Shown here: piece after piece, positions 1 through 58,534 of the stretch
How the letters are laid out: every line of letters starts with the position of its first letter
Position numbering within the stretch: position 1 is the first letter of the stretch
Source of the DNA: an uncultured Gammaproteobacteria bacterium
GTDB taxonomy: Bacteria; Patescibacteriota; Microgenomatia; UBA12405
NCBI GenBank assembly: GCA_964396145.1
Contig: CAYNEE010000003.1
Location: 1 to 58,534 of the forward strand
Direction of reading: 5' to 3'
DNA: 58,534 nt
Translations under genes and position numbers: made by a program
The notes under the pieces: model-generated
The model's database searches: none
Seen by the model: only the letters and a program-made list of their open reading frames with translations
What the model was told of the DNA's origin: nothing

Positions 1-1014
1 CTTGATTTATCTGGGGTCAAATTAGTTCCCGACATTTTTGGTCTGAGCAAAAAAAGAATTGAACTTATTGAGGAAAACCTTCCGGAAAATTTTCACAGTC
101 AGCCTGCCCCCAACCGGGATATTCTCAGTCGCCTGAAAAACTTTTTAAACAAGAAACAAGTTTTATCTGACTATAATTTTCTTTTTTACCTCAGTGACGG
201 CTCTTCACCCTTTCTTTTTTCCAAAAAAAATTTTCTCCATGTTCAGGTTCCTTTTGTCACTAAATTCAATTCTTCCGAAAAATTTTTGAATTCTCTTAAG
301 GCTCGTTTTATTGACAAGGTTATCTGCAATTCTCAATTCACCTCTAAATTCCTAACCTCTTTTCCTGAAAATAAAATAACTGTTCTGTATCCTCCGGTAG
401 ATGTTGCCAAACTGGAGGGGGATGTAGACAAACAAAAAATAATCCTATCTGTAGGACGTTTTGACAATATCCTCAATGCCAAAAAACAGGATGTTCTCAT
501 TGAGGCTTTTATTAAGTTTTATAAAAAATCCCCCAAAACTGACTGGAAACTAGTTCTGGCTGGAGGTAGTCGGGAAGTTCCTGAAAAGAACAATTATTTG
601 ATTCATCTCCAGGAAATGGCTAAAGACTACCCTATTCATTTTGTCGTCAATCCCTCTTTTGAGGAATTAAAAAAGATATATGCCCGCTCCTCAATTTACT
701 GGCATGCTGCTGGTTTTGAGGTTGATGAATACCTTACTCCTGAGCAAACCGAACATTTTGGTATGACTGTGGTTGAGGCTATGGATTCTGGTCTCGTCCC
801 CCTGGTCGTCGCCAAGGGTGGTCTCACTGAAATTGTTGATAATGAAAAAAATGGTTTTCTATGGCAAACTATCGACGAGTTGGCTGCCAAGACACATCTG
901 TTAATTGCTACCCCCAAGACCCTCATGGAAATGTCTGAGAAAGCTCACGAAAGTGCCCAGGCTTTTTCCAAAGAAGTCTTTGCCGAAAGATTACTAAAAC
1001 TCATCAGGTCATGA
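1..1014 (+). CDS. GT4-family (GT-B) glycosyltransferase, 5' end cut by the window edge
   Basis: Frame 1 is open from nt 1, with no stop before the TTG at 286 used by the ORF track. The C-terminal motif EHFGMTVVEAMDSGLVPLVVAKGGLTEIV is typical of GT4 enzymes. Confidence 0.8.
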   Translation, partial: LDLSGVKLVPDIFGLSKKRIELIEENLPENFHSQPAPNRDILSRLKNFLNKKQVLSDYNFLFYLSDGSSPFLFSKKNFLHVQVPFVTKFNSSEKFLNSLKARFIDKVICNSQFTSKFLTSFPENKITVLYPPVDVAKLEGDVDKQKIILSVGRFDNILNAKKQDVLIEAFIKFYKKSPKTDWKLVLAGGSREVPEKNNYLIHLQEMAKDYPIHFVVNPSFEELKKIYARSSIYWHAAGFEVDEYLTPEQTEHFGMTVVEAMDSGLVPLVVAKGGLTEIVDNEKNGFLWQTIDELAAKTHLLIATPKTLMEMSEKAHESAQAFSKEVFAERLLKLIRS

Positions 1015-1883
1015 GAATTTCTCTGGTTGTTACTAATTGGAACGGTCTTGATTTGCTTAAAAAAAATCTTACCGAAATTATAGAAAAATCACCCGAAGTC
1101 TTAGAGATAATTGTTGCCGATGATGCTTCTACCGACCAGTCCCTGCCCTTTATTAAAAATCTCCAAAAGAAGTATCCCAAACTCACTTATCTAAAACACT
1201 CTCAAAACGTTGGTTTTGGTCGAAACCTTAATTCTGCCGTTAAAAAATCAAAAGGGGACTTAGTCGTAATTTTAAACAATGATATCCGCCCCCATAAAAA
1301 CTACATTAAAAACTCTCTCTCTCATTTTAAAGATCCAAAGGTCTTAGGTGTCACTTTTGCTGAGCTGGGCAACGAAAATTATGCCCGTTTTTTTTGGAAA
1401 CAGGGTTATCTCCAATTTGAAAAGGGCCGCTCTCAAAAGACTCACATTTCCGGTTGGCTCAATGGCGGCACCTCCATTGTTCGCAAAGATTATTTTCTAA
1501 AACTAGGTGGTTTTGATCACGTGTACGAGCCCTACTACTTTGAGGACTCAGATTTTGGTTTCCGTGCGTGGAAATCAGGCTATACTCTTCTTTGGGAGCC
1601 AAAAGCTGTGGTTGAGCACAAGCACGAATCTACCATGTCCCGACTTCCCAAAAAACATTTAATTTATGTCAAAGAGAGAAATCACTTAATTTTTACCAAA
1701 AGGAACATTACCAACAAGAGTCTTTTGTTCAAAAACAAAATTTTTTCTTTTCTTCGCATCCTTTCCGGTCCTAATTATTTAAAAATAATTCTTGCCGCCC
1801 GCCGTCAACTCAAAAAATACCCTGCCCCCATCGTCTTTCCCAAACGCACCGATATAGAGATTTTGAGAATGTTTAAAAAATGA
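1011..1883 (+). CDS. GT2-family glycosyltransferase (WbbL/rhamnosyltransferase-like subtype)
   Basis: Motifs ISLVVTNWNG, IIVADDASTDQS, NVGFGRNLNSAV, ILNNDI and EDSDFGFRAW. ATGA overlap with the upstream gene. Confidence 0.8.
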   Translation: MRISLVVTNWNGLDLLKKNLTEIIEKSPEVLEIIVADDASTDQSLPFIKNLQKKYPKLTYLKHSQNVGFGRNLNSAVKKSKGDLVVILNNDIRPHKNYIKNSLSHFKDPKVLGVTFAELGNENYARFFWKQGYLQFEKGRSQKTHISGWLNGGTSIVRKDYFLKLGGFDHVYEPYYFEDSDFGFRAWKSGYTLLWEPKAVVEHKHESTMSRLPKKHLIYVKERNHLIFTKRNITNKSLLFKNKIFSFLRILSGPNYLKIILAARRQLKKYPAPIVFPKRTDIEILRMFKK

Positions 1884-3193
1884 AATCATTTACCAATGTT
1901 TGGAAAATCTTGTTGATTATTTTTTTTTCCCTCCTATTAAGAATTTTTCTATCAAACGTCACTGTTCCTGTTGGCGATATTTTGGTTCACCAGGAATGGG
2001 CTAAAAGTTTATATCAAGAGGGGACCCGGGGTTCATATTTTCGTGAAGGCTGGACATATTCTCCGCCGACTCAACCATCACTCATGATGCTGGCTTATTC
2101 AGGCTCAAGATCAATTTATGAAAACAGAAATGTATTTTCTGCTATGCACAATCTTTTAAAAATTCCCCCTGCCTCTGTTTTATTGGGTTTTCAAAAATAT
2201 GGTCAAATTTTAACTTTGAAAATCTGGGAATTTTTAGCAACTCTAATTATCGCCTTCGTTTTCTATTTTTATTTTTCCAACCAAAAGTCATCAAAAATTG
2301 GTCTAATAATTTTTACTTTAATTTTATTTCACCCCATCTTAATTTTTACAAATTCCGTTTGGGGACAAAATGATTTGATACCGACCATGTTTGCTTATAT
2401 CTCCTTTCTTTTAATTTTTTCAAAGTACATTTACTATTCACCCATCATTTTTTTCTTGGGGGTTTTATTTAAGCCAACAATAATAGTTCTAACACCATTA
2501 TTTGCCATTGTATTTTTATTTTTCTATTTTAAAAACAAAAAAAATTTTTTAATCCTATTACCAATCATGTTGATAATCACAAGCTTTCTCTATCTTTCTT
2601 TTAAACCATTTATACCTACAGGGATTTCTCCTATTAATTACGTTCGAGACATTTACAATCACCGCATTAGTAATTCCTCAAAAGGATTAAATTTAGCCTC
2701 AGTTTCGGCTTTCAATCTTTATTCTTTATTATTTAACATCGATAAAACCTATGCCACTAAAACTCCACTGATCAGCATAGGTCTGCTCCTTTATATCCTG
2801 ATAAATGTAGTTTTCATTTATCATTTTTTAAAATCTAAAAATCATAGTTTTTCTCATTTACTTTTTACGATTTATTTTCTAGGCCAAGGCAGTTTTTTAC
2901 TTTTAACTAATATGTTAGAAAGATATTTTTTCCCGGCACTTTTAGCGAGCATTTTGATAATGGTTTTATATTGGAAAAAGTTTGGTCGGCTTATGCTTTT
3001 ACAACAATTAATTTGGTTTTTGAATTTAATTTACGCCTATTACCATCGTCAAAGCGAATTTATTAGTTATGTTTTCAAAGAAAATAACTTCATCTTTGTT
3101 CGTTTGTTGTCTTTTTGTAGTTTGCTAATTTTTTTCTTATTGACCAAAAAATATTTAATTTTAGTCAAATTTAAAAATGAAAAATTTTCTTAG
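1880..3193 (+). CDS. Polytopic GT-C-type membrane glycosyltransferase, HERY-motif family (Gpi18/ALG6-ALG8-like, COG5542-like), paralogue A
   Basis: More than 10 hydrophobic segments. Loop-1 motif GDILVHQEW, then YSPPTQPSLMMLAY, WGQNDLIPTMFAY and C-terminal NMLERYFFPALL. The same motif order occurs in 3177-5225 (C-terminal half) and 6864-8150. Confidence 0.55.
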   Translation: MKSFTNVWKILLIIFFSLLLRIFLSNVTVPVGDILVHQEWAKSLYQEGTRGSYFREGWTYSPPTQPSLMMLAYSGSRSIYENRNVFSAMHNLLKIPPASVLLGFQKYGQILTLKIWEFLATLIIAFVFYFYFSNQKSSKIGLIIFTLILFHPILIFTNSVWGQNDLIPTMFAYISFLLIFSKYIYYSPIIFFLGVLFKPTIIVLTPLFAIVFLFFYFKNKKNFLILLPIMLIITSFLYLSFKPFIPTGISPINYVRDIYNHRISNSSKGLNLASVSAFNLYSLLFNIDKTYATKTPLISIGLLLYILINVVFIYHFLKSKNHSFSHLLFTIYFLGQGSFLLLTNMLERYFFPALLASILIMVLYWKKFGRLMLLQQLIWFLNLIYAYYHRQSEFISYVFKENNFIFVRLLSFCSLLIFFLLTKKYLILVKFKNEKFS

Positions 3194-5225
3194 TATTATT
3201 ATCCCCACCTGGAATACCGCAGAAATTACTCTAAAATGTGTCCGATCTCTTCAAAAATATCTCAAAAATTTTCCTCACGAAATTATTATCGTTGATAATG
3301 CTTCTACTGATAATACAGTCGCAAAGTTTAAAAAAGAAAAGGGGATTGTCCTCATCCAAAATAAAAAGAACTTAGGTTTTGCTAAAGCCTGCAATATTGG
3401 ATCAAAAAAATCAAAAGGGGATTATCTCTTTTTTCTCAACTCCGACATGATAGCCCTCGATAATAGCCTCATTAAAATGTGCGAATACCTAAAAAATAAC
3501 CCTAAAATAGGCCTTATTGGTCCAAAGTATCTTAATATCGACCGATCAGTTCAGGGCTCTGTTTTTCCACCCCAAACTCCTCTTAATGCTTTGAAAGAAT
3601 TTTGGCTGGGAAAAAATGCTTACTCCAAATACTCTCCTCGGTCTAAAAAACCCATCGAAGTCCATTCCCTTTCCGGTGGAGCCATATTAATTTCTAAGAA
3701 GTTGTTTAATGAGGTTGGCGGTTGGGATGAGCGTTATTTTATGTACTTTGAAGACCTAGAACTTTGTCGTCAGATCAAAAAGTTAGGTTATAAAATTTTT
3801 TATTATCCACAGTGTCGCTTCGTCCACCGCCATGGCGCCAGTGGCCAAAAACTGGCTGACTCCAGCAACCAATGGCGTCGACTAGTTCCCAGTTCGAAAA
3901 TTTATCATGGACATCTTACACACTACTATCTCTTTTCAATAACCTGGCTCGCTCAAAAAATCAATAAATTAAACATTAAAAAAATTTTATTACTCGCATT
4001 TATTATAAGATTATTTTTACTTCCATGGATATATCACGGTGATATTACAGTAACTTATTGGTGGGGAAAATTTGCCGCCGAATTCACCTGGAGAGGTTAC
4101 TATGATTGGCTAAATTTTGGCGGATACGGTCGCCCTGACCAACCAATGCTAAATATCTTTTATGTTTGGCTTGTTCGTCTTTTTTATTTACTAGTCCACC
4201 AAATTATTTGGTTTATTAATGTAAATATTCCTGCTTTTCCCTCAAAAATAATGAGCTGGTTTTTCCTGCATGGCAACCAGGTTTTATTGAAACTACCCAT
4301 GATTATTGCGGATACCGCAATTATCTATTTTGTATATTCCTTTGTTAGCAAATCTTTGTCAAAAACTAAAGCAACTTTTGCTGCTATTTTTCTGGCACTT
4401 TATTTACCCATGATTTATAACAGTGCTCTTTGGGGGAGCGGAGATAGTATTATCAATCTCCTGGCTTTACTCGCTATTTATTTCCTTTATCATAAAAAAT
4501 ATCTTCTTTTTACTTTCCTCTTCCTTTGTTCTATTTTGTACAAGTTTTCTCTGGCTATATGGTCACCAGTAATTCTTACAATTCTTATTTATCAACGAAT
4601 TAAACTCGCAGACATTATTAAATCAGTTGGTCTTTCTGTAATTTTTATTTACCTAGTCTCTTTTCCTTTTGCCACAAAAAATCCTTTTATCTGGTTTTGG
4701 GAAACTATAACTCAAAAAATCATGCCCGGTGCAATGCCACAAATTACTTCTAATGCTATGAATTTCTGGGGAGTTATATTTGGATTGAAGCCGCGTCTTG
4801 ATGAAACTTTAGTTTTTAATCTTATTTCTTTTAGACAACTTTCCTTGTTAATTTGTCTAGTTTTTTACATTTATATCTGCGTAAAACTTTATAAAAACTT
4901 CTCCATTAAAAATGTTTTACTAACCCTGGTTCAAATTACTCTGGTAACCTTTACTTTCATGACCCGCATGCACGAGCGATATACCTATCCAGCCCTGATC
5001 CCTTTACTACTTTTATCGCTATATGATCGGAAGTTTTTTAAATACTTTATTATTTTATCTGTCACCCATTGTTTGAACGTATATAATTGGTGGTGGATCC
5101 CCAAAATCCCCTTTCTCATTACTTTACTTAAATCAGAAGTAACTACGAGAATTATTAGCCTAATTCAAACTTTATTAACAATTAGCCTCCTCTCGACAAA
5201 GTTATTTACCTCTAAAAATGAATAA
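3177..5225 (+). CDS. Bifunctional fusion: N-terminal GT2 glycosyltransferase (about aa 1-260) plus C-terminal HERY-motif GT-C membrane glycosyltransferase (about aa 262-682), paralogue B
   Basis: GT2 part: LSIIIPTWNT, IIIVDNASTDNT, NLGFAKACNIG, FLNSDM, FEDLELCRQIKKLGY. GT-C part: NIKKILLLAFIIRLF, HGDITVTYWW, GRPDQPMLNIFYVW, WGSGDSIINLLAL, RMHERYTYPALIPLL. No stop or start codon at the junction. Confidence 0.75.
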   Translation: MKNFLSIIIPTWNTAEITLKCVRSLQKYLKNFPHEIIIVDNASTDNTVAKFKKEKGIVLIQNKKNLGFAKACNIGSKKSKGDYLFFLNSDMIALDNSLIKMCEYLKNNPKIGLIGPKYLNIDRSVQGSVFPPQTPLNALKEFWLGKNAYSKYSPRSKKPIEVHSLSGGAILISKKLFNEVGGWDERYFMYFEDLELCRQIKKLGYKIFYYPQCRFVHRHGASGQKLADSSNQWRRLVPSSKIYHGHLTHYYLFSITWLAQKINKLNIKKILLLAFIIRLFLLPWIYHGDITVTYWWGKFAAEFTWRGYYDWLNFGGYGRPDQPMLNIFYVWLVRLFYLLVHQIIWFINVNIPAFPSKIMSWFFLHGNQVLLKLPMIIADTAIIYFVYSFVSKSLSKTKATFAAIFLALYLPMIYNSALWGSGDSIINLLALLAIYFLYHKKYLLFTFLFLCSILYKFSLAIWSPVILTILIYQRIKLADIIKSVGLSVIFIYLVSFPFATKNPFIWFWETITQKIMPGAMPQITSNAMNFWGVIFGLKPRLDETLVFNLISFRQLSLLICLVFYIYICVKLYKNFSIKNVLLTLVQITLVTFTFMTRMHERYTYPALIPLLLLSLYDRKFFKYFIILSVTHCLNVYNWWWIPKIPFLITLLKSEVTTRIISLIQTLLTISLLSTKLFTSKNE

Positions 5226-6852
5226 AAAAATAACCTTGGTGCTTTTGCTTATTTTCACCTTTTTAATCAGATTTTTGTTTCTTGACAAAAACCCACCCGC
5301 ACTTTTTTTTGATGAAGTTGACGCTGCTTACCAGGCTGAGATTTTTAACATGCAGCAAGGTGACTATTTTGGCAATAAGTATCCCGTCCATTTTCATTCC
5401 TTAGCTGATTGGCGCACTCCTTTATATATCTACTCTGTTTCTCTAGTCAAAACCGTTGTTAACCACCCGGAGATATCAGTTCGCCTTCCATCAGTCATTT
5501 TTAGCACTCTTTCGGTTTATTTCTTTTACCTTTTGACAAATTCATTTTTAGCTACCGCCCTCTTTAGTCTCAACCCTTGGTCCATACATTACGGACGCAG
5601 CGCTTTTGAAGTCTCAGGAATGCTTATGGCTCTTTTGGGAGGTTTCTATTATCTTAAAAAATATTTTACTAATTATCATCTTTTTTATTTATTTCTTTCC
5701 GTTTTATTCTTCATTCTAACGCCATATTTTTATAGTACTAGTAAAGCCTTCTTGGTTTTTTTGGCCCTCGGCATCTTAATCATTTACTGGCATCAATTAA
5801 AAAAAATACCTTTAAAACATTGGTTTATAGGCTTATTTTTATGTATCATTCTTTTAGCTCCACTTGGTCTAGATACACTTAATGGTCGTGCTGGTTTCCG
5901 ATTTTCTTATATAAACATATTTCATGATCCTCATAGTGCTGATAAAGTCAATTTTGAACGTTATAGTGACTATATTTTATCTTCGCCGTCGAGTCTTTTG
6001 TCATCAAAAATAAACCATAATAAAATTACCTTGGTTTTAAATCGCTTTATTAATAATTATTTTTCTGCATTTTCTACTGATTTTCTTTTTATTAGAGGAG
6101 ATAGTAATTCACGCCACGGTTTTGATGGACACGGTCTTTTCTATTATATTGATGCCTTATTAATTATTTTGGGACTGGTTGGTATTTATAAACAAAAAAA
6201 AGTTTCTGAAACGGACAAATTTTTCATTTTTCTACTCATTACTGCGCCTATTCCTTTTTCTTTGACTACTGATTCCACCGGTGGTCATGCCACCCGTTTA
6301 ATTTTAATGCTACCTTCTCTAATCTATCTGGTCTACCGTGGCGCCCTAATTGTTAAAAAAAGTTCCAAACTCCTTTTTAAAATATTGTTACTTGTATATT
6401 TAGTATCTGTATTTCACTTTTACCACTTCTATCGCTATGACTACCCACAGAAAAACGCTATGTACTGGCAAGCCAACGTAAAAGAATCCGTCGAGGCTAC
6501 AAAAAAATACTCTCAGCCAATTTACTTTTCTTCCTTTTATGAATCGTTCTTGCCATTTTTTTTATATTATCAACCCTATCTTCCTGTTGATGCCCCCAGC
6601 CTCCACTTACATCCAGTGGACAGCGACATAATCAGTGGTAGCAGCCTTGACAGCCATTACTTCTTTGGACATATAAAATGGAACAATTTTAATAAGATAT
6701 CCATACCACCAAGTATTTTTGTAGTTCCTGCCACTGAGCTGAGCCAGTTACCTTTAGATAAGAATCAACAACCTCTTCTAAAACAACTTGAATTTATACC
6801 CAAAAAATATATTAACTCACAAGACTTCTATATTTTTAGTTATGAAAAATAA
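5218..6852 (+). CDS. ArnT/PMT-type (PMT_2-like, GT39/GT83-like) GT-C glycosyltransferase, array copy 1
   Basis: Polytopic protein of 544 aa. Loop-1 FFDEVDAAYQAE, VRLPSVIF, FIRGDSNSRHGFDGHG, GGHATRL, and a C-terminal soluble domain. The architecture is shared with the five downstream copies. Confidence 0.7.
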   Translation: MNKKITLVLLLIFTFLIRFLFLDKNPPALFFDEVDAAYQAEIFNMQQGDYFGNKYPVHFHSLADWRTPLYIYSVSLVKTVVNHPEISVRLPSVIFSTLSVYFFYLLTNSFLATALFSLNPWSIHYGRSAFEVSGMLMALLGGFYYLKKYFTNYHLFYLFLSVLFFILTPYFYSTSKAFLVFLALGILIIYWHQLKKIPLKHWFIGLFLCIILLAPLGLDTLNGRAGFRFSYINIFHDPHSADKVNFERYSDYILSSPSSLLSSKINHNKITLVLNRFINNYFSAFSTDFLFIRGDSNSRHGFDGHGLFYYIDALLIILGLVGIYKQKKVSETDKFFIFLLITAPIPFSLTTDSTGGHATRLILMLPSLIYLVYRGALIVKKSSKLLFKILLLVYLVSVFHFYHFYRYDYPQKNAMYWQANVKESVEATKKYSQPIYFSSFYESFLPFFLYYQPYLPVDAPSLHLHPVDSDIISGSSLDSHYFFGHIKWNNFNKISIPPSIFVVPATELSQLPLDKNQQPLLKQLEFIPKKYINSQDFYIFSYEK

Positions 6853-6863
6853 GATTGTGTAAT

Positions 6864-8150
6864 ATGCTTCTCCCAAAAATTAAAATAGATATCAAAAAAA
6901 TCTTATTGTCGGCTTTTGTTTTAAGAATTATTTTAGTGTTTATATCCCAATCTCACCCTGACATATTAAACCACGTTGACTGGGGTAACCGCTTGCTGGA
7001 GCTTGGTCCCTATAAATTTTATGAAAATATTTTTTGGGGAGTCTCTTGGCCAAACCAACCTTTTGCCAGTATGTATCTTTTTGCTCTTATTAAACTTGTA
7101 CGCGATTTAATTTTCAATATTTTTTTGTTTTTAAACAATCAATTTTCCCTCTTTCCTTCTTTTGTTATTCCTGTTTTAGAGCAAAATTTACAAATTTGGT
7201 TGCTTAAACTGCCTTTTATTTTAGCCGATCTTGGTATTGCCTTTTTTGTTTATAAATTTTTAACTGAGAGAAAAAATAAACATGCACTTTTAGCCGCCAT
7301 CATGTTCCTTTTCAATCCGATTGTCATCTACAACTCAACCATCTGGGGACAAACTGACAGTCTCATTAATTTACTTATTCTGGCCGGATTTTACTTTGTC
7401 TATAAAAAACATTATTTTTTAGGAATTTTTCTAACTCTAATTTCTTTTACCTTTAAACTGTCTCTAATTATCTATTTACCTTTATTCTTAATTTTATTAT
7501 GGAAGCGTCGCAATGATTGGAAAAAAATATTATTCTCATTTTTGTTTACCTTTGTTACCATTGTTCTTTTGGCGTGGCCTTTTTCAATTTATCCCAATCC
7601 ACTCAAGTGGCTTCTCTATCTTTATCAAAACCGGGTTTTACCCCGACAGGGCAATATGCTCAACGGCAATGCCTTTAATTCTTGGTTTATCCTCTACGGC
7701 CCTGACTTTTCTCTTTCAGACTCTCTGCCACTCCTGGGTATAGCCGCCAAAAAAATCTCTTATGCTTTCACTATTATTGTTTTGTTTTTTATCTATTTAA
7801 AAATATTCATTAGAAAATCTACTTCTACTGATTTCATTTTTGCCCTCTTTTTGACTGCTTTTACCGCCTTTTTATTTTTAACCAATATGCATGAACGTTA
7901 TCTTTACCCTATCTTTCCATTGTTTAGTTTATTAATTTTTCTTATACCCAAATATTTTAATCTTAAACACCTGGTTATTATCAGTTTCATTCACTTACTC
8001 AATCTCTATAACCTTTGGTTTTATCCTCTTATCACCCCACTAAAATCTATTTTAATCTTTTCAGACTTCCTAGTCTGCAAAATTCTCAGTATAATTCTCT
8101 TAGTTTATTATGTTAAATACCTCTACGCCTATTTTAAGAAGAGTTACTAA
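6864..8150 (+). CDS. HERY-motif GT-C membrane glycosyltransferase, paralogue C
   Basis: I prefer the ATG at 6864 over the track's TTG at 6855. Motifs IDIKKILLSAFVLRII, HPDILNHVDWG, WPNQPFASMYLFAL, WGQTDSLINLLIL and NMHERYLYPIFPLF. It is closest to the C-terminal half of 3177-5225. Confidence 0.55.
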   Translation: MLLPKIKIDIKKILLSAFVLRIILVFISQSHPDILNHVDWGNRLLELGPYKFYENIFWGVSWPNQPFASMYLFALIKLVRDLIFNIFLFLNNQFSLFPSFVIPVLEQNLQIWLLKLPFILADLGIAFFVYKFLTERKNKHALLAAIMFLFNPIVIYNSTIWGQTDSLINLLILAGFYFVYKKHYFLGIFLTLISFTFKLSLIIYLPLFLILLWKRRNDWKKILFSFLFTFVTIVLLAWPFSIYPNPLKWLLYLYQNRVLPRQGNMLNGNAFNSWFILYGPDFSLSDSLPLLGIAAKKISYAFTIIVLFFIYLKIFIRKSTSTDFIFALFLTAFTAFLFLTNMHERYLYPIFPLFSLLIFLIPKYFNLKHLVIISFIHLLNLYNLWFYPLITPLKSILIFSDFLVCKILSIILLVYYVKYLYAYFKKSY

Positions 8151-9738
8151 AGTCAGGACATGTCTTATTTTATTTTTATTGGCATTTTTTCTCCTCCGTT
8201 TTTCATTTATCAACAACACCCCTCTATTTGGAGATGAAATCGATGTCGGTAATCAGGCTTATTCTCTCCTAAAGACAGGTCGTGACTATCGAGGTAACTT
8301 ATTTCCTACCTATATCCAATCATTTTCAGAGTCACGAGCTCCTCTTTTAATGTACCTCACCATTCCTTTTATTGCCATTTTTGGGCAAAATTCTTTAGGG
8401 GTGAGACTACCTCCCTTGCTTTTTTCCTTACTAGCTTTGTACTTCTTTTATCTCTTGGTAAAAAAGGTCTCAAAAAATAAACCATTGGCTTTGATTGCCG
8501 TTTTTATTATGGGAACTTCACCGATATTTTTTCATTACTCTGCCCTGGCTTTTGAATCAAGTTTATTATTGCTACTAGTACTGGCCGGAACTTATTATTA
8601 CTTGGAAAATAAATGGTTACTTTCCTTTATGTTATTTGCTTTATCTTTTTATACCTACAATACGGCTAATGTTTTTACGCCCCTGATTTTACTTTTTCTT
8701 TTCATAAGTCACCTCAAAAAAATTAAAAACTATAAAAGATTTTTTCTATCCACTCTCCCGGCTCTATTTTTGCTGTTACCTCTTATCTATCAAATTGTCT
8801 TTGGTTCAGCCGCCAGCCGCTTTTCCTTAATCAGCATTTTTGGCCATCAAAACACTGAAACTGTTGAAATCAAGCGCTCAAGCGCCCCCAATCCTTATTC
8901 TATTTCTGAAAAGATTTTTCACAATCGACCTCGTGAAATTGTTCAAGTCTTTTTAAAAAATTATCTGACCTCTTTTTCTCCCCAAACACTCTTTATCAGT
9001 GGTGATTCCAATCCCCGCCACTCCGTCCCCGGCTTTGGGTTTTTATTGTTATCCCTGGCTCTATTATCACCCCTGATATTCCTTTCAAAACCCAATAAAT
9101 TATTTATCTATTGGCTTTTCATCGCTCCCATAGCTTCTTCGCTTACTCTAAACGGTGGCGAGCATGCCACTCGACTTTTTATAATTATACCTGCCATCGT
9201 CTATCTTTATTCATTGGCTTTTTCCATACTTTGGTCAAAATCAAAAACTATTTCTTATTTATTTTTAATAGCCCTGATTTTTTGCTTTCTTTCTTTTTTA
9301 CACGAGTACCGGACTCATTACCCAAAAGACCATTACCAGTCCTGGGGCTACGGTTATCAGGAGGTTTTTCAAAACGAAGATCTAAAAAATTATCCACTTT
9401 ATATCTCCAACCCAAATTACAATTTACTTAACCCCTACCTTTTTTATCAAAAGCCGGATTTAAGAATTCTCCAATCCGGTTTTATAGATCAACCCAAATT
9501 CTTAACAGACGGCTTGGAGGGCTATGAGCTGGGCCAGGCCCGTTTTATTATTAATTGGCATGGCGACACTCTTGAAACTATCAAAAATATAGCCAAACCA
9601 GGTGATATCTTTGTCTTGACCCAATTAAAAGACATCCCTGGCGATATGATTTTAGACAAATTCACTGGTTTCAATCTTATTAATGTTATAAAAACACCAC
9701 TAGATCAACCTCTCTACCAAATTATCCAAAAACAATGA
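8110..9738 (+). CDS. ArnT/PMT-type GT-C glycosyltransferase, array copy 2
   Basis: FGDEIDVGNQAYSLLKTGRDYRG, VRLPPLLF, FISGDSNPRHSVPGFG, GEHATRL. The start is uncertain because the 8110 ATG overlaps the upstream gene by 41 nt. Confidence 0.7.
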   Translation: MLNTSTPILRRVTKVRTCLILFLLAFFLLRFSFINNTPLFGDEIDVGNQAYSLLKTGRDYRGNLFPTYIQSFSESRAPLLMYLTIPFIAIFGQNSLGVRLPPLLFSLLALYFFYLLVKKVSKNKPLALIAVFIMGTSPIFFHYSALAFESSLLLLLVLAGTYYYLENKWLLSFMLFALSFYTYNTANVFTPLILLFLFISHLKKIKNYKRFFLSTLPALFLLLPLIYQIVFGSAASRFSLISIFGHQNTETVEIKRSSAPNPYSISEKIFHNRPREIVQVFLKNYLTSFSPQTLFISGDSNPRHSVPGFGFLLLSLALLSPLIFLSKPNKLFIYWLFIAPIASSLTLNGGEHATRLFIIIPAIVYLYSLAFSILWSKSKTISYLFLIALIFCFLSFLHEYRTHYPKDHYQSWGYGYQEVFQNEDLKNYPLYISNPNYNLLNPYLFYQKPDLRILQSGFIDQPKFLTDGLEGYELGQARFIINWHGDTLETIKNIAKPGDIFVLTQLKDIPGDMILDKFTGFNLINVIKTPLDQPLYQIIQKQ

Positions 9739-11363
9739 AAAAATTAGCCGTAATTTTAATTATCCTTTTAGGCTTTTTTTTACGTTTATATAAACTGGGA
9801 GAATTACCTAATAGCTTTACCCCGGATGAAGTTGCCCAGGGCTACACCGCCTACTCGCTTTTAGAAACAGGTCGGGATGAATGGGGGAGCCGTAATCCTT
9901 TTATTCTGCGCTCTTTTGGTGACTTCAAGGCCCCCCTTCAAACCTGGCTGATAATGCCCTCAATTAAAGTTTTTGGTCTGACCCCCTTTGCCATCCGCCT
10001 CCCTAACGCCCTTCTGTCTTCATTTGCCCTGCTTACCACTTATTTACTCACTAATCTACTCTTCAACTCTTTTCCTATTTCCATTTTTACTCTCCTGCTT
10101 TTAGCTATCTCTCCATGGCATTTACCCATGTCTCGATTGGCTCTGGAGGCGAACCTCACAGTTTTCTTTTCCTCGTTTGCCACCTATATATATCTAAAAA
10201 ATCCCAAATCTCCTAAATTCCAACTATTGGCTTCTTTATTTTATTCTCTAAATTTATTTACCTATCATTCGGCCAAATTTTTTACACCATTTTTAATCCT
10301 TTTTACTTACTTATATGTTCATCAGCCCCAAAACCTTAAACCTTTTTTTGTTTCTCTTAAAAAAAATATTTATTTAATTCTGCCTTTCACTTTATTCTTT
10401 ATACTAAATGCTTTCTACTCCCTCTTCTCTTCCGCCCGGGTGGGCGATGTCTCTATTTTCAATCCCACCGATCGCTGGAGCGGTCTTTCCTTTGACCGCT
10501 ACCTTCTCGTTCAAAATTATCTTCCCGACCTTATTTCCCGAATTTTTAATAACAAGATATTTTATATAATTAAAAACTTTGGTAATTCTCTTCTTTCTTA
10601 TTTTTCTCCTCAGTTTTTGATATCTCAGGGCGCTGGAGAGACTACTTATGGTATGCTTCCGGGCTTTGGTGTCTTGGGCTTAATCCCAACCATCGGTTTA
10701 ATCTACGCCATTTACTTAATCTTCAAAAAAAATAACCCTCACCGTCAGACTTTGGTCTATATTTTGGCGCTAGTTTTAGTCGCTTCTATTCCCGCAGCTC
10801 TGGCCAAAGGCAGCTACCCTGGCAATCGCCTAGCCTCAATGCTTCCTTTTATCTTAATTCTTTCCGCCTACGGCCTGTATAAAATATTTAGCCATTCTCG
10901 TAGTTTGTTTCTAGTTTCTAGTATCTTATTTCTTACCTCTACCTCTTCCTTTTTAGCTGCCTATTTCTTCGGCGCCAACCACCGCCTTTCCGATGGCATG
11001 CTCTATGGCCGTCGTCAAGCGGTAGAATATATCCAGTCCCGCAATCCTTCAGCCAAAATTCTTTTTAGTCGCTCTCTTTCTCAACCCCAGGCCTACTATA
11101 CTTTTTTTGCTAAAACTGATCCCAAATTAGTCCAGGCCGCCTCTCCAGAGTGGTTAAACTATCAAAAAGAAAATAAAAACTTTTTAGACCAGTTAGGTGA
11201 ATATCATCTAGATAATATCACCTTTGGTAACATTTCCCGCGAATCTTTCAGAGATTTTGATTTTGTCGTCGGCAAGCCTGATGAATTTGTCGATATCAAG
11301 CCACAGAAAATTATTTACCATCCCAATTCTCAAAAAGCCTCTCTTTATATTTATGAAAAATAA
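9735..11363 (+). CDS. ArnT/PMT-type GT-C glycosyltransferase, array copy 3
   Basis: TPDEVAQGYTAYSLLETGRDEWG, FGDFKAPL, IRLPNALL. Polytopic, with a C-terminal soluble domain. ATGA overlap with copy 2. Confidence 0.75.
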   Translation: MKKLAVILIILLGFFLRLYKLGELPNSFTPDEVAQGYTAYSLLETGRDEWGSRNPFILRSFGDFKAPLQTWLIMPSIKVFGLTPFAIRLPNALLSSFALLTTYLLTNLLFNSFPISIFTLLLLAISPWHLPMSRLALEANLTVFFSSFATYIYLKNPKSPKFQLLASLFYSLNLFTYHSAKFFTPFLILFTYLYVHQPQNLKPFFVSLKKNIYLILPFTLFFILNAFYSLFSSARVGDVSIFNPTDRWSGLSFDRYLLVQNYLPDLISRIFNNKIFYIIKNFGNSLLSYFSPQFLISQGAGETTYGMLPGFGVLGLIPTIGLIYAIYLIFKKNNPHRQTLVYILALVLVASIPAALAKGSYPGNRLASMLPFILILSAYGLYKIFSHSRSLFLVSSILFLTSTSSFLAAYFFGANHRLSDGMLYGRRQAVEYIQSRNPSAKILFSRSLSQPQAYYTFFAKTDPKLVQAASPEWLNYQKENKNFLDQLGEYHLDNITFGNISRESFRDFDFVVGKPDEFVDIKPQKIIYHPNSQKASLYIYEK

Positions 11364-12903
11364 AATTATCTTACTTCTGATTATTCTCTCGGGTCTTTTT
11401 TTTAGACTTTGGCAGATAAATTCTCTACCGCCCTCTCCAAATTGGGACGAAGTTTCTCTTGGTTACAATGCCTATTCCATCCTCAAAACCGGCAAAGACG
11501 AGTGGGGGAACTATCTACCTTTAATTTTTCGAGCTTATGGCGACTATAAATTACCGGTCTATGTTTATGCCTTAGTTCCTTTTATTGCCATTTTTGGACT
11601 TCATTCCTGGTCGATTAAAATTATTTCTATCCTTGCTGGTACCGCCCTCATCTATATTGCCTATCTAACCACGAAAAAAATCACTAAATCTGAAAATATT
11701 GCCCTAATTTTCGCCGCTTTAATTGCTTTTAGCCCCTGGTCTATTTTTCTCTCCCGGATTGCGCTTGAGGCCAATCTTTTTTTGCTGCTTTTTGCTCTTT
11801 CTTTTTATTTTCTTGTCTCCAAAAAACTATTACCCTCCACCTTCTTTTTTGCGCTCTCGCTTTTTACCTACAATAGCTCCCGGGTATGGCTGCCCTTCTA
11901 TTTAATTGCTCTCGGCTGCACAATTTATGCTCAAAAAATAAAATTTAAAATTATTGATTTTCTCCCTCTAGTGCTTTCAGCAATTATTCTCATTTTCCAA
12001 TTCAGCAATCAGTCTGCCACTGCCCGCTATCAATGGGTGTCCATCCTCGACCAAGGAGCTGTTAACCGTATTAACGAACTGCGCAGTACTTATCCTCGCT
12101 ATCTAGTTAACAAGGTTACATATTTTATTTTCGAAGCTGGCAAAAATTACCTCAGTCACTTTAATCCTCTATATCTTTTTAAAACCGGTGGCTCCCATTA
12201 CCAATTCAACATCCCCAACTTTTATCTTCTCCTGCCAGTTCTTATCATTTTTTTTATTCTTGGCCTTTACTACTTATTTACTCATCTAAAACACTCTTCG
12301 TTTTTATTATTATTGTTTTTTCTTTTTGTCTCTCCTCTCCCCTCAGCTATTACCCGTGATGCGCCCCACATTCTCAGAGGTCTAACTTTTGTCTATTTTT
12401 CTACTTTAATTATCTCCCTGGGCTTTTCTTCTTTCAAAAAATACACTTCAATTGCCATAATTCTTCTTTTTTTGAGTGTTTTTCTTTCATTTTGGCCCAA
12501 ATACAGGGATTATTCCCGTCAATACTCCCAAAGCTGGCAGTATGGTTATCGGGAAGCAATTGACTATCTCAAAGACAATTATTCTCTCTACGATGAAATA
12601 ATTGTGACTAAAAAGTACGGTGAAGCTCATGAATTTGTTTTATTTTATTGGCCTTGGAATCCTAAAATCTATCAGGAGGACTCCAAAAAAAGCTGGAACT
12701 ATCACTCTGAGTGGTACTGGGTTGATTCTTTTGATAAATTCAAATTCCTAGATGACCGGGATATTAAAAATTTTAACCCTCATAGCACCCATACTCTGTT
12801 AATTACTACCCCCGGCAACTATAATTTAAACAAGTTTAAAAAAGTTAAAACTATTTACTTTTTGGACCAAACACCCGCCTTTGATATTGTCGTTCATGAA
12901 TAA
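11353..12903 (+). CDS. ArnT/PMT-type GT-C glycosyltransferase, array copy 4
   Basis: I chose the internal ATG at 11353 (MKNKIILLLIILSG), which matches the N-termini of the paralogues. The track's 11224 start would run 140 nt into copy 3. Motifs NWDEVSLGYNAYSILKTGKDEWG and YGDYKLPV. Confidence 0.75.
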   Translation: MKNKIILLLIILSGLFFRLWQINSLPPSPNWDEVSLGYNAYSILKTGKDEWGNYLPLIFRAYGDYKLPVYVYALVPFIAIFGLHSWSIKIISILAGTALIYIAYLTTKKITKSENIALIFAALIAFSPWSIFLSRIALEANLFLLLFALSFYFLVSKKLLPSTFFFALSLFTYNSSRVWLPFYLIALGCTIYAQKIKFKIIDFLPLVLSAIILIFQFSNQSATARYQWVSILDQGAVNRINELRSTYPRYLVNKVTYFIFEAGKNYLSHFNPLYLFKTGGSHYQFNIPNFYLLLPVLIIFFILGLYYLFTHLKHSSFLLLLFFLFVSPLPSAITRDAPHILRGLTFVYFSTLIISLGFSSFKKYTSIAIILLFLSVFLSFWPKYRDYSRQYSQSWQYGYREAIDYLKDNYSLYDEIIVTKKYGEAHEFVLFYWPWNPKIYQEDSKKSWNYHSEWYWVDSFDKFKFLDDRDIKNFNPHSTHTLLITTPGNYNLNKFKKVKTIYFLDQTPAFDIVVHE

Positions 12904-14521
12904 AAAACATTTTATACTTTTAATTTTTATAACTCTTTTAGCCTTTGCTTTTAGGATCTATCGGGTCAATTCTTATCCGCCGCTTTTGTGGGATGAAGCC
13001 GCCATTGGTTACAATGCTTATTCCATCCTTAAAACCGGCCGTGATGAACATGGGGCTTTTTTGCCACTCATTTTCAAATCTTTTGGCGACTACAAACCAG
13101 GAATATACATATACCTAACCGTACCCTTTGTTGCCCTCTTTAATCTCGATCCCTTAGCTGTCCGACTCCCCTCGGTTATCGCCGGTTCTCTCTTACCTCT
13201 GCTTTTATATTTTCTCATCAAAACTATCTCTCCCAAATCTGAAAAACAGGCCATTATTGCCGCTATTTTAATTGCCTTTAATCCCTGGAATATTCACTTT
13301 TCTCGTGGCGGCTGGGAAACCAATTTACTTACCTTTGAACTGCTTCTAGGTGCTCTTCTCTTTATCAAAAAACATTATTTGCCGTCTTCTCTCATTTTTG
13401 CTCTTAGTCTATACACCTATCAGGCAGGCAAAATGATTACCCCTTTAATTATTGGAAGTCTTTTTATCTACCAATTTACCATCCTTAAAATAAATTTTAA
13501 AAACATTTTTTTAAAATTTATCCTGCCTCTATTTCTGCTCTCATTGCCCATCGCTTATGGTCTGCTTTTCTCTTCCGACAGCAACCGACTCAAAGTTTTA
13601 TCTCTAAGTTCTTATCCTCGCTCACAAGAGGAAACTGATTTAATTATCAAAGAATCAAGTCTTCTTGATTATAAAATTTTTCACAGTCAACCAATATTTT
13701 TTGCCAGAAACTTTCTTTCCCGTTATTTCAACCATTTTTCCACCCGCTTTCTTCTCTTTGAAGGGGACTGGCAAAACCTGCGTCATTCTGCCCCATATAT
13801 CGGCGTTATTCTCTACCCATCTTTCATTTTTTTAATTATTGGACTACTTAACTACTCATCTAGTTCTCTGTTTTTTCTGCTCTGGCTTTTACTCGCTCCC
13901 ATCCCCGGCGCTTTGACCCGCGACACCGTCACTGCTGTCCGGACTATGTCTATGTCCATTCCTCTTATTTATTTTGCTGCGCTTGGCCTTAGCAAGACTT
14001 TGGCTTATCTTAAAACTCATAAATTCTTTTTTTACTTTCCCATTTATTTATTTATCCTTTTTACCTATCTCCTCTCTTTTTCCTATTATCAGGACCTTTA
14101 TTACCATCATATGATTCAAAAAGATCCTGATCAACTACTTTATGGCTATGAACAGGCAGTAAAATATGTTCTGGCCAACAAGGAAAAATATCAAAATAAA
14201 CAAATCTATTTTACCGATTTTTATGGACAACCTTATATTTATTACCTCTTTTTCTCAAAATACCCCCCCGAGCTTTATCAAAAACAATCCCATTTAGTTG
14301 AAAATTCTCAGGGTGACACTGGTACCGTCAAACAAATAGATAATCTCAACTTCCGAACTGCTCACTTTGATTTCATAAGAGAAAACCCTGGAGCTTTAGG
14401 TATTTTTGCTCAGGAAGAGGTTTATCGTCAAGGTTTGGAATCCCGTCCTGAGTTCAAAAAATTTATCCCTCTTAGTCCGATTAATACTATTTCCACTTTT
14501 TATGCTTACCACCAAGATTAA
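12896..14521 (+). CDS. ArnT/PMT-type GT-C glycosyltransferase, array copy 5
   Basis: ATG at 12896 (MNKKHFILL). Motifs LWDEAAIGYNAYSILKTGRDEHG, FGDYKPG, VRLPSVIAG and FEGDWQNLRHSAPY. Confidence 0.75.
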   Translation: MNKKHFILLIFITLLAFAFRIYRVNSYPPLLWDEAAIGYNAYSILKTGRDEHGAFLPLIFKSFGDYKPGIYIYLTVPFVALFNLDPLAVRLPSVIAGSLLPLLLYFLIKTISPKSEKQAIIAAILIAFNPWNIHFSRGGWETNLLTFELLLGALLFIKKHYLPSSLIFALSLYTYQAGKMITPLIIGSLFIYQFTILKINFKNIFLKFILPLFLLSLPIAYGLLFSSDSNRLKVLSLSSYPRSQEETDLIIKESSLLDYKIFHSQPIFFARNFLSRYFNHFSTRFLLFEGDWQNLRHSAPYIGVILYPSFIFLIIGLLNYSSSSLFFLLWLLLAPIPGALTRDTVTAVRTMSMSIPLIYFAALGLSKTLAYLKTHKFFFYFPIYLFILFTYLLSFSYYQDLYYHHMIQKDPDQLLYGYEQAVKYVLANKEKYQNKQIYFTDFYGQPYIYYLFFSKYPPELYQKQSHLVENSQGDTGTVKQIDNLNFRTAHFDFIRENPGALGIFAQEEVYRQGLESRPEFKKFIPLSPINTISTFYAYHQD

Positions 14522-16058
14522 ATTAACCATTATTTTGATCATCGCTGTTTTACTTCGTTTCTGGAATATTAATTTTCTGCCCTCTCTCAATCCTGATGAA
14601 GCCGCTCTCGGTTACAATGCCTATTCACTTCTAGAAACCGGCAAAGATGAGCATGGGATTGCCTGGCCCCTTCATTTCAAATCATTTAGTGACTATAAGC
14701 CCGGTGGCTACGTCTACCTCTCTCTCCCTTTTATAAAGCTTCTGGGCTTGACTCCTCTAGCGGTGCGTCTTCCCAACCTGATTCTTTCAGTTTTAACTAT
14801 TTATATTTTTTATAAATTAATTCTATTGCTATTTAAGTCTGAAGCTCTGTCACTCTATAGTTCTCTAGTTCTCACCCTATCTCCGTGGCACATTCACTTT
14901 TCCCGGGGAGCCTGGGAGAGCTCTGTCGCCGTTTTTTTTATAGTTCTGGGCATTTACTTTTTCTATAAATTTCTAGAAAAGCCAAAATCAAAATATATTT
15001 TTCTTTTTCCTCTTCCCTTTGTTGTCTCGCTATATGTCTATCATTCGGCTCGTATTATCGCTCCTCTTTTGGTTTTAACTTTATTTATCCTTAACTTCAA
15101 AAAACTACTTCACCATTTATCTCTTCATCTAATCATCTCCATAATCCTTGCCCTACTTCTCACTATTCCTGTACTCTCTTCTTTTCTTAAAAGTGGTGGT
15201 ACTACCCGCTTTAGTGGCGTCGGTCTTACTGCTGACACCGGACCTATTTCCCGTTCCAAAGAACTATTAAATCACCATTCCCAAATAAACTTTTTTCAAA
15301 AAATCGTCCACAATCAGCGAATTCAATATCTACTTTCATTTAACCAAAAATATTTTTCCCATTATGATTTTAATTTCCTTTTTATCGAGGGCGATGCCGT
15401 ACCGCGTTCGCGTTCTCCGGAAATAGGTCAGATGTATTTGCTGGAATTACCCTTCCTTCTCTACGGCCTCTACTTTTTTATTAAATCAAAAGAAATTAAC
15501 ATTAAATTAAAATACTTCTTCGTTCTCTATCTCCTTATCTCTCCTCTAGCCTCATCCCTAACCTTCCAGGCTCCTTCAGCCCTAAGGGCTCTTTCTCTGG
15601 TCATACCTCTCTCATTTTTCACCGCCTTTGGTCTCTACAAAACAATTAATTCATCCTCTATTTATATTGTCCTATTTCTGTATCTAGTTTCTTGTGTCTA
15701 TTTTCTTGACGCTTATTTTGTTCATTCTCCCCAGCGTTATTCTTTTGCCTGGAATAAGGGATTCAAAGACATTGTTCCCCTCATCGAAAAAGAAAAAAAT
15801 AACTACCAAAATATTTATTTGACTGATAAATACGACCAGCCATATATTCTTTACCTCTTCTATAGCATGTATCCGCCGTCAGAAATTCAAAGTAAAATCA
15901 ATCCTACTCCCCCCGATCATTTCGGTTTCTCTACTGTCCTTCAGATTGACAATATTCACTTTAAAATTCCAGAGACTATTCCTTCAAATTCTCTAGTCAT
16001 CGAAGCCGACGATTTTGAGAAAAGCGGCCAAAGCTTTAAAATACATTCAGTTCTATGA
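14502..16058 (+). CDS. ArnT/PMT-type GT-C glycosyltransferase, array copy 6
   Basis: Internal ATG at 14502 (MLTTKIKLTIILI) chosen by analogy with the paralogues. Motifs NPDEAALGYNAYSLLETGKDEHG, FSDYKPGG, VRLPNLIL and IEGDAVPRSRSPEIG. Confidence 0.75.
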   Translation: MLTTKIKLTIILIIAVLLRFWNINFLPSLNPDEAALGYNAYSLLETGKDEHGIAWPLHFKSFSDYKPGGYVYLSLPFIKLLGLTPLAVRLPNLILSVLTIYIFYKLILLLFKSEALSLYSSLVLTLSPWHIHFSRGAWESSVAVFFIVLGIYFFYKFLEKPKSKYIFLFPLPFVVSLYVYHSARIIAPLLVLTLFILNFKKLLHHLSLHLIISIILALLLTIPVLSSFLKSGGTTRFSGVGLTADTGPISRSKELLNHHSQINFFQKIVHNQRIQYLLSFNQKYFSHYDFNFLFIEGDAVPRSRSPEIGQMYLLELPFLLYGLYFFIKSKEINIKLKYFFVLYLLISPLASSLTFQAPSALRALSLVIPLSFFTAFGLYKTINSSSIYIVLFLYLVSCVYFLDAYFVHSPQRYSFAWNKGFKDIVPLIEKEKNNYQNIYLTDKYDQPYILYLFYSMYPPSEIQSKINPTPPDHFGFSTVLQIDNIHFKIPETIPSNSLVIEADDFEKSGQSFKIHSVL

Positions 16059-16831
16059 AAAAAACTACACTCTCGATAGCCATTGCCACCTATAATGAAG
16101 AAAAAAACATTGCCAAATGTTTAGACGCCGTCAAATCCTGGGTTGATGAAATTGTAATTGTCGACGGGGAGTCTTCTGATAATACCGTCAAAATAGCCCA
16201 AAAACACCCAAAAGTTAGACTAATTTCTACTACCAACAAACCCATGTTTCATCTCAATAAGCAGATGGCTATCGATGCCTGTAAAAGCGACTGGATTCTC
16301 CAGCTTGATGCCGATGAAATTGTTACTCCTGCTCTTAAAACTGAAATATTAAAAACTATTCCCGACACCAAATACAATGGCTTTTGGCTAAAACGGCAAA
16401 ACTATTTTTTGGGTCGTTTTCTCAAAAAAGGTGGTGTCTATCCTGACCCTACTCTCCGTCTTTACCGCCGTGGCCTGGGCAAACTTCCCTGTAGAGATGT
16501 TCATGAACAAGCAGTGGTTGAAGGCGCTGTGGCTACACTAAAAAATGACCTCCTGCATTACGCCGATCCCAATTTCTCTCGCTATCTTTTGAGAAACGAC
16601 CGTTACACTTCACTTTTAGCCTCAGATTTCAAAAAAGCCGGTCTCAAAACCGGCCCCCTAACTTTTATCCAATATTTTATCTTTAAGCCTCTATACTGGT
16701 TCTTTTTGGCTTATTTTCGTCACAAGGGCTTTGTCGACGGCTTTCCCGGTTTTGTTTTCGCTTGGTACTCATCCCTTCGTTTTCCCATTGCCTACATAAA
16801 AGTTTTTGAGATGGAACATGAAAAAATTTAA
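16055..16831 (+). CDS. GT2-family glycosyltransferase (WaaE/KdtX-like small soluble GT2)
   Basis: LSIAIATYNEEKNIAKCLDAV, IVIVDGESSDNT and LQLDADEIV. ATGA overlap with array copy 6. Confidence 0.75.
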   Translation: MKKTTLSIAIATYNEEKNIAKCLDAVKSWVDEIVIVDGESSDNTVKIAQKHPKVRLISTTNKPMFHLNKQMAIDACKSDWILQLDADEIVTPALKTEILKTIPDTKYNGFWLKRQNYFLGRFLKKGGVYPDPTLRLYRRGLGKLPCRDVHEQAVVEGAVATLKNDLLHYADPNFSRYLLRNDRYTSLLASDFKKAGLKTGPLTFIQYFIFKPLYWFFLAYFRHKGFVDGFPGFVFAWYSSLRFPIAYIKVFEMEHEKI

Positions 16832-17888
16832 GGTCGGCATCGACGTCAGCCCCCTTAGCGATGGCAATTCCAAAAGGGGAGTCGGCTACTATACCCGCCA
16901 CCTAGTTGAGGCTCTTCAAAAAGAAATTAAAAATAACCCTGATTATCAGCACTATCAAATTCATTTAATTGAAGATTCTAGACTTAAGACTGAAGATTTT
17001 GATCTTATCCACTATCCCTATTTTGACCCTTTCAAGCTGACCTTACCTCCTACCACTAAACCCTACGTTGTCACTTGTCACGACCTCATTCCTCGCGCTT
17101 TTAAAAAACATTTCCCTGTTGGTGTAAAAGGAGAAATAAAATGGCTCATTCAAAAATATCGTTTACAAAATTCCGACTATATAATTTGCCCATCGCATTC
17201 GGCTAAATATCAAATTCTTGACCAAATTAAATATCCCGCCGAAAAAATATATGTGACTTACGAGGCTGCCTCTTCTAATTTTAAGCCTCGCCCTCTCAGT
17301 TCTAAATTAAAAAATATTTTTAAAAAATATAAATTGCCTAAAAAATTTGTCCTATTTGTCGGTGATGTCAATTGGAATAAAAATGTCCCTGGGCTCGCTA
17401 AAGCCTGTATAGCTCTTAAATACCCTCTAATTATCGCTGGCGGTGCCGCCACCAAAGAGGTTCCCGACCACCCTTGGACTCAAGACATCCTTTGGCTTCA
17501 ACGTCAACGGTCTCCTTTTTTAAAACTGCTTGGTTTTGTACCAGATGAAGACTTAACCCTACTCTATAATTTAGCTACCATATATTGCCAACCTTCTTTT
17601 TCTGAGGGCTTTGGTCTGCCTCTGGTTGAAGCCATGCAGTCAGGTACACCCGTGGCTTACTCTCAGGAAAGTTGCCTACCTGAAATTATGGATTTTTCTG
17701 GAGAATTTTTTAATCCTTACTCTCAAATTTCCATAAAAAGGGCTCTAAAAAAGCTCTGGAATTCACCTCAGCTGCGACGTGAATGCTCCATTTTAGGCCA
17801 AAAAAGAGCTCAATTTTTCTCTTGGCAAAGCACAGCCTTGTCTACACTAGCTGTTTATAAACTAGTCGAATTTGATGAAAAAAAATAA
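16818..17888 (+). CDS. GT4-family glycosyltransferase
   Basis: I prefer the ATG at 16818 (MKKFKVGIDV) to the TTG at 16806. Motif EGFGLPLVEAMQSGTPVAYSQESCLPEI. Confidence 0.8.
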   Translation: MKKFKVGIDVSPLSDGNSKRGVGYYTRHLVEALQKEIKNNPDYQHYQIHLIEDSRLKTEDFDLIHYPYFDPFKLTLPPTTKPYVVTCHDLIPRAFKKHFPVGVKGEIKWLIQKYRLQNSDYIICPSHSAKYQILDQIKYPAEKIYVTYEAASSNFKPRPLSSKLKNIFKKYKLPKKFVLFVGDVNWNKNVPGLAKACIALKYPLIIAGGAATKEVPDHPWTQDILWLQRQRSPFLKLLGFVPDEDLTLLYNLATIYCQPSFSEGFGLPLVEAMQSGTPVAYSQESCLPEIMDFSGEFFNPYSQISIKRALKKLWNSPQLRRECSILGQKRAQFFSWQSTALSTLAVYKLVEFDEKK

Positions 17889-18678
17889 AAGTCATTTCCT
17901 TTCAGTTATTATTCCTGCCTACAAACAAGCTAAAACCATTAAAAAAGACCTCCGTCATATTCATAGCACACTGGAAAAAATCCGCTATCCCTACGAAATG
18001 CTGGTTGTGGTAGACGGTACCACTGTAGATACTACTTATAAACTGGCCAAACAATTAAATCTAAGTAACCTAAAAATTCTTGGTTACCCGAGTAATCATG
18101 GTAAGGGCTACGCTCTCCGCTATGGTATGGCTCGAGCCAAAGGTGACTATGTTGCCTTTATTGATGCCGGTATGGAGATTGACCCCAATGGTATTTCTAT
18201 GCTTTTGGAGCACATGGAATGGTATGACGCTGACATTATCATCGCCTCTAAGCGTCACCCCGCTTCTCAAGTGGCTTATCCGCTCCAGAGAAAAATTATC
18301 AGTAAACTTGCTCAAATTTATTCAAAAGTTTTTCTTGACTTAAATTTAACCGACACTCAGGCTGGTTTAAAAATTTTTAAAAGAGAAGTTTTGGAAAAAG
18401 TTTTACCTCGTCTTTTAGTCAAAAACTATGCCATTGATTTAGAGATGCTCTCAGTCGCAAAGCATCTTGGCTTTAAAAAAATTTATGAAGCCCCGATAAA
18501 ACTAAATTATGATTTTGATAGTCTGACCCACGCCACCGGTCTCAAAATAATTTTTAATAGTTTTAGGGATGCTATGGCTATTTTTTATCGTCTTCGGATG
18601 TTGCATTATTACGACGATAAAAACCATCGTCGTTGGCGCTTTGACAAAGAATTAAAAATGAAAGTCAACACCGGATGA
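17875..18678 (+). CDS. GT2 polyprenyl-phosphate sugar synthase-like protein (DPM1/GtrB/ArnC-like)
   Basis: LSVIIPAYKQAKTI, LVVVDGTTVDTT, GKGYALRYGMARAKGDYVAFIDAGMEIDP and TDTQAGLKIFKREVL. This is the D..G(F/L)K motif of DPM1-type enzymes. Confidence 0.6.
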   Translation: MKKNKSHFLSVIIPAYKQAKTIKKDLRHIHSTLEKIRYPYEMLVVVDGTTVDTTYKLAKQLNLSNLKILGYPSNHGKGYALRYGMARAKGDYVAFIDAGMEIDPNGISMLLEHMEWYDADIIIASKRHPASQVAYPLQRKIISKLAQIYSKVFLDLNLTDTQAGLKIFKREVLEKVLPRLLVKNYAIDLEMLSVAKHLGFKKIYEAPIKLNYDFDSLTHATGLKIIFNSFRDAMAIFYRLRMLHYYDDKNHRRWRFDKELKMKVNTG

Positions 18679-19631
18679 AACAAGTCTTCTTTTCGATAAT
18701 TATTCCCATAAGACAGGAAAATGACTATCTTCGGGAAACAATCTCCTATCTAAAAAAACAGACCTTCAAAAACTTTGAAGTTTTGGTTATCACCGATAAA
18801 ATTTCCAAAAAAAGCGACCCTTCTTTTAAAAGAAATCTAGGCAGTAAAAAAGCCAAGGGAGATTATCTCTGTTTTTTAGACGACGATTCCTATCCCAAAA
18901 GTAATTGGTTAAAAAATTTATATCTTCAAATTAAAAAACATCCTAATTATGCCGCCTTTTGTGGGCCAACTTTAACACCTAAAAAGGATAATGTTTATCA
19001 GCAAGCCTCAGGTCTCTTTTGGTCATCTTTTCTGGGCAGTGGTGGTGCTGGGCATTACCGAAACTCTCCTCAAAAAGCCCGTTTTGTTGATGACTATCCT
19101 ACCGTTAATTTGACTGTAAATAAAAACATTTTCCATAAAATTGGTGGTTTTAAATCAAAATATTGGCCCGGTGAAGACACAATTCTCTGTCTAGATTTGA
19201 TAAACCACAGTGAGAAGATTTATTATCATCCCTCAATTCAGGTTTATCACCACCGCCGGGCAGTTCTATTACCTCACCTCAAACAAATCAGTCGTTACGC
19301 CCTACATCGTGGTCTCTTTGCAAGGAAATTTCCCAAAACTAGCTTTAGAATTGGTTATTTAGCTCCATCGTTATTTCTTCTTTATTTAATAACTCTGCCA
19401 CTTCACCACCTCTTCTGGCCATTGTATTTTTATTTATTTTCATTGCTTTTAACTATTATCAATTTGCTATTTAACCGCACATCTATTTATCTACTTATCT
19501 TAACCACATTAACTATCCCCATCACTCACCTCTACTACGGTCTATTATTTATCATTGGTTTTGTTAAACTTGACCTAGATTTTAAAGCTCATGAAGTCGA
19601 CAAAAAAACCGGTCAATATCTCGGCGGTTAA
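18675..19631 (+). CDS. GT2-family glycosyltransferase with a C-terminal membrane anchor
   Basis: FSIIIPIRQENDYL, FEVLVITD, KGDYLCFLDDDSYP. Two or three hydrophobic helices at the C-terminus. Confidence 0.7.
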   Translation: MKQVFFSIIIPIRQENDYLRETISYLKKQTFKNFEVLVITDKISKKSDPSFKRNLGSKKAKGDYLCFLDDDSYPKSNWLKNLYLQIKKHPNYAAFCGPTLTPKKDNVYQQASGLFWSSFLGSGGAGHYRNSPQKARFVDDYPTVNLTVNKNIFHKIGGFKSKYWPGEDTILCLDLINHSEKIYYHPSIQVYHHRRAVLLPHLKQISRYALHRGLFARKFPKTSFRIGYLAPSLFLLYLITLPLHHLFWPLYFYLFSLLLTIINLLFNRTSIYLLILTTLTIPITHLYYGLLFIIGFVKLDLDFKAHEVDKKTGQYLGG

Positions 19632-21102
19632 AAAATTTTCCATTTCTGTTTCCTCCCCACCTCTCGAATCCGACAAGGGTATCCCTTTCTTGTCACAAAA
19701 TCGACAGTTTCAGTGGACTAATACTGGCAACGTTATTTTACCGGTAATTCCTGCATATGGGGCCACAGCTCTAAAAAAAATAGGTTATAAAGTCTACTGG
19801 GATGATGCTGTCGCCGAAAAAATTTCATACAAAAAATGGCTCAATCGTCTTTTAAAGAGAAAACCAAAAATTATTTTCATCGAGTCAAAAACTCCAGTTA
19901 TAAAAAAACATTGGCAAATTATTAATGAAATTAAAAAAAATTTACCCCGCTCCTATGTCGTCTTAATGGGTGATCATGTCACCGCCTTTCCCAAAGAATC
20001 ACTTCTTAATTCAAAAGTTGATTATGTTATCACCGGCGGCGATTATGATTTTATGATGATTAACCTGGTTGAACATTTAATTCATAAAACCAAACTCGAA
20101 CCAGGCTTTTACTACCACTCTAAAGCCCAAAAGAACCATAGCACCAGAGTTCTAAATACTGGCAAATTTGCCCTAAAACATCATAATTTAGACATTTTGC
20201 CTATTATTGACCGTAAATTTACCAAATGGAAATTATACGGTCAGGAAAATACTAATTTTAAGTACAAACCAGGAGCCTACATTATGTCCGGTCGTGATTG
20301 CTGGTGGGGCAGATGCACCTTTTGTTCCTGGACTACCACTCATCCGGCCGGCACCTTTAGAACCTTTTCTGTTGCCCACACTATTAAGGAAATTGAAAAT
20401 CTAGTCTCTCTTGGGGTTAGAGAAATATTTGACGATGCTGGCACCCTACCTGTTGGTCCCTGGCTTATGGAACTTTGTCGAGAGCTTATCAGTCGTGGTC
20501 TTAATAAAAAAGTCGTCATGGGCTGTAATATGCGCTTTGGTGCCCTCACTCAGAAACAATATGACCTTATGGGTAAAGCCGGATTCCGTTTTATTCTCTA
20601 TGGCCTCGAATCTTCCAATCAAAAAACCCTTAACCGCATTGAAAAAAGAACCCTGGTCGCAGACGCCAGAAAAACCCTGACCATGGCCAAAAAAGCTGGA
20701 CTTGAACCGCATCTGACTATCATGATTGGCTACCCCTGGGAAAGTAAAAAAGATGCTCAAAAAACTTTAGATGAAGCACGGAGCCTGTTTAGGGACGGTC
20801 TCGCTGACAGTATGCAAGCCACTATTCTCATTCCATATCCCGGAACTCCTCTTTATCAGCAATGTCTCGATAATAATTGGCTGTTAACCAACAACTGGGA
20901 TGATTTTGATATGCGCCAACCGGTCATGGTATCACCCTTTACTGAAGATGAAATTAAAAAAATAGTCAGAGAACTTTTTTACGGTGTGTTGACTCCAAAG
21001 TTTTTAGTCAAAAAAATAATCTCAATTCGAAGATTCGACGACGTTAAATTTCTCTATACCTATGCCCTCAAGTATCTCAAAAAAATCCGTGACTTTTCCT
21101 AA
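19591..21102 (+). CDS. B12-binding-domain (class B-like) radical SAM enzyme
   Basis: N-terminal Rossmann-like segment (KIIFIESKTP...VVLMGDHVTAFP...YVITGGDYD) followed by the Cys triad SGRDCWWGRCTFCSW and a TIM-barrel-like region (FRFILYGLESSNQKTL, LTIMIGYPWE). Confidence 0.7.
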   Translation: MKSTKKPVNISAVKKFSISVSSPPLESDKGIPFLSQNRQFQWTNTGNVILPVIPAYGATALKKIGYKVYWDDAVAEKISYKKWLNRLLKRKPKIIFIESKTPVIKKHWQIINEIKKNLPRSYVVLMGDHVTAFPKESLLNSKVDYVITGGDYDFMMINLVEHLIHKTKLEPGFYYHSKAQKNHSTRVLNTGKFALKHHNLDILPIIDRKFTKWKLYGQENTNFKYKPGAYIMSGRDCWWGRCTFCSWTTTHPAGTFRTFSVAHTIKEIENLVSLGVREIFDDAGTLPVGPWLMELCRELISRGLNKKVVMGCNMRFGALTQKQYDLMGKAGFRFILYGLESSNQKTLNRIEKRTLVADARKTLTMAKKAGLEPHLTIMIGYPWESKKDAQKTLDEARSLFRDGLADSMQATILIPYPGTPLYQQCLDNNWLLTNNWDDFDMRQPVMVSPFTEDEIKKIVRELFYGVLTPKFLVKKIISIRRFDDVKFLYTYALKYLKKIRDFS

Positions 21103-22087
21103 AGTATCTATTATTATACCCACTCTCAATGCCCAAAATGTTTTGAGCAAATGCCTCTGCTCTATCAAAAAACAAACTCTTAAAGACTGCGAAATTTTAA
21201 TCATTGACGGTGGTTCTACCGACAATACCCAAAAAATAGCCAAAAAATATAAAGCCAAAATTGTTGCCAATCCTCTTAAAACCGCCGAAGCCGGCAAAGC
21301 AACTGGACTAAAAGCTGCCTCCGGCACCTTTATTGCCCTTATCGACTCTGACAATGTTCTACCTCACCCTAAATGGCTTCAAAACATGCTCTCACCCTTT
21401 ACCGATCCACAAATAATCGGCTCCGAACCAATCCGTTTCACCTATCGTCCTCATGCTGGTTTTATCGAACGCTACAGTGCTCTTTTAGGTGCCAATGACC
21501 CTTATGCTTATTTTACCAGCAATTACGATCGTTTTAGTTATCTTTCGGGTAAATGGACTGGCCTACCCATTAAAACTGAAGACAAAAAAAACTATTTAAA
21601 ATTAAAGATTGAAAACCCTAAATCGATTCCCACCATTGGTGCCAATGGGACTGTCTTTAGGAAAAGCTTCTTAGAGAAAAATTTCACAGGTAATTATCTT
21701 TTTGACATCGACATTCTCGCTGCTGCCAAAAAGCCTCTCTATTTTGCCAAGGTCAAAGAGGGGATTATTCACAGTTTTTGTGAATCTTCTATCTCTAAGT
21801 TTTATAAAAAACAACAGCGTCGCATCACCGACTATTATGTATTTAGGCAATATCGCCGCTATCACTGGGAGTCGACAAACTCCCAAGCAATTCTCTTTCT
21901 CCTCTACAGTTTCCTAGTTCTTCCTTCTCTTTTTGATTCTTTTAGAGGTTTTATTAAAAAACCCGATTTTGCCTGGTTTTTTCACCCTTTGGCTTGTTTT
22001 TTAACTTCGTGGATATACCTTATTGGCACTTTGAAACACAAACTTTCTTTACTTAAACCCCTCGATAGAAATAAATGGCAACAATAA
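21062..22087 (+). CDS. GT2-family glycosyltransferase with C-terminal hydrophobic segments
   Basis: VSIIIPTLNAQNVL, ILIIDGGSTDNT and IALIDSDNVL. Confidence 0.75.
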   Translation: MPSSISKKSVTFPKVSIIIPTLNAQNVLSKCLCSIKKQTLKDCEILIIDGGSTDNTQKIAKKYKAKIVANPLKTAEAGKATGLKAASGTFIALIDSDNVLPHPKWLQNMLSPFTDPQIIGSEPIRFTYRPHAGFIERYSALLGANDPYAYFTSNYDRFSYLSGKWTGLPIKTEDKKNYLKLKIENPKSIPTIGANGTVFRKSFLEKNFTGNYLFDIDILAAAKKPLYFAKVKEGIIHSFCESSISKFYKKQQRRITDYYVFRQYRRYHWESTNSQAILFLLYSFLVLPSLFDSFRGFIKKPDFAWFFHPLACFLTSWIYLIGTLKHKLSLLKPLDRNKWQQ

Positions 22088-22854
22088 AACCTAAAGCAGT
22101 TATTAAAAAAGATTTTGAGTCTTTTTTATCCATCTTAAATCAAGCTTCATTTACTGCTCACGATTTCTTGTTTGATTCCTTACCTTATACTTCAGGTCAC
22201 TTACAAATCATAAATCAATTAAGCCACCTGTTACCCACCAACAAGAAAGTTCTCGATTTGGGTTGTGGTAGCGGTTTAACTAGTTTTTTGCTAGCTAAAA
22301 ATTATCAAGTCACGGCTGTTGATGTCTTTGAAAGTTCAAGTACTCAGTTTTACAAATTTAGCCGTAACTCTCAAAAACACTTATGGCAACTATTATCAAA
22401 AAAAAGAACTTCTCTCAATTTTAAATTTTATAATGGTCACAAACTCGAATACCCTGATTCAAGTTTTGATTTAATTTTTGCACATGCAGTTATCGAACAT
22501 GTCCATACCTTAAAACTAAAAAAATTACTCTCTGAACTAAAGCGTGTACTAAAACCACATGGTTATATTGTCATTGCCCGTACCCCCGATCAATTTGCTC
22601 TCACTGAATTTTTAGTTAAAAGTCACGACACAAAATTTAACTTGAATCAGTTAAAAAATCTTTTCCCTCCACAGGACTACCGTTTAGTTTATTTTGGTAA
22701 AACAGACTTTTTTCCAGAAATGGCACCGTTTTCTTTGGGGCAAAAAATTATTAATTTTTTGTATCCCTTAACTAATATGCTTGATAAGCTTGTTAATAGA
22801 TCACCACTCAAAGTCTTTTCACACCATCACCTTTTATTTTTTCAAAAGCTATAA
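22075..22854 (+). CDS. Class I SAM-dependent methyltransferase
   Basis: Motif I VLDLGCGSGLTSF, the acidic motif VTAVDVFE, and LKPHGYIVI. Confidence 0.7.
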   Translation: MATIKPKAVIKKDFESFLSILNQASFTAHDFLFDSLPYTSGHLQIINQLSHLLPTNKKVLDLGCGSGLTSFLLAKNYQVTAVDVFESSSTQFYKFSRNSQKHLWQLLSKKRTSLNFKFYNGHKLEYPDSSFDLIFAHAVIEHVHTLKLKKLLSELKRVLKPHGYIVIARTPDQFALTEFLVKSHDTKFNLNQLKNLFPPQDYRLVYFGKTDFFPEMAPFSLGQKIINFLYPLTNMLDKLVNRSPLKVFSHHHLLFFQKL

Positions 22855-23515
22855 ACAAGTTCATAAAACCATTAGCTTGGTTTTCTATCTTCTCCTTAGT
22901 ATCAAAAAAGTTATTAAAAAATTTCTTTCTTTTAAATATCCATTTGGCTATATACATATTTAACAAGCCTATAGCTGTCCACCAGCTACCGACAATTTTA
23001 TATTTCTTTCTTTTTAAACCTACTAGCCGGGCCTGAGATGATAAAAACTCTAGACTATAATGTCGATGTCCCCAGTACCAAGCAGGATCCAACATTTGTG
23101 ACCGCCAATTCTTATATGGAGTACTAATAAATAACTTACCCTTATTTTTTAACACCCGATATACTTCTTTAAAAAAAATATTTTCCCTATCTTTTGGTAT
23201 ATGTTCTATTACTTCACTAGTCACAATAACGTCCACATCACCGTCTCTTAAAGGTATGTCTAAACCACTAGCCACCATAAATTCAATATTTTTATTTTTA
23301 AAAAAATTTTTATTTTGATTAACATGCTTTATATCCACATCTATCGCCCAAATTTTTTTTACTATATTTTTATTTTGGTGTTCAAACCAACCAGTTCCAC
23401 AGCCAATATCCAAAACAAATTTATTCTTTAGATTATTTTTGCCTATAAATTTTAGAAATTCCTCATTCCTAGCCCCAATTGTTTCACTAGCTGTCTCATT
23501 TAATCTATTTTTCAT
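22808..23515 (-). CDS. Class I SAM-dependent methyltransferase
   Basis: VLDIGCGTGWFEH, IWAIDVD, VDVIVTSEVIEHI and LKNKGKLFIST. Confidence 0.7.
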   Translation of the reverse strand: MKNRLNETASETIGARNEEFLKFIGKNNLKNKFVLDIGCGTGWFEHQNKNIVKKIWAIDVDIKHVNQNKNFFKNKNIEFMVASGLDIPLRDGDVDVIVTSEVIEHIPKDRENIFFKEVYRVLKNKGKLFISTPYKNWRSQMLDPAWYWGHRHYSLEFLSSQARLVGLKRKKYKIVGSWWTAIGLLNMYIAKWIFKRKKFFNNFFDTKEKIENQANGFMNLFIAFEKIKGDGVKRL

Positions 23516-23539
23516 TTGCTAAAATTGTGGCAGGTATTT

Positions 23540-24709
23540 ATGAAAAATCCAAGCCTTTTAATTATTAGCAACAACAATCTCGGCTCAGTCCAAAGTGGTG
23601 GTGACACCATCTATCTTGCTTTTATCCGTTATTGGTCAAAAAAATTTAAAATCACTCTCTGGGGGAGTCAAGAATCAAAGCATCTTTTAAAACTCAATCA
23701 TCTTACTACCAATTTTATTCAAACTGATACCACCAATAAGTTTTATCAGACCACAGTTACTAATTTGCTTTGGCACAATATTAGAAGAATAGTAAAAGGT
23801 TTTGATGTCTTTATCCGTGATTTTCAAGTTTTTAAGAAAAATGATTATTGTTATACTGCTTCCGACTTTTGGCCTGATTTTCTCTTTGGTTTACTCTATA
23901 AACTATTTAACCCAAAAGGCACCTGGCTCTGTGGCTACTACTTAGTTGTTCCTCTTCCTTTTTCTTTATACAGTCCCTACAAACATCAAAAATTAAAGAG
24001 TTTTTTTTACTACTATTCCCAAAGAATATCCTTATTTTTATCTAATAAATATGCCGATGTCATCTTGATTACTTCTCTCCCTGATAAAAAATTTTTTCCA
24101 AAAAAGAAAGTCGTTATTGTCCGTGGAGGAGTTGATACCACTATCAGTAAAAAATTTTCTAAAATCCCACTTTCCAAGAGGAAATACGACGCTGTTTTTC
24201 AGGGACGTCTCCACCCCCAAAAGGGTGTTTTGGAAATGATCGATATCTGGAATTTAGTTGTCTCCAAATTACCCTCTGCCAAGTTAGCCATCATTGGCGA
24301 CGGCCAGCTTAAGCAACAACTTTTAGAGAAAATTAAAAATCTAAATTTGCAAAAAAATATTTTATATTTTGGCTTTCAAAACTCTTCAAAAAAGTATCAA
24401 ATTATTAGTCACTCCAAAATTGTTCTTCATCCGGCTATTTTTGATAGCGGTGGCATGAGTGCTGCTGAAGCCATGGCTTTTGCTCTCCCGGGAGTATCAT
24501 ATGACTTGCCAGCTCTCAAAACATATTATCCCCAAGGTATGATCAAAACACCCATAGGCAACCAAAAGCAATTTGCTCTAAATATTTTAAAACTGCTTAA
24601 CAGTCAATCTCTCTACAAAAAATATTCCCAACAGGCTTTAAATTTAATTAACAATGATTGGGACTGGCAAAAGCACGCCCAATATCTTTACAAGCAAATT
24701 TTTAAATGA
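23540..24709 (+). CDS. GT4-family glycosyltransferase
   Basis: ATG at 23540 (MKNPSLLIISNN). The track's TTG at 23516 directly abuts the start of the divergent gene. Motif FDSGGMSAAEAMAFALPGVSYDLPAL. Confidence 0.7.
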   Translation: MKNPSLLIISNNNLGSVQSGGDTIYLAFIRYWSKKFKITLWGSQESKHLLKLNHLTTNFIQTDTTNKFYQTTVTNLLWHNIRRIVKGFDVFIRDFQVFKKNDYCYTASDFWPDFLFGLLYKLFNPKGTWLCGYYLVVPLPFSLYSPYKHQKLKSFFYYYSQRISLFLSNKYADVILITSLPDKKFFPKKKVVIVRGGVDTTISKKFSKIPLSKRKYDAVFQGRLHPQKGVLEMIDIWNLVVSKLPSAKLAIIGDGQLKQQLLEKIKNLNLQKNILYFGFQNSSKKYQIISHSKIVLHPAIFDSGGMSAAEAMAFALPGVSYDLPALKTYYPQGMIKTPIGNQKQFALNILKLLNSQSLYKKYSQQALNLINNDWDWQKHAQYLYKQIFK

Positions 24710-25488
24710 AATGCCCTATCTGTTCTTCCAAACAATCTAATTTTGTCTTTAAGGCCAAAAATATTCACGGTCATACTCTTTATAGCCAACAAGCGACTTC
24801 TTATTATCAATGCAAACAATGTTTTTGTCTCTACCCTCTAATAAAAGTCAATCAGAGTTTTTATCAAAAATTTTACCCTCAAAGATATTACCAACAATCA
24901 TCTAATTTTTTGGAAAAAGTATTAAAAAAAATTACCTTTAGTTTTAAAAACAAACTTATCGGACAGCCCAAGAATCTTTTAGACATTGGTTGTGGTCAGG
25001 GCGACTTTATCCTTCAATTAAATAAAAAGATAGTTGCTCGAGGTATCGATATTAATCCCGGATCACATCCTACTCTTCTTAAAGGAAATTTTCTGGATTA
25101 CAAATTTAAACAGAAATACGACTGTCTCACTTTTTGGCATTCACTCGAACATTTTCCCAATCCTCAATCAGTTATCAATAAAGCCACCAAGCTTTTAAAA
25201 AATGGAGGCAAAATTGTTATCACTATTCCCAACACCAACTCTCTAGCTTTTAAGCTAGGTCGACAAGATTGGTTTCATCTGGATTCCCCCCGGCATTTAT
25301 TTATTCCAAACGACAGCAATATAAAATTACTTTTTCCCAATAATTTCAAAATTACCATTAAAAGATCACCTTGGGAGTTCCCATTAGACCTTTTTTGGAG
25401 TCTAAAAAAACAACCTTTATTAAAAATTTTTTACCCAATCTTCAAGATTTTTGACAGGGAAACTATCACTGTGTTGGCCCAAAGCTAA
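24706..25488 (+). CDS. Class I SAM-dependent methyltransferase with an N-terminal Cys4 zinc-ribbon-like segment
   Basis: CPIC...CKQC at the N-terminus, LLDIGCGQGDF, FWHSLEHFPNP and LKNGGKIVITIPN. Confidence 0.7.
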   Translation: MKCPICSSKQSNFVFKAKNIHGHTLYSQQATSYYQCKQCFCLYPLIKVNQSFYQKFYPQRYYQQSSNFLEKVLKKITFSFKNKLIGQPKNLLDIGCGQGDFILQLNKKIVARGIDINPGSHPTLLKGNFLDYKFKQKYDCLTFWHSLEHFPNPQSVINKATKLLKNGGKIVITIPNTNSLAFKLGRQDWFHLDSPRHLFIPNDSNIKLLFPNNFKITIKRSPWEFPLDLFWSLKKQPLLKIFYPIFKIFDRETITVLAQS

Positions 25489-27196
25489 CTCCTGTCTCCA
25501 AAACCTGCAAAGCCTGTTTCACTTGAACCAAATTTGGGTAAACCGATAATATTTCCTTTAGAAGCTTTTTGGCCTCTTCCAATTCTCCCAATTGAGCCTG
25601 AGCTATAGCGTAGCTGTAGTAGGCCTGCACATTACCTTGATCAAAACTCATATATTTTTCCAAATTTTCTTTTGCCGTTTTCGGATCTTTACTGTCAAAA
25701 GCAATTTGCGCCAAGGCCAGATATGTCTGATATAAATTGGGGTTGATTGCAACTGCTGTTTGATAGGAATCTTTGGCCAAATCAAGTCTTTTCATTTTAT
25801 AAAAAATATTGGCTCGATTGTGATATGCATCAGCGTAATTTGGTTTAACTAAAACAGACTGGGTAAAACCTTTTATCGAATTTTCATATTGCCCTAGCTT
25901 GTCGTAGTCATCACCAATATTGTTCCAGGCATTGTGACTGTTGGGTGATACCTGGCAAGTATTTACCCATAAATTATGGTTAGTACTCCAATCAATATTT
26001 CTTTTATATACCCGCGATCCATAAAAACCCAATAACATTGCCAGCAATACTGGGCTCAAGAATTTTAGTTTTTTCCAATTATCTGACAATAACAATCCTA
26101 AAAACAAAGCAAAGCCTAAACTCCCCAAAAACATATATCTTTCGGCTACAAGCCAGCTAACTTTTACCGGTGCCATAGAAGGGGCTGTGGCTACAAAGAT
26201 AAATGCCAGCGCAAAAAAATATCTTTTATCTACTTTATAAAAGTAAACTAAAAGAGCCAGGTAATTAAAAGTAATTAGCCAGTTTAGCCACGAAGGCAAC
26301 ACGTACATAGTATGGTAAAGAGTTAGATTTAAGGGTGCCCATAGTAGCTGTAAATACTTACTCATCGAAATCGGGTACTGTAATATTGGATTATAAAAAA
26401 CACTCCCCGAAGCATTCGTCCCGCTATTTACTGATCCAATTCTAGTGCTAATCAGTGGCAGGCTGACCAAAATTGAAATCAGTAATCCTGCTAATACCAC
26501 CCAAACATATTTTTTATATTTTTTTAAAATATCCCAATTCTGTTGAGAAGCCAAATACAATAGCAAAATTAAAAAAATTGAAAATGGCCTAGGTCTGTCT
26601 GTTAATAAAGCTAAAATAAAAAATAATACTCCATAGACTAGATACTTAATTTTGTTTCTATCTAAAAAATAAATTAAACTGATTACTGATAACAAAATAT
26701 AAACAGAAAGTATCAAATATATTCTACCCGCGTTCCAAGCTACTACCTCCGTATGTATCGGATGAAAAGTGAAAATTAAAGTTGTCACCTGACTTAACAA
26801 CCTATTTTTAAAGACTATTTCTATAAAAACAAATATCAATACTAAAACAGCCATGTAAGTCAGAATAGAGGCTATATGATAAGGCAGGGGATTCCCATAT
26901 CCAAACAGTTTAAAAATAATAAAATTGCTCAGTGTCATGCTATTTCCTGGAAAAGATTTCATTGTTGCCCAAAAATCACCAATCAAGGGATTTTGGGGTA
27001 TAGTGGCGTAATCATCAGAGACAAAAGCTCCATTGAGAGCATTGGCATATAAAACCAATGCCACCAAACAAGTTAACAGTAAAAATATCCAATTTCCTTT
27101 AACAATCTCCCAAATACCCGGAATGTTAGTTTCTGGTTTCTGGTCCCTGGTTTCTTGACTTTCGTTTTTTATTTTTCTTAATCTCTTTTGAGACAT
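25466..27196 (-). CDS. TMTC-like protein: N-terminal polytopic GT-C-type domain plus C-terminal TPR repeats
   Basis: Loop-1 NGAFVSDDYATIPQNPLI, about 10 hydrophobic segments, then four or five TPR-like repeats (AWNNIGDDYDKLGQYENSIKGF, ADAYHNRANIFYKMKRLDLA, ...). Confidence 0.65.
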   Translation of the reverse strand: MSQKRLRKIKNESQETRDQKPETNIPGIWEIVKGNWIFLLLTCLVALVLYANALNGAFVSDDYATIPQNPLIGDFWATMKSFPGNSMTLSNFIIFKLFGYGNPLPYHIASILTYMAVLVLIFVFIEIVFKNRLLSQVTTLIFTFHPIHTEVVAWNAGRIYLILSVYILLSVISLIYFLDRNKIKYLVYGVLFFILALLTDRPRPFSIFLILLLYLASQQNWDILKKYKKYVWVVLAGLLISILVSLPLISTRIGSVNSGTNASGSVFYNPILQYPISMSKYLQLLWAPLNLTLYHTMYVLPSWLNWLITFNYLALLVYFYKVDKRYFFALAFIFVATAPSMAPVKVSWLVAERYMFLGSLGFALFLGLLLSDNWKKLKFLSPVLLAMLLGFYGSRVYKRNIDWSTNHNLWVNTCQVSPNSHNAWNNIGDDYDKLGQYENSIKGFTQSVLVKPNYADAYHNRANIFYKMKRLDLAKDSYQTAVAINPNLYQTYLALAQIAFDSKDPKTAKENLEKYMSFDQGNVQAYYSYAIAQAQLGELEEAKKLLKEILSVYPNLVQVKQALQVLETGVSFGPTQ

Positions 27197-28157
27197 AGCT
27201 CATTCTAGCAAAAAATCTGGTCAGCTTTTGAGTACTGTGACGCAATCTCCAGTTTTGTTCATCAATGGTAGCGAGGTCTACTAAAATTGTTTTTTTATCT
27301 TTGACAAAAGTTACTTCTTTGGAATGTTCCAGCTCATAAAACTTACGTAGTTTTTCTAATTTTTTAGTGTTTAATTGATTCAAATCAGCCATTAAAATCT
27401 GATCAAATTTTACTCCCATATGTTTTTTGAACAATTCCTCATATTCTAATTGGGTGGCAAAACTACCTTCATTGGCCTGTGACATTAAATTGACCATCAA
27501 TATTTTTTTTGCCCTGCTTTTATTAAAAGCTTGTCTAAATCCATCCACTAGAAAATTAGCCATCAGTGATCCAAAGACGCTCCCCGGACAAACTATAATT
27601 ATCCTCGCCTTTTTTAAAGCTTTTACCGCTTCCGGATTGACCTTTACCCTTGGTTCCAACCATAATTTTTTAACCACGTCCGCAGACATTCTCAACTGAT
27701 CCAAAAACTTTTCTCCGTGGTATTTTTTTCCATGAGTAGTTTCAAAAGACATGTTAGACGAAAACAGAGAAGAGGGGATGACATGGCCATGCAAGTCAGC
27801 CATCGTTAGCGACTTAAACAGGTCATCAACCTTATCCAAAGAACCTGCTTTTTCAGTCATAAACTGAAAAAAGGTATTACCAAAATTCCTGTCTCTACCA
27901 TCTCGGTATTTAAGCATTTCTACCCACACCTTTTTCTGAGCTCCGTCATCCCACAAAGAAATTAGTGATCGCCAGTAATCAGAATTAGCCAAGGTCTGTC
28001 CCCGTTCATCCGTTCTCATTCTCCCGGTATCTCCGCCATTATCAAAAGTGGTTACTATTGAATAAATATTTTCATAACCTGCTTTCACTAAAGCTTCGTT
28101 TACAACCGGCATTCCGGTTCCGCCGCCTATAGTGCAGATGACATCTTTCTTACCCAT
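27126..28157 (-). CDS. YvcK/CofD-family (UPF0052) protein
   Basis: N-terminal ICTIGGGTGMPVVNEAL followed by IVTTFDNGGDTGRMR. Overlaps the downstream gene by 71 nt. Confidence 0.6.
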   Translation of the reverse strand: MGKKDVICTIGGGTGMPVVNEALVKAGYENIYSIVTTFDNGGDTGRMRTDERGQTLANSDYWRSLISLWDDGAQKKVWVEMLKYRDGRDRNFGNTFFQFMTEKAGSLDKVDDLFKSLTMADLHGHVIPSSLFSSNMSFETTHGKKYHGEKFLDQLRMSADVVKKLWLEPRVKVNPEAVKALKKARIIIVCPGSVFGSLMANFLVDGFRQAFNKSRAKKILMVNLMSQANEGSFATQLEYEELFKKHMGVKFDQILMADLNQLNTKKLEKLRKFYELEHSKEVTFVKDKKTILVDLATIDEQNWRLRHSTQKLTRFFARMSYVSKEIKKNKKRKSRNQGPETRN

Positions 28158-28200
28158 TCTTGCTATTATAAACCATTAATTGAATTTGCTAAACTAACTC

Positions 28201-29001
28201 ATGTTAGCCCTAGTCAAGGAATTTCGTGACGTCGTCAAGTGGCGGGAGCTTCTTTGGCAAATGGTTGCCCGGGAAGTCAAAACCAGATATAAGCAATCAA
28301 TTTTGGGCTATTTTTGGGTGATACTAAATCCTTTAGCTCAGATGATCGTTATGAGCTTTGCTTTTTCCCTCATCATGCGTATTCCCACCAATGCTGCTGG
28401 CAATATTCCTTATTCCATATTTCTTTTTACCGCCCTCCTCCCTTGGAATCTATTTGCTACTTCTCTTAACTCCTCTGCATCATCCTTGGTCAATTCTAGT
28501 TCTTTGATTACTAAAGTTTACTTTCCCCGAACTATCCTGGTTATTGCCACCATTTTGGCCAAAATTGTTGACTTCCTTTTTGCCAGCCTAATTCTGGTCG
28601 CCTATATAATTATTTACCGTCTAACCATTAATTTAAATATTCTCTGGGTAATTCCTATATTTTTTATTCAACAAATTTTTACCTTAGGCTTAGCCCTATT
28701 TTTTTCGGCTGCCAATCTCTTGTACCGGGATATTCAATATTTACTTGGCCTTATTCTAATTCTCTGGATGTATATCTCGCCAGTGATATACCCCATGGAA
28801 ATGGTCCCGGAAAAATACCGTTTCGTTTTTCAAATTAACCCCATTGCTGTTATCATCAACGCTTATCGCCAAACAATTTTGGGCGGTGGGAGTCCCAACT
28901 ACCTTAGCCTCGCCATTGCTCTTGTTGTCTCTCTAATTACCCTATTTATCGGATTTTCCTATTTTAAATCACGGGAAAAAGTCTTCGCGGACAATATTTA
29001 A
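28201..29001 (+). CDS. ABC-2 type polysaccharide/teichoic-acid exporter permease (Wzm/TagG-like)
   Basis: REVKTRYKQSILGYFWVILNPL signature and six hydrophobic segments. Immediately followed by its ATPase. Confidence 0.8.
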   Translation: MLALVKEFRDVVKWRELLWQMVAREVKTRYKQSILGYFWVILNPLAQMIVMSFAFSLIMRIPTNAAGNIPYSIFLFTALLPWNLFATSLNSSASSLVNSSSLITKVYFPRTILVIATILAKIVDFLFASLILVAYIIIYRLTINLNILWVIPIFFIQQIFTLGLALFFSAANLLYRDIQYLLGLILILWMYISPVIYPMEMVPEKYRFVFQINPIAVIINAYRQTILGGGSPNYLSLAIALVVSLITLFIGFSYFKSREKVFADNI

Positions 29002-29002
29002 A

Positions 29003-29749
29003 ATGAAAAATAAATTATCCATGGTTATCAAATTTGAAAAAGTCACTAAAAAGTTTTCACTACAAAACCAAAAAACCTTCAAAGAATTCTTACCCGCACT
29101 CATCCGTGGCGAAGAAACCAAAAAAGGCTTTACCGCTCTTGACAATATTTCTTTTGAAATCAAAAAAGGGGAAACTGTCGGTATTATCGGTCCAAATGGC
29201 TCAGGCAAATCTACTATTCTCAAGCTTATTGCCGGTGTCATGTCACCCACTTCTGGAAAAATTTCTGTCCACGGTAAAGTTTCCCCTCTCATAGAATTAG
29301 GTGCTGGTATGCACCCAGAGCTGACGGGTCGAGAAAATATTTACCTCAATGGTGCTATTTTAGGATTATCCCGAAAAGAAATTGATAAAAATATTGAAAA
29401 TATTATTGATTTTTCTGAAATTAGAGAATTTATCAACCAACCGGTTAAGCATTACTCTTCAGGAATGTACATGCGCCTGGCCTTTTCTATTGCCATCCAC
29501 GTCAATCCCGAAATTCTTCTTATCGATGAAATCCTGGCGGTAGGGGATACCGAATTTCAAAAAAAATGCTTTAAAAAAATGGAAGAATTCAAAAAATCAA
29601 AAGAAATCACCGTCATCCTCGTTTCCCATGATCTAAAAAGAGTCAGTGACTTTTGTAACCGGGTTATCTATATTAATGATCATTTAATTCAAGCTATCGG
29701 TCCTTCGAAAGAAGTATGTCATCAGTACCTAAAGACAACACTAAATTAA
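29003..29749 (+). CDS. ABC polysaccharide exporter ATP-binding protein (Wzt/TagH-like), nucleotide-binding domain only
   Basis: Walker A GPNGSGKST, ABC signature YSSGMYMRLAFS and Walker B LLIDEILAVGD. At 248 aa there is no C-terminal carbohydrate-binding extension. Confidence 0.85.
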   Translation: MKNKLSMVIKFEKVTKKFSLQNQKTFKEFLPALIRGEETKKGFTALDNISFEIKKGETVGIIGPNGSGKSTILKLIAGVMSPTSGKISVHGKVSPLIELGAGMHPELTGRENIYLNGAILGLSRKEIDKNIENIIDFSEIREFINQPVKHYSSGMYMRLAFSIAIHVNPEILLIDEILAVGDTEFQKKCFKKMEEFKKSKEITVILVSHDLKRVSDFCNRVIYINDHLIQAIGPSKEVCHQYLKTTLN

Positions 29750-31605
29750 AAAAATGGTCAATACGTGCTTACCGTATATTTAAAAAAATAAAAGGTAATC
29801 CCAAGTCTGTTTTAAAAGCTGTCAAAATTCTCCTGACTCATTCTCCTGGCTACAGTTATCATAAACTCCTCAGCCTCGATGGCCAAAACAATCAAGGTGA
29901 TCGATTTCAACGCTATCAAAAATACTTTAATAACCATTATCCTCACGACTCAAGCAAGATTAGAAAACAACTAAAATCGTTAAACAGAAGACCCCTCCTT
30001 TCTGTCATTATGCCCATCTACAATCCTCAATTAAAATTTCTTCGTGAAGCTCTTGATTCCGTCCTAAATCAAGCTTATACACATTGGGAATTATGCCTTG
30101 CCGATGACCATTCTACCAAGCCTGGAGTCGTGGAAATTATTAAAGAATATGCCGACAAAGACAGTCGCATAAAATACGTGCTGCGACCCAAAAATGGTCA
30201 TATCTGTAAAGCCAGTAATAGTGCTCTCAAAATGGCGACAGGAGACTATATTGTGTTGCTCGATAATGATGATCTTCTCTGGCCAAATGCTCTTTATGAA
30301 ATTGCCAAAACCGTTAACGAGCACCCGGAGGCTGACCTTATTTATTCTGATGAAGATAAGTTAATGGAAGATGGTAATACTCACACTGACCCTTTTTTCA
30401 AACCAGATTGGAGTCCTGATTACCTACGCTCTGTCAACTATATTACTCACCTAGCTGCCATAAAAAGCCAAAGCATGAAAAAACTAAAAGGTTTTAAAGT
30501 TGGAACCGAAGGCGCTCAGGACTGGGATTTATTTCTTCGCTTAAGTCACATTTCTCAAAATATAATTCATATCCCTAAAATTCTTTATAGCTGGCGCATG
30601 TCACCGACCTCTACCGCTTCAGAAATAGGTGCCAGGAATGCTAAAAACTACGCTTATATTAATCAAAAAATGGTCTTAGAGGCAGATCTAAAAAGGAGGG
30701 GATTAAAAGGCGAAATTTTACCTACTGAATTTTTGGGGGTATGGCAAATTAAATATAAGATCACAGGAAACCCAAAAATTTCCATTATTATCCCCACTAA
30801 AGACAAATTTGAACTCATCAGCCAAAACCTTTCTTCACTTTTTAAAAAAACTACTTATAAAAATTATGAAGTCATTATCATTGATACTGGCTCAGGCGAC
30901 CCAAAAGTCTGGCAGTTGTATCAAAAACTATCTGACAAAATTAAAGTCTTTAAATGGAACAAAGATTTTAACTTTTCTGAAGTTTGTAATTTTGGAGTTA
31001 GAAAATCAAAAGGGGATTATTTCCTTTTTCTAAATAATGACACTGAAATCATTTCTCCTGATTGGATACAAGGCATGCTCTCCCTCGCCCAACTCAAACA
31101 TATAGGAGCCGTTAGCTGTAAACTTCTCTATCCCGACAAAAAAATACAACATCTGGGAGGTTTACTAGGTATTACAGGAGACCCGGATGAGATTGGTATC
31201 GCCGGTCATGCTTTTAGAGGCCAAGTAAATAATTTTAATTTATTTAATAGCAAGGCAATTAAAAATTATAGTTTTGTCACCGGAGCTTGTATGATGGTAT
31301 CGAAATATAAATACAGTCAAGTCTACGGGTTTGATCCTCAATTTAAAATTGCCTTCAATGACATCGACTTTTGTCTAAAACTCTTTAGAAAAGGCTACTA
31401 TAACGCGGTCAACCCTCATGTCTCTCTATTCCACAAAGAATCCGCCTCTCTTAAAAAACCAGGAGAAGCGGGGAGGGACATAAATCAATGGAAAAAAGAG
31501 ATAAAACTATTTCTAAAGCGATGGAACAATCTTCGTGAAAACGATCCTTTTTCCAATCAGAATTTTTCTAAAGATACTGAAAATTTTGATAATTTTATCA
31601 CTTAA
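29716..31605 (+). CDS. Glycosyltransferase with two GT2 domains
   Basis: Domain 1: LLSVIMPIYNPQLKFLREALDSVLNQ, LCLADDHS, VLLDNDD. Domain 2: ISIIIPTKDKFELI, VIIIDTGSGD, FLNNDT. The start is uncertain because it overlaps the previous gene by 34 nt. Confidence 0.8.
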   Translation: MSSVPKDNTKLKKWSIRAYRIFKKIKGNPKSVLKAVKILLTHSPGYSYHKLLSLDGQNNQGDRFQRYQKYFNNHYPHDSSKIRKQLKSLNRRPLLSVIMPIYNPQLKFLREALDSVLNQAYTHWELCLADDHSTKPGVVEIIKEYADKDSRIKYVLRPKNGHICKASNSALKMATGDYIVLLDNDDLLWPNALYEIAKTVNEHPEADLIYSDEDKLMEDGNTHTDPFFKPDWSPDYLRSVNYITHLAAIKSQSMKKLKGFKVGTEGAQDWDLFLRLSHISQNIIHIPKILYSWRMSPTSTASEIGARNAKNYAYINQKMVLEADLKRRGLKGEILPTEFLGVWQIKYKITGNPKISIIIPTKDKFELISQNLSSLFKKTTYKNYEVIIIDTGSGDPKVWQLYQKLSDKIKVFKWNKDFNFSEVCNFGVRKSKGDYFLFLNNDTEIISPDWIQGMLSLAQLKHIGAVSCKLLYPDKKIQHLGGLLGITGDPDEIGIAGHAFRGQVNNFNLFNSKAIKNYSFVTGACMMVSKYKYSQVYGFDPQFKIAFNDIDFCLKLFRKGYYNAVNPHVSLFHKESASLKKPGEAGRDINQWKKEIKLFLKRWNNLRENDPFSNQNFSKDTENFDNFIT

Positions 31606-33544
31606 CTTTATAGAAAAAAAACGTTGCTTTTGAAGTTTTATAATTATCAATTAACTGTAAACAATTGTCATCTTTTGTTTTTGGATTCATCAATACTATG
31701 TATCCCACGTTTAATAAATCTAACTTTTTGTCACATGGGTCAATAGCTACGGAAAAGGTGTCAGTTTGCTTTAAATTAAAGACAGACCTATCTTTAGTTT
31801 TTCTTTCAAAATAAACATGAGCAAACCTATTATAAATATCCATATATTTATGATCTTGATCAACCTTCTCCCACAAACCTAACTGTGGGTGAAAATAAAC
31901 AGTACTTAAAGTTGGTAATCCTTGAGAGATTAGTAACTGACCAAATATATTACTGTCATAAACTACCCATCTTTTGCTTGAATCAAAATCACTCCTACTT
32001 CTAATACTGTTTATTAACTCAGGAAATTCACCTTTGTATATTTGACCAAAACCTTTATATATGGGATTTACCTTGTAAGTCGAAAAAAAAGAAAAAAAGA
32101 CCAAGAGAAAACAATAAAAAACTTTTTTTTGCATCAGCACTGAAAAAACTAAAGCTGATGCTATTACAGAAATAAAAATAATTTTAAATTTATTTTGTAT
32201 AAAAACAGGAAATTGTTGCGAAAGATAATGCCCCAGATACAAACTAACAAGAAAAGAAAATAAAATTAATACAAAAGACATGATGTAGTATGTTGTTGTT
32301 TTTTTTATTTTTAGATTAAATACGTAATAAATCGAAAAAAATAAGTCTGCTAAACCAATTCCAATAATTGCTCTATTCATATATTGGTTATTAGGTACCA
32401 GGTACATAAAACTAATTTTTGATAAAAATTTTCCTAGAGGTAAAAAAAGCCACACGTTCATAAGTACTAAATAGACAAAAAGAGCCACAAACAAATAATC
32501 AACTCTTTTAGTCTTGACTTGAAATACAATTAACACTAAAGCTGCTATCACCAAATAAGGAAACAAAATGAAAAAACCTGATCCCTCACTTTGATTTTGC
32601 CAGAACGCCACTCCCTTAGAATCTTCCAAAAACTGAATGTTATAGAAATAACTTAAATAAGGTCTCAAGTTATAATCACCACCTGTATATATTCTCTGGC
32701 CCGGATATGAAGTCTTACTAACACTCGTAATGACCTCCTTGTTTTGGCAGAAGAACCCAATAAGAAAAAATATTAGGAAAATTATTCCGGAGGCTAATAG
32801 TAAAATTTTATTTTTTAAATAGAATTTTTTACTTAAAAAATATCCAATTATAAAAAAAAGAATTAACCAACCCAAAACCACAACATAAGGTGGGTATAGC
32901 GTAAAAATTAGACATAGTAAAAAAAATAAACCTAAAATCAAAAGTCCTAATGACTTCCAAAAGCTATTTGATTCAAAAAATAACATTAAAAAATACAAAC
33001 AAAACAACACATAGCTAGCATACAAAGACAAACTGTTTGACCACCATTGGTTAAAAGGAGAAAAAAATAGAATGAATCCTGAAGTAACTGCAATTAGATT
33101 ATTATTAGTTAATTTATAAAAAAATAAATATGAGCTTATTAAAAGAAGAAAAGGCATCATCCACCAAAAAACAGAAAATGCAGTTTCAGCAGAAAATATC
33201 AAAAAAGGTAAAAAATTTGGATGAAAGATTGTCCACACATTCTTATATGGAATTCCACTAGTCAACCAGTTGTTGAAAACACCAATATCTTTGGAAAATG
33301 GCAACAAATTGTTTCTTGTTGATTGGTAAAGCGTAAAAGGTGTTACTACTAACCATTCATCACTTCTTATCGGTCTTGGTTTATATCTTATTAAACTTAA
33401 ATCAACACCTGTTTTGTCTATATAAGAGTTCAATATACCCACAGAACTTCCCGACAATTTAAAAAATGAGAGTACACCAAAAAATAAAGATAAAAAAATT
33501 AAATAAAACCAAAAAAACTTATTTTTTCTCATTTGCAGAATCAT
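31598..33544 (-). CDS. Uncharacterised large polytopic membrane protein with a C-terminal soluble domain (candidate GT-C or polymerase)
   Basis: 648 aa with at least 12 hydrophobic segments. PRPIRSDEWLVVTPF follows the first TM helix. The C-terminal tail of about 130 aa is hydrophilic and contains a Cys pair. I recognise no family. Confidence 0.4.
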   Translation of the reverse strand: MILQMRKNKFFWFYLIFLSLFFGVLSFFKLSGSSVGILNSYIDKTGVDLSLIRYKPRPIRSDEWLVVTPFTLYQSTRNNLLPFSKDIGVFNNWLTSGIPYKNVWTIFHPNFLPFLIFSAETAFSVFWWMMPFLLLISSYLFFYKLTNNNLIAVTSGFILFFSPFNQWWSNSLSLYASYVLFCLYFLMLFFESNSFWKSLGLLILGLFFLLCLIFTLYPPYVVVLGWLILFFIIGYFLSKKFYLKNKILLLASGIIFLIFFLIGFFCQNKEVITSVSKTSYPGQRIYTGGDYNLRPYLSYFYNIQFLEDSKGVAFWQNQSEGSGFFILFPYLVIAALVLIVFQVKTKRVDYLFVALFVYLVLMNVWLFLPLGKFLSKISFMYLVPNNQYMNRAIIGIGLADLFFSIYYVFNLKIKKTTTYYIMSFVLILFSFLVSLYLGHYLSQQFPVFIQNKFKIIFISVIASALVFSVLMQKKVFYCFLLVFFSFFSTYKVNPIYKGFGQIYKGEFPELINSIRSRSDFDSSKRWVVYDSNIFGQLLISQGLPTLSTVYFHPQLGLWEKVDQDHKYMDIYNRFAHVYFERKTKDRSVFNLKQTDTFSVAIDPCDKKLDLLNVGYIVLMNPKTKDDNCLQLIDNYKTSKATFFFYKVK

Positions 33545-35291
33545 AATTCACACAATTTCTTTTATATAACTCAAGGTCTAAAGGAGGATAAACTACTATC
33601 TGACTTCCATTCTTTGTTGACTCACTTATTAATTTGTCTGCCTCACATTCAACTTCTAGTAAGCGCCTAGGGTTTAAGATTATCGTTTTACCATTAATCT
33701 TCTTTAGTTCGTTTACGTAATAATCATAATCTCTAAACTTTAGCGGATTTTCAAAATCAAAAATAACATTAGATTTTATTGGCAAAAATGCCAACGTGGC
33801 CCAACGTGTACTTTGATAATCATCATCAATATAAATAGAATTTTGAAATTCAAAATTCTCCATCGCATAAATAACCGTATTGTATTTTTCTTTATTATTA
33901 GAAAAAAAATTAACCTGTCCATTTAATATATCCCCAAAAGACATTTCATTTAATATCAATTTAAAACTTAATAACAACCACAAAATAAAAGAGCCAATAA
34001 TAAAAATTTCATTGCCCTTGTTCTTTTTTACTTTTTGGTAAAGATCCTTGATGAATAAATATATTCCAGATAAAGAAAAAATGGCTAAAACTAAAATAAT
34101 GGAGTTAAAAATTTTAAAAAAAGAATAGGATAATCTACCTACAAAAGCTAATTGTATTCCTAATAAAATTAAACAATAAACTAATATTGCTGTACCAAAA
34201 TACAACATTGTATTTAGTTCATCTTCTTTTCGCTTAATTAAAACGTAAAAACTAAATAATGTGTAAATAAAAAACACAGCTAATGAATAATTTGGGTAAC
34301 CTCCATCAACTGTGACTAAATATTTTATTGAACCTTGAAAAAAATATAATTGAAATAACAAAGTCATCGATAACATCAAGGAAACTATTAAGTATTTTCT
34401 ATATGGTGGTTGTTTAGTTTTAAAATATAATAATAAAAAAAAGAAAACTAGCGCAGGAATTAAAAAAGTATAAGAATAAAAAAATCCAAAAATTATGCTA
34501 ATAATATATAATTCACTGTCCTTTTTTTTAAGTAAAACAAAATATAATAGTGCAACTGTAAAAAGATGGTTTAACCAATTAGAAAAAAAGCCATATTCCA
34601 TAAATCTGACCGTAACTACATTTCCTATACAAAAAACAGACAAAACAACCAATATCTTTGGTAATTTATTTTTTGTTTTCAATAAATCCAAAATCGTAAC
34701 AGAAATAAAAAAATTTATTAATAAAAATATAGACCAGATATAAATCGACATTATGTTTGCTATCCATAATGGATCAAAATTCTTTATTAAAATTTTTCCT
34801 ACAGATAAAAAGAACCAGCCATTACCATGAAAACCGAAGGGGTAATATGTGTCTTCAAAAACTCCTGATTTAAATAAATTATAAGTAAATTTTAAATGCT
34901 GCGCTCCGTCCTCAGTCATTGATGGTATAGGAAACCTAAGACCGTTATCAAAAGATTTATAACTTAAAAAAAACAAAATTACTGTAAACAATAGGCATAA
35001 AAAAGCAACAAAATCGTTATTACTTTCACTTTTAGATTCATTAGCACTTATTTTTTTTAACCTAATCCAAAGAAATATCGATACAAATAAATTAAGATAA
35101 ACTAATAAATAAAAATTTAAATGTTGCTTAAGTAAGAAAGTAAATAAAAAATAAATCGAGTTAATTGCTAGTATTAACAGATAGGAAGAAAAAAAAGATT
35201 CAAACTTGCCAAAACCAAAAACTCTCTTCAATCCCAAAGAATATAATCCAAGGATTATAATTAACAAAGCTAGTATAAAATACGAAAACAT
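33519..35291 (-). CDS. Uncharacterised large polytopic membrane protein with a C-terminal soluble domain
   Basis: 590 aa with at least 12 hydrophobic segments. Loop PSMTEDGAQHLKF. The hydrophilic C-terminal tail of about 140 aa contains three Cys (VECEADK, KRNC). I recognise no family. Confidence 0.4.
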   Translation of the reverse strand: MFSYFILALLIIILGLYSLGLKRVFGFGKFESFFSSYLLILAINSIYFLFTFLLKQHLNFYLLVYLNLFVSIFLWIRLKKISANESKSESNNDFVAFLCLLFTVILFFLSYKSFDNGLRFPIPSMTEDGAQHLKFTYNLFKSGVFEDTYYPFGFHGNGWFFLSVGKILIKNFDPLWIANIMSIYIWSIFLLINFFISVTILDLLKTKNKLPKILVVLSVFCIGNVVTVRFMEYGFFSNWLNHLFTVALLYFVLLKKKDSELYIISIIFGFFYSYTFLIPALVFFFLLLYFKTKQPPYRKYLIVSLMLSMTLLFQLYFFQGSIKYLVTVDGGYPNYSLAVFFIYTLFSFYVLIKRKEDELNTMLYFGTAILVYCLILLGIQLAFVGRLSYSFFKIFNSIILVLAIFSLSGIYLFIKDLYQKVKKNKGNEIFIIGSFILWLLLSFKLILNEMSFGDILNGQVNFFSNNKEKYNTVIYAMENFEFQNSIYIDDDYQSTRWATLAFLPIKSNVIFDFENPLKFRDYDYYVNELKKINGKTIILNPRRLLEVECEADKLISESTKNGSQIVVYPPLDLELYKRNCVNYDSANEKK

Positions 35292-35299
35292 ATAGTTTA

Positions 35300-35322
35300 T
35301 ATTATACTTTCAAAGTATAATA
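35300..35322. promoter_or_regulatory. Perfect 11-bp inverted repeat (TATTATACTTT-C-AAAGTATAATA) in a divergent intergenic region, with a TATAAT hexamer readable on each strand
   Basis: Read directly from the sequence. It sits in the 42-nt gap between the start codons at 35291 (-) and 35334 (+). Confidence 0.35.
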
Positions 35323-35333
35323 AATACAGAACC

Positions 35334-36107
35334 ATGATAAAAGAAAAAATACAAAAACTTAATATTTATTTTCAGGCTTTATCAAAAACTGAGTTAAAAC
35401 CTCTTAACTTGTTAGTCTTATCAATTAATAAACTAAATGGTAATCTATTTGCCAAACAAAAATGGGTAAAAAATTTAAAACCTAAAACTATAATAGATAT
35501 TGGCGCAAACACCGGTCAAGCAGCCAAAGAGTTTAGAAAAAATTTCCCTAAAGCCAAAATATACTCTTTTGAACCATTACCTGAATGTTACAAAAAATTA
35601 ACTAAATTTTTTTCTGGAGACAAAAATTTTAAATCTTATTGCTATGCATTGGGTAAAAAAACCGAAAATAAATATATAAATGTAAATGAATTTAATCCTT
35701 CATCTTCTCTTCTTAATACAAGTAAAACTGGGAGAAAACTATATCCTCAAATAAAAAAAGCAACTAAATTAAAAATTAAAGTAAGATCATTAGATAGTTT
35801 CAAGTTCGAAAAAAAAGGACACACTTTTATCAAAATTGATGTTCAGGGATTTGAGGATAATGTAATTCGGGGAGGTATAAAAACAATAAAAAAATCAAGT
35901 ATAGTTATAATTGAAACTTCATTCGTAAAAATTTATGAAAATCAGCCTTTATTCGGTGATATATACAAAAAACTAACAAACCTAGGTTTTTCTTTTGTTG
36001 GATTTTCCGAAGTTTATGTAAATCCAAAAACAAGTTTTCCTTTATTCTGTGACAGTGTATTTATTTCTTCTCAAGTAAAAAAACAACTGACCCGCCAAAA
36101 TACTTAA
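35334..36107 (+). CDS. FkbM-family SAM-dependent methyltransferase
   Basis: IIDIGANTGQAAKEFRKNF, IYSFEPLPECYKKL and IKIDVQGFEDNVIRG. Confidence 0.7.
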   Translation: MIKEKIQKLNIYFQALSKTELKPLNLLVLSINKLNGNLFAKQKWVKNLKPKTIIDIGANTGQAAKEFRKNFPKAKIYSFEPLPECYKKLTKFFSGDKNFKSYCYALGKKTENKYINVNEFNPSSSLLNTSKTGRKLYPQIKKATKLKIKVRSLDSFKFEKKGHTFIKIDVQGFEDNVIRGGIKTIKKSSIVIIETSFVKIYENQPLFGDIYKKLTNLGFSFVGFSEVYVNPKTSFPLFCDSVFISSQVKKQLTRQNT

Positions 36108-36816
36108 TTACAGGCAATCCACCAAGAAAAAAAGACACTTTGTCTAGCCTTTTCATTAAAGTACTATTTTTAAACAAACTTGCGGGGATAAATTCTGTGG
36201 TTTGTAGTAGTTTAATTTTAAAACCAGGAAAATATTTTTTAATTAACATGGGGTTGATTGCCCATTCGTCCTTTGAATCTCCTGCCTTTTTCTTTAAAAA
36301 AGGAATAGATTTTATCAAGAAAACCACTGGATTTAATATATTTGGCTCATAAAAATACACTTTACCTTTTTGTTTTAACACCCTATTAATTTCTTTATAA
36401 ACGGTTTTTATATCAAGGTGGTGTAAAATATAAAAACCTATAACTGCATCAATCGAATTGGTTCTGATACTTTTCATCTCGTAAGCGCTCTCTACACAAA
36501 AATTAACATTTTTGTATTTTTTACACTTTTCTTTTGCCACTTTAATCATCCCAGCAGAAATATCAGTAGCAGTTATCTTAAAATTATTCTTCTTAGCAAT
36601 ATGTCTAGTGTATTCACCTGTACCACATCCTATCTCTAGAATCCTTGGTTTTAGTTTTTCATTAATTTTTAAATTTTTAATACAGTGATTGGCTTTTTTT
36701 AATATTTTATATTTTGTAAACACAGAATTATATCCATAATTTTTATCGTATGACCTAGAAAAACTATCAAAATACTTTTTTTCTGAAGATTCTAATTTTT
36801 TGATATTACTCTTCAT
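36061..36816 (-). CDS. Class I SAM-dependent methyltransferase
   Basis: ILEIGCGTGEYTRHI, ITATDISAGMI, IDAVIGFYILHHL and LKQKGKVYFYEP. Confidence 0.75.
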   Translation of the reverse strand: MKSNIKKLESSEKKYFDSFSRSYDKNYGYNSVFTKYKILKKANHCIKNLKINEKLKPRILEIGCGTGEYTRHIAKKNNFKITATDISAGMIKVAKEKCKKYKNVNFCVESAYEMKSIRTNSIDAVIGFYILHHLDIKTVYKEINRVLKQKGKVYFYEPNILNPVVFLIKSIPFLKKKAGDSKDEWAINPMLIKKYFPGFKIKLLQTTEFIPASLFKNSTLMKRLDKVSFFLGGLPVIKYFGGSVVFLLEKK

Positions 36817-36817
36817 T

Positions 36818-37585
36818 TCATTTTAAAAAACTGTATATTAGTTTTATCAGTAAATTACTCAAATTATGTAAATACACTAATAGTTTAGATATTTCTAAAT
36901 TATTTAGGCTTTTTATTTCTTCATCAAATTGTTGAATATAACTTGATTCTCCCTTCGAATTTTTATGGATTCTAAAATTACTTAACACCTCCGGTACAAT
37001 AGTCAATTTATACTCACTCATTAAACGTAACCAGTACTCATAATCCATTGTATATTTTAATTTATCGTTAAAATAACCAATTTTTTTAAAAGCTTGCTTA
37101 CTCCAAAACGTAGAAGGTTGACTAATAAAATTTGTGATAGGAAGTGATATATTAGTGGGTAATATTTTCCAGATATTCTTATATTTTGGTATAAAAGATC
37201 TCCTAACCTGTCCTCTCTCGTCGACAATTTTGTAATCTCCTGTTAACCAGTTACATTTCGGATTGTTTTCAAAAATGTTACTTACTAAATTAAAAGTATT
37301 TTTCTCGTAATAATCATCTGAATTAATAAACGCGATAATATCTCCATTAATTCTTTTTAAACCTTTATTGATTGCATCCGTCTGCCCTTTATCCTTTTCC
37401 GATATCCACTTAATTTTTTTTCCATAACTTTTTAATATTTCTATGGTTTCATCACTTGAACCACCATCAATTATCCAATATTCTAAGTTAGGATAGTTCT
37501 GGTTCAAAATACTATCTATGGTTTGTTTTATAAACTTACCCTGATTGAAAGATGGCGTAATAATAGATATTTTTGGACACTTCAT
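36818..37585 (-). CDS. GT2-family glycosyltransferase
   Basis: ISIITPSFNQGKFIKQTIDSILNQ, YWIIDGGSSDET and IAFINSDDYY. Confidence 0.8.
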   Translation of the reverse strand: MKCPKISIITPSFNQGKFIKQTIDSILNQNYPNLEYWIIDGGSSDETIEILKSYGKKIKWISEKDKGQTDAINKGLKRINGDIIAFINSDDYYEKNTFNLVSNIFENNPKCNWLTGDYKIVDERGQVRRSFIPKYKNIWKILPTNISLPITNFISQPSTFWSKQAFKKIGYFNDKLKYTMDYEYWLRLMSEYKLTIVPEVLSNFRIHKNSKGESSYIQQFDEEIKSLNNLEISKLLVYLHNLSNLLIKLIYSFLK

Positions 37586-37591
37586 ACGCTT

Positions 37592-37915
37592 TCACTTCAC
37601 CGATATTTTCCTAACCAATTCTTCAATTTGTTTCCTCATTTTATTTATTCTGATGTGGTTTTCAAACATCACATAAGTCAAAACTACCAAAGCACTAACG
37701 GTAATAAAATCAAACAGACGAATAAAAAATAGCTCTTTTATAAGTGGTTCAAGTGATTTTGGAAATAAAGTCACCCAAATCAAACCAATCCATAGAATCA
37801 ACCAAACTGTGGCTCCTTCGTTGCCAATTTCTTTCTTCTTCCAGTGGAGAAAAAGATTGTAAAGCATTAACAAACCAAAAGCAGCTACTATTATTTGCAC
37901 ACCTACGATTGTCAT
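37592..37915 (-). CDS. Small three-TM membrane protein, DUF2304-like
   Basis: 107 aa with three hydrophobic helices and a charged C-terminal helix (RINKMRKQIEELVRKI). ATGA-coupled to the upstream DPM1-like GT2, which is the usual DUF2304 context. Confidence 0.45.
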   Translation of the reverse strand: MTIVGVQIIVAAFGLLMLYNLFLHWKKKEIGNEGATVWLILWIGLIWVTLFPKSLEPLIKELFFIRLFDFITVSALVVLTYVMFENHIRINKMRKQIEELVRKISVK

Positions 37916-38586
37916 TTTTTAAAATACCAATAGGGGAGTTTCAGAAAAAAATTAAACGCTTCAAAAACACTCAACCCTTTGTATTTATCTATGTAGATTG
38001 TATCAACATTTACTTCCTTAAAAGCCAGTTTGTTTTTACCAACCTTAGCTGCTATTTGCGTCTCCACTCCATAGCGAGGCTCATCCCATTTAATCAGTCT
38101 GTAAACCTTTTTTTTGAAAGCAAAGTAACCACATAAAATATCTGATCTTTGTATATTAAAAAGACCTTTAACGAGCTTTACCATTAAAATATTTCCCCAT
38201 TTTCTCACTGTTGGCATTTCTACTCCCATTTTTCTTCGACCAAAAACAAGATTAGAGCTTTTCAATTTCTTTTTGAACTCAACCAAATGCTTTGGATTGT
38301 GCTGTCCGTCTGAATCTACAAAAATTATCGTATCTCGGCCAATTTTAAAAGCTTTTTCTACTCCCGTTTTCATGGCGGCACCTTTACCCAGGTTGATAAT
38401 ATGTTGCAAAATTACTACTCTTTTATTTTTTCCAAAAACATTGGTTAAAATTTTATAGGAATTATCTTTTGAGCCGTCATCAACCAAAATCACTACCGAT
38501 GTTTTATCTACTTTAAGTATGTCTTTAACCGTGTTTACCGCTCTTTTTTCTTCATTATAAACCGGCACTACTATCGCAATTTTCAT
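37912..38586 (-). CDS. GT2 polyprenyl-phosphate sugar synthase-like protein (DPM1/GtrB/PpgS-like)
   Basis: ATG at 38586 (the track adds one TTG codon). Motifs IAIVVPVYNEEKR, VILVDDGSKDNS, NLGKGAAMKTG, IIFVDSDGQHNP and DILCGYFAFKK. Confidence 0.65.
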   Translation of the reverse strand: MKIAIVVPVYNEEKRAVNTVKDILKVDKTSVVILVDDGSKDNSYKILTNVFGKNKRVVILQHIINLGKGAAMKTGVEKAFKIGRDTIIFVDSDGQHNPKHLVEFKKKLKSSNLVFGRRKMGVEMPTVRKWGNILMVKLVKGLFNIQRSDILCGYFAFKKKVYRLIKWDEPRYGVETQIAAKVGKNKLAFKEVNVDTIYIDKYKGLSVFEAFNFFLKLPYWYFKK

Positions 38587-38604
38587 CAAAACTATTTTAT
38601 CATC

Positions 38605-38610
38605 TATAAT
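38605..38610 (+). promoter_or_regulatory. TATAAT hexamer 11 nt upstream of the 38622 start codon (possible -10 element, giving a very short leader)
   Basis: Seen in the 35-nt divergent gap 38587-38621. There is no clear -35 element, and TATAAT is common by chance in AT-rich DNA. Confidence 0.2.
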
Positions 38611-38621
38611 CAGTCATAAAT

Positions 38622-39572
38622 ATGGTTAGTCATTCAGTAATCATTCCCAATCTCAACGGTGAAGAATATCTTCCCGATTGTTTAAAATCTCTCAAAAAAT
38701 CTTTTGACTATTCAAAAATTAATCCGGAAATAATTTTAGTTGACAATGCCTCGACTGATACCAGTCCTGAAATCTTCACCACCTTTTGTCAAAAGAATAA
38801 AATCGCATATCAACTTGTCAGCCTCACTAAAAACTATGGCTTTGCTGGAGCGGTCAAGAGGGGAGTGGCTGCCAGCAAATCCGACTGGGTGCTGGTCTGC
38901 AACAATGACCTAAAAATAGACAAATTTTGGCTTAGGCATTTAGAATCCGCCCTCAGTAAAAATAAGGATCCCAAATTAGCCGCTATCACCGGTACAGTCC
39001 TCAACTACAACGGTACCCACTTTGAATCTCAGGGACTTAAATTTCATTACTCCGGCAAATGCGACAACATCGGCAACGGTCACTCCTATAGCTCCAAAGT
39101 TTTAAAGAACTATAGCTCTAAAGCTCCGTTTTACATCTGGGGAGCCTCCGCAGCCCTGACTGCCTATAACCGTAAAATCTTTAATCAACTTGGTGGCTTT
39201 GACGAAGATTTTTTTGCCTATGAAGAGGACGTAGATTTAGCCCTAAGACTCCACAATCTTGGTTATAAAACCCTCTACATGCCTCTGGCAATTTCCTATC
39301 ACCTGGGCGGAGCTACCAGCCGCAAAATGGGTAATTTCCGTAATCGGATGGATGCTAAAAATTGGTTTTATATCATCTGGAAAAATTATTCCAAAAAGGA
39401 AATCAGAGATAATTTATTTTCCATTATCGAACAACGTCTCCGCAATCTCTCTGGGCTCATTAAAAACACTCCTCTAAAAAATATTCCCAAAGATGTATAC
39501 CAAACTTATTCTGAAGTTTTAAAAAATAGAAAAAAGATGTTGGCCAAAAACTATCGTCCCACCGACAGATAA
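38622..39572 (+). CDS. GT2-family glycosyltransferase (WbbL-like subtype)
   Basis: HSVIIPNLNGEEYL, ILVDNASTDTS, NYGFAGAVKRGV, VCNNDL and EEDVDLALRLHNLGY. Confidence 0.8.
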   Translation: MVSHSVIIPNLNGEEYLPDCLKSLKKSFDYSKINPEIILVDNASTDTSPEIFTTFCQKNKIAYQLVSLTKNYGFAGAVKRGVAASKSDWVLVCNNDLKIDKFWLRHLESALSKNKDPKLAAITGTVLNYNGTHFESQGLKFHYSGKCDNIGNGHSYSSKVLKNYSSKAPFYIWGASAALTAYNRKIFNQLGGFDEDFFAYEEDVDLALRLHNLGYKTLYMPLAISYHLGGATSRKMGNFRNRMDAKNWFYIIWKNYSKKEIRDNLFSIIEQRLRNLSGLIKNTPLKNIPKDVYQTYSEVLKNRKKMLAKNYRPTDR

Positions 39573-40843
39573 TTAAAACCCATTTTTTTCATCTCTGACA
39601 CTTGATACAAATTTCTCCCATCAACTATATTTGGCAGCTTCAATAACTTCTTTATTTTATTTAAATCAGCTTCTTTAAACTGTTTCCAGGCAGTAGTTAT
39701 CACCAGACAATCGGCATTTTCTATACATTTATACATATCATCAGCAATGTTTAAATCCGACATTTCTTTTTTAGTATTCACTGAAGCTATCGGATCATAG
39801 GCCACAATCTGGGCATCTCTATCCTCTAGTTGCTTGATAATCGTCAGAGCCGGGGACTCGCGGATATCATCGGTTTCCGGCTTAAAAGCCAAACCCCAAA
39901 TAGCTATCTTTTTTTCACTCAAATCTTCACCTAGTAATTTCTGAATCTTTGACAATAAAGATTTTTTTTGAGCTTCGTTAGTCGACTCTACCGCATCCAA
40001 AATTTCAAAGCTAACTCCATTTTCATCGGCAGTTTGAATCATTCCCTTTACATCCTTGGGAAAACAAGAGCCACCATAACCTACCCCAGCAGTCAAAAAC
40101 GCATGCGGACTAATTCTCTTGTCCAAGCGCATGCCTCGGGAAACCTCGGTCACATCGGCACCTACTTTTTCACAAATATTAGCCATAGAATTGATAAAAG
40201 AAATCGAAGTCGCCAAGTAAGCGTTTGATGCGTATTTAATGAGCTCAGCATTTTTGACACTCGTCAAAACTCTCTCTCCACCCAAAGGCTTATAAACTTC
40301 AAGCATTATCTCTTCAGCTCTTTTACTCTCAGAACCAATTACAACCCTATCCGGATTCATAAAATCATCTACCGCATCACCCTCTTTTAAAAATTCGGGA
40401 TTGGAAACTACATCAAATTCACCCTGATAATACTCATTAATCGTCCGGCCAACCACATCTCCGGTACCCACCGGCACCGTTGATTTATCCACAATTACCT
40501 TGTATCCGTTCATGGCCTTGGCAATATCCTCGGCCGCGCTTTTAACATAATCTAAATTAACCGAACCATCGGGTAAAGACGGCGTCCCCACAGCAATAAA
40601 CACCACCTCTGATTTCTCGACTGCTCTCTTAATATCAGTCGTAAATTCCAATCTCTTGTCCACGTAATTTTTCTTGACAATTTCCTCTAAGCCTGGCTCA
40701 TAAATAGGAATAGTCCCTTTTTTTAGATTGGCAATTTTTTGGGAATTTATATCTACACATATTACTTCATGTCCAATATGAGCCAAACAGCTCCCTGTCA
40801 CCAGCCCAACATAGCCGGTACCAATGACTGCGATTTTTTTCAT
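39551..40843 (-). CDS. ugd: UDP-glucose 6-dehydrogenase
   Basis: KIAVIGTGYVGLVTGSCLAHIGHEV, the catalytic GGSCFPKDV and KPETDDIRESPA. I prefer the start at 40843 (MKKIAVIG, just after the galE stop). The track's ATG at 40867 is the alternative. Confidence 0.9.
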   Translation of the reverse strand: MKKIAVIGTGYVGLVTGSCLAHIGHEVICVDINSQKIANLKKGTIPIYEPGLEEIVKKNYVDKRLEFTTDIKRAVEKSEVVFIAVGTPSLPDGSVNLDYVKSAAEDIAKAMNGYKVIVDKSTVPVGTGDVVGRTINEYYQGEFDVVSNPEFLKEGDAVDDFMNPDRVVIGSESKRAEEIMLEVYKPLGGERVLTSVKNAELIKYASNAYLATSISFINSMANICEKVGADVTEVSRGMRLDKRISPHAFLTAGVGYGGSCFPKDVKGMIQTADENGVSFEILDAVESTNEAQKKSLLSKIQKLLGEDLSEKKIAIWGLAFKPETDDIRESPALTIIKQLEDRDAQIVAYDPIASVNTKKEMSDLNIADDMYKCIENADCLVITTAWKQFKEADLNKIKKLLKLPNIVDGRNLYQVSEMKKMGFNYLSVGR

Positions 40844-40845
40844 CT

Positions 40846-41814
40846 TTATTTCTTCTTTTTCTGCCATTCCCAGGCAGTTTTGATAATCTCATGTAGACTA
40901 TCATATTTTGGCTGCCATTCAAGCTCTTTTTTAATTTTCTCAGAACTGGCTAGTAATTTATCCGGATCACCCGGACGGCGTGGGCCATAAACCACTTTAA
41001 AATCAACTCCGGTTACCGCCTTTGCCGTTTCCATCACCTCTTTGTTTGAGTAGCCTTTACCCGATCCCAAGTTATAAAATTTACTCTCGCCACAGGCCAA
41101 TAAATGTTTCAAACCTAATAGGTGAGCCGAAGCCAAATCCTCGACATGAACATAATCTCTAATACAGGTACCATCTTCAGTCGCATAGTCAGTTCCGTTT
41201 AACTGAAAAAATTCTCTCTTACCCTGGGCAACTTCTAAAAGTATCGGAATCAGGTGACTCTCCGGTTCATGCCACTCTCCAATCTCACCGTCCTTGTCTG
41301 CCCCACAAGCATTAAAATATCTGAAAGCCACGTATTTAAGGCCATAAGCAGCATCGTAATCCTTAAATATGTTTTCAATCATAAGTTTTGTCTTACCATA
41401 GGGGTTAATTGGTTTTTGAAGGTCGTCTTCACTAATTGGTACCTTTTCGGGCATTCCAAAAACTGCCGCCGTCGAAGAAAAAATGATCTTATCAACACCA
41501 TGTTTTCTCATTACCGACAGTAAATTTAAAGTATTTTTTACATTGTTTAAATAATATTTTTCCGGATCCTTGACCGATTCACCCACCTCGATATAAGAGG
41601 CAAAGTCAAAGACAGCCTCAATCGGATATTTACTAAAAACTGCATCAATTTCGGCAATATTATCCAAATCACCAACTTCTAATTTTCCCCACTTAACCGC
41701 TTCCCGATGACCTTTTTCCAAATTATCAAAAACTACGGTTTCATAACCGCTTTTATTTAACAGTTTATTTACATGCGAACCGATATATCCAGCCCCACCG
41801 ACAATTAGAATCAT
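40846..41814 (-). CDS. galE: UDP-glucose/UDP-hexose 4-epimerase
   Basis: MILIVGGAGYIGSH, SSTAAVFG, the YGKTK catalytic YxxxK, FRYFNACGA and CIRDYVHVEDLA. Confidence 0.85.
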   Translation of the reverse strand: MILIVGGAGYIGSHVNKLLNKSGYETVVFDNLEKGHREAVKWGKLEVGDLDNIAEIDAVFSKYPIEAVFDFASYIEVGESVKDPEKYYLNNVKNTLNLLSVMRKHGVDKIIFSSTAAVFGMPEKVPISEDDLQKPINPYGKTKLMIENIFKDYDAAYGLKYVAFRYFNACGADKDGEIGEWHEPESHLIPILLEVAQGKREFFQLNGTDYATEDGTCIRDYVHVEDLASAHLLGLKHLLACGESKFYNLGSGKGYSNKEVMETAKAVTGVDFKVVYGPRRPGDPDKLLASSEKIKKELEWQPKYDSLHEIIKTAWEWQKKKK

Positions 41815-41832
41815 ATGTTTTTAGTTTAACAT

Positions 41833-42756
41833 TTAAAAAAGTAACCACAAACCTCCTATTAATGCGTTCAAAACTCCCAATGTTCCCAAAAAAGTTGACA
41901 CCAAAAGCATCTGTTCGGGCTGATAGCCGACACTAACAAAAAAATAGACAAATAAGTTTTCTCTCATCCCAAAACCTGCCCAAGAAATCGGTAATGTCAA
42001 AATAAGCGATATTACCGGTAAAAAAATTAATATATCCATGTAATTCATACCAACCCCCAGAGCTCTGCTTATCATCCACACCTGAAATAACCAAAATAAT
42101 TGAGCGCCAAGAGATATGATATAGCACTTCCAAATTCTGTCTTTGTGACTTTTTTTCAAAATGTCCATGACCTCGATTACTCTTGTCCATGTTTTACGCT
42201 TTAAGAATAATTTTTCAAAATCCACCCGAAAAACTATGACATAAAAAACCATCATCAATACACTTAATCCTATAAATATCCACATTAAATAATTAGGAAA
42301 ATTATATTTCAAAACTTTTCCTATTAATAAAGAAATGGTCGCTGTTGTCAAAAAAGCTCCAAAACCTATAATCCTGTCGATTAAAGTTGAGCTAGCTAAT
42401 TTCATCTTAGAAATATCTGGATACTTTTTTATTAAAGTTGTCCACTTGACCAAGTCTCCACCCAAGGCCGTGGGGAAAAAAAGGGCAAAAAATGCCCCCG
42501 AATAAGCTGCTTTGGTAAAGTCTAAAATTTGTTTAAACTTTGGCTTACCTAAATTCAATATTGCCCATCGCCAACCCCCAATCAAAACTGATATCGCCAT
42601 ATAACCTATCAAAATCGTTACCCACCACCATTTCACCTGGGAGATCTCAACCAAAAGGCGCCATACATCCACCTTCCTAAAAGCCCAGTAAATCAATACT
42701 CCTGACAAAATTACCTGGAGAATTTTCCAATTTGAAAGTTTTTTTATTATTTCCAC
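41833..42756 (-). CDS. LPG_synthase_TM / UPF0104 flippase-like membrane protein, with no synthase domain
   Basis: GTG start. Eight hydrophobic segments. Motifs GGWRWAILNLG and FPTALGGDLVKW resemble the R-W...P..GGD..R/K motifs of this family. Confidence 0.55.
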   Translation of the reverse strand: MEIIKKLSNWKILQVILSGVLIYWAFRKVDVWRLLVEISQVKWWWVTILIGYMAISVLIGGWRWAILNLGKPKFKQILDFTKAAYSGAFFALFFPTALGGDLVKWTTLIKKYPDISKMKLASSTLIDRIIGFGAFLTTATISLLIGKVLKYNFPNYLMWIFIGLSVLMMVFYVIVFRVDFEKLFLKRKTWTRVIEVMDILKKSHKDRIWKCYIISLGAQLFWLFQVWMISRALGVGMNYMDILIFLPVISLILTLPISWAGFGMRENLFVYFFVSVGYQPEQMLLVSTFLGTLGVLNALIGGLWLLF

Positions 42757-42780
42757 TACTTTGACTATACTATACCCAAG

Positions 42781-43962
42781 GTGGCTAAATTTTTACTATT
42801 AACTCATATTTACCCTCCGGCAATTGACGGTGGCTCTAAAGTCATTTTCAAAATGGGGGAGTATCTCCAGAGTCAAGGACATGAAATTATGGTAATTACC
42901 ACCGATACTTCTTCAACCGACGACTTTACCAAAAAGTATAAAAAAATTATTCACACTCAAAAAAATGTTTTGGCCCTCCCGGTAATCTCCTGGACTCATC
43001 GCCCCTTTAAACTTCTTAGTCGCGTCTTTCCTAATTTCAAAACATTGGCTAAAGGCCCCATTTTTTCTCCAAAATCTAGTTTCTTATTTTTAGTTTCTAG
43101 TTTCCGTTTTCGTCCCGACTTTATCCTTACCGGCCCTCTACCGACTCTTATGCCTGTTTATGCCAAAACTATTATCTCTTTGCTTAAAGTTCTAAAGCAC
43201 TATCGCCCCAAACTACTAATAAATGCTTCCTTTCACCCCGACGACCCCGACTTTCAGACTCCTGTCTTAAAAAATACTCTAAAATCGGCTGATTTTATTT
43301 GGACTCTGACTCAGCACGAAACTAATTATTTTCACAAAATACTTAAAATCCCCAAATCTAAATTACTACTCTTAGGAAACGGCATTGACAAAAATTTCAT
43401 AAAAACCAAAGATAGTAAACTGAAGTTTGGAGATTATCACAGGCTATTATTTGTCGGTTCTTTTGCCGCTCATAAAGGTTTAACTACCCTCATCACTGCT
43501 TTTTCAAAATTACCCTCAAACTATAAACTAATCCTTGCCGGCCAAAAAACCCTCTATTTCCCCGTTCTACAAAAAGAAATTAAAAAACTACCTCTCTTTG
43601 TCCGCTCCCGCATCTCTTTTGTCACTAATTTCCCTAATAACTACTTATCTATTTTACTTGACCGCTCTGACATTCTAATTTCTCCCTCTACTCAGGAAAG
43701 CTTTGGCTTGGTTCTAATTGAAGCGCTGGCCCGGGGCAAGCCGGTCATTGCCGCTGATATTCCAGCCTCCATAGAAATTATTAGTAAGACTGGTGGTGGT
43801 CTGATTTTTAAAAAAAATGATCCCGACGATTTAGTTAAAAAAATTCTTTGCCTACCTCACCACTTGTCCACTCATCCACTTGCCTACTCATCTAATTATC
43901 TTCGTACTCATTATACTTGGGATAAAATAGGAAAGAAACTATGCCAAAAAATCTTTTCATAA
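42781..43962 (+). CDS. GT4-family glycosyltransferase
   Basis: GTG start. N-terminal LLLTHIYPPAIDGGSKV, then ESFGLVLIEALARGKPVIAADIPASIEII. Confidence 0.8.
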   Translation: MAKFLLLTHIYPPAIDGGSKVIFKMGEYLQSQGHEIMVITTDTSSTDDFTKKYKKIIHTQKNVLALPVISWTHRPFKLLSRVFPNFKTLAKGPIFSPKSSFLFLVSSFRFRPDFILTGPLPTLMPVYAKTIISLLKVLKHYRPKLLINASFHPDDPDFQTPVLKNTLKSADFIWTLTQHETNYFHKILKIPKSKLLLLGNGIDKNFIKTKDSKLKFGDYHRLLFVGSFAAHKGLTTLITAFSKLPSNYKLILAGQKTLYFPVLQKEIKKLPLFVRSRISFVTNFPNNYLSILLDRSDILISPSTQESFGLVLIEALARGKPVIAADIPASIEIISKTGGGLIFKKNDPDDLVKKILCLPHHLSTHPLAYSSNYLRTHYTWDKIGKKLCQKIFS

Positions 43963-44405
43963 TTATTCTTGTTTTACTACTTATCTACTTATCTTCTTAT
44001 CTCTATCGCCAATTTTCCCGTCCTTCTCCTTTAAAAAGCATGAAACAAGATATCAACGGTCGGAATTTTACCTTAGAAATTGCCGATACTCCCTATCTGT
44101 TGACCAAAGGCTTAAGCCATCGGAATGAATTATGTCCTAATTGCGGCATGCTTTTTGTCTTTCCTTTTTTATCACCTCAGAGTTTTTGGATGAAAGACAC
44201 TCTCATTCCTTTGGATATTATTTTTATTGATCAAAATAATCTCATTTCCGATATATTCACAGCCCAACCAGAGCCAGGTAAAAATGACTCTCAATTAAAA
44301 AAATATACCAGCTCCCGTCCCACAAAATATGTGATTGAGTTAAATGCCAATCGGGCTCAGGAACTAGATCTCAAAATAGATGATAAAATTGACCTACATT
44401 TATGA
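43941..44405 (+). CDS. DUF192-domain protein with an N-terminal signal or anchor helix
   Basis: LEIADTPYLLTKGLSHRNELCPNCGMLFVFP followed by FWMKDTLIPLDIIFID matches the DUF192 core pattern. Confidence 0.7.
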   Translation: MPKNLFIIILVLLLIYLSSYLYRQFSRPSPLKSMKQDINGRNFTLEIADTPYLLTKGLSHRNELCPNCGMLFVFPFLSPQSFWMKDTLIPLDIIFIDQNNLISDIFTAQPEPGKNDSQLKKYTSSRPTKYVIELNANRAQELDLKIDDKIDLHL

Positions 44406-45541
44406 TTATCGGCATTGACCTTTGTTCCGTCGTCTACGGTACCGGCGTCAGTAATTACACTCTCAATCTGGTTAAAAACTTAATCAAAAAAGACCGTGTT
44501 AATTCTTACAAGTTATTTTTTTCCTCTCTCAGACTAAGTATTCCCCGGGATATTGAGAATTTAGCCAAATATCCGAACGTCAAACTCTATAAATTTCGGC
44601 TGCCAATTACTTTTTTGTCCCTGGCCTGGAACCGTCTGCGTATTTTACCCATAGAGCTATTTATCGGTAAATGCGATGTTTTTCACACCTCAGACTGGAC
44701 TCAACCGCCCACCCTTTGGGCTAAAACCCTAACCACCGTCCACGACCTGACACCCTTTTTATACCCCTATTGGCTTCATCCTCAAATCGTTTCTACCCAT
44801 CTTAAAAAAATGTACTGGGCAGCCAAAAAATGCCGTCACTTTATCTGTGTCTCCACCAACACCAAAGAAGACCTTTTAAAAATTTTTTCCCAAATTCCGG
44901 AAAATAAATGCAGTGTCATTTTTGAGGCTGCTGAAAACAAGTATGCTCAATTCCAAAAACTACCCCCCAAAATCAGAGAGAGAAAGATTTCTCTTATCGA
45001 AAAACAATATGGATTAGACCGCTACATCCTCTCTCAGGGTACCCGCGAACCCCGGAAAAATCTCAAAAATCTCATTATTGCCTTTAACCGTTTCAGTCGT
45101 CGTTATCCTGGTTCTAAATTAGAGTTGGCTGTCAGCGGAAAATACGGCTGGGGCAAGGACATTGTCCATCTTAAAAACTCCAAAATTAAAATTCTTGGAT
45201 ACATTCCCGAAAAAGACATGGTCTCTCTCCACGCTGCAGCCCTATTTTTAGCCTACCCTTCTTTTTATGAGGGTTTTGGACTACCTCTGGTTAAATCAAT
45301 GCAGGTCGGAGTTCCGGTTTTAACTAGTAATACATCCTCTCTTCCCGAGGTCACCGGTCAAGGCGGGCTTTTAGTCGATCCTAGCTCGGTTACCAGTATC
45401 TATCAAGCTATTGAAAAACTAGCTACCCGCCCCACCCTCCGTCAATCTCTCTCTAAAAAAGCCCTCAAGCAAGCAAAAAAATTCTCCTGGGCCAAAACTG
45501 CCACCCAAACTTTAGCCGTTTATGAAAAAATAAACTCATGA
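44402..45541 (+). CDS. GT4-family glycosyltransferase
   Basis: EGFGLPLVKSMQVGVPVLTSNTSSLPEV. ATGA overlaps on both sides. Confidence 0.8.
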   Translation: MIIGIDLCSVVYGTGVSNYTLNLVKNLIKKDRVNSYKLFFSSLRLSIPRDIENLAKYPNVKLYKFRLPITFLSLAWNRLRILPIELFIGKCDVFHTSDWTQPPTLWAKTLTTVHDLTPFLYPYWLHPQIVSTHLKKMYWAAKKCRHFICVSTNTKEDLLKIFSQIPENKCSVIFEAAENKYAQFQKLPPKIRERKISLIEKQYGLDRYILSQGTREPRKNLKNLIIAFNRFSRRYPGSKLELAVSGKYGWGKDIVHLKNSKIKILGYIPEKDMVSLHAAALFLAYPSFYEGFGLPLVKSMQVGVPVLTSNTSSLPEVTGQGGLLVDPSSVTSIYQAIEKLATRPTLRQSLSKKALKQAKKFSWAKTATQTLAVYEKINS

Positions 45542-46635
45542 TCATCGGTATTGACGGCAATGAAGCCAATGTCCCTCACCGAGTCGGCAGCGGTCAATAC
45601 GCCTACCATCTTCTTAAAAATCTTTACCTTCTCGACCAAAAAAATCACTATTTTATCTACCTAAAAAACCCCCCAGCCACAGATTTTCCCCAACCCCGCA
45701 GCAATTGGCACTACAAAATTCTAAGACCTCAAAAACTATGGACTAAAATTGCCCTTAGTTTTCATCTCTTGTTTAATCCCGAAAAACTTGATTTATTTTT
45801 CTCTCCGGGACATTATCTACCTTCATTTTCCTCAGTTAAATTAATACCTACTATCCATGACATCGGCTATCTTCAATATCAGGACCAATTTACCAAAAAA
45901 GACCTTTATCAACTCATCAACTGGACCAAAAGCTCCCTTAAAATTGCCCATCACATTGTTGCTGTCTCTCAATTTACCAAAAATGAATTAATCAAAACTT
46001 ATCAGCTCCCTCCTCAAAAAATTTCCATCATCTACAATGGTATTAGTCTTCCCAAAAAAGTTTATCCAAAAGAAAAAAAAGAAACCTTAGCTAAATTTAA
46101 AATTAATAAAAGCTACTTTTTAGCCGTTGGCACACTCAAACCCAACAAAAACTATTCTTTTTTAATTAAATCATTTGCCAAATTTCTTAAAAAACATCCC
46201 CAATACCAGCTGGTTATTGCCGGCAAAAAAGGTTGGCTATTTACCGACATTGCCAAAACTATCGATAAATTAAAACTTGACTCACAGGTCATTTTTACCG
46301 ATTACGTCAGCGAAACTGAAAAAAATGCCCTCTATCAGCAGGCAATGGCGCTAGTTTTACCCAGTACCTACGAGGGTTTTGGTATCCCCGCCATCGAGGC
46401 TCAAATCCAAAAATGCCCAGTGATTGCTAGCTCTATTGCCCCCTTAAAAGAAGTTTTGAAAAATACTGCTCTATTAATTAATCCTTATAAAGAAGACACC
46501 CTGATCTCTGCCTTTAAAAAAATTCTTAATAAACAAACTCGCAACCGACTCGCCAAAATTGGCTTTAATAATGCCTCCCGCTTTACTTGGAAAAATTCAG
46601 CTCGGGACTTAATTTCTCTTTTTAATCAGGTATAA
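45538..46635 (+). CDS. GT4-family glycosyltransferase
   Basis: EGFGIPAIEAQIQKCPVIASSIAPLKEV. Confidence 0.8.
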   Translation: MIIGIDGNEANVPHRVGSGQYAYHLLKNLYLLDQKNHYFIYLKNPPATDFPQPRSNWHYKILRPQKLWTKIALSFHLLFNPEKLDLFFSPGHYLPSFSSVKLIPTIHDIGYLQYQDQFTKKDLYQLINWTKSSLKIAHHIVAVSQFTKNELIKTYQLPPQKISIIYNGISLPKKVYPKEKKETLAKFKINKSYFLAVGTLKPNKNYSFLIKSFAKFLKKHPQYQLVIAGKKGWLFTDIAKTIDKLKLDSQVIFTDYVSETEKNALYQQAMALVLPSTYEGFGIPAIEAQIQKCPVIASSIAPLKEVLKNTALLINPYKEDTLISAFKKILNKQTRNRLAKIGFNNASRFTWKNSARDLISLFNQV

Positions 46636-46642
46636 TTCTGTC

Positions 46643-47209
46643 ATGGACCGACCGCTTTATCATAAAGCTCTGAACCGTATTTTAACAATTCTCTCCGAAT
46701 TTTGGTTATTGGTTCTGCGGATTGTCGGCCTTATTCCTAGTCATCTTATCCGTAAATTTTTTTACTGGCTCTCAGGAATTAAAATCCCCTTTGACAGTAC
46801 TATTCACTTGGGCGCAAATTTTTTTAGACCTAGTAGGGTAAACATTGGTCACGACACCATTATTGGCTATGGAGCTTTTCTTGATGGTCGGGCCGGACTA
46901 ACTATTGGCAGCCATGTCGATATTGCCACCGACGTCTTAATTTATACTGACGAACACAATATTCATGCCGCAGACTTTGGCAATGCCTTTGCACCGGTAA
47001 CTATTAAAGACTATGTTTTTATCGGACCTAGGGCCATAATTCTGCCAGGAGTTACAATTGGCAGGGGAGCCGTAGTCGGAGCTGGAGCCGTCGTCACCAA
47101 AGATATTCCCGATTTAGAAGTTTGGGGTGGAGTCCCGGCTAAAAAAATCACTGACCGAAAACTAAAAAACCCCGATTACAAATTGGGCCGGGCCATGCTC
47201 TTCCAATAA
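46643..47209 (+). CDS. Hexapeptide-repeat (left-handed beta-helix) O-acetyltransferase
   Basis: Imperfect hexapeptide repeats IGHDTIIGYGAFLDGRAGLTIGSHVDIATDV, then VFIGPRAIILPGVTIGRGAVVGAGAVVTKDIP. Confidence 0.8.
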   Translation: MDRPLYHKALNRILTILSEFWLLVLRIVGLIPSHLIRKFFYWLSGIKIPFDSTIHLGANFFRPSRVNIGHDTIIGYGAFLDGRAGLTIGSHVDIATDVLIYTDEHNIHAADFGNAFAPVTIKDYVFIGPRAIILPGVTIGRGAVVGAGAVVTKDIPDLEVWGGVPAKKITDRKLKNPDYKLGRAMLFQ

Positions 47210-47754
47210 TGAAACCCAAGGCCCCGATCATTTTTTTGTTGATTTTTAATTTCCTCGCAGTTATTTATCTTCTTTTACCTACCCCCAAACTCAAAGATTT
47301 GGACAGCAGTGTCCGTTCTCAAGAACCGGGTGATACTGTCCAAATGACGAACGTTACCGGTTATTACACTAATCTTTCTCGTCGTGAAGTTATCAATTTT
47401 TACCGTTCTTTCTACGCCGGCCCTTTGATGACTCGGCTAAATTACCCCCCTGAATACGCCAAAACTATTTTTAGAGACACCATGAAAAGTTATTACCTAG
47501 AAGAGTTTCACTTACCGTTTAAAGAATCTCTATTTATCAATGGTTTTGAATGGGCTGAAGATGTCTTCACTAAACCTGAAAAAAGAATTCAAAATAAACT
47601 TCTTTATGAGGATATTGAATACCGCTCTAAAATTAATACCAAAATTATTTCCACCTCAATTGCGGCCCGGTTTCTAGCTTTTTTTGCAACCGAAGCAGCT
47701 ATAATCTTTGTCATTTTTCTTTATAAAAAATTTTGGCGGCAGAGCTTTGCATGA
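47209..47754 (+). CDS. Hypothetical bitopic membrane protein (TM helices at the N- and C-termini)
   Basis: ORF of 181 aa joined by a TAATG junction upstream and an ATGA junction downstream. I recognise no motif. Confidence 0.4.
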   Translation: MKPKAPIIFLLIFNFLAVIYLLLPTPKLKDLDSSVRSQEPGDTVQMTNVTGYYTNLSRREVINFYRSFYAGPLMTRLNYPPEYAKTIFRDTMKSYYLEEFHLPFKESLFINGFEWAEDVFTKPEKRIQNKLLYEDIEYRSKINTKIISTSIAARFLAFFATEAAIIFVIFLYKKFWRQSFA

Positions 47755-48650
47755 ACAGTCCGCTTTTATCAATCATCATCGCCTCCTTCAACACTTCAAA
47801 GCTGACTCAGGATTGCCTTGATTCCATTCGTCTGGACAAAGGCCTTAAAGACATCCCCCACGAAATTATTGTCATTGACAACGGCTCTAGTGATGATTCG
47901 GTCAAAATGCTAAAAAAGCAAAAAAATATAAAACTTATATTAAACCATCAAAATAAAGGGTTTGCTCAAGCCAACAACCAAGGGATTAAAGCCGCGAAAG
48001 GCAATTATTTGCTCTTTCTCAACTCTGACACAATTATCCTTCACTCTGCTATCAGCCAAAGCCTAAACTGGCTCTCAGCCCATCCCGAAGCCCATGGCTG
48101 CACCGCTCAACTGCTAAACCCCGACAAAAGTATTCAACCTACCGGTGGCTACTTTCCTAACTTGCTAAATATTTTTACTTGGTCTCTGGGACTTGATGAT
48201 TTACCTCTCGTCAACAAAATTATCAAACCCTTTCATCCTCACCCGCCTTGGTTTTATACCCGGGATTCATTTTACAAATCCGATCATTCTCAGGACTGGC
48301 TCACCGGCGCCTTTTTTTTAGTCAGAGCCTCAATCGTCAATGAAACTCAGGGTTTTGATGAAAATTATTTTATGTACGGTGAAGAAATGGAATGGCAATA
48401 TCGGATGCATCTTAAACTTCCCGATTCCAAACTTTGGTATTTAGTCGGTCCTCAGATTATTCATCTGGGCGGAGCTTCAGCTCTTAAAAAAAGCGACCCC
48501 CTTTTAAACGAGTATAAGGGAGTTTTGGCTTTTTTTAAAAAACATCGTCCCCTTTGGCAGACTAAATTTGTTAAAAAGATATTACAACTTAATGCTCTTT
48601 TACGTGGTTTTGTTTCCCAAAACCATCGACAACTATGGTCAAAAATTTAA
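47751..48650 (+). CDS. GT2-family glycosyltransferase (WbbL-like subtype)
   Basis: ATG at 47751 in an ATGA overlap. Motifs LLSIIIASFNT, IIVIDNGSSDDS, NKGFAQANNQGI, FLNSDT and GEEMEWQYRM. Confidence 0.8.
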   Translation: MNSPLLSIIIASFNTSKLTQDCLDSIRLDKGLKDIPHEIIVIDNGSSDDSVKMLKKQKNIKLILNHQNKGFAQANNQGIKAAKGNYLLFLNSDTIILHSAISQSLNWLSAHPEAHGCTAQLLNPDKSIQPTGGYFPNLLNIFTWSLGLDDLPLVNKIIKPFHPHPPWFYTRDSFYKSDHSQDWLTGAFFLVRASIVNETQGFDENYFMYGEEMEWQYRMHLKLPDSKLWYLVGPQIIHLGGASALKKSDPLLNEYKGVLAFFKKHRPLWQTKFVKKILQLNALLRGFVSQNHRQLWSKI

Positions 48651-50017
48651 ATCCTTTTCGCGTCATCTTGGCAGTTTTAGTTGCCTTTATTCCCCTTTAT
48701 CCTAAATTTCCACTATTTAATGTAGAATCAACCTATGTTGCCATCCGTTTAGATGATATTGTCCTGGCTTTTTGTCTTTTGGTCTGGCTTATCTATCAGA
48801 TTAAACATCAGTTTCCTGTTTTTAAACAAAAAATTACTCCTCTTTTTATTGCCTATTTTATCGCTATCTCAATTAGCACACTTAATGCTTTACTGATCTT
48901 TAAAACCAATAGTAATCAACTCCTCTTACTCAATGCTTTTCGACGTTTTGAGTACATGTCAGTTTTTTTTATCACTCTAGAGGCAATCAAAAAACGTCGC
49001 GATTTTCTCTATGTTTACCTCTTTTTTATTTTTGCTATGTTTGGGGTAGCGGCCTATGGTTATGGTCAAAAATTTTTGCAATTTCCGGTCATCTCCACCA
49101 TGAATGAAGAATTCTCAAAAGGTCAGTTATTACAGATGAATATCTGGACCCGTATTAGCTCCACCTTTGCCGGTCACTACGACCTGGCCGCTTACCTGAG
49201 TATTACATTGGTCATTAGCCTGTTTCTTTTTATCATTATCAAAAATAAATGGCTCAAGCTTAGTTCCCTTCTTGTTTTTTTAGTTGGCTTTCATCTCTTG
49301 ACCTTAACTGCTTCCAGAATTTCTATCTTTGCTTTTTGGGGCAGTGCCATTCTTGGACTTATAATGCTTCGCAAATATTTGTGGGTTATTCCCGTTAGTC
49401 TTTTAGTCATTCTCAGTATTTTTAACTCAAACGACCTTAAGCAACGCCTTATTGCTACTATTCCCAATTTTAAATCCATGGTTAAACCCAGTCAGGCACC
49501 AGTCCAACCAACTCCAACTCTCCTAGCCACGCCGACTCCAGGAAAAACCAACCAAAAACCTATCAAAATCTCGCCAACCGTTTTTCGCAACCCCCCTGTT
49601 GAAGAATTTATTCCAATCGATTCCGACGTTGGCGTAGCTCGTTCCGGTGAAATCCGCTTTAATGTTGAGTGGCCCAGAGCCATAACCGCCTTTAGAAAAA
49701 ACCCAATAACCGGTACCGGTCTTGGTTCTATCACTATGGCCACAGACAATGATTATCTCCGGTTTTTGGGAGAAAGTGGCCTTTTTGGTCTAATTACTTT
49801 TATAGTGATTTTTATCTACTTTCTACTCAAAACCTGGCCCATCTTAAAAATCAAAAAACTAAATTTTTACCATCAACTCTCACTCGTCTTTTTTTCTGCC
49901 ATGGTCTGTATCTGGGCGAACGCTATTTTCATTGATGTTTTTGAAGCTTCAAAAGTAGCTTATACTATATGGATCATCATGGGACTTTATTATAAAAATT
50001 TGGAAATGAAATCATGA
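48635..50017 (+). CDS. O-antigen ligase/polymerase family (Wzy_C/WaaL-like) membrane protein
   Basis: About 10 TM segments. TLTASRISIFAFWGS, a large loop, GTGLGS and NDYLRFLGESGLFGL resemble the WaaL family motif (H)NxYLxxLxExGxxG. Confidence 0.6.
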   Translation: MVKNLNPFRVILAVLVAFIPLYPKFPLFNVESTYVAIRLDDIVLAFCLLVWLIYQIKHQFPVFKQKITPLFIAYFIAISISTLNALLIFKTNSNQLLLLNAFRRFEYMSVFFITLEAIKKRRDFLYVYLFFIFAMFGVAAYGYGQKFLQFPVISTMNEEFSKGQLLQMNIWTRISSTFAGHYDLAAYLSITLVISLFLFIIIKNKWLKLSSLLVFLVGFHLLTLTASRISIFAFWGSAILGLIMLRKYLWVIPVSLLVILSIFNSNDLKQRLIATIPNFKSMVKPSQAPVQPTPTLLATPTPGKTNQKPIKISPTVFRNPPVEEFIPIDSDVGVARSGEIRFNVEWPRAITAFRKNPITGTGLGSITMATDNDYLRFLGESGLFGLITFIVIFIYFLLKTWPILKIKKLNFYHQLSLVFFSAMVCIWANAIFIDVFEASKVAYTIWIIMGLYYKNLEMKS

Positions 50018-51243
50018 CCACTAACAAAAAACGTAAAATTCTAATGATTACTCCTTACATTCCTCGTTTATCTCAGTCAGGTGGTCAGAGATCTTCTTAT
50101 TACTCCATTAAATACCTAGCTCCAAAAAACGATATTACCCTTATTTGTTTTAGCCGGGACGAAGAGGGCGTAAAAGATGTTCGCCAGTACTGCCGCAAAG
50201 TAATCGTTGTCAAACGCGGTAAAACCTGGGATCTTAAAAAAATTTTCTCGGCCGCTATTAGTCCCTATCCTTTTTTAGTTATCAACTATATTTCGGACGA
50301 CTTTAAAAAGGCCATTCAAAGAGAACTAGATAGAGAAAAATTTGATCTCATTCATTGTGATTGTTTTTACCCTATGCCTAACATTCCTAAAACCGATATC
50401 CCGGTTGTCCTGGTGGATCTGACCATCGAATACGCCGTTTATGATCACTACGTCAAAAGTCTTACTGGCTTCAAAAAACTTTTAACCCCAATTCTCTCCA
50501 TAGACGTTAAAAAAATGAAACACTGGGAAACCTATTACTGGAAAACTACCCACACTGTTGTTGCCTTTGGACTGGAAGATCAAAAGATAATCACTGAAAC
50601 CACCGGCCGCAAAGATATCCAGTACTTTGAGAATGGAGTCGACCAAAAGTATATTGACGCCCCTCTAAAAACTCCCAAATCCCAAGAACCAACCATCCTT
50701 TTTGGAGTCTCTAATATGAAATGGATGCAAAACCGCGAATCCGTCGAGTTGATTATGAGTCACTACTGGCACAAAATTAAAAAAGCGGTACCTAATTGTA
50801 AGCTCTATATTGTCGGCCGCTTCGCTCCTGAATTTTTTGGTAAATATGCTTCTAAAGATGTCATCGTCACTGAAGCTGATTTCGACGGTCAACCCAAAGA
50901 CCCCCAATACTACTACCAGTACTGTTGGTTACTTCTAGCCCCGATGGGTAGCGGTGGCGGTACTAGAAACAAATTTTTGGAAGGCATGACCTTTGGCTTA
51001 CCGGTAATTACTACACCTGAAGGCGGTATGGGTAGTATCAAATTCAAAAACTTTCGCGATGCCATCGTCACTCCCGGCAAAGACATTCTTAAAAACGTTA
51101 TTAAATTGATAAATGATAAAAAATACCGCCAAACCATCGGTAACAATGGTCGTAAACTGATTGTCAATAATTACTCCTTTGCCAAATGCGTTGAAGGTCT
51201 CAATCAAATCTATGAAGACATCACCCAAAAACAAAAAAGTTGA
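50014..51243 (+). CDS. GT4/GT-B-fold glycosyltransferase
   Basis: N-terminal ILMITPYIPRLSQSGGQRSSY, C-terminal GSGGGTRNKFLEGMTFGLPVITTPEG. Confidence 0.7.
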   Translation: MTTNKKRKILMITPYIPRLSQSGGQRSSYYSIKYLAPKNDITLICFSRDEEGVKDVRQYCRKVIVVKRGKTWDLKKIFSAAISPYPFLVINYISDDFKKAIQRELDREKFDLIHCDCFYPMPNIPKTDIPVVLVDLTIEYAVYDHYVKSLTGFKKLLTPILSIDVKKMKHWETYYWKTTHTVVAFGLEDQKIITETTGRKDIQYFENGVDQKYIDAPLKTPKSQEPTILFGVSNMKWMQNRESVELIMSHYWHKIKKAVPNCKLYIVGRFAPEFFGKYASKDVIVTEADFDGQPKDPQYYYQYCWLLLAPMGSGGGTRNKFLEGMTFGLPVITTPEGGMGSIKFKNFRDAIVTPGKDILKNVIKLINDKKYRQTIGNNGRKLIVNNYSFAKCVEGLNQIYEDITQKQKS

Positions 51244-52171
51244 TCTTTCGGTGATTATCGTTAATTACAATACCGGCGACTACCTTTTAAAGTGTCTTAA
51301 AAGCCTTAAAAAATCTATTTTAGGTAAATATCATGTTGAAGTCATTATTGCCGACAATAATTCAAGCGATAACAGCTTTGTTTTGGCCAAAAGTATTAAA
51401 ACCAGTCAAAAAATTAACTTTATTTTTAAAAAACTTTCCAAAAATTTCGGTTTTTCTAAGGGCAACAATCTAGCCCTCAAACTGAGCCACCCTAATTCCA
51501 AATATGTACTTTTTCTCAACCCTGACACCACCCTTGATCCAAAAACCTTGTTCAAGATGATTAATTTTTTTAAAACTCATCCCAAAGTCGATGCTGCTAC
51601 CGCCAATCTAATTCTGGTCAAAAGCGGTAAAACCCAACCTGAGTCTCATCGTGGCTTTCCTGGTCCTTGGAATGCTTTTTGTCATTTTTTTACCCCCTTT
51701 CTCCCTAAGTTTTTCCCTAAAAGTCACCTTTTCAACGGCTACTTTTTAGGTCACCTTGATTTTTCTAAAATTCAAAAAATTGAGGCCTGTGTTGGCGCCT
51801 TTCTTATGATCAAAAGAGAAGTTGGGAAAACTATTGGCTGGTGGAATGAAAAATATTTTTTCTACGGCGAAGATCTTGACCTCTGTTGGCAGCTAAAAAA
51901 ACACGGATTTAATCTTTATTTCTATCCTCACGCCAAAGCCTATCATTATCAGGGTATTTCTTCAGGTCTTATCGATCATACTCAAACAATCACTCAAGCA
52001 AAAATTAATACCAAGGTCGTCGCCGCCAAGGCCAGTACCGAAGCTATGCGGATTTTTTACCGGGAAAACCTCATTGACCGCTACCCTCAATTTTTCCAAC
52101 CTCTAATCTGGACCGGCATAGATTTTCTTGAAAAATACCGTATTCACAAGGCCAAAAAACATGAAAGCTAA
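51212..52171 (+). CDS. GT2-family glycosyltransferase (WbbL-like subtype)
   Basis: ATG at 51212 (MKTSPKNKKVDLSVIIVNYNT). Motifs IIADNNSSDNS, NFGFSKGNNLAL, FLNPDT and GEDLDLCWQLKKHGF. Confidence 0.8.
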   Translation: MKTSPKNKKVDLSVIIVNYNTGDYLLKCLKSLKKSILGKYHVEVIIADNNSSDNSFVLAKSIKTSQKINFIFKKLSKNFGFSKGNNLALKLSHPNSKYVLFLNPDTTLDPKTLFKMINFFKTHPKVDAATANLILVKSGKTQPESHRGFPGPWNAFCHFFTPFLPKFFPKSHLFNGYFLGHLDFSKIQKIEACVGAFLMIKREVGKTIGWWNEKYFFYGEDLDLCWQLKKHGFNLYFYPHAKAYHYQGISSGLIDHTQTITQAKINTKVVAAKASTEAMRIFYRENLIDRYPQFFQPLIWTGIDFLEKYRIHKAKKHES

Positions 52172-53294
52172 AAAACATATCGTCATTGATGCCCGTCTCT
52201 ATGGCCCAAAGCACACAGGTCTCGGTCGTTACACTAAAAACCTTTTAGTTGCCCTTAAAAAACAGCCGGATTTTGACACCTTTCATTACACCCTCCTTGT
52301 CTATCCTGAATTAGAAAAGGAAGTTAAAGATGACCTTGGGGATTCTTTTGATTATTTTGTCACTAATGTTCGTCACTATACTCTCAAGGAGCAATTTATA
52401 CTGCCAATTCTCCTTCATCGTCTCCGGCCTGACTTGGTCCACTTTACTCATCTGGATAAACCTATTTTTTATTTTAAAAAATCACTGGTCACTGTCCATG
52501 ATTTAATCCGCCACTTCTCCAAAGGTAAAGAAACTACCACTAGAAATCCATTTCTTTATTGGCCGAAATACTGGGGATATCTTCTTATGACCCGAATAAT
52601 TCTTTTAAACAGTTTTGTCATTGTTCCCAGTGACTTTTGGCGTCAGTATATTATCAAACACTACCGCTTTCCCCCTGAAAAAATTATTGTCACTCACGAA
52701 GCTGTCGATCCAGTGTTTATAAAAAATTTTTCTAAAAAAACTAAGGATAGTAAATTGAAGATTGAAGATTATATTCTGTATACTGGCAATCTTTATCCTC
52801 ATAAAAATGTTCAGGTAATTTTTGAAGCCCTTAAAAGCCTTCCTAAAATAAAACTCAAAATTATCTGTGCCCGCTCAGTCTTTACTGACAAAATTTATGC
52901 CAAAATCAGACAAAGCGGCCTAGGTAAACAAGTCGACTTTTTAGGCTATGTTCCTGACTCCGAATTTACCTCACTCTATCAACATGCCCTTGCCTTGGTT
53001 CATCCGGCACTGCTTGAAGGTTTCAGTCTTACGGGCTTAGAAGCTATGGCTCTGAATTGCCCGGTTATTGCTGCTAGAGCTAGCTGTTTACCGGAAATTT
53101 ATCAAGATGCCGCCCTCTTTTTTGATCCCCATGACCCAAACGACCTAGTCGAAAAAATTAAACTACTCATAGATTCTCCTGATCTTCGGGATAAACTAAT
53201 TAAAACCGGACAAGAACATTTTAAAAAATACAATTGGTTATCCACCGCCCGGCAAAGCTTGGATTTTTATAATCGTATTACTCATGTCTCTTAA
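52161..53294 (+). CDS. GT4-family glycosyltransferase
   Basis: ATG at 52161 (MKAKKHIVIDARLYG). Motif EGFSLTGLEAMALNCPVIAARASCLPEI. Confidence 0.8.
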   Translation: MKAKKHIVIDARLYGPKHTGLGRYTKNLLVALKKQPDFDTFHYTLLVYPELEKEVKDDLGDSFDYFVTNVRHYTLKEQFILPILLHRLRPDLVHFTHLDKPIFYFKKSLVTVHDLIRHFSKGKETTTRNPFLYWPKYWGYLLMTRIILLNSFVIVPSDFWRQYIIKHYRFPPEKIIVTHEAVDPVFIKNFSKKTKDSKLKIEDYILYTGNLYPHKNVQVIFEALKSLPKIKLKIICARSVFTDKIYAKIRQSGLGKQVDFLGYVPDSEFTSLYQHALALVHPALLEGFSLTGLEAMALNCPVIAARASCLPEIYQDAALFFDPHDPNDLVEKIKLLIDSPDLRDKLIKTGQEHFKKYNWLSTARQSLDFYNRITHVS

Positions 53295-54330
53295 AGTTGC
53301 TATTTACTACGATTGGTTAAACCAATGGGGCGGAGCCGAAAGAGTCCTTCTAGACATTCTTAAACTTTATCCCCAAGCCGACCTTTATACTCTCGACTAC
53401 AGTCCCCAAAAAACTCCCTGGCTACCAAAAACTCATCGGGTTTTTTCCCTTAATCTTAAAAACAAGCTAGTTTATACTCCTTTTTATAGTTATCGCCTGG
53501 AACAAATTGACTTTTCCAACTACGACCTATTAATTTCCACCACTTCCCATGTCGGCCATTCTTTTCTAACTCTGCCCAAAACCTTCTATCTCTGCTATTT
53601 TCACAACATCAACCGCTATCTCTACCAACTTCCACCTCCCATTCTTAAAAAAGTTCTTAAGCTTTATCAAAAAACCGATTTTATTTATGCTCAGCGCCCT
53701 GATGCTATTTTTTGCAATTCCAAAACAGTAGCAAACCGCATTCAAAAAAACTACCATAGACAAGCCAGAGTGATTTATCCCGGCATTGATACAGACAAAT
53801 TTATCCCTGGACTCAAAAAATCCCAAAATTATTTTCTTTTAGTTTCCCGTCTGGTCAAACATAAAAAAATTGATATCGCTATTAAAGCTTTTAAAAAATT
53901 AAACTACCCTCTAAAAATAGTTGGTTCCGGCCGTGACCAGAAGTATTTTGAAAAGCTTGCTGACAATCATCCTCACATTCAATTTTTAGGCCCGGTTCCC
54001 GAGTCAAAACTTATTAATCTTTATCAAAACAGTCAGGGCTTAATCCACCCGCAGTTTGAAGATTTTGGCCTAACCGCACTTGAGTCCATGGCCTGTGGCA
54101 GGGGAGTCATCGCCTACAATCGTGGCGGGGCTACCGAAACTATAATTAACGGTAAAACAGGAATTTTATTTAATCATCAACACCCAGATTCTCTTGTCCT
54201 GGCAATCAAAAAATACCTAAAAAAAATACCTCTAAGTTCTGATTGTCGCCGCCAAGCTCTGAGATTTAGTCAAAAGAACTTTATGTTACACTTTAGACAA
54301 GAGCTCAACTCTCTATGCACTACATTGTAA
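53284..54330 (+). CDS. GT4-family glycosyltransferase
   Basis: VAIYYDWLNQWGGAERVLLDI at the N-terminus and EDFGLTALESMACGRGVIAYNRGGATE. Confidence 0.8.
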   Translation: MSLKVAIYYDWLNQWGGAERVLLDILKLYPQADLYTLDYSPQKTPWLPKTHRVFSLNLKNKLVYTPFYSYRLEQIDFSNYDLLISTTSHVGHSFLTLPKTFYLCYFHNINRYLYQLPPPILKKVLKLYQKTDFIYAQRPDAIFCNSKTVANRIQKNYHRQARVIYPGIDTDKFIPGLKKSQNYFLLVSRLVKHKKIDIAIKAFKKLNYPLKIVGSGRDQKYFEKLADNHPHIQFLGPVPESKLINLYQNSQGLIHPQFEDFGLTALESMACGRGVIAYNRGGATETIINGKTGILFNHQHPDSLVLAIKKYLKKIPLSSDCRRQALRFSQKNFMLHFRQELNSLCTTL

Positions 54331-55388
54331 TCCTCTCCGGAGGCACCGGACCTAGACTCTGGCCACTTTCTCGGGTCGAAAAGCCCAAACAATTCCTGAC
54401 TCTCTTTTCTAAAAATTCCCTCTTAAAAGAAACTGTCCTTCGCGCCAAAAAACTTGTCCCTCTCAAAAATATTTTTATTGTCACCAACTACAAATACACA
54501 AGTCTTATTAAAAAAGACCTTGGCACCTCTTTCCCCTCTGCCAATATTCTCTCCGAACCACAAAAAAAGAATACGGCCATGGCCCTCATCTACGCCTCGG
54601 CAGTTATTTCCCGCAAAGACCCCGATGCCGTTATCACTAGTTTCCCTTCTGACCACTATATCGGCCGTCTTGACAAATTCATTAAAAATATTAATCAGGG
54701 TGTTAATACTAGTTTAACCAATAAAATTGTCGTCTACGGCATTAAGCCCGACTCTCCCAACCCTGCCTACGGTTATATCGTCACTGACGATAAACTAAAA
54801 GTTAAAAAATTCATCGAAAAACCTAGCATTTCTATTGCCCAGGATATTATTAATCGAGGTCACGCTTTTTGGAATAGTGGTATTTATACCTTTAAAGTTT
54901 CACATCTATTAAGTGAATTTAAAAAACACCAACCCGAATATTTACCTCTATATGACCAAATTTATAATCAGCCCACAAAAAGCAAAATTATCCAGAAAAT
55001 TTACAGTCTTGCCCCAGCATTGGCCCTGGATGTAGCTATTTCTGAAAAATCAAAAAATCTTCATCTCATCCCAGCCACCTTTACTTGGAGCGACATTGGG
55101 GAGTGGTCGGCTATTCACCGTCAAATTGCCGGTAAAAAAACTCAAGTAGCCACTTTAACCACCACCCAAAAACTAGTCGAAATTAACTCCAAAAATTGTC
55201 TAGTCCATTCTTCACCTAAAAAAATTATCGGTTTAGTCAATGTTGAAGATGTCGCTGTCATCGATACTCCAGATGCACTTTTAGTTTGCAATTTAAAAAA
55301 CAGTGGCTCCTACCAGGTCAAAGATCTCATTACTAAATTGGTTTCTAACCCTAAATTAAAATCTTTTTTTACCGGTAAGCATGACTAG
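54315..55388 (+). CDS. manC: Mannose-1-phosphate guanylyltransferase-like sugar nucleotidyltransferase (no C-terminal isomerase domain)
   Basis: VILSGGTGPRLWPLSRVEKPKQFL, EPQKKNTAMAL, FPSDHYI and WSDIGEW. Confidence 0.75.
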   Translation: MHYIVILSGGTGPRLWPLSRVEKPKQFLTLFSKNSLLKETVLRAKKLVPLKNIFIVTNYKYTSLIKKDLGTSFPSANILSEPQKKNTAMALIYASAVISRKDPDAVITSFPSDHYIGRLDKFIKNINQGVNTSLTNKIVVYGIKPDSPNPAYGYIVTDDKLKVKKFIEKPSISIAQDIINRGHAFWNSGIYTFKVSHLLSEFKKHQPEYLPLYDQIYNQPTKSKIIQKIYSLAPALALDVAISEKSKNLHLIPATFTWSDIGEWSAIHRQIAGKKTQVATLTTTQKLVEINSKNCLVHSSPKKIIGLVNVEDVAVIDTPDALLVCNLKNSGSYQVKDLITKLVSNPKLKSFFTGKHD

Positions 55389-56046
55389 TAGAAATATCCC
55401 TTTTTATGCCCTAAGGTCAGCTCTTTTTGACCCCATCAAACGGATAATAGACATTATCAGCTCTGTAATTTTAATAATTATTTTTTCTCCAGTTTTACTG
55501 ATAACTGCCATTATTATCAAACTCACCTCTCCGGGGCCGATAATTTTCAAGCAAAAACGCGTTGGTCAAAACCGAGAGTTTCAAATGTTTAAATTTCGTT
55601 CCATGAGAGTAGGGGACAACGATAAATTTTTAAAAGAAAATTATCCCGAACTTTGGAAAAAATATAAAGCCAATGACTGGAAACTTTCAGCCAAAGAAGA
55701 TCCTCGAATTACTCCCATCGGTCGTTTTATCCGCTCTACTTCTATTGACGAAATGCCTCAATTTTTAAATGTTCTTATGGGAGAAATGAGTCTGGTCGGC
55801 CCCCGGGCCTATCGTGACGAAGAGCTTAAAGAATATTCCCATAAATACCCTAAAACCAAAGCCTACATTGCCGATATCCGTTCCGTTAAGCCTGGTATTA
55901 CCGGCCCATGGCAAGTCTCAGGCCGAAACGAACTCCCCTTTGAAAAACGGGCCAAAATGGACTCTGATTACATCAAAAATCGATCACTTAGAGAGGAAAT
56001 CTATATTATCTTCAAAACTCCCTTCGCCATGTTTTCTAACTGGTAA
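55381..56046 (+). CDS. Small monotopic polyprenyl-phosphate phosphoglycosyltransferase (PglC/WbaP C-terminal 'bacterial sugar transferase' type); initiating enzyme
   Basis: KRIIDIISSVILIIIFSPVLLI (re-entrant helix), SPGPIIFKQKRVGQNREFQMFKFRSM and DEMPQFLNVLMGEMSLVGPRA. Confidence 0.9.
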   Translation: MTSRNIPFYALRSALFDPIKRIIDIISSVILIIIFSPVLLITAIIIKLTSPGPIIFKQKRVGQNREFQMFKFRSMRVGDNDKFLKENYPELWKKYKANDWKLSAKEDPRITPIGRFIRSTSIDEMPQFLNVLMGEMSLVGPRAYRDEELKEYSHKYPKTKAYIADIRSVKPGITGPWQVSGRNELPFEKRAKMDSDYIKNRSLREEIYIIFKTPFAMFSNW

Positions 56047-56067
56047 CATCCGTGCTAGAATTAAAAC

Positions 56068-57996
56068 ATGGAAATTCCTGCTGCTCTCACCCCTAAACAG
56101 AAAAAGGTTGTTATTAAAAAATCTCCCCATAGATTACCCAAAATTTTACTGATTATTTTAGCGGTTATACTTGGTTTGGGAGTTCTCAGCTTCTTTTTTC
56201 TTTATCTTCCGGCTATAGCCCTGGTCAAAGAAGTCAATCAAACCAAAACCGTCGCCGACCGACTTAAAGTCTCACTATCGGATAAAGACCTCAATCAAAG
56301 CAAGCAGGTTATGACAGAGCTGCGTGAACAAATTAAAGAGGTAGATAAAAAACTCAATTTAATGGCCTATCTTCGGGCTATTCCGGTAGCTAACAATTAT
56401 TATAAAGATGCCAAAACCCTAATCAAAGTCGGCAACGACTCCCTTGATACTGGTGATATTTTAATTCAAGCCGCAGAGCCTTATGCTGATTTTTTGGGAC
56501 TAAAAGGTGCTGGTACCAGCAGCGCTCAAACTACCGAAGACAGAATTAATTTTTTAACTCAATCTATCGAAAGTATCCTCCCACACTTTGACACTATTAA
56601 CAGCAAAGTTACTGAAATTGACCAGCTTTTGGCTACGATTAATATCAATCGCTATCCGGAAACCTATAAAGACATTCAGGTCCACCAAAGCTTTAATAAA
56701 ATCAGGGAAATGGTGGGCGAATTTCAAAATTACGTCAGTAACGGTAAACCAATCCTTAGCAAAAGTTCCTGGCTTTTGGGTAAAGACAAGCCCCGAAACT
56801 ACCTGGTTATCTTTCAAAACGATGCCGAACTGCGTCCCAGTGGTGGTTTTTGGACAGCCTATACTACCCTCAAAGTCGATAAGGGTAAGATTACTGCCGG
56901 ATCTTCGAGTAATATTTATGATTTAGATGATAAAATTTCCAGCACTACTCCGGCTCCTCGACTCATCAAGTCTTATCACGTCAATGTTCCTTACCTCAAT
57001 CTTCGGGACTCCAACCTTTCCCCGGATTTTCCCACAGATGCCAAAATTTTTCTCGATCAGTATTACAAAGTTATGGGAAAAAGAACCGAATTTGACGCCG
57101 TCATTGCCCTGGATACCAAAATTCTCGTCGACATTATTAAAGTTTTGGAAAAAGTCGATACTCAAGTTGGTACCTTTACCGCCAAAGAGGATAGTCGCTG
57201 TAATGGCTGTCCCAATATTATCTATGAACTAGAGTGGATTGCCGGTCGTCCCCGTAATTTCATTCTTGCTGATCGGAAAGGTTTTCTAGGTCCAGTTATG
57301 CATGCGATTTTAGCCAATGCCATGGGTTCAGAAAAAACCAAAATTGCACCTCTTGCCAGTGCTTTCTTTACCAACTTAAATGAAAAACACGTTCTTTTTT
57401 ACTTCACTGACCCTGAAATCCAAAAAGCTGCCGAACAGGCCAATATCGCTGGACACATTACCCAAACTTCAGAGAATATCGATTATTTTCATCTAAACGA
57501 TGCTAACTTTGCCAGCGCCAAAAGTAATTTATTTATTACTCAAAAAATTCTTCACGAAATTGACAGTAAAAGTGACCATGTCAAACATAAATTCACTATT
57601 ACTTACACCAACCCCTTCAAAGCCTCTAACTGTAATTTAGAAAAAGGGGATTTGTGTCTTAATGCTGCCGCCTACAGAAACCTCTTTAGAATTTACACTC
57701 CCATTGGCAGTAAATTGGAAAAAATTACCGGCTCCGAAGTTGAACCCCAACAATACGAAGAGCTAGGAAAGCAGGTTTTTGAAGGTTTTTATGGTAACAA
57801 ATATCCCCTTTATGCTAATTCCAGCAGTAAAGTTACTGTCGAGTACACCTCATCAGTCAAACCCAGCAAAGACTATACTCTACTCCTACAAAAACAACCC
57901 GGAACTAAAGCCGTCGACTACGAGCTTAAAGTCAATGGCCGCACCGTTGATACTTTTTCCTGGGTAGCTGATAAAACTATCAAATTAGCTCTCTAA
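56068..57996 (+). CDS. DUF4012-domain protein (N-terminal TM anchor, large extracytoplasmic domain)
   Basis: Single N-terminal TM helix (ILLIILAVILGLGVLSFFFL) and the core motif VIFQNDAELRPSGGFWTAYT. It lies directly after the sugar transferase. Confidence 0.65.
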   Translation: MEIPAALTPKQKKVVIKKSPHRLPKILLIILAVILGLGVLSFFFLYLPAIALVKEVNQTKTVADRLKVSLSDKDLNQSKQVMTELREQIKEVDKKLNLMAYLRAIPVANNYYKDAKTLIKVGNDSLDTGDILIQAAEPYADFLGLKGAGTSSAQTTEDRINFLTQSIESILPHFDTINSKVTEIDQLLATININRYPETYKDIQVHQSFNKIREMVGEFQNYVSNGKPILSKSSWLLGKDKPRNYLVIFQNDAELRPSGGFWTAYTTLKVDKGKITAGSSSNIYDLDDKISSTTPAPRLIKSYHVNVPYLNLRDSNLSPDFPTDAKIFLDQYYKVMGKRTEFDAVIALDTKILVDIIKVLEKVDTQVGTFTAKEDSRCNGCPNIIYELEWIAGRPRNFILADRKGFLGPVMHAILANAMGSEKTKIAPLASAFFTNLNEKHVLFYFTDPEIQKAAEQANIAGHITQTSENIDYFHLNDANFASAKSNLFITQKILHEIDSKSDHVKHKFTITYTNPFKASNCNLEKGDLCLNAAAYRNLFRIYTPIGSKLEKITGSEVEPQQYEELGKQVFEGFYGNKYPLYANSSSKVTVEYTSSVKPSKDYTLLLQKQPGTKAVDYELKVNGRTVDTFSWVADKTIKLAL

Positions 57997-58534
57997 TGCC
58001 TCACTTTTCCTCAGGCCTGGGACTAATCATCAATAAAAAAAAGCTTCATGAAGGCGATCTACAGCTAACCATTTTTACTCAAAACTTAGGTAAAATTATC
58101 TGTCTTGCCAAGGGTGTTCGCTCTATCAAAAGCCGGCGTCTGGGGCACCTTGAAATCGGCAATGTTGTCAAATTCAACCTCTATCAAAAAGATCATTTTT
58201 TTTGGCTTTCCGAGTCAGAAAGTATTAGCCCTTTTTTAAAGAATCCCAAAAAACTATCTCAATATAATCTTCTTTTCTTTCTCTATGAAGTCGCTAATTC
58301 CATAACTCCTTCTGAAGAAGTATTGCCTGATATTTATCTTAATTTAGTCAATGCCACCCAAGCCATAGCAGACGACAATTATCCTGACTTTATTCAAGAA
58401 GAAATTAAATTTATCCAAAATTTAGGCTTTGGCCACAATCCTCAAATCAATCTTTATTTTAAACAAAAAGACTATAAAAATGCTCAAAAGGCTATCAAAA
58501 ATTATTTCGAATCAATCCTAGAAAAACCTTTAAA
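57996..58534 (+). CDS. recO: DNA repair/recombination protein RecO, 3' end cut by the window edge
   Basis: ATG in a TAATG junction at 57996. It is absent from the ORF track because no stop codon lies inside the window. My translation MPHFSSGLGLIINKKKLHEGDLQLTIFTQNLGKIICLAKGVRSIKSRRLGHLE matches the RecO N-terminal OB-fold pattern. Confidence 0.65.
   Translation, partial: MPHFSSGLGLIINKKKLHEGDLQLTIFTQNLGKIICLAKGVRSIKSRRLGHLEIGNVVKFNLYQKDHFFWLSESESISPFLKNPKKLSQYNLLFFLYEVANSITPSEEVLPDIYLNLVNATQAIADDNYPDFIQEEIKFIQNLGFGHNPQINLYFKQKDYKNAQKAIKNYFESILEKPL

Follow-up and report, generated by a model that had tools for sequence, protein, structure and literature searches.

Does a bacterium with a tiny genome build its surface glycan by a path that dispenses with a Wzx flippase, or does it combine modules that are already known? 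The window analysed here, i.e., the whole stretch of 58,534 nucleotides, belongs to a Candidatus Shapirobacteria (CPR/Patescibacteria) host; the nearest genome, L011, is a MAG assigned to Candidatus Shapirobacteria, in line with the CPR-like host suspected in a preliminary description. What was observed directly comprises the gene families and their order, the taxon of the host, synteny, and variation between strains, with families called by Pfam and NCBIfam profiles with curated cut-offs, PDB sequence searches, hhalign, and AF2 models examined with Foldseek. All features named earlier were recovered by Pfam and NCBIfam, at most 3 bases off. The window holds 52 tightly packed genes and is 99.7% coding (longest open reading frames used), leaving almost no non-coding DNA, as described. 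Earlier counts of about 30 glycosyltransferases and 10 GT-C domains are right or slightly low, since 33–34 GT domains were counted by Pfam, hhalign, and predicted fold (9 GT4 genes, 12 GT2 genes with 13 GT2 domains, and 11–12 of GT-C type). Pfam also confirmed the decoration genes, namely five methyltransferases, a hexapeptide acetyltransferase, and a B12-binding radical SAM enzyme. This is a real and unusually large locus for a cell-envelope or cell-surface sugar polymer, and we consider it likely to be a composite of known modules that serves three routes, Wzx included.

The downstream boundary of the locus is recO (57996..58534, + strand), which is cut by the window edge and was recognized from its translation and from a RecO_N match on the identical gene in L008; g52 is the last locus gene. 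In L011, g41–g52 are collinear with the window at 80%–91% amino-acid identity, and RecO and an aminoacyl-tRNA synthetase come next. Roughly, the whole surface-glycan locus spans 69–70 kb or more, of which the window carries about 58 kb, i.e., most. It could be argued that strains or unrelated loci were joined into a chimera during assembly, as strain variants occur at g03 and within g04 and short-read assembly has broken this species into contigs of at most 11.5 kb. However, contigs assembled independently from other samples match positions 1–3910, 3195–11891, 27186–39221, and 49781–58534 at 97%–100% identity and in the same gene order, a support that leaves out the middle (about 11.9–27 kb and 39–46 kb). 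The closest relatives also share the gene order at both locus ends, L011 at the 3′ end and L016 at the 5′ block, where it stands in for that de-duplicated MAG. The assembly is not chimeric across the segments testable by independent contigs, and an assembly artefact is a very improbable explanation of the locus.

The preliminary description saw no Wzx, and inside the window there was indeed no Pfam match to MOP/Wzx, STT3/PglB, or Wzz/GNVR. However, the window begins within a conserved block. Its first gene, the GT4 glycosyltransferase g01 (1..1014, +; Pfam Glycos_transf_1, E 8e-22), has lost its 5′ end at the window edge; its frame is already open at base 1, and the full gene encodes 392 aa in L001, which is 99.8% identical to window positions 1–3592 and adds an upstream 255-aa GT2 and a second, partial GT2. 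The GT2 gene g02 (1011..1883, +; Pfam E 1.5e-23) shows 90% amino-acid identity in L016 and L019. The genes that L001 shows at this end recur at 90%–91% identity in L016 and L018–L022, within a fixed block ordered PMT_2, GT2, PMT_2, unknown, Wzx (482 aa), unknown, GT2, GT2, GT2-255, g01, g02, and L013 and L014, Shapirobacteria at a greater distance, have the block as well. Eight relatives (L013, L014, L016, and L018–L022) extend far enough upstream to be informative, and each of them encodes a Polysacc_synt/Polysacc_synt_3 (MOP/Wzx) flippase of 482–484 aa about 6–7 kb upstream of the equivalent of window position 1; the Wzx assignment held on re-checking (Polysacc_synt_3, Pfam E 8e-46). This placement relies on the synteny of relatives, as own-strain contigs extend just 1.15 kb upstream of the window. 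By synteny, the locus would carry a Wzx upstream and hence would not encode a Wzx-less pathway; the missing flippase, true of the window, appears to be an artefact of its edge. A recognizable Wzx, OST, and Wzz nearby had been named as marks of an ordinary locus, and with the Wzx of relatives the Wzx-less claim is, at least on synteny, not supported.

Following g02, a tandem array of GT-C membrane enzymes comprises two families. Family A consists of six PMT/PMT_2-like paralogs: g05 (5218..6852, +; 26%–32% identical to g07–g11 by blastp) and the tandem genes g07–g11 (8110..16058, +; Pfam PMT_2/PMT; pairwise identity 27%–37%), located at 8110–9738, 9735–11363, 11224–12903, 12881–14521, and 14406–16058. 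An alignment including g05 (A2) retains an invariant DE motif, and g10 has a weak Agl23 match only. Family B consists of three paralogous domains without a Pfam match: g03 (1880..3193, +; blastp to g06 and the C-terminal half of g04), that half of g04, and g06 (6855..8150, +; paralogy to g03/g04, hhalign). By hhalign, families B and A are related (95% probability, E 3.5e-8). The g04 gene (3177..5225, +; Pfam; AF2 model pLDDT 95.3) fuses a cytoplasmic GT2 domain (aa 1 to ~230) to a family B membrane domain (aa ~233–673), and the two halves are adjacent separate genes in L016, L013, and L002. Outside the array, g22 (25466..27196, −) carries a membrane domain and C-terminal TPR repeats (Pfam) and is a probable GT-C, its N-terminal domain matching family A by hhalign (87.6%, E 3.5e-6). 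The array is a hypervariable segment between conserved blocks and is cassette-like between strains. Thus, g03 is a strain-variable cassette, cleanly swapped for a YfhO gene in the same-species strain L015. In relatives 90% identical at g01/g02, g03 is either missing or 62% identical, g04 occurs as two genes, the g06 counterpart is ~50% identical, and g07 and g08 are 42%–44% and 78% identical, respectively.

Two polyprenyl-P-sugar synthases had been proposed to supply such enzymes. One of them, the soluble GT2 g33 (37912–38589, −; NCBIfam AglJ/PpgS; PDB GtrB, E 7e-9, and ArnC), stands as a candidate, and with the DUF2304 protein g32 (37592–37915, −; 3 TM segments; Pfam E 1e-16) it forms a GacI/GacJ-type pair, GacJ being a DUF2304 protein in the literature. 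The other, g14 (17872–18678, +; no TM segment by hydropathy), is probably a synthase as well, a candidate whose best NCBIfam matches, PpgS/PgfS, lie under curated cut-offs, as do several GT2 calls of this kind. After the GT2 gene g34 (38622..39572, +; Pfam) come g35 and g36 (39551..41814, −), UDP-glucose 6-dehydrogenase (Ugd) and UDP-glucose 4-epimerase (GalE), both above NCBIfam cut-offs (GalE: TIGR01179, 435 bits). The third precursor gene named earlier was likewise confirmed as g50 (54315..55388, +; Pfam; partial NCBIfam GMP_PMI match), a ManC-like sugar-1-P nucleotidyltransferase that has no PMI domain. The LPG_synthase_TM (formerly UPF0104) membrane protein g37 (41833..42756, −; Pfam E 5e-29), for which PDB and NCBIfam searches gave no match, is a candidate flippase for lipid-linked sugars.

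With 11–12 GT-C genes and only one PGT, it is conceivable that a short cytoplasmic primer is extended mostly outside the membrane by GT-C enzymes, as in LM/LAM synthesis or O-mannosylation, with polyprenyl-P-monosaccharides flipped by the UPF0104 protein as donors and no part for Wzx. GT2 enzymes resembling polyprenyl-P-sugar synthases (at least one, probably two), the LPG_synthase_TM protein, and the ManC-like gene fit this path, as do the JGI name of family B homologs (Gpi18-like mannosyltransferase) and the weak or faint Alg6_Alg8, MptA_B, or GT87 Pfam matches of some of them. However, the conserved block of all eight informative relatives contains MOP/Wzx, the locus has a Wzm/Wzt exporter, and PglC, Wzy_C, and many GT4/GT2 genes make up the standard set for cytoplasmic repeat units, while PimA/PimB-type, DPA (UbiA/DprE), and Emb/Aft genes are without any sequence match. 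We consider such a path unlikely.

The exporter belongs to the middle of the window, which opens with g12 (GT2), g13 (GT4), g14, and g15 (GT2 with 2 C-terminal TM segments) at 16055..19631 (+; Pfam, NCBIfam, hydropathy). The radical SAM enzyme g16 (19591..21102, +; Pfam; HpnJ-like, NCBIfam E 9e-38, below the curated cut-off) is followed at 21062..25488 by g17 (GT2, +), the methyltransferases g18 (+) and g19 (−), g20 (GT4, +), and the methyltransferase g21 (+), all by Pfam, and, past g22, by the CofD/YvcK-like g23 (27126..28157, −; Pfam CofD E 4.5e-40; NCBIfam YvcK-related below cut-off). A Wzm-type ABC-2 permease (g24, 28201–29001), a Wzt/TagH-type ATPase (g25, 29003–29749), and a dual-GT2 enzyme (g26, 29716–31605) were assigned by Pfam and NCBIfam, all on the + strand, and their order is repeated in the independent contigs L037–L043. 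Two membrane proteins come next. The first, g27 (31598..33544, −; ~10 TM segments; DUF7657 and DUF7654, Pfam E 2e-75 and 1e-27), is a suspected GT-C that hhalign and PDB searches did not link to any family. The second, g28 (33519..35291, −), has no Pfam match, and its AF2 model (pLDDT 76, pTM 0.81) predicts a GT-C fold nearest to STT3, PglB, and AftA (top Foldseek matches, E 1.7e-4 to 4e-3); its family is very rare, with 47 clusters among 1.84e9 proteins, and the gene sits within the lowest-GC segment. The FkbM-type methyltransferase g29 (+), the methyltransferase g30 (−), and the GT2 g31 (−) complete this part (35334..37585; Pfam).

In the 3′ block, g38 (GT4), g39 (DUF192), g40 and g41 (GT4), the WcaF-like hexapeptide acetyltransferase g42, the unknown 181-aa protein g43, and the GT2 g44 occupy 42781..48650 (+; Pfam, NCBIfam), g41–g44 being 80%–88% identical in L011. 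The Wzy_C-family membrane protein g45 (48635..50017, +; Pfam 33.5 bits, cut-off 31.7), without a sequence match in the PDB, could be a ligase, polymerase, or O-OTase, as the Wzy_C family also includes O-oligosaccharyltransferases. The reported absence of a PglB/AglB-type oligosaccharyltransferase is correct by sequence, but is to be read with this possibility and with the predicted fold of g28. Next are g46 (GT4), g47 (GT2), g48, and g49 (both GT4) at 50014..54330 (+; Pfam; 82%–91% identical in L011), and, past g50, the small PglC-type phosphoglycosyltransferase g51 (55381..56046, +; Pfam Bac_transf E 1e-61), whose NCBIfam EPS_sugtrans match covers the catalytic domain only. The DUF4012 protein g52 (56068..57996, +; Pfam; one N-terminal TM segment) is 88% identical in L011 and has no PDB match. 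LCP ligase, GtrA, and Wzz were not found, the last as described earlier; ABC-dependent routes work without Wzz.

The module genes of the PGT/Wzy_C, Wzm/Wzt, and lipid-P-sugar/GT-C routes were thus all confirmed in one dense locus, and for the composite that we favor we infer the substrates, convergence of routes, and final acceptor as follows. A first glycan would be started on undecaprenyl-PP by g51 in the cytoplasm, extended by GT4/GT2 genes in g38–g49, O-acetylated by g42, flipped by the upstream MOP/Wzx, and polymerized or ligated by g45. A second chain would be made by g26 and leave through g24/g25, with adjacent methyltransferases as possible terminators or decorators. For the third route, g33/g32 and probably g14 would provide polyprenyl-P-sugars, possibly flipped by g37, with which the 11–12 GT-C enzymes would decorate exported glycans or link them, perhaps along with surface proteins, outside the membrane. 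Ugd, GalE, and the ManC-like enzyme would supply UDP-GlcA, UDP-Gal, and GDP-Man. The routes may yield one product or several, both readings being compatible with the sequence.

Alternatively, the window may be an island of independent neighboring systems with no shared structure, e.g., a distinct wall polymer exported by the ABC system, a distinct EPS, and protein O-glycosylation, in which pilins, S-layer, or surface proteins could be modified by PMT-like GT-Cs and a PglL-like Wzy_C O-OTase. Several strand switches along the locus, and therefore several transcription units, would suit this, and the low-GC segment at 32–38 kb suggests a separate origin. Conservation is uneven (ends 80%–91% vs. 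GT-C array 42%–78% identical in relatives), exact copies of middle and end genes come from different sample sets, and streptococcal GtrB/GT-C systems glycosylate proteins, according to PMC12041528. However, intergenic space is near zero over 58 kb, the closest MAG has both end blocks on one 534,577-bp contig (as the longest P0128 cluster contig and L011 together indicate), and comparable modules converge on one polymer in described Gram-positive loci. We hold this explanation to be possible but doubtful. The close relatives compared cover both ends, with about 11.7–46 kb of the window left out, so the synteny proposed as a check establishes conserved co-occurrence of modules just for the 5′ block and g41–g52.

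Gram-positive cell-wall polysaccharide loci bring a Wzx flippase and ABC export together with GT-C enzymes and a GacI/GacJ pair (PMC10821137; bioRxiv 10.1101/180810). Examples are Lactococcus cwps and the streptococcal GAC loci, in which glycosylation by extracytoplasmic GT-C enzymes accompanies both ABC and Wzx export, as here, and with Wzx just upstream of the window in relatives, the design fits these known loci. Among described systems, they are a closer precedent than mycobacterial LM/LAM, whose logic the preliminary description had invoked; that likeness is limited to the extracytoplasmic use of lipid-P-sugars by GT-C enzymes.

The three-route combination is thus already known from Gram-positive loci, and what distinguishes this locus is the very rare, predicted GT-C-fold family of g28, the GT2–GT-C gene fusions, the cassette-like tandem GT-C array, and a scale that, as proposed earlier, represents a large investment for a reduced genome. 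The hypervariability of the GT-C array points to strain-specific surface glycans.

Pfam and NCBIfam scans recovered every feature named in the preliminary description at the position it had been assigned; the observation is thereby confirmed, its interpretation is supported only in part, and the feature that appeared anomalous is very probably an artefact created by the window's starting point. The ORF listing gives 52 genes, complete or cut by an edge, followed by the start of recO, most of them on the plus strand and many overlapping their neighbors by a few bases. When the longest ORFs are used, coding sequence takes up 99.7% of the window and leaves gaps of at most 43 bases, and tRNA and Rfam scans found no tRNA genes and no Rfam families within it. 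Across all proteins, Pfam and NCBIfam profiles identify nine GT4 genes along with 13 GT2 domains spread over 12 genes. More specifically, g35 and g36 match Ugd and GalE above curated NCBIfam cut-offs (435 bits to TIGR01179 for GalE), g50 is a ManC-like nucleotidyltransferase that lacks a PMI domain, g42 is a WcaF-like acetyltransferase, and five genes (g18, g19, g21, g29, and g30) encode methyltransferases. A B12-binding radical SAM enzyme (g16, 19591-21102) has the hopanoid enzyme HpnJ as its best match, below the curated cut-off, and it may serve in the C-methylation or rearrangement of a sugar. A YvcK/CofD-like protein, of the family of UDP-GlcNAc-binding morphogenesis factors, adjoins the GT-C-TPR protein g22 just before the Wzm/Wzt module, the pair of genes covering 25466-28157 on the minus strand. 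Two apparent overlaps, of 140 bases between g08 and g09 (11224-11363) and of 116 bases between g10 and g11 (14406-14521), arise because the first TTG was taken as the start codon, and the true starts probably lie further downstream. GC skew is below zero in all 2-kb bins (-0.09 to -0.33), including the stretches of minus-strand genes, and therefore belongs to the strand as such, irrespective of coding direction; the C-rich strand may thus be the one that carries most genes of the window.

The host had been considered a CPR organism only conditionally, and this assignment can now be made on firmer ground. A scan for the DUF4012 protein across one genome per species returned a single close relative, located in a Candidatus Shapirobacteria MAG on a contig of 534,577 bp, in which the order of g41-g52 is kept at 80-91% amino-acid identity. 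In both this MAG and the window's own species, g52 is followed by recO and then by an aminoacyl-tRNA synthetase, and the downstream boundary of the locus therefore lies between the DUF4012 gene and recO. The upstream end of the window is a different matter. The reading frame of g01 is open from base 1, and an independent contig (L001), 99.8% identical to window 1-3592, reaches 1.15 kb further upstream and contains the rest of g01, a GT2 of 255 aa, and the end of another GT2; the window's upstream end is thus no boundary.

Homologs of the 255-aa GT2 (90-91% identity) lie on long contigs that all have one block in common. The first half of this block encodes a PMT_2 protein, a GT2, a second PMT_2 protein, an unknown protein (569-572 aa), and a Polysacc_synt/Polysacc_synt_3 protein (482 aa); the second half encodes an unknown protein (544 or 994 aa), three GT2 proteins of 311, 305, and 255 aa, a GT4 of 392 aa corresponding to g01, and a GT2 of 290 aa corresponding to g02. 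The last two are 90-91% identical to their window counterparts, and a matching block at 53-66% identity occurs in two more distant Shapirobacteria (L013 and L014). Upon Pfam re-scan, the 482-aa protein matched Polysacc_synt_3 (E 8e-46) and Polysacc_synt (E 5e-27); it is a MOP/Wzx-type flippase. All eight relatives (8/8) with enough upstream sequence have it in the syntenic block. The earlier statement that there is no recognisable Wzx is therefore correct for the window itself, as Pfam scans detect no MOP/Wzx protein in 1-58534, but very probably not for the locus. Own-strain sequence reaches -1.15 kb, and the case for this strain is made by synteny with the eight relatives, which renders a Wzx gene upstream of the window highly probable. 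By the same synteny the gene would be positioned approximately 5.7-7.2 kb upstream of window base 1, and the locus would then span at least ~69 kb. The unknown proteins flanking Wzx in the relatives show no Pfam match and no GT-C signal, and the one just downstream of it varies in length, at 994 aa in L016 (5152-8136) and 544 aa in L018 and L019 (~6500-8136).

The integrity of the assembly was examined using independent contigs from other samples, which match window 27186-39221 at 99-100% identity with gene order kept and which also reproduce 49781-58534 and 1-3910. Independent assemblies are absent at ~11.9-27 kb and 39-46 kb and the fetched sequence of close relatives is absent at ~11.7-46 kb, so that conserved linkage of the modules is shown for the two ends only; a single contig of the closest MAG carries both of them. 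A metagenome scan with g26 returned best relatives of 47% identity or less that have only g25 and g26 in common with the window. Samples SRR25436xxx, SRR13001968, and SRR15237811 were the only ones to yield exact copies of g02 and g52, from the ends of the locus, while exact copies of g26 and g28, from its middle, came solely from SRR36594xxx and ERR14064xxx. This split may reflect a mosaic of modules between populations, or merely fragmentary assemblies.

Initiation is represented by g51, a small PglC-type phosphoglycosyltransferase (Bac_transf, E 1e-61) whose EPS_sugtrans match covers the catalytic domain only. An ABC route is represented by g24, which matches ABC2_membrane and Wzm/KpsM, and g25, which matches ABC_tran and TagH/Wzt; g26 overlaps the end of g25 and carries two GT2 domains (174.7 bits in two stretches), making it a predicted multi-domain polymerising glycosyltransferase adjacent to Wzm/Wzt. 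The match of g45 to Wzy_C lies just above the Pfam cut-off and is accompanied by no PDB sequence match, and the Wzy_C family mixes ligases, polymerases, and O-OTases. As was first described, there is no classical Wzz: none of the 52 window proteins has a Wzz/GNVR match in Pfam. Absence of Wzz is expected for ABC routes, and its lack is not unusual for Gram-positive-type loci. The DUF4012 protein g52 was considered as a Wzz analogue but gained no support, having no PDB sequence match and a single TM segment; in the literature, DUF4012 is present in a bifidobacterial EPS cluster and enriched in CPR and Gram-positive bacteria.

A second set of genes points to glycosylation by lipid-phosphate-linked sugars. 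The GT2 protein g33 (225 aa, no TM segment) has AglJ, PpgS, PgfS, and ArnC as its best NCBIfam matches, all below curated cut-offs, and GtrB (E 7e-9) and ArnC as its best PDB matches. The start of g32, a 107-aa DUF2304 protein (PF10066, E 1e-16) with three TM segments, overlaps the end of g33 by 4 bases. By domain content and gene order, g33/g32 is a GacI/GacJ-type arrangement, in which the DUF2304 protein GacJ binds and stimulates the GlcNAc-P-undecaprenol synthase GacI (bioRxiv 10.1101/180810); the same relation has been described for PpgS/Rv3632 and WpsA/WpsB (bioRxiv 10.1101/180810; PMC10821137). A further, weaker candidate for a polyprenyl-P-sugar synthase is g14, as judged by NCBIfam. 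No GtrA (PF04138) flippase occurs in the window, and the gaps between genes are too short to hold one. The LPG_synthase_TM (UPF0104) protein g37 matches this family in Pfam and nothing in PDB sequences, and its family suggests a possible flippase role. Together, g37 and the upstream Wzx are the candidates for the flippase of this branch.

The GT-C glycosyltransferases fall into two paralog families in an all-against-all BLASTP comparison of the proteins. Family A consists of six tandem genes (g05 and g07-g11) with 26-37% mutual identity. Its members g07, g09, and g11 match PMT/PMT_2 in Pfam above the cut-off and g08 below it, while g05 and g10 are joined to this PMT-like set only via their paralogs; all members possess an invariant acidic D-E pair (D42/E43) in the first loop, and MIR domains were not found. 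Family B, which has no Pfam match, unites g03 and g06 with the C-terminal 420 residues of g04. In hhalign, its profile aligned with the N-terminal core of family A (95% probability, E 3.5e-8), and against PDB it gave a weak match to GPI mannosyltransferase 1 (E 0.03). Stand-alone family B homologs of ~425 aa number in the hundreds in Shapirobacteria, under the JGI name 'Gpi18-like mannosyltransferase'. The possibility that g03 or g06 serves as Wzx or Wzy is ruled out by their membership in family B. Outside the two families, the membrane domain and TPR repeat protein g22 matched family A with 87.6% probability in hhalign, and a proposed relation of g27 (DUF7657 and DUF7654) to GT-C or YfhO proteins was not borne out by hhalign, by BLASTP, or by a search of PDB sequences. 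The window thus holds 11 supported GT-C domains (six of family A, three of family B, g22, and g28) and one further possible GT-C domain.

Among the supported ones, g28 has 12 predicted TM segments, no Pfam match, and five detectable homologs. The AlphaFold model built with these homologs (pLDDT 76, pTM 0.81) gave STT3, PglB, and AftA as its only significant PDB matches in Foldseek (probability 1.0, E 1.7e-4 to 4e-3, TM-score 0.40-0.45). In the family alignment, E127 and D128 of loop 1 are invariant and a C-terminal soluble domain is present, while the WWD/WWDxG motif is absent and an invariant tryptophan is found in an R-W-A context instead. As judged by this model, g28 is predicted to be a GT-C-fold enzyme whose likeness to STT3/PglB is one of fold only. 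It had been the only plausible hidden flippase, and its matches to STT3, PglB, and AftA, together with the loop-1 ED motif and the C-terminal soluble domain, rule it out as the missing Wzx. Lacking WWDxG, it is also no demonstrable member of the PglB/AglB family. No window protein matches the STT3 profile of Pfam, and the earlier claim that a PglB/AglB-type oligosaccharyltransferase is absent stands in this respect, with the qualification that the g28 fold resembles STT3/PglB. The family is very rare: a search of 1.84 billion representatives yielded 47 clusters at E <= 1e-3. A homolog with 39% identity (contig L012) lies in a different glycan cluster beside a methyltransferase, hexapeptide acetyltransferases, a DUF2142 membrane protein, and a GT4, and this neighbourhood supports a glycan-related role for the unnamed family; one distant relative carries a fused GT2 domain. 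In the window, g27-g31 fall within the segment of lowest GC (32000-38000, 24-29% compared with 35-40% elsewhere), which suggests a cassette that was separately acquired or is evolving rapidly.

With the window edge corrected, the locus would combine a Wzx-type route, composed of the phosphoglycosyltransferase, cytoplasmic GT4 and GT2 enzymes, a Wzx placed upstream by synteny, and the Wzy_C protein, with an ABC route and a multi-component route of extracytoplasmic glycosylation. Such a combination has been described exactly in the rhamnose-rich wall polysaccharide of lactococci (PMC10821137) and in part in the group A carbohydrate (bioRxiv 10.1101/180810). In the cwps locus of Lactococcus lactis and L. 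cremoris, which specifies a rhamnan and a polysaccharide pellicle, the backbone is exported by an ABC transporter, a second chain is started by the GacI/GacJ-type pair WpsA/WpsB, extended by cytoplasmic glycosyltransferases and moved by a flippase of the Wzx type, and GT-C enzymes polymerise and join the chains outside the membrane (PMC10821137). Such elements would likewise be combined in one locus here, and both loci have a region that varies between strains. However, the phosphoglycosyltransferase is of PglC type here and TagO in lactococci, there are 11-12 GT-C genes compared with ~2-3, the locus has at least twice the length, and the host is a CPR organism with a reduced genome. Neither rmlABCD (RmlA-D) nor a rhamnosyltransferase signature was found in the window, g36 being GalE and not RmlB or RmlD, and no LCP ligase (LytR_cpsA_psr) match occurs within it; the resemblance is therefore one of function and not of membership.

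Likeness to the GacI/GacJ/GacK/GacL system of Streptococcus pyogenes lies in the soluble GT2 with a three-TM DUF2304 partner directly downstream (g33/g32), in the GT-C transferases, and in the Wzm/Wzt-type backbone exporter (bioRxiv 10.1101/180810), whereas the window has many GT-C paralogs in place of one and no adjacent GacK-type flippase. Three-component Gtr systems (GtrA/GtrB/GtrC) also use a polyprenyl-P-sugar synthase, a flippase, and a GT-C enzyme to modify an exported glycan (PMC11127046; PMC8035078). The window differs from them in that GtrA is missing, the synthase lacks C-terminal TM segments and has a DUF2304 partner, and the GT-C genes are arrayed in tandem with some members fused to GT2 domains. 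The preliminary description had instead likened the locus to mycobacterial LM/LAM synthesis or protein O-mannosylation (Ppm1, MptA/MptB, and Pmt). This analogy is sound as far as extracytoplasmic GT-C enzymes using polyprenyl-P-sugars are concerned, and it extends to the PMT-like family A with its DE motif and to PpgS/Rv3632 as the mycobacterial analogue of GacI/GacJ. It does not extend to PimA/PimB or to arabinan genes: Pfam and NCBIfam assigned no PimA/PimB start, DPA, or Emb/Aft protein in the window, AftA appearing only as a fold neighbor of g28, and PglC, Wzy_C, Wzm/Wzt, and the upstream Wzx set the locus apart from LM/LAM. Once the window edge is corrected, then, the locus reveals no new export logic, and its design follows the multi-route scheme known from Gram-positive cell-wall polysaccharides.

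Variation among strains is concentrated after g02. Close relatives with 90% identity in g01 and g02 diverge sharply beyond this point: g03 is either missing or 62% identical, two separate genes stand in place of g04, the g06 counterpart is ~50% identical, g07 is 42-44% identical, and g08 78%; in one lineage an inverted PMT-like gene is inserted after g02. A same-species strain found in another sample (L015) matches window 3195-11891 at 97% identity, and in it a 717-aa YfhO-family GT-C gene (340-2493) exactly replaces g03 (window 1880-3193), with DNA identity ending at the g02 stop codon and restarting at the g04 start codon. The g04 gene (3177-5225, junction near 3910-3970) is an in-frame fusion of GT2 and GT-C genes that are adjacent and overlapping in relatives, its split counterparts being found in L016 (15170-17226), in L013 (9228-11296), and in a co-occurring strain variant (L002). 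This variant diverges at window 3910, the GT2/GT-C junction, and holds an unfused GT2 of 263 aa; the fusion junction coincides with a strain breakpoint. The fusion is real: L015 has it too, and so does a JGI protein of 58% identity. In the g04 model (pLDDT 95.3), the top 50 Foldseek matches are all to the GT-A domain and none to the membrane domain. Patescibacteria also contain other recurrent GT2-GT-C fusions, which involve PMT, PTPS_related, or YfhO domains. A bolder proposal, which we regard as rather unlikely, is that the GT-C array, the GT2-GT-C fusions, and g28 together form a cassette-based system that diversifies the surface glycan of a CPR organism, itself ultrasmall and probably attached to a host. 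Whole-gene swaps would rewrite the extracytoplasmic branches and alter recognition by phage and/or host, and g28 would be a new OST-like GT-C enzyme that transfers a preassembled oligosaccharide.

A literature search found no paper describing CPR glycan superclusters of this kind. What remains noteworthy is how large the locus is for a CPR genome, along with its cassette-like array of GT-C genes, the fusions of GT2 to GT-C, and the rarity of the g28 family; the GacI/GacJ-type pair, the fusions, and the very rare GT-C-fold family are candidates for further study. CPR/Patescibacteria genomes measure about 1 Mb or less, and many of these organisms live attached to other cells; in the closest MAG, the largest contig reaches 535 kb. 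A locus of at least ~69 kb with ~40 GT domains, the upstream block being counted, would occupy ~7-10% of such a genome, a share that would represent a major commitment to surface glycans. The swapping of cassettes between strains suggests that this surface is under selection by phage or host.

Follow-up and report, generated by a model that had tools for sequence, protein, structure and literature searches.

ALG6 and ALG8 are Dol-P-Glc:LLO alpha-1,3-glucosyltransferases (CAZy GT57, Pfam PF03155, structure 6SNH), and PIG-M/Gpi14 is GPI mannosyltransferase I of family GT50 (structures 9WNO and 23GF/23GX). In ALG6, D69 is reported as the catalytic base and H378 as essential (PMC12653191, PMC10859629), and a general reaction scheme for GT-CA enzymes has been described (PMC13503287). 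The D58/K195/H322 triad of PimE is a mechanistic precedent, in which the H322A mutant is defective only in part (PMC12041525). The GT57 and GT50 enzymes were reported to have no prokaryotic homologues within reach of BLAST, HMM searches giving only PMT/DUF2029-type matches (Lombard 2016, PMC4973528). ImpE of Actinoplanes missouriensis, encoded in a sporangium-matrix polysaccharide cluster together with GT4, GT2 and a Wzx-like protein (PMC12691653), is the sole bacterial membrane protein of the Alg6_Alg8 superfamily with a genetic phenotype that we found in the literature.

Here we compare these systems with three genes in a 58,534-nucleotide stretch of DNA from an uncultured Gammaproteobacteria bacterium (GCA_964396145.1, CAYNEE010000003.1:1-58534), below called the window. 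By our analysis the host of these old gene copies belongs to the candidate phyla radiation. The kind of enzyme is already known, but the large bacterial family itself is unstudied.

Results

All three genes are on the plus strand. ORF A (1880-3193, 437 aa) is a stand-alone ALG6-like GT-C of clade A with the MLERY variant of the late motif. ORF B (3177-5225) consists of an N-terminal, cytoplasmic GT2 (GT-A) domain (3177-3965, residues 1-263) followed by an ALG6-like GT-C domain of clade B (3966-5225, residues ~265-682, 418 residues). ORF C, a stand-alone clade C member, ends at 8150 and has two possible starts, TTG at 6855 (431 aa) or ATG at 6864 (428 aa), of which the latter gives the version in the public collection. 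Directly upstream of ORF A is a GT2 gene identified by Pfam (1011-1883, plus strand, 290 aa), with a 4 nt overlap, ATGA. Between ORFs B and C, on the same strand, lies a gene for 544 aa (5218-6852) that has no direct match in Pfam or to the HMM of the HERY family formed by our three proteins and their homologues. We call it ArnT/PMT-like from its layout of ~540 aa and from the likeness of its opening segment, FFDEVDAAYQ, to FGDEIDVGNQ and TPDEVAQGYT in the next two genes (8110-9738 and 9735-11363), which do match PMT_2/PMT in Pfam. It opens a set of six such genes, of which the other five span 8110-16058. ORFs A and B overlap by 17 nt, ORF B and the ArnT-like gene by 8 nt, and ORF C and the next ArnT-like gene by 41 nt, with a gap of 2-11 nt between the first ArnT-like gene and ORF C. 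These overlapping or abutting junctions agree with the interleaved arrangement that the original prediction had described.

ORFs A and C and the C-terminal half of ORF B are true paralogues with a similarity far above chance. Pairwise BLASTP gave 34% identity over 390 aa for B (271-653) and C (E 5e-46), 26% over 344 aa for A and C (E 6e-25) and 25% over 368 aa for A and B (E 3e-10). The paralogy had been proposed from four motifs, and these do occur in the same order in all three: (G/P)D-I-(L/T)...W (A 31-35, B 287-291, C 34-38), the Pro-rich PxQP (A 62-67, B 319-324, C 65-70), WG(Q/S)xD (A 161-165, B 419-423, C 164-168) and M(L/H)ERY (A 345-349, B 598-602, C 345-349). With K-(L/I)-(P/W), (N/H/L)P, (F/Y)K, PF, (N/S)A(F/M)N and LN the ordered motifs in common number ten. 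When run on the window, the family HMM finds exactly A, B and C at E < 1e-119, and ArnT-like genes reach only 1e-7 to 6e-16, a clan-level similarity.

The family comprises 1,573 clusters at E<=1e-30, with a range that takes in Microgenomates and some Firmicutes. Its tree has three clades with support of 100/99-100 and one window protein in each, and judging from this tree they are three ancient orthologous clades. In clade A (support 100/99) the orthologue P0122 is 64% identical to ORF A. The GT-C orthologues of ORF B reach 69% identity and are mostly stand-alone proteins of 420-435 aa, the form fused to GT2 being found also in P0179 and in P0235/L005. In Microgenomates, orthologues of A, B and C recur next to ArnT/PMT-like arrays and to one particular GT2; in other cases they are fused to this GT2 or to a PMT domain. 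The synteny in relatives further includes GT4, GT2 and a Wzx-like flippase. The GT2 at 1011-1883 stays next to the A gene in relatives, with orthologous genes of 290/291 aa in L001 and L004, and it is 27% identical to the GT2 domain of ORF B. That domain matches Pfam Glycos_transf_2 (1.1e-25) and, near full-length but under the cutoff, the rhamnosyltransferase model TIGR01556 (6e-20). In the relative L001 the C-type gene comes after one for a separate GT2 of 267 aa, with which the domain shares 59% identity. The family also has natural fusions of two kinds, GT2::HERY and HERY::PMT, and the latter together with the conserved synteny support the earlier suggestion that two GT-C families act together.

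The fusions bear at the same time on whether the acceptor might be a protein, with the sugar placed on Ser/Thr (or some other residue) in secreted or S-layer/pilin proteins, as PMT/TMTC do. In P0282 and P0285, both from Microgenomates, the family domain is fused to a genuine PMT (GT39 plus PMT_4TMC), some homologues are named GT39 by NCBI, and our three genes are interleaved with PMT_2-like ones. Moreover, the closest structures to the AF2 model of the GT2 domain of ORF B (pLDDT 84) are ppGalNAc-T catalytic domains (TMq 0.74-0.78), polypeptide GalNAc-transferases, but GT-A folds with a Gal/GalNAc-T-type motif show such a likeness in general, and the many PDB entries inflate it. Lumenal MIR or TPR domains, which could bind a protein, are absent from the window proteins, their nearest relatives ALG6 and PIG-M act on lipid-linked glycans, and polysaccharide-type genes dominate the locus (ABC-2 exporter, Wzy_C, UDP-Glc dehydrogenase, epimerase and many GT2/GT4). 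We therefore regard a protein acceptor as unlikely and prefer a glycan.

With a glycan as the product, the proteins could still be Wzy-like polymerases or ligases, which would move whole polyprenyl-diphosphate-linked repeat units and not single sugars from monophosphate donors. ImpE has 11 TM helices, is assigned to the Alg6_Alg8 superfamily in CDD and is encoded alongside GT4, GT2 and Wzx genes; a null mutation causes a defect, and a Wzy role was proposed for the protein (PMC12691653). The flippase in relatives of our locus fits such a role, and some GT-CA enzymes, e.g. PglB/STT3, use diphosphate-linked donors. The window, however, already encodes a Wzy_C-domain protein (48635-50017), three paralogues and six ArnT-like genes exceed one polymerase role, and ALG6 and Gpi14, which have the nearest structures, work with monophosphate donors. 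The operon also has a candidate for making such a donor, a DPM1/GtrB/PpgS-like GT2 (17872-18678, plus strand) that matches the NCBIfam models PpgS (1.1e-14, 4-201 of 226), AglJ (2e-11) and ArnC (1.6e-9), all under the equivalog cutoffs, and which probably provides the lipid-linked donor. A polymerase is thus quite unlikely, and the transfer of single sugars is the reading that we follow below.

ORFs A and C gave no match at E<=1 in either Pfam or NCBIfam, and the sole GT-C match of the ORF B domain in Pfam was PMT_2 at 0.021. When a profile of 120 family sequences was compared with PDB it found yeast ALG6 (E 1e-11, profile 28-394 of 426, chain 86-447) and three GPI mannosyltransferase I chains (5e-11 to 1.3e-10), with no other chain at E<=1, and smaller family profiles again gave ALG6 and GPI mannosyltransferase I. 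In the alignment the loop-1 Asp (gD) is placed over GD69 of ALG6 (a construct offset of 18 converts to native numbering), the consensus PNYPPL over LDYPPL and (H/L)ERY over QVH378EK; K201 (ORF C numbering, as in what follows) aligns with the FK motif and R348 adjoins H378-E-K. The signature positions of ALG6/ALG8, i.e. the EL1 Asp, the DYPP segment and H-E-K, thus have their counterparts in the family, with L for H in clade A and, in the window proteins, P(T/D/N)QP as the Pro-rich segment against (N/D)YPP.

The AF2 (AlphaFold) model of ORF C (pLDDT 89.6, pTM 0.90) leads to the same neighbours. Foldseek against PDB ranked ALG6 first (E 3.6e-8, TM 0.67/0.61), then Gpi14 (3.7e-5, TM 0.61/0.64), PIG-U (2.4e-4) and ALG3 (1.4e-2), with ArnT only at 0.07 and PglB >1. 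The top ten all have the GT-C fold (ALG6, Gpi14, ALG3, ALG9 twice, OST, ArnT and three PIG-U chains), and the transporters in the output have E>0.7 and TM<0.25. The resemblance to ALG6/ALG8, first proposed from motifs, thus holds in profile and structure comparisons, with ALG6 as the best match to a solved structure in both. With ~19% identity and an RMSD of 6-7 Å at TM 0.6-0.67, the ALG6 match does not fix the geometry of the active site.

Sub-threshold Pfam matches of family members are to Alg6_Alg8, GT87, PMT_2, PIG-U and ALG3. Alg6_Alg8 is matched by 8 of 55 homologues (best E 3.4e-7), and the window proteins fall under its gathering threshold, so they were not placed in GT57 (PF03155). 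GT87 matches 5 of 55 (best E 2.6e-9) and PF26314 (MptA_B_family) has precomputed 'faint' matches only, in some homologues; the window proteins match neither model, and these memberships were rejected as well. Many family members are labelled 'Gpi18-like', COG5542, by JGI, a label that the original prediction had also found to fit the overall shape, but it is unsupported at Pfam level: Mannosyl_trans2 (PIG-V) matches none of 31 members at E<=10 or of 55 at E<=0.01, and ALG6/8 and PIG-M are demonstrably closer than PIG-V/Gpi18 (GT76). The Pfam PIG-M model is matched by no member among the same 31 and 55 sequences. Membership of GT50 was discarded on the lack of DxD in EL1 and of a single-pass partner gene, a conserved PIG-X/Pbn1-like one being absent from the three loci examined. 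From these searches, the window proteins are best described as remote relatives of GT57, not members.

For conservation we used 120 representatives, each from a different 50%-identity cluster. D36, G165, K201 and R348 are invariant (120/120), and W43, N275 and N383 nearly so (119/120 each). E347 is found in 111, with D in 8 more, and position 168 is acidic in 117. In EL1 only one Asp is invariant; the residue before it is G/P/F/S, and position 34 has H/S/N and never Asp. The expected conservation of the acidic loop-1 residue and of the HERY Arg therefore holds throughout, but that of the His does not: 82 of the 120 have H here and 29 have L, with Leu throughout clade A, and the His is not a family signature. 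In the window the key residues are D33 (nt 1976-1978), WGQND 161-165 (2360-2374), K198 (2471-2473), N279 and E347-R348-Y349 (2918-2926) in ORF A; D289 (in HGD, nt 4035-4049), WGSGD 419-423, K456, NAMN 526-529 and MHERY 598-602 (4968-4982) in ORF B; and D36 (6960-6962), WGQTD 164-168 (7344-7358), K201 (7455-7457), N275 and H346-E-R348-Y (7890-7901) in ORF C.

The Leu of clade A, at the place of the essential His378 of ALG6, could mean that some copies, clade A above all, are non-catalytic scaffolds or substrate-binding subunits, like PIG-U in GPI transamidase. PIG-U is the third-best structural match, and one homologue matches the Pfam PIG-U model at 2.1e-7. PIG-U itself, however, lacks the catalytic acidic motif and has SSW for DxD (PMC12653191), whereas D36, K201 and R348 are invariant with clade A included, and the equivalent His-to-Ala mutant of PimE keeps partial activity (PMC12041525). 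A non-catalytic role is very improbable, and since the Leu is fixed in a large and old clade that keeps all other motifs, we think that it reflects altered specificity rather than decay.

In the ORF C model, EL1 (31-69) has helices at 37-50, 52-55 and 59-62, and EL4 (244-297) at 249-267 and 276-286. Class GT-CA is marked by a polytopic fold with a conserved N-terminal module of seven TM helices, a long EL1 with two helices and a long EL4 that arches over the donor groove, and the modelled fold belongs to it. D36, just ahead of helix 37-50, corresponds to the acidic residue that this class has on the non-cytoplasmic face where its first EL1 helix begins, or at the tip of that helix, and would be catalytic. 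Over the 120 sequences the K+R content per residue is 0.24-0.38 in the N-terminus, the loops 137-143, 184-186, 216-223, 320-323 and 364-371 and the C-terminus, and 0-0.09 in EL1, 164-168, EL4 and 389-393. K201 and R348 both lie within K/R-poor outer loops, and as such loops hold every conserved motif, the positive-inside pattern puts all of them on the outer face. ORF B fixes an N-in topology independently, since its cytoplasmic GT2 is joined to the N-terminal side of TM1. Helix 70-96 is hydrophobic, and a full membrane crossing there would invert the proposed topology.

Discussion

What we see is homology, a common fold, conserved catalytic positions, a topology pattern, synteny and fusions. 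It is likely that ORFs A and C and the C-terminal domain of ORF B are anciently diverged GT-CA paralogues near ALG6/ALG8 and PIG-M, and most likely they would be extracytoplasmic, inverting glycosyltransferases that depend on polyprenyl-phosphate-sugars and build a surface glycan. Catalysis, donor type, acceptor and order of the steps we infer from homology. Each protein would have ~12 TM helices and a cytoplasmic N-terminus, and the invariant Asp (A D33, B D289, C D36) would be the general base that deprotonates the acceptor hydroxyl. A polyprenyl-phosphate-linked monosaccharide, probably the product of the GT2 at 17872-18678, would be bound, and the invariant Lys (A K198, C K201) and the invariant R348 of (H/L)ERY would hold its phosphate, in clades B and C with help from the His. 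The transfer would be inverting and probably independent of metal, like that of ALG6 and PimE. Most likely the acceptor is a surface glycan linked to a lipid or to the wall. GT4 and GT2 enzymes of the locus would begin this glycan on the cytoplasmic side, and after its export the three paralogues and six ArnT/PMT-like GT-Cs would extend it outside the membrane, each with a residue or linkage of its own. In ORF B, the fused GT2 would be a nucleotide-sugar-dependent GT-A domain that serves the cytoplasmic face of the same pathway, and not the donor synthase.

A tentative idea, which we consider doubtful, is that among prokaryotes this family is the nearest sister group to the GT57 (ALG6/ALG8) and GT50 (PIG-M) enzymes in the ER lumen of eukaryotes. 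If this is true, Microgenomates would have an ER-like, two-sided line, where cytoplasmic GT2/GT4 steps are followed by a flip and by many outer-face GT-C steps with lipid-P-sugars, and the GT2::GT-C and GT-C::GT-C fusions would physically couple both membrane faces. It would also provide a bacterial model for those steps of lipid-linked oligosaccharide and GPI biosynthesis that take place in the lumen, and possibly their evolutionary source.

Comparison with known systems

PIG-V/Gpi18 (GT76, COG5542) shares the GT-C superfamily with our proteins. PimE, MptA/MptB and MptC/D (GT87/DUF2029, PF26314) are also bacterial GT-CA enzymes in several paralogues, which use polyprenyl-P-mannose donors to extend a membrane-anchored glycan outside, and the PimE triad parallels D36/K201/H346-R348, but these mycobacterial enzymes have a different motif set and phylogenetic range. 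PimE, Emb and Aft chains were found neither at E<=1 with the profile against PDB nor among the best 50 Foldseek matches (E 5.3 or better), in libraries that may not include them. The ImpE cluster, as judged from its published description, resembles relatives of our locus in composition, but ImpE is a single copy with a proposed Wzy role and our family has three paralogues.

PIG-M/Gpi14 is second-best by both profile and Foldseek, and agrees in length (390-431 aa), in the 12-TM layout with long EL1 and EL4, and in a strong local similarity over K-L-P-x-I-L-x-D ... L-F-N-P ... FK. It differs in having a DxD motif and the obligatory partner PIG-X/Pbn1, neither of which is evident for our family, and no conserved motif of PIG-M is aligned to the HERY region.

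ALG6/ALG8 share the GT-CA fold, the aligned EL1 Asp (D69), (D/N)YPPL, the FK motif, ANFW/AFNFW in EL4 and H-E-(K/R) after TM9/10, and the expected chemistry would be the same, inverting and with a lipid-phosphate-sugar donor on the non-cytoplasmic face. ALG6 has 14 TM helices and 544 residues against ~12 and 430, HFQYN where our family has WGQxD, and HEK where ours has Arg for Lys followed by an invariant-to-common Tyr/His. Unlike ALG6, our family is bacterial and multi-paralogue, lies in a polysaccharide locus and is sometimes fused to GT2 or PMT domains.

Three paralogous genes and a large bacterial family

The three genes, ORF A (1880-3193, 437 aa), ORF B (3177-5225, 682 aa) and ORF C (6855/6864-8150, 431/428 aa), lie in an AT-rich window (GC 0.24-0.40), where glycan-biosynthesis genes, mostly on one strand, form a nearly unbroken run from base 1 to about 58 kb. 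The coordinates agree with those of the original prediction, and the junctions in this region are overlapping or abutting, as had been claimed. The proteins are homologous over essentially the entire membrane domain (BLASTP; A and C, E 6e-25; B and C, E 5e-46 with 34% identity; A and B, E 3e-10). All four motifs first listed for them, from the loop-1 Asp motif to the late ERY motif, occur in each of the three without any change of order, along with six or more further motifs common to them. An HMM of the family gives E < 1e-119 for A, B and C only in the window. The six ArnT/PMT-like genes interleaved with them score far lower with the same HMM (1e-7 to 6e-16), and the two GT-C families are thus distinct.

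Neither A nor C has any Pfam or NCBIfam match, even at E ≤ 1, and in B nothing is matched beyond its N-terminal GT2 domain (PF00535, 1.1e-25) and, below threshold, PMT_2. There are hundreds of homologues at more than 45% identity, nearly all from Microgenomates within the Patescibacteria (Shapirobacteria, Woesebacteria), and with clusters at 50% identity as the unit, a search of 1.84 billion cluster representatives puts 1,573 clusters in the family at E ≤ 1e-30, or 5,526 when the limit is relaxed to E ≤ 1e-10. It is a large family that Pfam and NCBIfam have missed, and the public labels are loose; such names as are given read 'Gpi18-like mannosyltransferase' at JGI, 'hypothetical protein' and, now and then, 'GT39'. 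A homologue of 515 aa in the Firmicutes, from Moorella sp. E306M (P0289), is named 'glycosyltransferase family 39 protein' at NCBI and carries the full set of motifs (DYPPL, WGQVD, KPQ, NAFNF, MHERY), which means that the family extends outside Patescibacteria and into a cultivable genus.

A maximum-likelihood tree of 55 sequences divides into three clades with support of 100/99-100, each with one of the window proteins and its own orthologues, at up to 64% identity in clade A, 69% in clade B and 57% in clade C. The three copies are ancient paralogues and not recent duplicates.

Relationship to ALG6 and PIG-M

Profile searches against the PDB, Pfam scans of individual members and Foldseek, used in place of an HMM-HMM comparison, all contributed to the placement of the family. 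A search of the PDB with the sequence of C alone found only a local match to PIG-M (1.7e-6), and ALG6 appeared as a match only when profiles were used. The profile of 31 C orthologues found GPI mannosyltransferase I (3e-10) and ALG6 (1e-3), the profile of 38 sequences from all three clades found ALG6 as its sole match (8e-6), and with 120 representatives, taken from different 50%-identity clusters, ALG6 was matched at 1e-11 over profile positions 28-394 of 426, followed by three chains of GPI mannosyltransferase I (5e-11 to 1.3e-10), with nothing else in the PDB at E ≤ 1.

The deposited ALG6 chain is offset by 18 from the native numbering, and with this offset the 'gD' of the family aligns to G68-D69 and 'mhERY' to V377-H378-E379-K380. 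D69 is the catalytic base of ALG6 (PMC12653191) and H378 has been reported as essential (PMC10859629); the alignment is checked internally by the fact that one single offset yields both positions known from the literature. The consensus PNYPPL falls on LDYPPL of ALG6, 'iKpt' on 'FKQM' and 'AfNfW' on 'VANFW'. The resemblance to the DYPP and HVHEK signatures of ALG6/ALG8, to which the original prediction pointed, is therefore real.

The AlphaFold2 model of C, made from 31 sequences (pLDDT 89.6, pTM 0.90), points in the same direction. Foldseek against the PDB ranks ALG6 first (E 3.6e-8, TM 0.67/0.61), followed by Gpi14/PIG-M (3.7e-5, TM 0.61/0.64), PIG-U (2.4e-4) and ALG3 (1.4e-2), and then ALG9, OST-STT3 and ArnT at 0.04-0.07, with transporters only at E > 0.7 and TM < 0.25. 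The proposed check by structure prediction thus bears out the placement among glycosyltransferases, and in the ranking of the modelled fold the ER-lumenal branch of GT57/GT50 is specifically nearer to the family than are the solved bacterial GT-Cs returned by the searches.

Among 55 homologues scanned singly against Pfam, the Alg6_Alg8 model was matched by eight, GT87 by five and PMT_2 by two, and PIG-U, ALG3 and Mannosyl_trans4 once each, all of them below threshold, and none of the scanned members matched the PIG-V/Gpi18 or PIG-M models. The affinity to COG5542 and Gpi18, which the JGI label shares, is therefore unsupported by these tests, and a literature search on 'Gpi18-like' and COG5542 found nothing.

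Conserved residues, topology and a possible mechanism

Among the 120 representatives D36, G165, K201 and R348 (numbering of ORF C) are invariant, and W43, N275 and N383 are found in 119 each. Position 347 is Glu in 111 and Asp in eight of the others; position 168 is acidic in 117 and Q166 is kept in 114. The proposed check on whether the loop-1 Asp and the HERY motif are conserved comes out positive for D36 and for R348 of the motif, but not for its His, which is found in 82 and replaced by Leu in 29. ORF A and all of clade A have MLERY, and every other invariant residue is retained in that clade. PimE loses only part of its activity when the His in contact with the donor phosphate is mutated, whereas its Lys is essential (PMC12041525). 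For these two reasons we read the Leu as clade-specific variation, and not as a sign of inactivity. The observations of the original prediction were confirmed, and its interpretation is supported with two corrections, this His and the Gpi18-like affinity.

The density of Lys and Arg in the 120 sequences alternates sharply. It is 0.24-0.38 per residue at the N-terminus, in the loops 137-143, 184-186, 216-223, 320-323 and 364-371 and at the C-terminus, and 0-0.09 in EL1, 164-168, EL4 (244-297) and 389-393. The two short outer turns have no basic residues other than K201 and R348, both invariant (and R/K/N at 344). This places all the conserved motifs on the Lys/Arg-poor, extracytoplasmic face. 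The predicted layout has 12 transmembrane helices with both termini inside, as in Gpi14 (PMC12653191), and the inside position of the N-terminus is independently fixed by ORF B, where the GT2 domain ahead of the first helix must be cytoplasmic. The prediction carries the caveat that the hydrophobic helix 70-96 must not cross the membrane fully but belong to EL1, as a juxtamembrane or re-entrant segment.

What these proteins catalyse, and on which substrates, we infer from homology with ALG6, Gpi14, ALG3/9/12 and PimE (PMC12653191, PMC13503287, PMC12041525). The Asp in EL1 would deprotonate the acceptor hydroxyl, and the lipid-phosphate leaving group would be gripped by Lys and Arg, both invariant, with the His as a further contact in clades B and C. 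The transfer would be inverting, probably without a metal, and take place at the membrane's outer face. PIG-U is among the structural matches, but a non-catalytic role like that of PIG-U is unlikely, given that Asp, Lys and Arg are all invariant.

Gene order, fusions and partner genes

In a related locus (L001) the order is GT4, GT2 (291 aa), a 158-aa ORF, PMT_2, PMT_2, A, GT2 (267 aa), C and at least five more genes of about 530-550 aa, three of them with PMT_2 matches. The 267-aa GT2 has 59% identity to the GT2 domain of B and overlaps the next GT-C gene, and ORF B is thus the fused form of a gene pair that elsewhere lies side by side. That the fusion could be an assembly artefact is ruled out by an identical protein of 681 aa on a separate public contig (P0179), and a fused orthologue at 55% identity (P0235, in L005) and GT2::GT-C fusions in at least four other clusters, one of them C-type (P0110), also argue against it. 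In another locus (L004) a Wzx-like flippase is followed by three GT2 genes, GT4, GT2 (290 aa), GT2 (273 aa), A, B and PMT_2 genes. Small unannotated ORFs lie inside the conserved GT2/GT-C block of both relatives (6645-7121 in L001, 158 aa; 12718-13032 on the minus strand in L004, 104 aa), and no counterparts are found between the corresponding genes in the window.

Other fusions join the two GT-C families directly. In two Microgenomates proteins, P0282 (812 aa) and P0285 (1026 aa, called from a Pfam scan only), an ALG6-like domain is fused to a complete PMT (GT39 and PMT_4TMC), and P0348 (878 aa) has the ALG6-like domain twice in tandem. WGQxD, the invariant Lys and MHER(Y/H) are kept in each ALG6-like domain of P0282 and P0348. 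The natural fusions argue for action of the two GT-C families and the GT2 in one pathway. Taken as Rosetta stones and read alongside the synteny, they support the suggestion that both families act on one product, and that the GT2 does so as well.

The GT2 domain of B (3177-3965, plus strand) matches the rhamnosyltransferase-type model TIGR01556 over nearly its full length (6e-20, under the cutoff). Its structural model (pLDDT 84) has ppGalNAc-T catalytic domains as nearest structures (top TMq 0.74-0.78), and each of the best 50 Foldseek matches is the catalytic domain of a polypeptide GalNAc-transferase (GT27; TMq 0.65-0.78). In its sequence GGWDE...FEDLEL resembles a Gal/GalNAc-T motif, and His217 is invariant. 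We considered it as a synthase of a polyprenyl-phosphate sugar donor, but its best full-length model is of the rhamnosyltransferase type, its best 50 structural matches are ppGalNAc-T and not DPMS or GtrB, and another GT2 in the window (17872-18678, plus strand, 268 aa) is the one that matches PpgS (1.1e-14, near full length), ArnC (1.6e-9) and AglJ as its best NCBIfam models. We take the domain in B to be a nucleotide-sugar-dependent elongating GT-A and reject it as the donor synthase. The second GT2, a candidate polyprenyl-phosphate sugar synthase, likely supplies the lipid-linked sugar donor to all nine GT-C enzymes encoded in the locus.

The locus also encodes a UDP-glucose dehydrogenase, an epimerase/dehydratase, several methyltransferases and a B12-radical SAM enzyme. 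With a Wzy_C (O-antigen polymerase/ligase-type) protein (48635-50017, plus strand), an LPG_synthase_TM (MprF flippase-type) membrane protein (41833-42756, minus strand) and an ABC-2 exporter pair (Wzm/Wzt; 28201-29749, plus strand), it has components of at least two export or polymerisation routes. All these genes taken together fit a complex envelope glycan. A Wzy-like polymerase role for A, B and C, as suggested for ImpE (PMC12691653), becomes less likely in view of this separate Wzy_C gene and the number of paralogues; a role in protein glycosylation is conceivable. A large polytopic protein with DUF7657 (2.3e-75) and DUF7654 (1.1e-27) (31598-33544, minus strand) and its 590-aa neighbour without Pfam match (33519-35291) sit where the GC content of the window is lowest (0.24-0.28).

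Comparison with known systems

Big envelope-glycan loci of Microgenomates thus pair two GT-C families with a dedicated GT2. With its nearest relatives, its topology and the invariant Asp in EL1, Lys and Arg now defined, the family offers targets for mutagenesis and can be annotated better. No prokaryotic homologues of the ER-lumenal glycosyltransferases were reported to be detectable with BLAST, and HMM searches were said to extend no further than proteins of the PMT/DUF2029 type (Lombard 2016, PMC4973528). In that light the present bacterial family, alignable to ALG6 along its whole length and with the catalytic positions of ALG6 retained, is of some evolutionary interest, with a bearing on the origin of these enzymes, even though the similarity is remote and a specific sister relationship is only a possibility. 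By homology A, B and C would share the mode of action of GT57 and GT50, but they do not qualify as members of those families; they lie under the Pfam thresholds, are without the DxD motif and the partner subunit, and their number of transmembrane helices differs from that of ALG6. The most fitting description is that of an uncharacterised bacterial family of class GT-CA, with ALG6/ALG8 and PIG-M as its nearest relatives.

Follow-up and report, generated by a model that had tools for sequence, protein, structure and literature searches.

A GT2/GT-C fusion encoded by one reading frame

A single gene in the stretch of DNA analyzed here (58,534 nucleotides, the window) encodes a cytoplasmic GT2 glycosyltransferase joined to an ALG6-like GT-C membrane glycosyltransferase, an architecture that, taken by itself, we regard as genuine with near certainty. 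The fused GT2-GT-C gene (3177..5225, +) is an uninterrupted ORF with an ATG start that encodes 682 aa followed by a stop codon. The ORF has no internal stop, so that the claim of the first-pass annotation that one polypeptide runs through the junction was borne out. Its host is a Shapirobacteria-like member of the candidate phyla radiation. Judging from the sequences of its relatives, the fusion is not unique and represents a labile variant of an overlapping gene pair that is conserved. We grade as established the architecture, the fold, the conservation of the motifs, the repeated occurrence of the fusion, and the way in which it originated.

The same annotation had worried about an assembly or indel artifact at the junction. 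Such an artifact would consist of two genes falsely joined through a homopolymer error in assembly or sequencing. Homopolymer runs are indeed present at the junction, and relatives normally have the split state. However, a contig from a different sample and an independent assembly (L089), which matches the window over 8031 nt at 97.3% identity with 215 mismatches and 0 gaps, carries the same ORF in the same frame and is identical across window positions 3901 to 4000, which span the junction. Further fused homologues occur among ENA, NCBI, JGI, and Logan sequences. In addition, residues 225 to 323 of the fused gene include no in-frame ATG, GTG, or TTG, the next in-frame start being M324, which lies past TM1 and the catalytic loop; a separate membrane gene would have no start codon, and the membrane domain is therefore made only as part of the fusion. 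The probability of a false join is, in our judgment, negligible. An AF2 model of the full-length fused protein had a pLDDT of 88.2 and a pTM of 0.74, with a pLDDT of <50 in the linker (residues 220 to 245) that makes the relative placement of the two domains uncertain.

The cytoplasmic GT2 half

Pfam, Foldseek, and NCBIfam searches all identified the N-terminal half (residues 1 to ~233; 3177..3875, +) as a cytoplasmic GT-A/GT2 catalytic domain. PF00535 covers residues 6 to 180 of the fused protein (E = 1.1e-25; 90.9 bits against a cutoff of 23.3), and PF13641 matches residues 5 to 229. The GT2 motifs D40-N-x-S-x-D45, N88-S-D90, and E192-D193 are unchanged in 12 of 12 fused and split relatives, consistent with the earlier description of this half as complete and in possession of all its quoted motifs. 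The second of them (N88-S89-D90; 3438..3446, +) is the metal/nucleotide-sugar motif, equivalent to DxD, and the third (3750..3755, +) is the ED motif. In inverting GT2 enzymes an ED motif is typical where a sugar hydroxyl gets deprotonated, and by analogy E192-D193 would supply the catalytic base for a hydroxyl acceptor.

The label "WbbL-like" given to this half in the first reading stood in one respect and fell in another. The WbbL-type rhamnosyltransferase model TIGR01556 is the best NCBIfam match (residues 19 to 258; E = 6e-20), but its 71.6 bits against a curated cutoff of 200.55 denote resemblance only, and membership in the WbbL family was rejected. WbbL-type rhamnosyltransferases act on polyprenyl-PP-linked acceptors; they are the closest match at the family level and have the ED motif in common with the fused GT2, whose conserved NQWRRLIPSSKIYHG tail, in a departure from the WbbL type, runs into a membrane domain. 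Assignment to the GtrB/DPM1/ArnC/PpgS class was also rejected, as no similarity spans both the donor and the acceptor halves: in NCBIfam the ArnC model gave E = 0.0081 (15.2 bits) and the PpgS model gave no match, and the alignment with DPMS (5mlz) is restricted to residues 5 to 120, the nucleotide-binding half. Since the NCBIfam matches are far under their cutoffs, "WbbL-like" and "not PPGT-like" are to be read as relative similarity only. The best 50 Foldseek matches of the GT2 half include GalNAc-T2, TarP, and K4CP, with DPMS and GtrB absent from these 50. A GT2 outside the polyprenyl-phosphate sugar synthase class weakens the simplest version of the idea that the fused protein makes its own donor.

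Several observations were counted toward an acceptor-side role of this GT2, namely, the WbbL-type match at 6e-20 as against ArnC at 0.008, the DPMS alignment over one half only, the presence of a dedicated PPGT-like GT2 elsewhere in the window, and the occurrence of PF00535-only genes of 260 to 266 aa in the orthologous clusters.

The ALG6-like membrane half

The C-terminal half (residues 267 to 682; 3975..5222, +) is an ALG6-like GT-C_A membrane glycosyltransferase domain according to its model, Foldseek, and profile searches. With the membrane-domain model (pLDDT 94.4, pTM 0.93), the best Foldseek match was yeast ALG6 (6snh; E = 4.5e-6, TM 0.70, 438 columns), followed at ranks 2 to 5 by Gpi14, ALG9, ALG3, and ALG12, with STT3 also among the top matches. 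All five of the top structural matches are enzymes that depend on Dol-P-hexose, and on the basis of this fold the sugar donor of the membrane half should be a polyprenyl-monophosphate sugar. A profile of the membrane-domain family matched GPI-mannosyltransferase I at E = 4.6e-6, and Pfam Alg6_Alg8 matched 29 of 60 relatives weakly (best, 1e-6). The window protein itself gave no match to PF03155 (Alg6_Alg8) even at E ≤ 10, and its membrane half reached no Pfam threshold at all, which makes it ALG6-like by fold without demonstrating membership in GT57.

BLASTP aligned residues 271 to 653 of the fused protein with residues 17 to 398 of a standalone ALG6-like paralogue of 431 aa, the 6855-type (6855..8150, +), at 34% identity (E = 5e-46). 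By eye, KINKLNIKKILLLAFIIRL in the fused protein aligns with KIKIDIKKILLSAFVLRI at the extreme N terminus of this paralogue, as had been reported at first sight, and the membrane domain is hence full length. A further ALG6-like paralogue, the 1880-type with the motif MLERY (1880..3193, +), is more distant from the fused protein in BLASTP (24% identity, E = 6e-12).

D289 (YHGD; 4041..4043, +) is the sole invariant column of a 79-sequence alignment and is unchanged in a 60-sequence alignment too, where the invariants of the GT-C half also comprise K372, W419-G420, K456, and E600-R601-Y602. In the model D289 opens a helix (residues 288 to 303) right after TM1 (residues 267 to 281), which is where the definition of the GT-C_A class places the base, i.e., in the first helix of loop 1 after TM1 (PMC13503287). 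D289 is thus a candidate catalytic base in extracytoplasmic loop 1. The HERY motif, M598-H599-E600-R601-Y602 (4968..4982, +), is situated in the loop between late TM helices; M598, E600, R601, and Y602 are invariant in the 60-sequence alignment, and H599 is found in at least 90% of the sequences. It is a putative donor-phosphate site by a presumed analogy with the histidines of ALG6, where His378 is essential (PMC10859629), and ALG3, whose His371, in a late luminal loop, touches the donor phosphate (PMC13503287). Overall, structure prediction and HMM searches, the checks proposed in the first-pass annotation, returned a glycosyltransferase fold for the C-terminal half and mapped the GT2 by Pfam, so that its call of a complete GT-C domain holds, with ALG6 as top match and D289 and E600-R601-Y602 invariant. 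Both halves look active, their catalytic motifs being intact.

Junction and topology

Between the two domains lies a linker (residues 234 to 266; 3876..3974, +) that comprises the NQWRRLVPSSKIYHG tail, a helix at residues 246 to 263, and the Lys-rich stretch KINKLNIKK; in the model a low-confidence segment (residues 220 to 245) comes before this helix. The NQWRRLVPSSKIYHG tail is kept in all members of this GT2 subfamily, irrespective of the membrane domain downstream. [quoted passage not shown] The former gene boundary (3955..3984, +) contains an A6 run (3955-3960) and an A7 run (3978-3984) and lacks the ATG of the membrane gene. A shift of 1 nt at the junction into either of the other frames leads to a stop within 5 to 7 codons.

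Split and fused relatives

The usual state among relatives is that of two genes, a GT2 of 264 to 276 aa and a membrane gene in the -1 frame that is overlapped for 28 to 52 nt by the 3′ end of the GT2. At the split orthologous loci (L002/L010, L005, L006, L007, L011, and L013) the GT2 is immediately upstream of the membrane ORF, the latter being in the -1 frame relative to the GT2 in 6 of 6; in L002, the ATG at 8001 falls within '...CAA AAA TGG CAA AAA ATC TTT GGA AAA AAA TAA'. Most orthologues are standalone (~80 clusters). A fusion from another metagenome, P0002, is 58% identical to the window protein and has a collinear junction, so that the search for the same fusion and for split versions in related genomes turned up both.

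Fusions of this GT2 subfamily occur with each of the three ALG6-like paralogue types of the window (P0002, P0121, P0123, and P0125, with P0121 and P0123 being fusions of the 6855-type and P0125 of the 1880-type) and also with PMT_2, PF10131, and YfhO membrane domains. This spread of one subfamily over three ALG6-like types plus PMT_2/PF10131/YfhO was counted for functional coupling. A single 90% cluster holds both fused forms, of 697 and 701 aa, and the standalone form of 278 aa, and genes of 260 to 266 aa with PF00535 only are present in orthologous clusters. The coexistence of fused and split forms among close relatives implies that the fusion itself may be selectively near-neutral.

Other glycosylation genes in the window

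A separate GT2 of the GtrB/DPM1 class (17872..18678, +) was recognized by its NCBIfam matches to PpgS (1.1e-14), PgfS (1.9e-13), AglJ (2e-11), and ArnC (1.6e-9), all under the curated cutoffs. Its sequence makes it a likely, predicted polyprenyl-phosphate sugar synthase supplying the GT-C donors. It is the one recognizable PPGT-like gene in the window, ~13 kb from the fusion, as against nine GT-C-like genes. Also encoded are an initiating phosphoglycosyltransferase (55381..56046), GT4s, a Wzy_C-like protein, and an ABC-2 exporter. Among window ORFs of at least 150 aa, to which the scan was confined, an LPG_synthase_TM protein (41833..42756) is the only flippase-like candidate, and no GtrA, MATE, or SMR flippase was found. 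The phosphoglycosyltransferase, GT4, Wzy_C-like, ABC-2 exporter, and LPG_synthase_TM genes were likewise counted toward an acceptor-side role of the fused GT2.

Proposed mechanism and alternative explanations

We propose a two-faced enzyme whose GT2 and GT-C steps would belong to one lipid-linked glycan assembly line, a reading to which we give an even chance. One polypeptide carries two glycosyltransferase active sites, one on either face of the cytoplasmic membrane. Residues 1 to 233 are a cytoplasmic GT-A/GT2 that would use a nucleotide sugar, and from there the conserved tail and helix (residues 234 to 266) lead to TM1. On the inner side, the GT2 half would attach a sugar to a glycan carried by polyprenyl-(P)P, the lipid-linked intermediate would be exported, and the GT-C half would add a further sugar at the outer face with a donor made by the GT2 at 17872..18678. 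We infer the substrates, the order of the steps, and the physical coupling. The fusion, like the overlap in relatives, would fix a 1:1 stoichiometry and the proximity of both steps, and its role may be channelling or that of a two-step synthase, both raised in the first-pass annotation. Since the two parts are usually overlapping genes in relatives, the fusion suggests one working unit across the membrane. It arose from a conserved pair of translationally coupled genes, with the GT2 3′ end overlapping the membrane-gene start in the -1 frame, when a small indel within this A-rich stretch brought the two frames together and eliminated the internal ATG.

A different division of labor, possible but on balance unlikely, is that the GT2 charges polyprenyl phosphate inside the cell, as GtrB, CsbB, ArnC, or DPM1 do, and the fused GT-C uses the product outside; this would be a three-component system in one polypeptide, possibly with direct hand-over of the product. 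Pairs of GT2 and GT-C genes are the hallmark of three-component systems (PMC11127046). One GT2 subfamily is fused to or paired with at least six kinds of GT-C, as a conserved GtrB is paired with a variable GtrC, and the replacement of an ALG6-like by a YfhO-type gene after the 1011-type GT2 in L089 and the nine GT-C-like genes for one PPGT-like gene point the same way. The pattern of one GT2 subfamily with many GT-C families, i.e., that of GtrB and serotype-specific GtrC, was accordingly entered against the assembly-line mechanism. However, the fused GT2 matches ArnC at 0.008 and PpgS not at all, whereas the 17872 gene has values of 1e-9 to 1e-14; it retains the invariant ED motif typical of sugar-hydroxyl deprotonation; its best 50 Foldseek matches feature GalNAc-T, TarP, and K4CP without DPMS or GtrB; and no flippase gene adjoins the fused gene. 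A more speculative variant, with a small chance of being correct, is that the NQWRRLIPSSKIYHG-tail GT2 subfamily is an unrecognized, non-GtrB polyprenyl-phosphate sugar synthase that hands its product directly to the fused or coupled GT-C, whose own membrane domain might bring about the flip. If so, the protein would be a self-contained single-polypeptide trans-membrane glycosylation machine, and the ALG6-like bacterial GT-Cs would be informative on how the ALG enzymes of the ER lumen originated.

We see only a slight chance that the A-rich junction is a slippage-prone switch between fused and split forms in populations or on ribosomes, which could take the form of phase variation by homopolymer indels or of -1 frameshifting in the split relatives. 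The A6 and A7 runs, the stop within 5 to 7 codons after a 1-nt shift, the -1 frame of the membrane ORF at 6/6 split loci, and the shared 90% cluster of 697/701-aa fused and 278-aa standalone forms all fit such a switch, as do the L002 gene end GGA AAA AAA TAA, an A_AAA_AAA heptamer from which a -1 slip enters the membrane frame, and the T_TTT_TTA and T_TTA_AAA of L013. Canonical heptamers, however, occur at 2 of the 6 split loci, with none in L007, and A/T richness is expected from Lys codons in a genome of ~35% GC. Moreover, strain L089 (97.3% identity) shows no difference at the junction, and the split genes keep their membrane ATG whereas the fused gene has none of its own, so that a slip would abolish the membrane half. 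Quite improbable, finally, is a neutral accident, in which a chance indel joined neighbors and left one half impaired or tolerated, with no functional meaning. The ~80 clusters of mostly standalone orthologues and the toggling of close relatives between fused and split would agree with it, but the catalytic motifs of both halves are intact, the fusion has been kept across 215 SNPs in L089 and in the 58%-identical collinear homologue, and several GT-C families are recurrently fused at the same junction point.

Comparison with known systems and implications

ALG6 (GT57; Dol-P-Glc:Man9GlcNAc2-PP-Dol glucosyltransferase; 6SNH), which the membrane half matches best in structure, likewise carries an acidic residue in the first helix of its loop 1, together with a conserved His in a late loop, but the membrane half is bacterial, ~420 aa long, and only 17% identical, and ALG6 has no N-terminal GT2. 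The GT-C_A fold is also common to GPI-mannosyltransferase I (PIG-M/Gpi14, GT50) and ALG3/ALG9/ALG12, which differ in their lower TM than ALG6 and other variable modules and are eukaryotic ER enzymes. In Ppm1 of Mycobacterium tuberculosis, a GT2 synthase and a membrane domain form one protein, and M. smegmatis and Corynebacterium encode the two parts as separate genes. Ppm1 is thus a precedent for a GT2 whose fusion to its membrane partner differs between lineages; its partner is, however, Lnt-like and not a GT-C, and its GT2 is a DPM1-class synthase. In the three-component systems (GtrA/GtrB/GtrC; CsbB/GtcA/YfhO; ArnC/ArnE-F/ArnT), a cytoplasmic GT2 is likewise genetically coupled to a variable outward-facing GT-C (PMC11127046). 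By definition such a system unites the genes for a GT2 of the PPGT class, a small flippase (GtrA, SMR, or MATE), and a GT-C. The fused protein departs from them in that its GT2 is not of the GtrB/DPM1 class, its parts are fused or overlapping instead of separate, and no GtrA-type flippase was found adjoining its gene.

Gene fusion is "Rosetta stone" evidence for two proteins working together, and here cytoplasmic nucleotide-sugar and outward-facing lipid-sugar transferases are repeatedly joined, with at least six kinds of GT-C, in candidate phyla radiation bacteria, whose envelopes are to our knowledge essentially unstudied. This suggests a physical coupling of glycosylation at the inner face with that at the outer face in these bacteria, and the fused protein offers a single-polypeptide object for structural and biochemical tests of the coupling. 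This particular fusion, far from being unique, is one of the labile forms that a common pair of overlapping genes can take, and it varies a known logic in a new way. Bacterial enzymes with eukaryotic ALG6 as their closest solved structure are also relevant to the origin of the ER-luminal glycosyltransferases.

The window also has a split GT2 and GT-C pair of its own. The first gene is a standalone GT2 of another subfamily (1011..1883, +; PF00535, 84 bits), 24% identical to the fused GT2, which overlaps the next gene, the 1880-type paralogue, by 4 nt. In L089, the 3′ end of the 1011-type GT2 was captured over 231 nt (99.6% identical), with a YfhO-type gene downstream in place of the ALG6-like one.

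A single ORF encodes a GT2 and a full-length GT-C domain

The ORF listing of the window gives 3177..5225 (+) as one ATG-started ORF of 682 aa. The first-pass annotation had proposed a complete GT2 domain fused in frame to a complete HERY-type GT-C domain, and all the GT2 motifs that it quoted were found in the translation. By BLASTP, residues 271 to 653 of the product aligned with residues 17 to 398 of the 431-aa ALG6-like paralogue encoded by ORF 6855..8150 (34% identity, E = 5e-46), and residues 288 to 682 aligned with a second such paralogue, ORF 1880..3193 (24% identity, E = 6e-12). On visual inspection the former alignment can be followed right up to the start of the paralogue; the membrane domain is therefore complete, as had been claimed. 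Residues 225 to 323 contain no in-frame ATG, GTG, or TTG, which means that the membrane part with its first transmembrane segment (TM1) could not be translated alone.

An assembly or indel artifact at the junction, a concern raised in the annotation, is ruled against by an independent contig, L089, which is identical over window positions 3901 to 4000. L089 aligns with window positions 3195 to 11225 at 97.3% identity (8,031 nt, 215 mismatches, no gap) and encodes P0001, a 681-aa protein from a different run that was found by protein search and is nearly identical to the fused one. The GT2 plus GT-C arrangement also recurs in other relatives, i.e., in P0002 (683 aa, JGI metagenome), which has the same architecture and 58% identity across 99% of the length, and in three further full-length fusions, P0121 (697 aa), P0123 (653 aa), and P0125 (688 aa), each aligned in one continuous match when 1.84 billion representatives were searched exhaustively with phmmer.

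The membrane half has an ALG6-like fold

The membrane half had no match of its own at threshold in Pfam or NCBIfam, the sole hit, which fell below it, being PMT_2 at E = 0.011, and phmmer gave no match against PDB sequences. Assignment of the fold required a profile search and a model of the domain alone. In the HMM-based domain mapping, Pfam placed the GT2 half, and the GT-C nature of the remainder, asserted from the start, was borne out by the family profile and the domain model. A profile of 60 relatives matched GPI-mannosyltransferase I (E = 4.6e-6), with weak matches to Pfam Alg6_Alg8 in 29 of the 60. The AlphaFold2 model of residues 261 to 682 was very confident (pLDDT 94.4, pTM 0.93), and its top Foldseek match in the PDB was yeast ALG6 (6snh; E = 4.5e-6, TM 0.70, 438 columns), followed by Gpi14, ALG9, ALG3 (TM 0.62), ALG12, and then STT3/PglB. 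Foldseek with the full-length model returned GT-A matches only and was uninformative for the membrane half. The donor of ALG6, Gpi14, ALG9, ALG3, and ALG12 is in all five cases a dolichyl-monophosphate hexose. Going by its fold, this half would work as ALG6 does, but its sequence falls short of GT57/PF03155.

Enzymes of the GT-C_A class share a conserved seven-TM module, and their first luminal loop consists of two helices with the catalytic base on the first (PMC13503287). D289, in the motif YHGD, is the sole invariant column of the 79-sequence alignment and lies in the model at the start of helix 288 to 303, right behind TM1 at 267 to 281. Other residues scored as invariant include K372, W419-G420, K456, and E600-R601-Y602 of the MHERY motif. 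H599 of this motif may be equivalent to His378 of ALG6, an essential residue (PMC10859629).

A crude hydropathy scan, in which the TM count is unreliable, agrees with the N-terminal half being soluble and with TM1 lying at 267 to 285. As nothing hydrophobic precedes residue 267 and the stretch ahead of TM1 (KINKLNIKK) is Lys rich, the GT2 is placed in the cytoplasm and D289 outside. The full-length model had a pLDDT of 88.2, with a low-confidence linker at 220 to 245.

The GT2 half

Pfam Glycos_transf_2 matched residues 6 to 180 (90.9 bits, cutoff 23.3) and Glyco_tranf_2_3 matched residues 5 to 229. The nearest NCBIfam model was the WbbL-type rhamnosyltransferase (E = 6e-20, residues 19 to 258), at 71.6 bits versus a cutoff of 200.55, and the structural matches were generic GT-A enzymes only (chondroitin polymerase, TarP, GalNAc-T). 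Among 12 homologues of both the fused and the split type, the invariant positions are D40-N41-x-S43-x-D45, N65-x-G67, N88-S89-D90, E192-D193, H217-x-H219-G220-x-S222-G223, and the tail Q232-W233-x-R235-L236...Y243-H244-G245. As far as sequence can tell, this half is best described as a GT2 that lies outside the WbbL equivalogs as far as demonstrated and does not belong to the polyprenyl-phosphate sugar synthase class (PPGT; GtrB/DPM1/ArnC/PpgS).

The fusion recurs and derives from an overlapping gene pair

BLASTP typing of the GT2 and membrane parts of P0121, P0123, and P0125 shows, with the window fusion, that all three ALG6-like paralogue types have been joined to this GT2 subfamily. The membrane domain is of the 6855..8150 type in P0121 and P0123 (48.6% and 42.6% identity) and of the 1880..3193 type in P0125 (38%), and the three GT2 parts are 46 to 49% identical to the fused GT2 and ~26% identical to the separate GT2 at 1011..1883. 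The same subfamily is also joined to PMT/PMT_2 (P0082, P0087), PF10131 (P0086 and others), and YfhO (P0095, P0103) domains, at the same point, after "...SSKIYHGxxxHxL...W..QK". The 90% cluster of P0121 mixes fused proteins (P0121/P0263, 697 and 701 aa) with standalone GT2s of 278 aa ending "GQKWQKTKKYLG" (P0264/P0265), indicating that the state changes between very close relatives. In a neighbor-joining tree of the membrane domain (no bootstrap), the window fusion and P0002 are each nested among standalone proteins, the window membrane half being 69% identical to standalone P0003 versus 55% to P0002. In conflict with this tree, the GT2 halves of these two fusions are marginally closest to each other (63% versus 60 to 62%), and their junctions are collinear; for this reason, independent fusions are claimed across the three paralogue types only.

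The nearest relatives carry the names Candidatus Shapirobacteria or Patescibacteria, and those homologues that bear a source name are annotated as hypothetical, "Gpi18-like mannosyltransferase," or "GT2 family glycosyltransferase." Close orthologues of the membrane half (42 to 69% identity) form ~80 clusters of standalone proteins of ~425 aa. The split form, for which the first-pass annotation suggested a search, does exist: at six loci (L002/L010, L005, L006, L007, L011, and L013), a GT2 of the same subfamily (264 to 276 aa) lies immediately upstream of a membrane ORF and overlaps it by 28 to 52 nt, the membrane ORF being in the −1 frame every time. The pair is at the close orthologue itself in five of the six; at the exception, L006, no GT2 immediately precedes the queried orthologue P0053, and the overlapping pair involves a second, MHERY-bearing membrane ORF of 449 aa. 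In most split loci the membrane ATG lies within the GT2 codons CAA AAA TGG CAA AAA. Both the window gene and P0002 lack that ATG and have the frames joined, and the window junction has an A6 run (3955 to 3960) and an A7 run (3978 to 3984). Given the −1 overlap in the relatives and the joined frames here, the fusion originated by a small indel in the A-rich overlap of two translationally coupled genes.

Programmed −1 frameshifting in the split relatives, which could yield the same product without an indel, is at most a minor alternative. At L002 (8019 to 8028), the GT2 ends GGA AAA AAA TAA, placing an A_AAA_AAA slippery heptamer just before the stop, where a −1 slip would take the ribosome into the membrane ORF that overlaps it and generate the fusion, and L013 (3786 to 3801) has T_TTT_TTA and T_TTA_AAA. 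However, canonical heptamers near the stop are absent from L005, L006, L007, and L011, and with only two of six loci bearing them we rejected frameshifting as a conserved route. Taken alone, the fused gene is one labile form of a gene pair that is common; of more interest is that a single GT2 subfamily is repeatedly coupled to GT-Cs of diverse kinds, among them bacterial enzymes of the ALG6-like type. We found no description of GT2–GT-C fusions, and nothing relevant on CPR/Patescibacteria envelope glycosylation, in open-access papers and bioRxiv preprints. A split pair also lies next door in the window, where the GT2 at 1011..1883 (24% identical to the fused GT2, of another subfamily) overlaps the ALG6-like 1880..3193 by 4 nt.

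Possible roles of the fused enzyme

In the reading that we prefer, and to which we give roughly an even chance, the GT2 would elongate a lipid-linked glycan on the cytoplasmic side, after which the GT-C would add a further sugar outside, its donor coming from a dedicated synthase. The fused GT2 is nearly without affinity to PPGT models (ArnC, E = 0.008) and keeps the invariant ED motif, the best matches of both halves (WbbL type and ALG6) act on polyprenyl-PP-linked glycans, and the window is a glycan supercluster of ~58 kb. Moreover, a separate 268-aa GT2 at 17872..18678 has PpgS, PgfS, AglJ, and ArnC as its best matches (1e-14 to 1.6e-9) and, on this similarity, is likely the donor synthase for the GT-C battery; orthologous clusters contain PF00535-only genes of 260 to 266 aa. 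Alternatively, and with clearly lower probability, the GT2 might itself synthesize the polyprenyl-P-sugar that its GT-C uses as donor, in the manner of the Gtr, CsbB/YfhO, and Arn systems. This would fit the occurrence of a single GT2 subfamily with GT-Cs of many kinds, as well as a strain-level GT-C swap behind the GT2 at 1011..1883, for which the 231 nt captured from the 3′ end are 99.6% identical; the near lack of PPGT affinity in the fused GT2 and the presence of a separate PPGT-like ORF favor inner elongation followed by outer addition. The whole follows a logic similar to that of a three-component glycosylation system, but with a GT2 of another class, with the parts fused, and with no adjacent flippase among the scanned ORFs of at least 150 aa. 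The pathway's flippase and its priming enzyme might be, respectively, an LPG_synthase_TM protein (MprF flippase-domain-like) at 41833..42756 (−), adjoining GalE, and a Bac_transf initiating phosphoglycosyltransferase at 55381..56046 (+), near the window end.

Gene content of the window

Positions 1880 to 16058 hold nine consecutive membrane ORFs of GT-C character on one strand, an unusually high concentration of lipid-sugar-dependent transferases. Of these, three resemble ALG6 (1880, the C-terminal half of 3177, and 6855), four are PMT/PMT_2-like, of ~545 to 560 aa (8110, 9735, 11224, and 14406), and two have no Pfam match (5218 and 12881). In L089, a 717-aa YfhO-family gene (340 to 2493) occupies the place of the 437-aa ALG6-like gene at 1880 to 3193, between the GT2 of the 1011..1883 type, of which the contig captured the last 231 nt only, and the fused gene; the strain is 97.3% identical downstream of this site and 99.6% identical just upstream.

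The window also has many GT4 and GT2 genes, GalE, a UDP-glucose dehydrogenase, methyltransferases, and a Wzy_C-like protein (48635..50017); a tRNA scan of it found no tRNAs. An ABC-2 exporter (28201..29749) belongs to a segment at 28201 to 31605, comprising the ABC-2 permease, an ABC ATPase, and a 629-aa protein with two GT2 domains, that looks like a Wzm/Wzt-type polysaccharide export module within the cluster. A B12-binding radical SAM protein encoded amid glycosyltransferase genes (19591 to 21102) may modify a sugar or glycan. A low-GC island at 32000 to 37000 (0.24 to 0.28 versus ~0.37 elsewhere), with a 648-aa DUF7657/DUF7654 protein (31598 to 33544, minus strand), a 590-aa ORF without a Pfam match, an FkbM methyltransferase, a SAM methyltransferase, and a GT2, could be a glycan module that was acquired horizontally or is hypervariable. 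Finally, two contigs with relatives of the fused protein are probably mis-binned Patescibacteria: L009 (DAKN01000111.1, labeled "Candidatus Pacearchaeota archaeon UBA284"), with a membrane protein 69% identical to the C-terminal half, and L014 (CAYXDV010000004.1, labeled "uncultured Gammaproteobacteria"), with a GT2 that shares 50% identity with the N-terminal half.

Follow-up and report, generated by a model that had tools for sequence, protein, structure and literature searches.

A row of nine diverged GT-C glycosyltransferase genes in a Candidatus Shapirobacteria genome and its possible role in surface glycan assembly

What does a bacterium with a small genome do with six strongly diverged paralogues of one membrane glycosyltransferase family? 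The genes lie on a 58,534-nt stretch of DNA (the window) from a groundwater member of Candidatus Shapirobacteria, in the Candidate Phyla Radiation (CPR); judged from relatives, its genome is about 1 Mb. We find that positions 1880-16058 hold nine successive GT-C genes, six of one family (family A) and three of a second GT-C family (family B), the latter being 1880-3193, the C-terminal portion of 3177-5225, and 6855-8150. The original prediction listed the six and overlooked these three in the same run. We think that the array forms a non-redundant line for glycan assembly or decoration on the outer face of the cytoplasmic membrane, a reading to which we give a probability of roughly 0.6.

The six family-A genes, all on the plus strand, are copy 1 (5218-6852, 544 aa, of the PMT_2/ArnT-like GT-C_A class), copy 2 (8110-9738, 542 aa), copy 3 (9735-11363, 542 aa), copy 4 (11353-12903, 516 aa), copy 5 (12896-14521, 541 aa) and copy 6 (14502-16058, 518 aa). 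As predicted, all six frames are open, with no internal stops and no sign of decay. The lengths are those from the ATG starts of the original prediction; the mechanically longest ORFs of copies 4-6 begin at upstream TTG codons (11224, 12881 and 14406, respectively), but with the ATG starts their N-termini line up with those of the remaining copies. The copies are 26-37% identical pairwise, aligned over almost their full length (copies 1 and 2, 32% across 506 aa; copy 3 likewise shows full-length homology to the others), and copies 4, 5 and 6 belong to the conserved core. The Asp-Glu pair after TM1 (D32-E33 in copy 1) is indeed invariant in the six copies, and is retained in 125 database homologues and in 181 of 182 family-A ORFs from 52 loci, where Tyr172 is kept in all 182 and Arg228 in 179. 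The Arg of the HATRL helix is also invariant (R360 in copy 1), and [VI]RLP occurs in five copies, copy 4 having IKII instead. The GD..R[HS] loop, proposed as a shared motif, is present in copies 1, 2, 5 and 6 but not in copies 3 and 4. The tandem arrangement needs a similar correction: the six genes lie where they were placed, but copies 1 and 2 are not neighbours, since B3, a family-B gene of 431 codons, stands between them. Overlaps are 4, 11, 8 and 20 nt at junctions 2-3, 3-4, 4-5 and 5-6, whereas the 41 nt given as the upper limit belongs to the B3/copy 2 junction. These overlaps suggest that the genes are co-transcribed.

The proposed GT-C assignment, to the structural class of ArnT, PMT and STT3, is borne out by profile and structural matches. 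Against Pfam gathering scores of 26.1 bits (PMT_2) and 22.7 bits (PMT), copy 2 scored 47.3 bits with PMT_2, copy 4 scored 35.9 bits with PMT and copy 6 exceeded both thresholds (PMT_2 32.4, PMT 31.9 bits), while copy 3 fell slightly under both (PMT 21.1, PMT_2 20.6 bits). Copy 1 gave no Pfam match of its own, most of its orthologues carrying PF13231. The AlphaFold (AF2) model of copy 5 (pLDDT 91.2, pTM 0.92) gave 21 Foldseek matches in the PDB at E<=1e-3, every one a GT-C: STT3, AglB, PglB, ALG12, ArnT (TMq 0.54) and Pmt4. By the positive-inside rule, with seven Lys and Arg residues in the short loops on the inside versus one on the outside, the N-terminus of copy 5 is inside, and three parts are outside: the DE loop, EL4 (the large loop) and the C-terminal domain of ~130 aa (residues 410-541). 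Both the outward DE loop and the soluble C-terminal domain had been anticipated.

Family B consists of B1 (1880-3193, 437 aa, of the ALG6/PIG-M-like GT-C_B class), B2 (3177-5225) and B3 (6855-8150, 431 aa), all on the plus strand. In B2, a cytoplasmic GT2 domain at the N-terminus (residues ~1-260; Pfam Glycos_transf_2, 90.9 bits at residues 6-180) is fused to a C-terminal family-B membrane domain (3960-5225), the final 421 aa of B2 aligning with B1 and B3. B1 is 23-27% identical to the other two and shares D33, WGQxD and (H/L)ERY with them; R348 and Y349 of B3, within the last motif, are invariant or almost so. None of the family-B GT-C parts in the window, B1 included, reached a Pfam threshold; some family-B homologues match Alg6_Alg8, ALG3 or GT87, and those of B1 carry the JGI name 'Gpi18-like mannosyltransferase'. 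The AF2 model of B3 (pLDDT 94.9) matched yeast ALG6 best (TMq 0.69, E 1e-7), followed by GPI mannosyltransferase I (PIG-M; 0.66), PIG-U and ALG3. These eukaryotic ER-lumenal GT-C_B enzymes have in common with family B the fold (TMq 0.66-0.69), a conserved first-loop Asp and a conserved motif near the C-terminus; they differ in sequence (12-18% identity), and family B is bacterial, with one member fused to a cytoplasmic GT2 domain. The N-terminal GT-C module is common to families A and B (hhalign probability 97%, E 6e-11), the DE of one aligning with GD of the other. We propose that all nine genes encode active polytopic GT-Cs whose catalytic sites are extracytoplasmic.

We compared the array with those of relatives. 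The best family-A homologues come from Candidatus Shapirobacteria and are annotated as 'glycosyltransferase family 39', and rows of 5-8 such genes, under the same annotation, are routine in public Microgenomates genomes. Copy number ranges from one to eight per locus, with a median of six in 22 species loci with full flanks. The array is conserved in part: the order copy 1 ... copy 4-copy 5-copy 6 is kept in ~20 Shapirobacteria species, with orthologues 38-64% identical, but copies 2 and 3, as well as B3, are present in some species only. Orthologues of copy 1 were found at 41 loci and syntenic ones of copy 4 (38-53% identity) at 27-29; those of copy 5 are 48-59% and those of copy 6 50-64% identical, copy 6 being array-terminal every time. 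Clear orthologues of copy 2 (42-46% identity) occur in only some relatives (loci L025 and L037), and the copy 3 group has three members, including one 51% identical in L025. Copies 2 and 3 are absent from most relatives, and therefore not every copy can be an obligatory step, a point against the glycan-line reading. The relatives also hold further orthologue groups missing from the window.

Paralogues within a locus have a median identity of 28.7% and a maximum of 38.6% (330 pairs). The duplications are all ancient, as no within-locus pair exceeds 39% identity. Between paralogues, conservation is lowest in EL4 (24.5%) and the C-terminal domain (21.4%), in contrast to 35-66% for these parts within orthologue groups. 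Together with the ordered orthologues, this divergence indirectly supports the earlier suggestion of different specificities rather than extra dosage.

The array is accompanied by a dolichol-phosphate-mannose (Dol-P-Man)-synthase-like GT2, a flippase-like protein, an ABC-2 exporter and ~20 cytoplasmic glycosyltransferases. Directly downstream, on the plus strand, follow a GT2 (16055-16831; Glycos_transf_2, 85 bits; in the same place in L001, L003 and L053), a GT4 (16806-17888; Glycos_transf_1 and Glyco_transf_4; syntenic in relatives), a GT2 resembling polyprenyl-phosphate-sugar synthases (17872-18678), another GT2 with a Pfam match (18675-19631; syntenic in L003) and a B12-binding radical SAM enzyme (19591-21102; Radical_SAM and B12-binding; syntenic in L003). 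The GT2 at 17872-18678 is a candidate maker of the lipid-linked donor: in the PDB it best matches the dolichol-monophosphate-mannose synthase of P. furiosus (5mlz, E 3e-11), with GtrB and ArnC next, and its best NCBIfam matches are PpgS, PgfS, AglJ and ArnC, each under its curated cut-off; L003 has a 267-aa GT2 in the matching position. The radical SAM enzyme, HpnJ/BchE-like in NCBIfam under the cut-offs, possibly methylates sugar carbons or otherwise modifies sugars. The flanks are conserved in relatives as GT2-GT4-GT2 ... GT2-GT4-GT2-GT2-rSAM. Further along the plus strand lie an ABC-2 permease and ATPase (28201-29749; ABC2_membrane, ABC_tran), a candidate Wzm/Wzt-type polysaccharide exporter, and at 54315-56046 a ManC-like sugar-1-phosphate nucleotidyltransferase (54315-55388; NTP_transferase with the ManC beta-helix) followed by a small Bac_transf phosphoglycosyl transferase (207.8 bits), the candidate primer of a polyprenyl-PP-linked glycan. 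A candidate lipid-linked-sugar flippase of the LPG_synthase_TM family (41833-42756, minus strand) matches PF03706 at 102 bits and the TIGR00374 'flippase-like domain' at 34.7 bits, under the cut-off of 43.2. It is 26 kb from the array and on the opposite strand, which counts against the glycan-line reading. No GtrA-family flippase was detected, and this too counts against it, as do the sub-cut-off NCBIfam scores of the GT2 at 17872-18678.

The glycan line could work as follows. Cytoplasmic GT2s, most clearly the Dol-P-Man-synthase-like enzyme, possibly supplied by the ManC-like enzyme, would load sugar onto polyprenyl phosphate, and a flippase would turn the lipid-linked sugar outward. Each GT-C paralogue would then add a sugar to a glycopolymer of the cell surface, at an acceptor position or in a linkage specific to that paralogue, and the paralogues would therefore be non-redundant steps. 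The backbone would be built by the island's many GT2 and GT4 enzymes and exported through the ABC-2 transporter or a Wzy-type route. There is precedent in cell-wall polysaccharides that are glycosylated outside the cytoplasm by three- and four-component systems, in which a GT2 makes a C55-P-sugar, a flippase inverts it and a GT-C transfers the sugar onto an exported glycopolymer, with the backbone exported by an ABC transporter (PMC9574508). Those systems use one GT2 and one GT-C per substituent, in contrast to nine clustered GT-Cs with one clear Dol-P-Man-synthase-like GT2 and no detected GtrA-family flippase here. The mycobacterial and corynebacterial GT-Cs of arabinogalactan and lipoarabinomannan synthesis (embC-embA-embB, AftA-D, MptA-C, PimE) are likewise numerous, linkage-specific outer-face paralogues of both GT-C classes that use polyprenyl-phosphate sugars. 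However, Emb and AftD exceed 1000 aa and have large carbohydrate-binding domains, their set matches the copy 5 model weakly in Foldseek (E 0.014-0.8), and the present array has six plus three contiguous genes in an unrelated CPR bacterium. The earlier statement that GT-C genes of one family are not known to form a contiguous array was too strong: in embCAB, three paralogues lie side by side in one operon (PMC7305291).

It is also conceivable, though we consider it unlikely, that the paralogues are PMT-like protein O-glycosyltransferases, acting on different secreted or surface proteins (S-layer, pilins, adhesins) or adding successive sugars to protein-linked glycans. The PMT-type Pfam matches, with PMT (PF02366) over threshold in copies 4 and 6, fit this equally well, which counts against the glycan line. 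The loop-1 DE is the PMT signature, and the profile pairs it with its counterpart DE in C. thermophilum Pmt4; Pmt4 (9i5k) and Pmt1/2 (6p25) are among the structural matches, and NCBI names the homologues after family 39, the CAZy family (GT39) of the PMTs. The window also encodes a Wzy_C-domain protein (48635-50017), of a family that also includes O-oligosaccharyltransferases. However, no copy had a reported match to MIR or PMT_4TMC, all Pfam matches being confined to the shared N-terminal module; the Foldseek matches to Pmt1/2/4 do not surpass the ArnT or STT3 matches, and the alignment to Pmt1/2 spans ~260 residues only. Genes of polysaccharide type prevail around the array (the ABC-2 exporter, the Bac_transf primer, ~20 GT2/GT4), and no candidate acceptor protein is encoded within the window.

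Somewhat less probable still are alternative, independent decoration modules, like the serotype-converting gtr genes, that vary a surface glycan for phage escape or host matching and do not act in sequence. The variable copy number, the patchy copies 2, 3 and B3 and the additional orthologue groups would suit such modules, and Gram-positive GT-C side-chain transferases do work independently (PMC9574508). The four-gene core (copies 1, 4, 5 and 6), however, is conserved in order across species, unlike what is expected of a variable serotype module, and the single clear Dol-P-Man-synthase-like GT2 contrasts with one synthase per GT-C in gtr or Csd pairs. We regard as very improbable that the enzymes are ArnT-like modifiers adding sugars to membrane lipid head groups, or redundant or inactive duplicates. 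ArnT, the lipid A 4-amino-4-deoxy-L-arabinose transferase (GT83; 5ezm/5f15), does resemble family A in size (~540 aa), GT-C_A fold, the acidic residue opening the first outer loop, the small soluble C-terminal domain outside the membrane and, presumably, a polyprenyl-phosphate-sugar donor, and copy 3 weakly matches the NCBIfam ArnT model. But the structural alignment has only 9% identity, the ArnT equivalog scores 20 bits versus a cut-off of 567, ArnT is a single-copy gene of the arn operon, lipid A synthesis is not known in monoderm CPR bacteria, and lipid A is not expected in this organism. Catalytic residues kept in essentially all copies, and duplications that are all ancient, argue against redundancy or decay.

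On the glycan-line reading, copies 1, 4, 5 and 6 would be the conserved core of the line, and copies 2, 3 and B3 lineage-variable additions that diversify the glycan. The enzymes are of an already-known kind, and comparable gene rows are frequent in relatives of this bacterium.

We analysed the six open reading frames (ORFs) proposed on the forward strand to encode ArnT/PMT-type GT-C glycosyltransferases (family A; copies 1–6 at 5218–6852, 8110–9738, 9735–11363, 11353–12903, 12896–14521 and 14502–16058). All six are present without internal stops, and from the ATG starts of the original prediction they encode proteins of 544, 542, 542, 516, 541 and 518 aa, respectively. Upstream TTG codons open the mechanically longest ORFs of copies 4–6; their ATG starts give N-termini in register with the other copies. 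The genes lie in a dense series of co-directional overlapping ORFs (286–22854), in a window of low GC content (about 36%). Every pair among the six gives a BLASTP match over nearly the full length, with 26–37% identity; the copies are real paralogues, and their likeness is not due to chance.

A MAFFT alignment of the six copies contains 19 invariant columns, including D32-E33, D49, Y172, R228 and R360 (copy-1 numbering), and no conserved stretch of 7–10 columns. The Asp-Glu pair after TM1 is, as proposed, invariant in 6/6 copies, and it is also kept in 125 homologues and in 181 of 182 family-A ORFs from homologous loci of related genomes, the exception being a short ORF of about 450 aa. In the same ORFs Tyr172 is found in 182/182, Arg228 in 179/182 and Arg360 in 169/182. 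The [VI]RLP segment is seen in five of the six copies, just as claimed, and all six keep the Arg in the ‘HATRL’ helix. The GD..R[HS] loop, which was thought to be common to all, is found in copies 1, 2, 5 and 6 and is missing from the other two.

Overlaps between neighbouring genes were predicted throughout the array. They exist at junctions 2–3, 3–4, 4–5 and 5–6 (4, 11, 8 and 20 nt, respectively), whereas the 41-nt overlap does not join copy 1 to copy 2. These two copies were assumed to be contiguous but are not, since a gene at 6855–8150 lies between them, and it is this gene that overlaps copy 2 by 41 nt. Copy 2, with its start at 8110, carries an N-terminal extension of 11 aa relative to the other copies; valine codons at its residues 12 and 16 suggest a possible alternative start downstream, which would cut the overlap to a few nt. 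A scan of positions 1–20000 for promoters and terminators was at chance (74 promoter-like sites versus 56±8, and 17 terminator-like sites versus 15±4), and so speaks neither for nor against transcription as one unit.

The intervening gene is one of three further membrane proteins in the run that had been overlooked beside the six. Together, 1880–3193, the C-terminal 420 aa of 3177–5225 and 6855–8150 (all on the forward strand) form a second paralogous family (family B; 23–35% identity), with a conserved loop-1 Asp and the motifs WGQxD and (H/L)ERY in common. None of the window's three family-B proteins reaches a Pfam threshold. The predicted structure of 6855–8150 (pLDDT 94.9) was matched by Foldseek to yeast ALG6 (TMq 0.69, E 1e-7), GPI mannosyltransferase I (0.66), PIG-U and ALG3, and on this model the protein is assigned to the GT-C_B class (ALG6/ALG8, ALG3, PIG-M, GT87). 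Family-B homologues carry the JGI name ‘Gpi18-like mannosyltransferase’, and a few of them match Alg6_Alg8, ALG3 or GT87 (PF03155, PF05208, PF09594). Profile–profile comparison linked families A and B through their N-terminal 230-residue module (97% probability, E 6e-11), aligning the family-A DE with a family-B GD. With family B counted as GT-C, the region 1880–16058 consists of nine consecutive GT-C genes.

The ORF at 3177–5225 joins a cytoplasmic GT2 domain (rhamnosyltransferase/EpsD-like, not like dolichol-phosphate-mannose synthase (DPMS)) to its ALG6/PIG-M-like GT-C_B domain. A comparable fusion of ~688 aa occurs in one related locus (L031, 6617–8683), and the database also holds a 681-aa GT2-bearing protein (P0121). 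Joined in this way, GT-A and GT-C domains could link a step on the inner face to one on the outer face.

We then asked to which branch of the superfamily family A belongs. With Pfam gathering thresholds of 26.1 for PMT_2 (PF13231) and 22.7 for PMT (PF02366), copy 2 (PMT_2, 47.3 bits), copy 4 (PMT, 35.9) and copy 6 (32.4 for PMT_2 and 31.9 for PMT) score above threshold; copy 3 falls slightly short (21.1 for PMT and 20.6 for PMT_2), and copies 1 and 5 have no Pfam match even at E≤10. PF13231 is present in most database homologues. ArnT proper was rejected: the only match to the NCBIfam model of lipid IV(A) L-Ara4N transferase (NF009784) was copy 3, which scored 20 bits where the cut-off is 567. 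Agl23-type archaeal PMT_2 proteins (TIGR03663; copy 5 best, 34.9 against 126) and the Leptospira LA_3751/LA_3752 family (NF047440; best 26.7 against 200, copy 2) were likewise rejected, and no NCBIfam subfamily or equivalog cut-off was approached by any of the six copies. True PMTs are defined by the PMT_4TMC C-terminal membrane domain, plus MIR in eukaryotes. As for PMTs proper (GT39: Pmt1/2/4, POMT and actinobacterial Pmt), Pfam finds only the N-terminal PMT/PMT_2 module in the array, and PMT_4TMC or MIR in 0/6 copies.

Searches of the PDB with family profiles, using sequence only, gave marginal matches (E 0.33–0.8 and 0.035), so structure prediction followed by Foldseek was needed. An AlphaFold2 model of copy 5, built with 125 homologues, reached pLDDT 91.2 and pTM 0.92. 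We took as the mark of a GT-C fold a polytopic protein of 8–13 TM helices whose N-terminus is cytoplasmic and whose first extracytoplasmic loop is long and begins with one or more conserved acidic residues. The copy-5 model has 11 TM helices, and all of its 21 PDB matches at E≤1e-3 are GT-C enzymes, among them STT3 (E 3e-7), AglB, PglB, ALG12 (TMq 0.55), ArnT (TMq 0.54) and Pmt4, with EmbC and AftD as weaker matches; full-length matches have TMq of 0.46–0.55. The structural kinship to ArnT and PMTs that had been proposed is thus seen in this model as a GT-C fold. As STT3 was the top match, oligosaccharyltransferases (STT3/AglB/PglB, GT66) were considered. These carry a WWDxG motif in the C-terminal soluble domain, and as WWD or W[WY]DxG occurs in 0/6 copies this identity was rejected.

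The short loops connecting the helices of the copy-5 model contain seven Lys and Arg residues on the predicted cytoplasmic side and one outside, which places the N-terminus inside. The DE loop (residues 24–85), a large loop (226–306) and a 132-aa C-terminal alpha/beta domain are therefore predicted to face outside, as in ArnT, in agreement with the outward DE loop originally proposed. Within the GT-C_A class, the six proteins fit best in the PMT_2/ArnT-like branch, as uncharacterised members.

Synonymous sites are saturated because even the closest orthologues are only 38–64% identical in protein, and conservation of catalytic residues and region-wise identity were used in place of dN/dS. Conservation between the window paralogues is lowest in two regions, the C-terminal domain (21.4%) and the extracytoplasmic loop EL4 (24.5%). 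When the orthologues of copies 1, 4, 5 and 6 are compared group by group, the two regions are 35–66% identical, equal to or above the TM bundle. If every paralogue had a conserved surface of its own for acceptor recognition, this is the pattern to expect. We read the conserved catalytic residues and this regional pattern as evidence that the copies may all be active and non-redundant.

Relatives were collected from GTDB species representatives with an alignment of copy-1 orthologues, which yielded 48 loci. Candidatus Shapirobacteria and other Microgenomates metagenome-assembled genomes (MAGs) supply the best homologues, which NCBI calls ‘glycosyltransferase family 39 protein’; no relative of copy 1 exceeds about 54% identity. 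Where an organism name is meaningful, it is almost always Shapirobacteria. Arrays of the Shapirobacteria type, 40–50% identical to copy 1, are present in loci L005, L006, L008, L011, L013, L021, L024–L029 and others. These loci come from third-party (TPA) MAG records titled ‘uncultured Gammaproteobacteria bacterium’, many of which carry this array, and the titles look like placeholder or erroneous labels.

In the 22 loci with full 10-kb flanks, HMM scans of ORFs found a median of six family-A genes per locus (range 1–8). Best-hit analysis revealed a conserved ordered core of copy 1, at least one unrelated membrane gene, and copies 4, 5 and 6, with orthologues 38–64% identical and bit scores about twice those to any other window copy. 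Conservation in related genomes thus holds for copies 1, 4, 5 and 6, whereas copies 2 and 3, as well as the family-B gene at 6855–8150 (B3), have clear orthologues in few species only; one locus, L025, has the order B3, copy 2, copy 3, copy 1, copy 4, another gene, copy 5, copy 6. In most relatives (L001 11632–15962, L003 11619–13217, L005, L012, L044) the stretch from the copy-1 to the copy-4 orthologue holds one to three further large membrane proteins (532–560 aa and 336 aa), which match Pfam PTPS_related weakly and lack any homologue in the window; the window has B3, copy 2 and copy 3 there.

Family-A pairs within a locus (n=330) have a median identity of 28.7% and a maximum of 38.6%; none of the duplications is recent. 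Clustering at 40–42% identity gave 12–14 groups, at least eight of them with several members. Synteny extends to the flanks: GT2-GT4-GT2 precedes the array, and GT2-GT4-GT2-GT2-radical SAM follows it. Similar clusters occur in Woesebacteria and in a further Microgenomates lineage, with 6–8 PMT_2 genes together with YfhO and ALG3-/PIG-V-like GT-Cs. Public data hold many members of the family: when 1.84 billion cluster representatives were searched exhaustively with phmmer, copy 5 had 8,084 relatives at E≤1e-3 and 1,909 at E≤1e-30.

Judged by its gene content, the whole 58.5-kb window is a glycan-synthesis island, and, set beside relatives' contigs of about 0.5–1 Mb, it takes up a large share of the genome. 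Almost all ORFs of at least 120 aa are related to glycan synthesis, at least 30 of the genes encode glycosyltransferases (among them about 12 GT2 and 9 GT4), and there are no tRNA genes in the window. Also encoded are five methyltransferases, a UDP-glucose dehydrogenase, an epimerase/dehydratase, an acetyltransferase, a Wzy_C protein, an ABC-2 exporter, a ManC-like nucleotidyltransferase, a Bac_transf priming enzyme and a flippase-like LPG_synthase_TM protein (41833–42756, reverse strand). A GT2 gene syntenic with the array (17872–18678) has Pyrococcus Dol-P-Man synthase as its best PDB match (E 3e-11), followed by GtrB and ArnC; its best NCBIfam matches (PpgS, PgfS, AglJ and ArnC) are all under cut-off. 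A B12-binding radical SAM enzyme (19591–21102, forward strand; HpnJ/BchE/PhpK-like, under all cut-offs) suggests that a sugar or lipid carrier is C-methylated or rearranged in an unusual way. In relatives the radical SAM gene is kept directly downstream of the GT-C/GT2/GT4 block (L003, 21482 onward).

A sub-island at 31598–37585 has a GC content of 0.24–0.29, versus about 0.36–0.40 elsewhere, and encodes a DUF7657/DUF7654 membrane protein (648 aa), a 590-aa membrane protein without a family match, an FkbM methyltransferase, a second methyltransferase and a GT2. The sub-island is reminiscent of the hypervariable region in loci of the O-antigen type. Three membrane proteins of the window were kept out of the GT-C count. 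In hhalign, the DUF7657 protein (31598–33544, reverse strand) matched family A at only 50% probability, and 33519–35291 (reverse strand) matched families A and B at 5% and 0.5%, respectively. The third (25466–27196, reverse strand; 576 aa) has an N-terminal polytopic membrane part, weakly like the PMT_2-like family over TM3–TM7 (HMM 27 bits; hhalign 61%, E 8e-5), and C-terminal TPR repeats, and could be a tenth, TMTC-like GT-C.

How might the array work? Multi-component extracytoplasmic glycosylation, in which a GT2, a flippase and a GT-C act in turn on an exported glycopolymer, is an established scheme (PMC9574508), and it is the most economical model for the array. A GT2 would charge polyprenyl phosphate with a sugar, a flippase would bring the lipid-linked sugar to the outside, and the GT-C enzymes would move the sugar onto the exported glycopolymer. 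In the array this scheme would be multiplied, each paralogue making a different linkage, much as the mycobacterial Emb/Aft/Mpt enzymes make one linkage each for arabinogalactan and LAM. The analysis shows the fold, topology, catalytic residues, paralogy and synteny; the donor, the acceptor and the order of action are what we infer here, and for the donor the context is a DPMS/GtrB/ArnC-like GT2 in the same gene run as the array.

A more novel reading, to which we give a probability of only about 0.3, is stepwise assembly of a complex glycan from polyprenyl-phosphate sugars on the outer membrane face of CPR bacteria in the Microgenomates group, by a conserved core of four GT-C_A paralogues with lineage-specific GT-C_A and ALG6/PIG-M-like GT-C_B enzymes. 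Such a system would be the bacterial equivalent of the ALG/GPI pathways in the ER lumen or of the mycobacterial LAM/arabinogalactan machinery, and the glycan would be a main determinant of host recognition and phage evasion in these ultrasmall episymbionts. Protein O-glycosylation by the array is a serious rival, if an improbable one. It is possible, at rather long odds, that the paralogues are independent serotype-like decoration modules. ArnT-like lipid modification, or redundancy among the copies, is unlikely.

The superfamily of these enzymes is known, as is the Pfam family to which at least half of them belong, and their homologues are already annotated publicly as GT39. The claim that no contiguous GT-C array of one family was known is overstated, as embC-embA-embB are contiguous paralogous GT-C genes (PMC7305291). 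In the literature searched on glycosyltransferases of CPR, Patescibacteria, Microgenomates and Shapirobacteria these arrays are not described, an absence that is not proof; the scale of the array in Microgenomates, its group-wide conservation and the combination of GT-C_A and GT-C_B in one run appear to be undescribed there. The array brings no new enzymatic principle or mechanism and is of moderate interest for CPR cell-surface biology. It offers concrete targets in four conserved orthologue groups (with the invariant D-E, Tyr and two Arg) and a candidate donor synthase, and, for glycobiology, bacterial relatives of the ALG6/PIG-M class beside ArnT/PMT-like enzymes in one operon-like run. In CPR bacteria (Patescibacteria) the genome measures about 1 Mb, and many biosynthetic pathways are missing from it. 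Despite this small size, at least 58 kb is given almost wholly to glycan synthesis, including nine consecutive GT-C enzymes. Conservation of the array core across the whole class suggests that an elaborate extracytoplasmic glycoconjugate is central to these uncultivated organisms, with host attachment, protection and phage defence as examples of its candidate roles.
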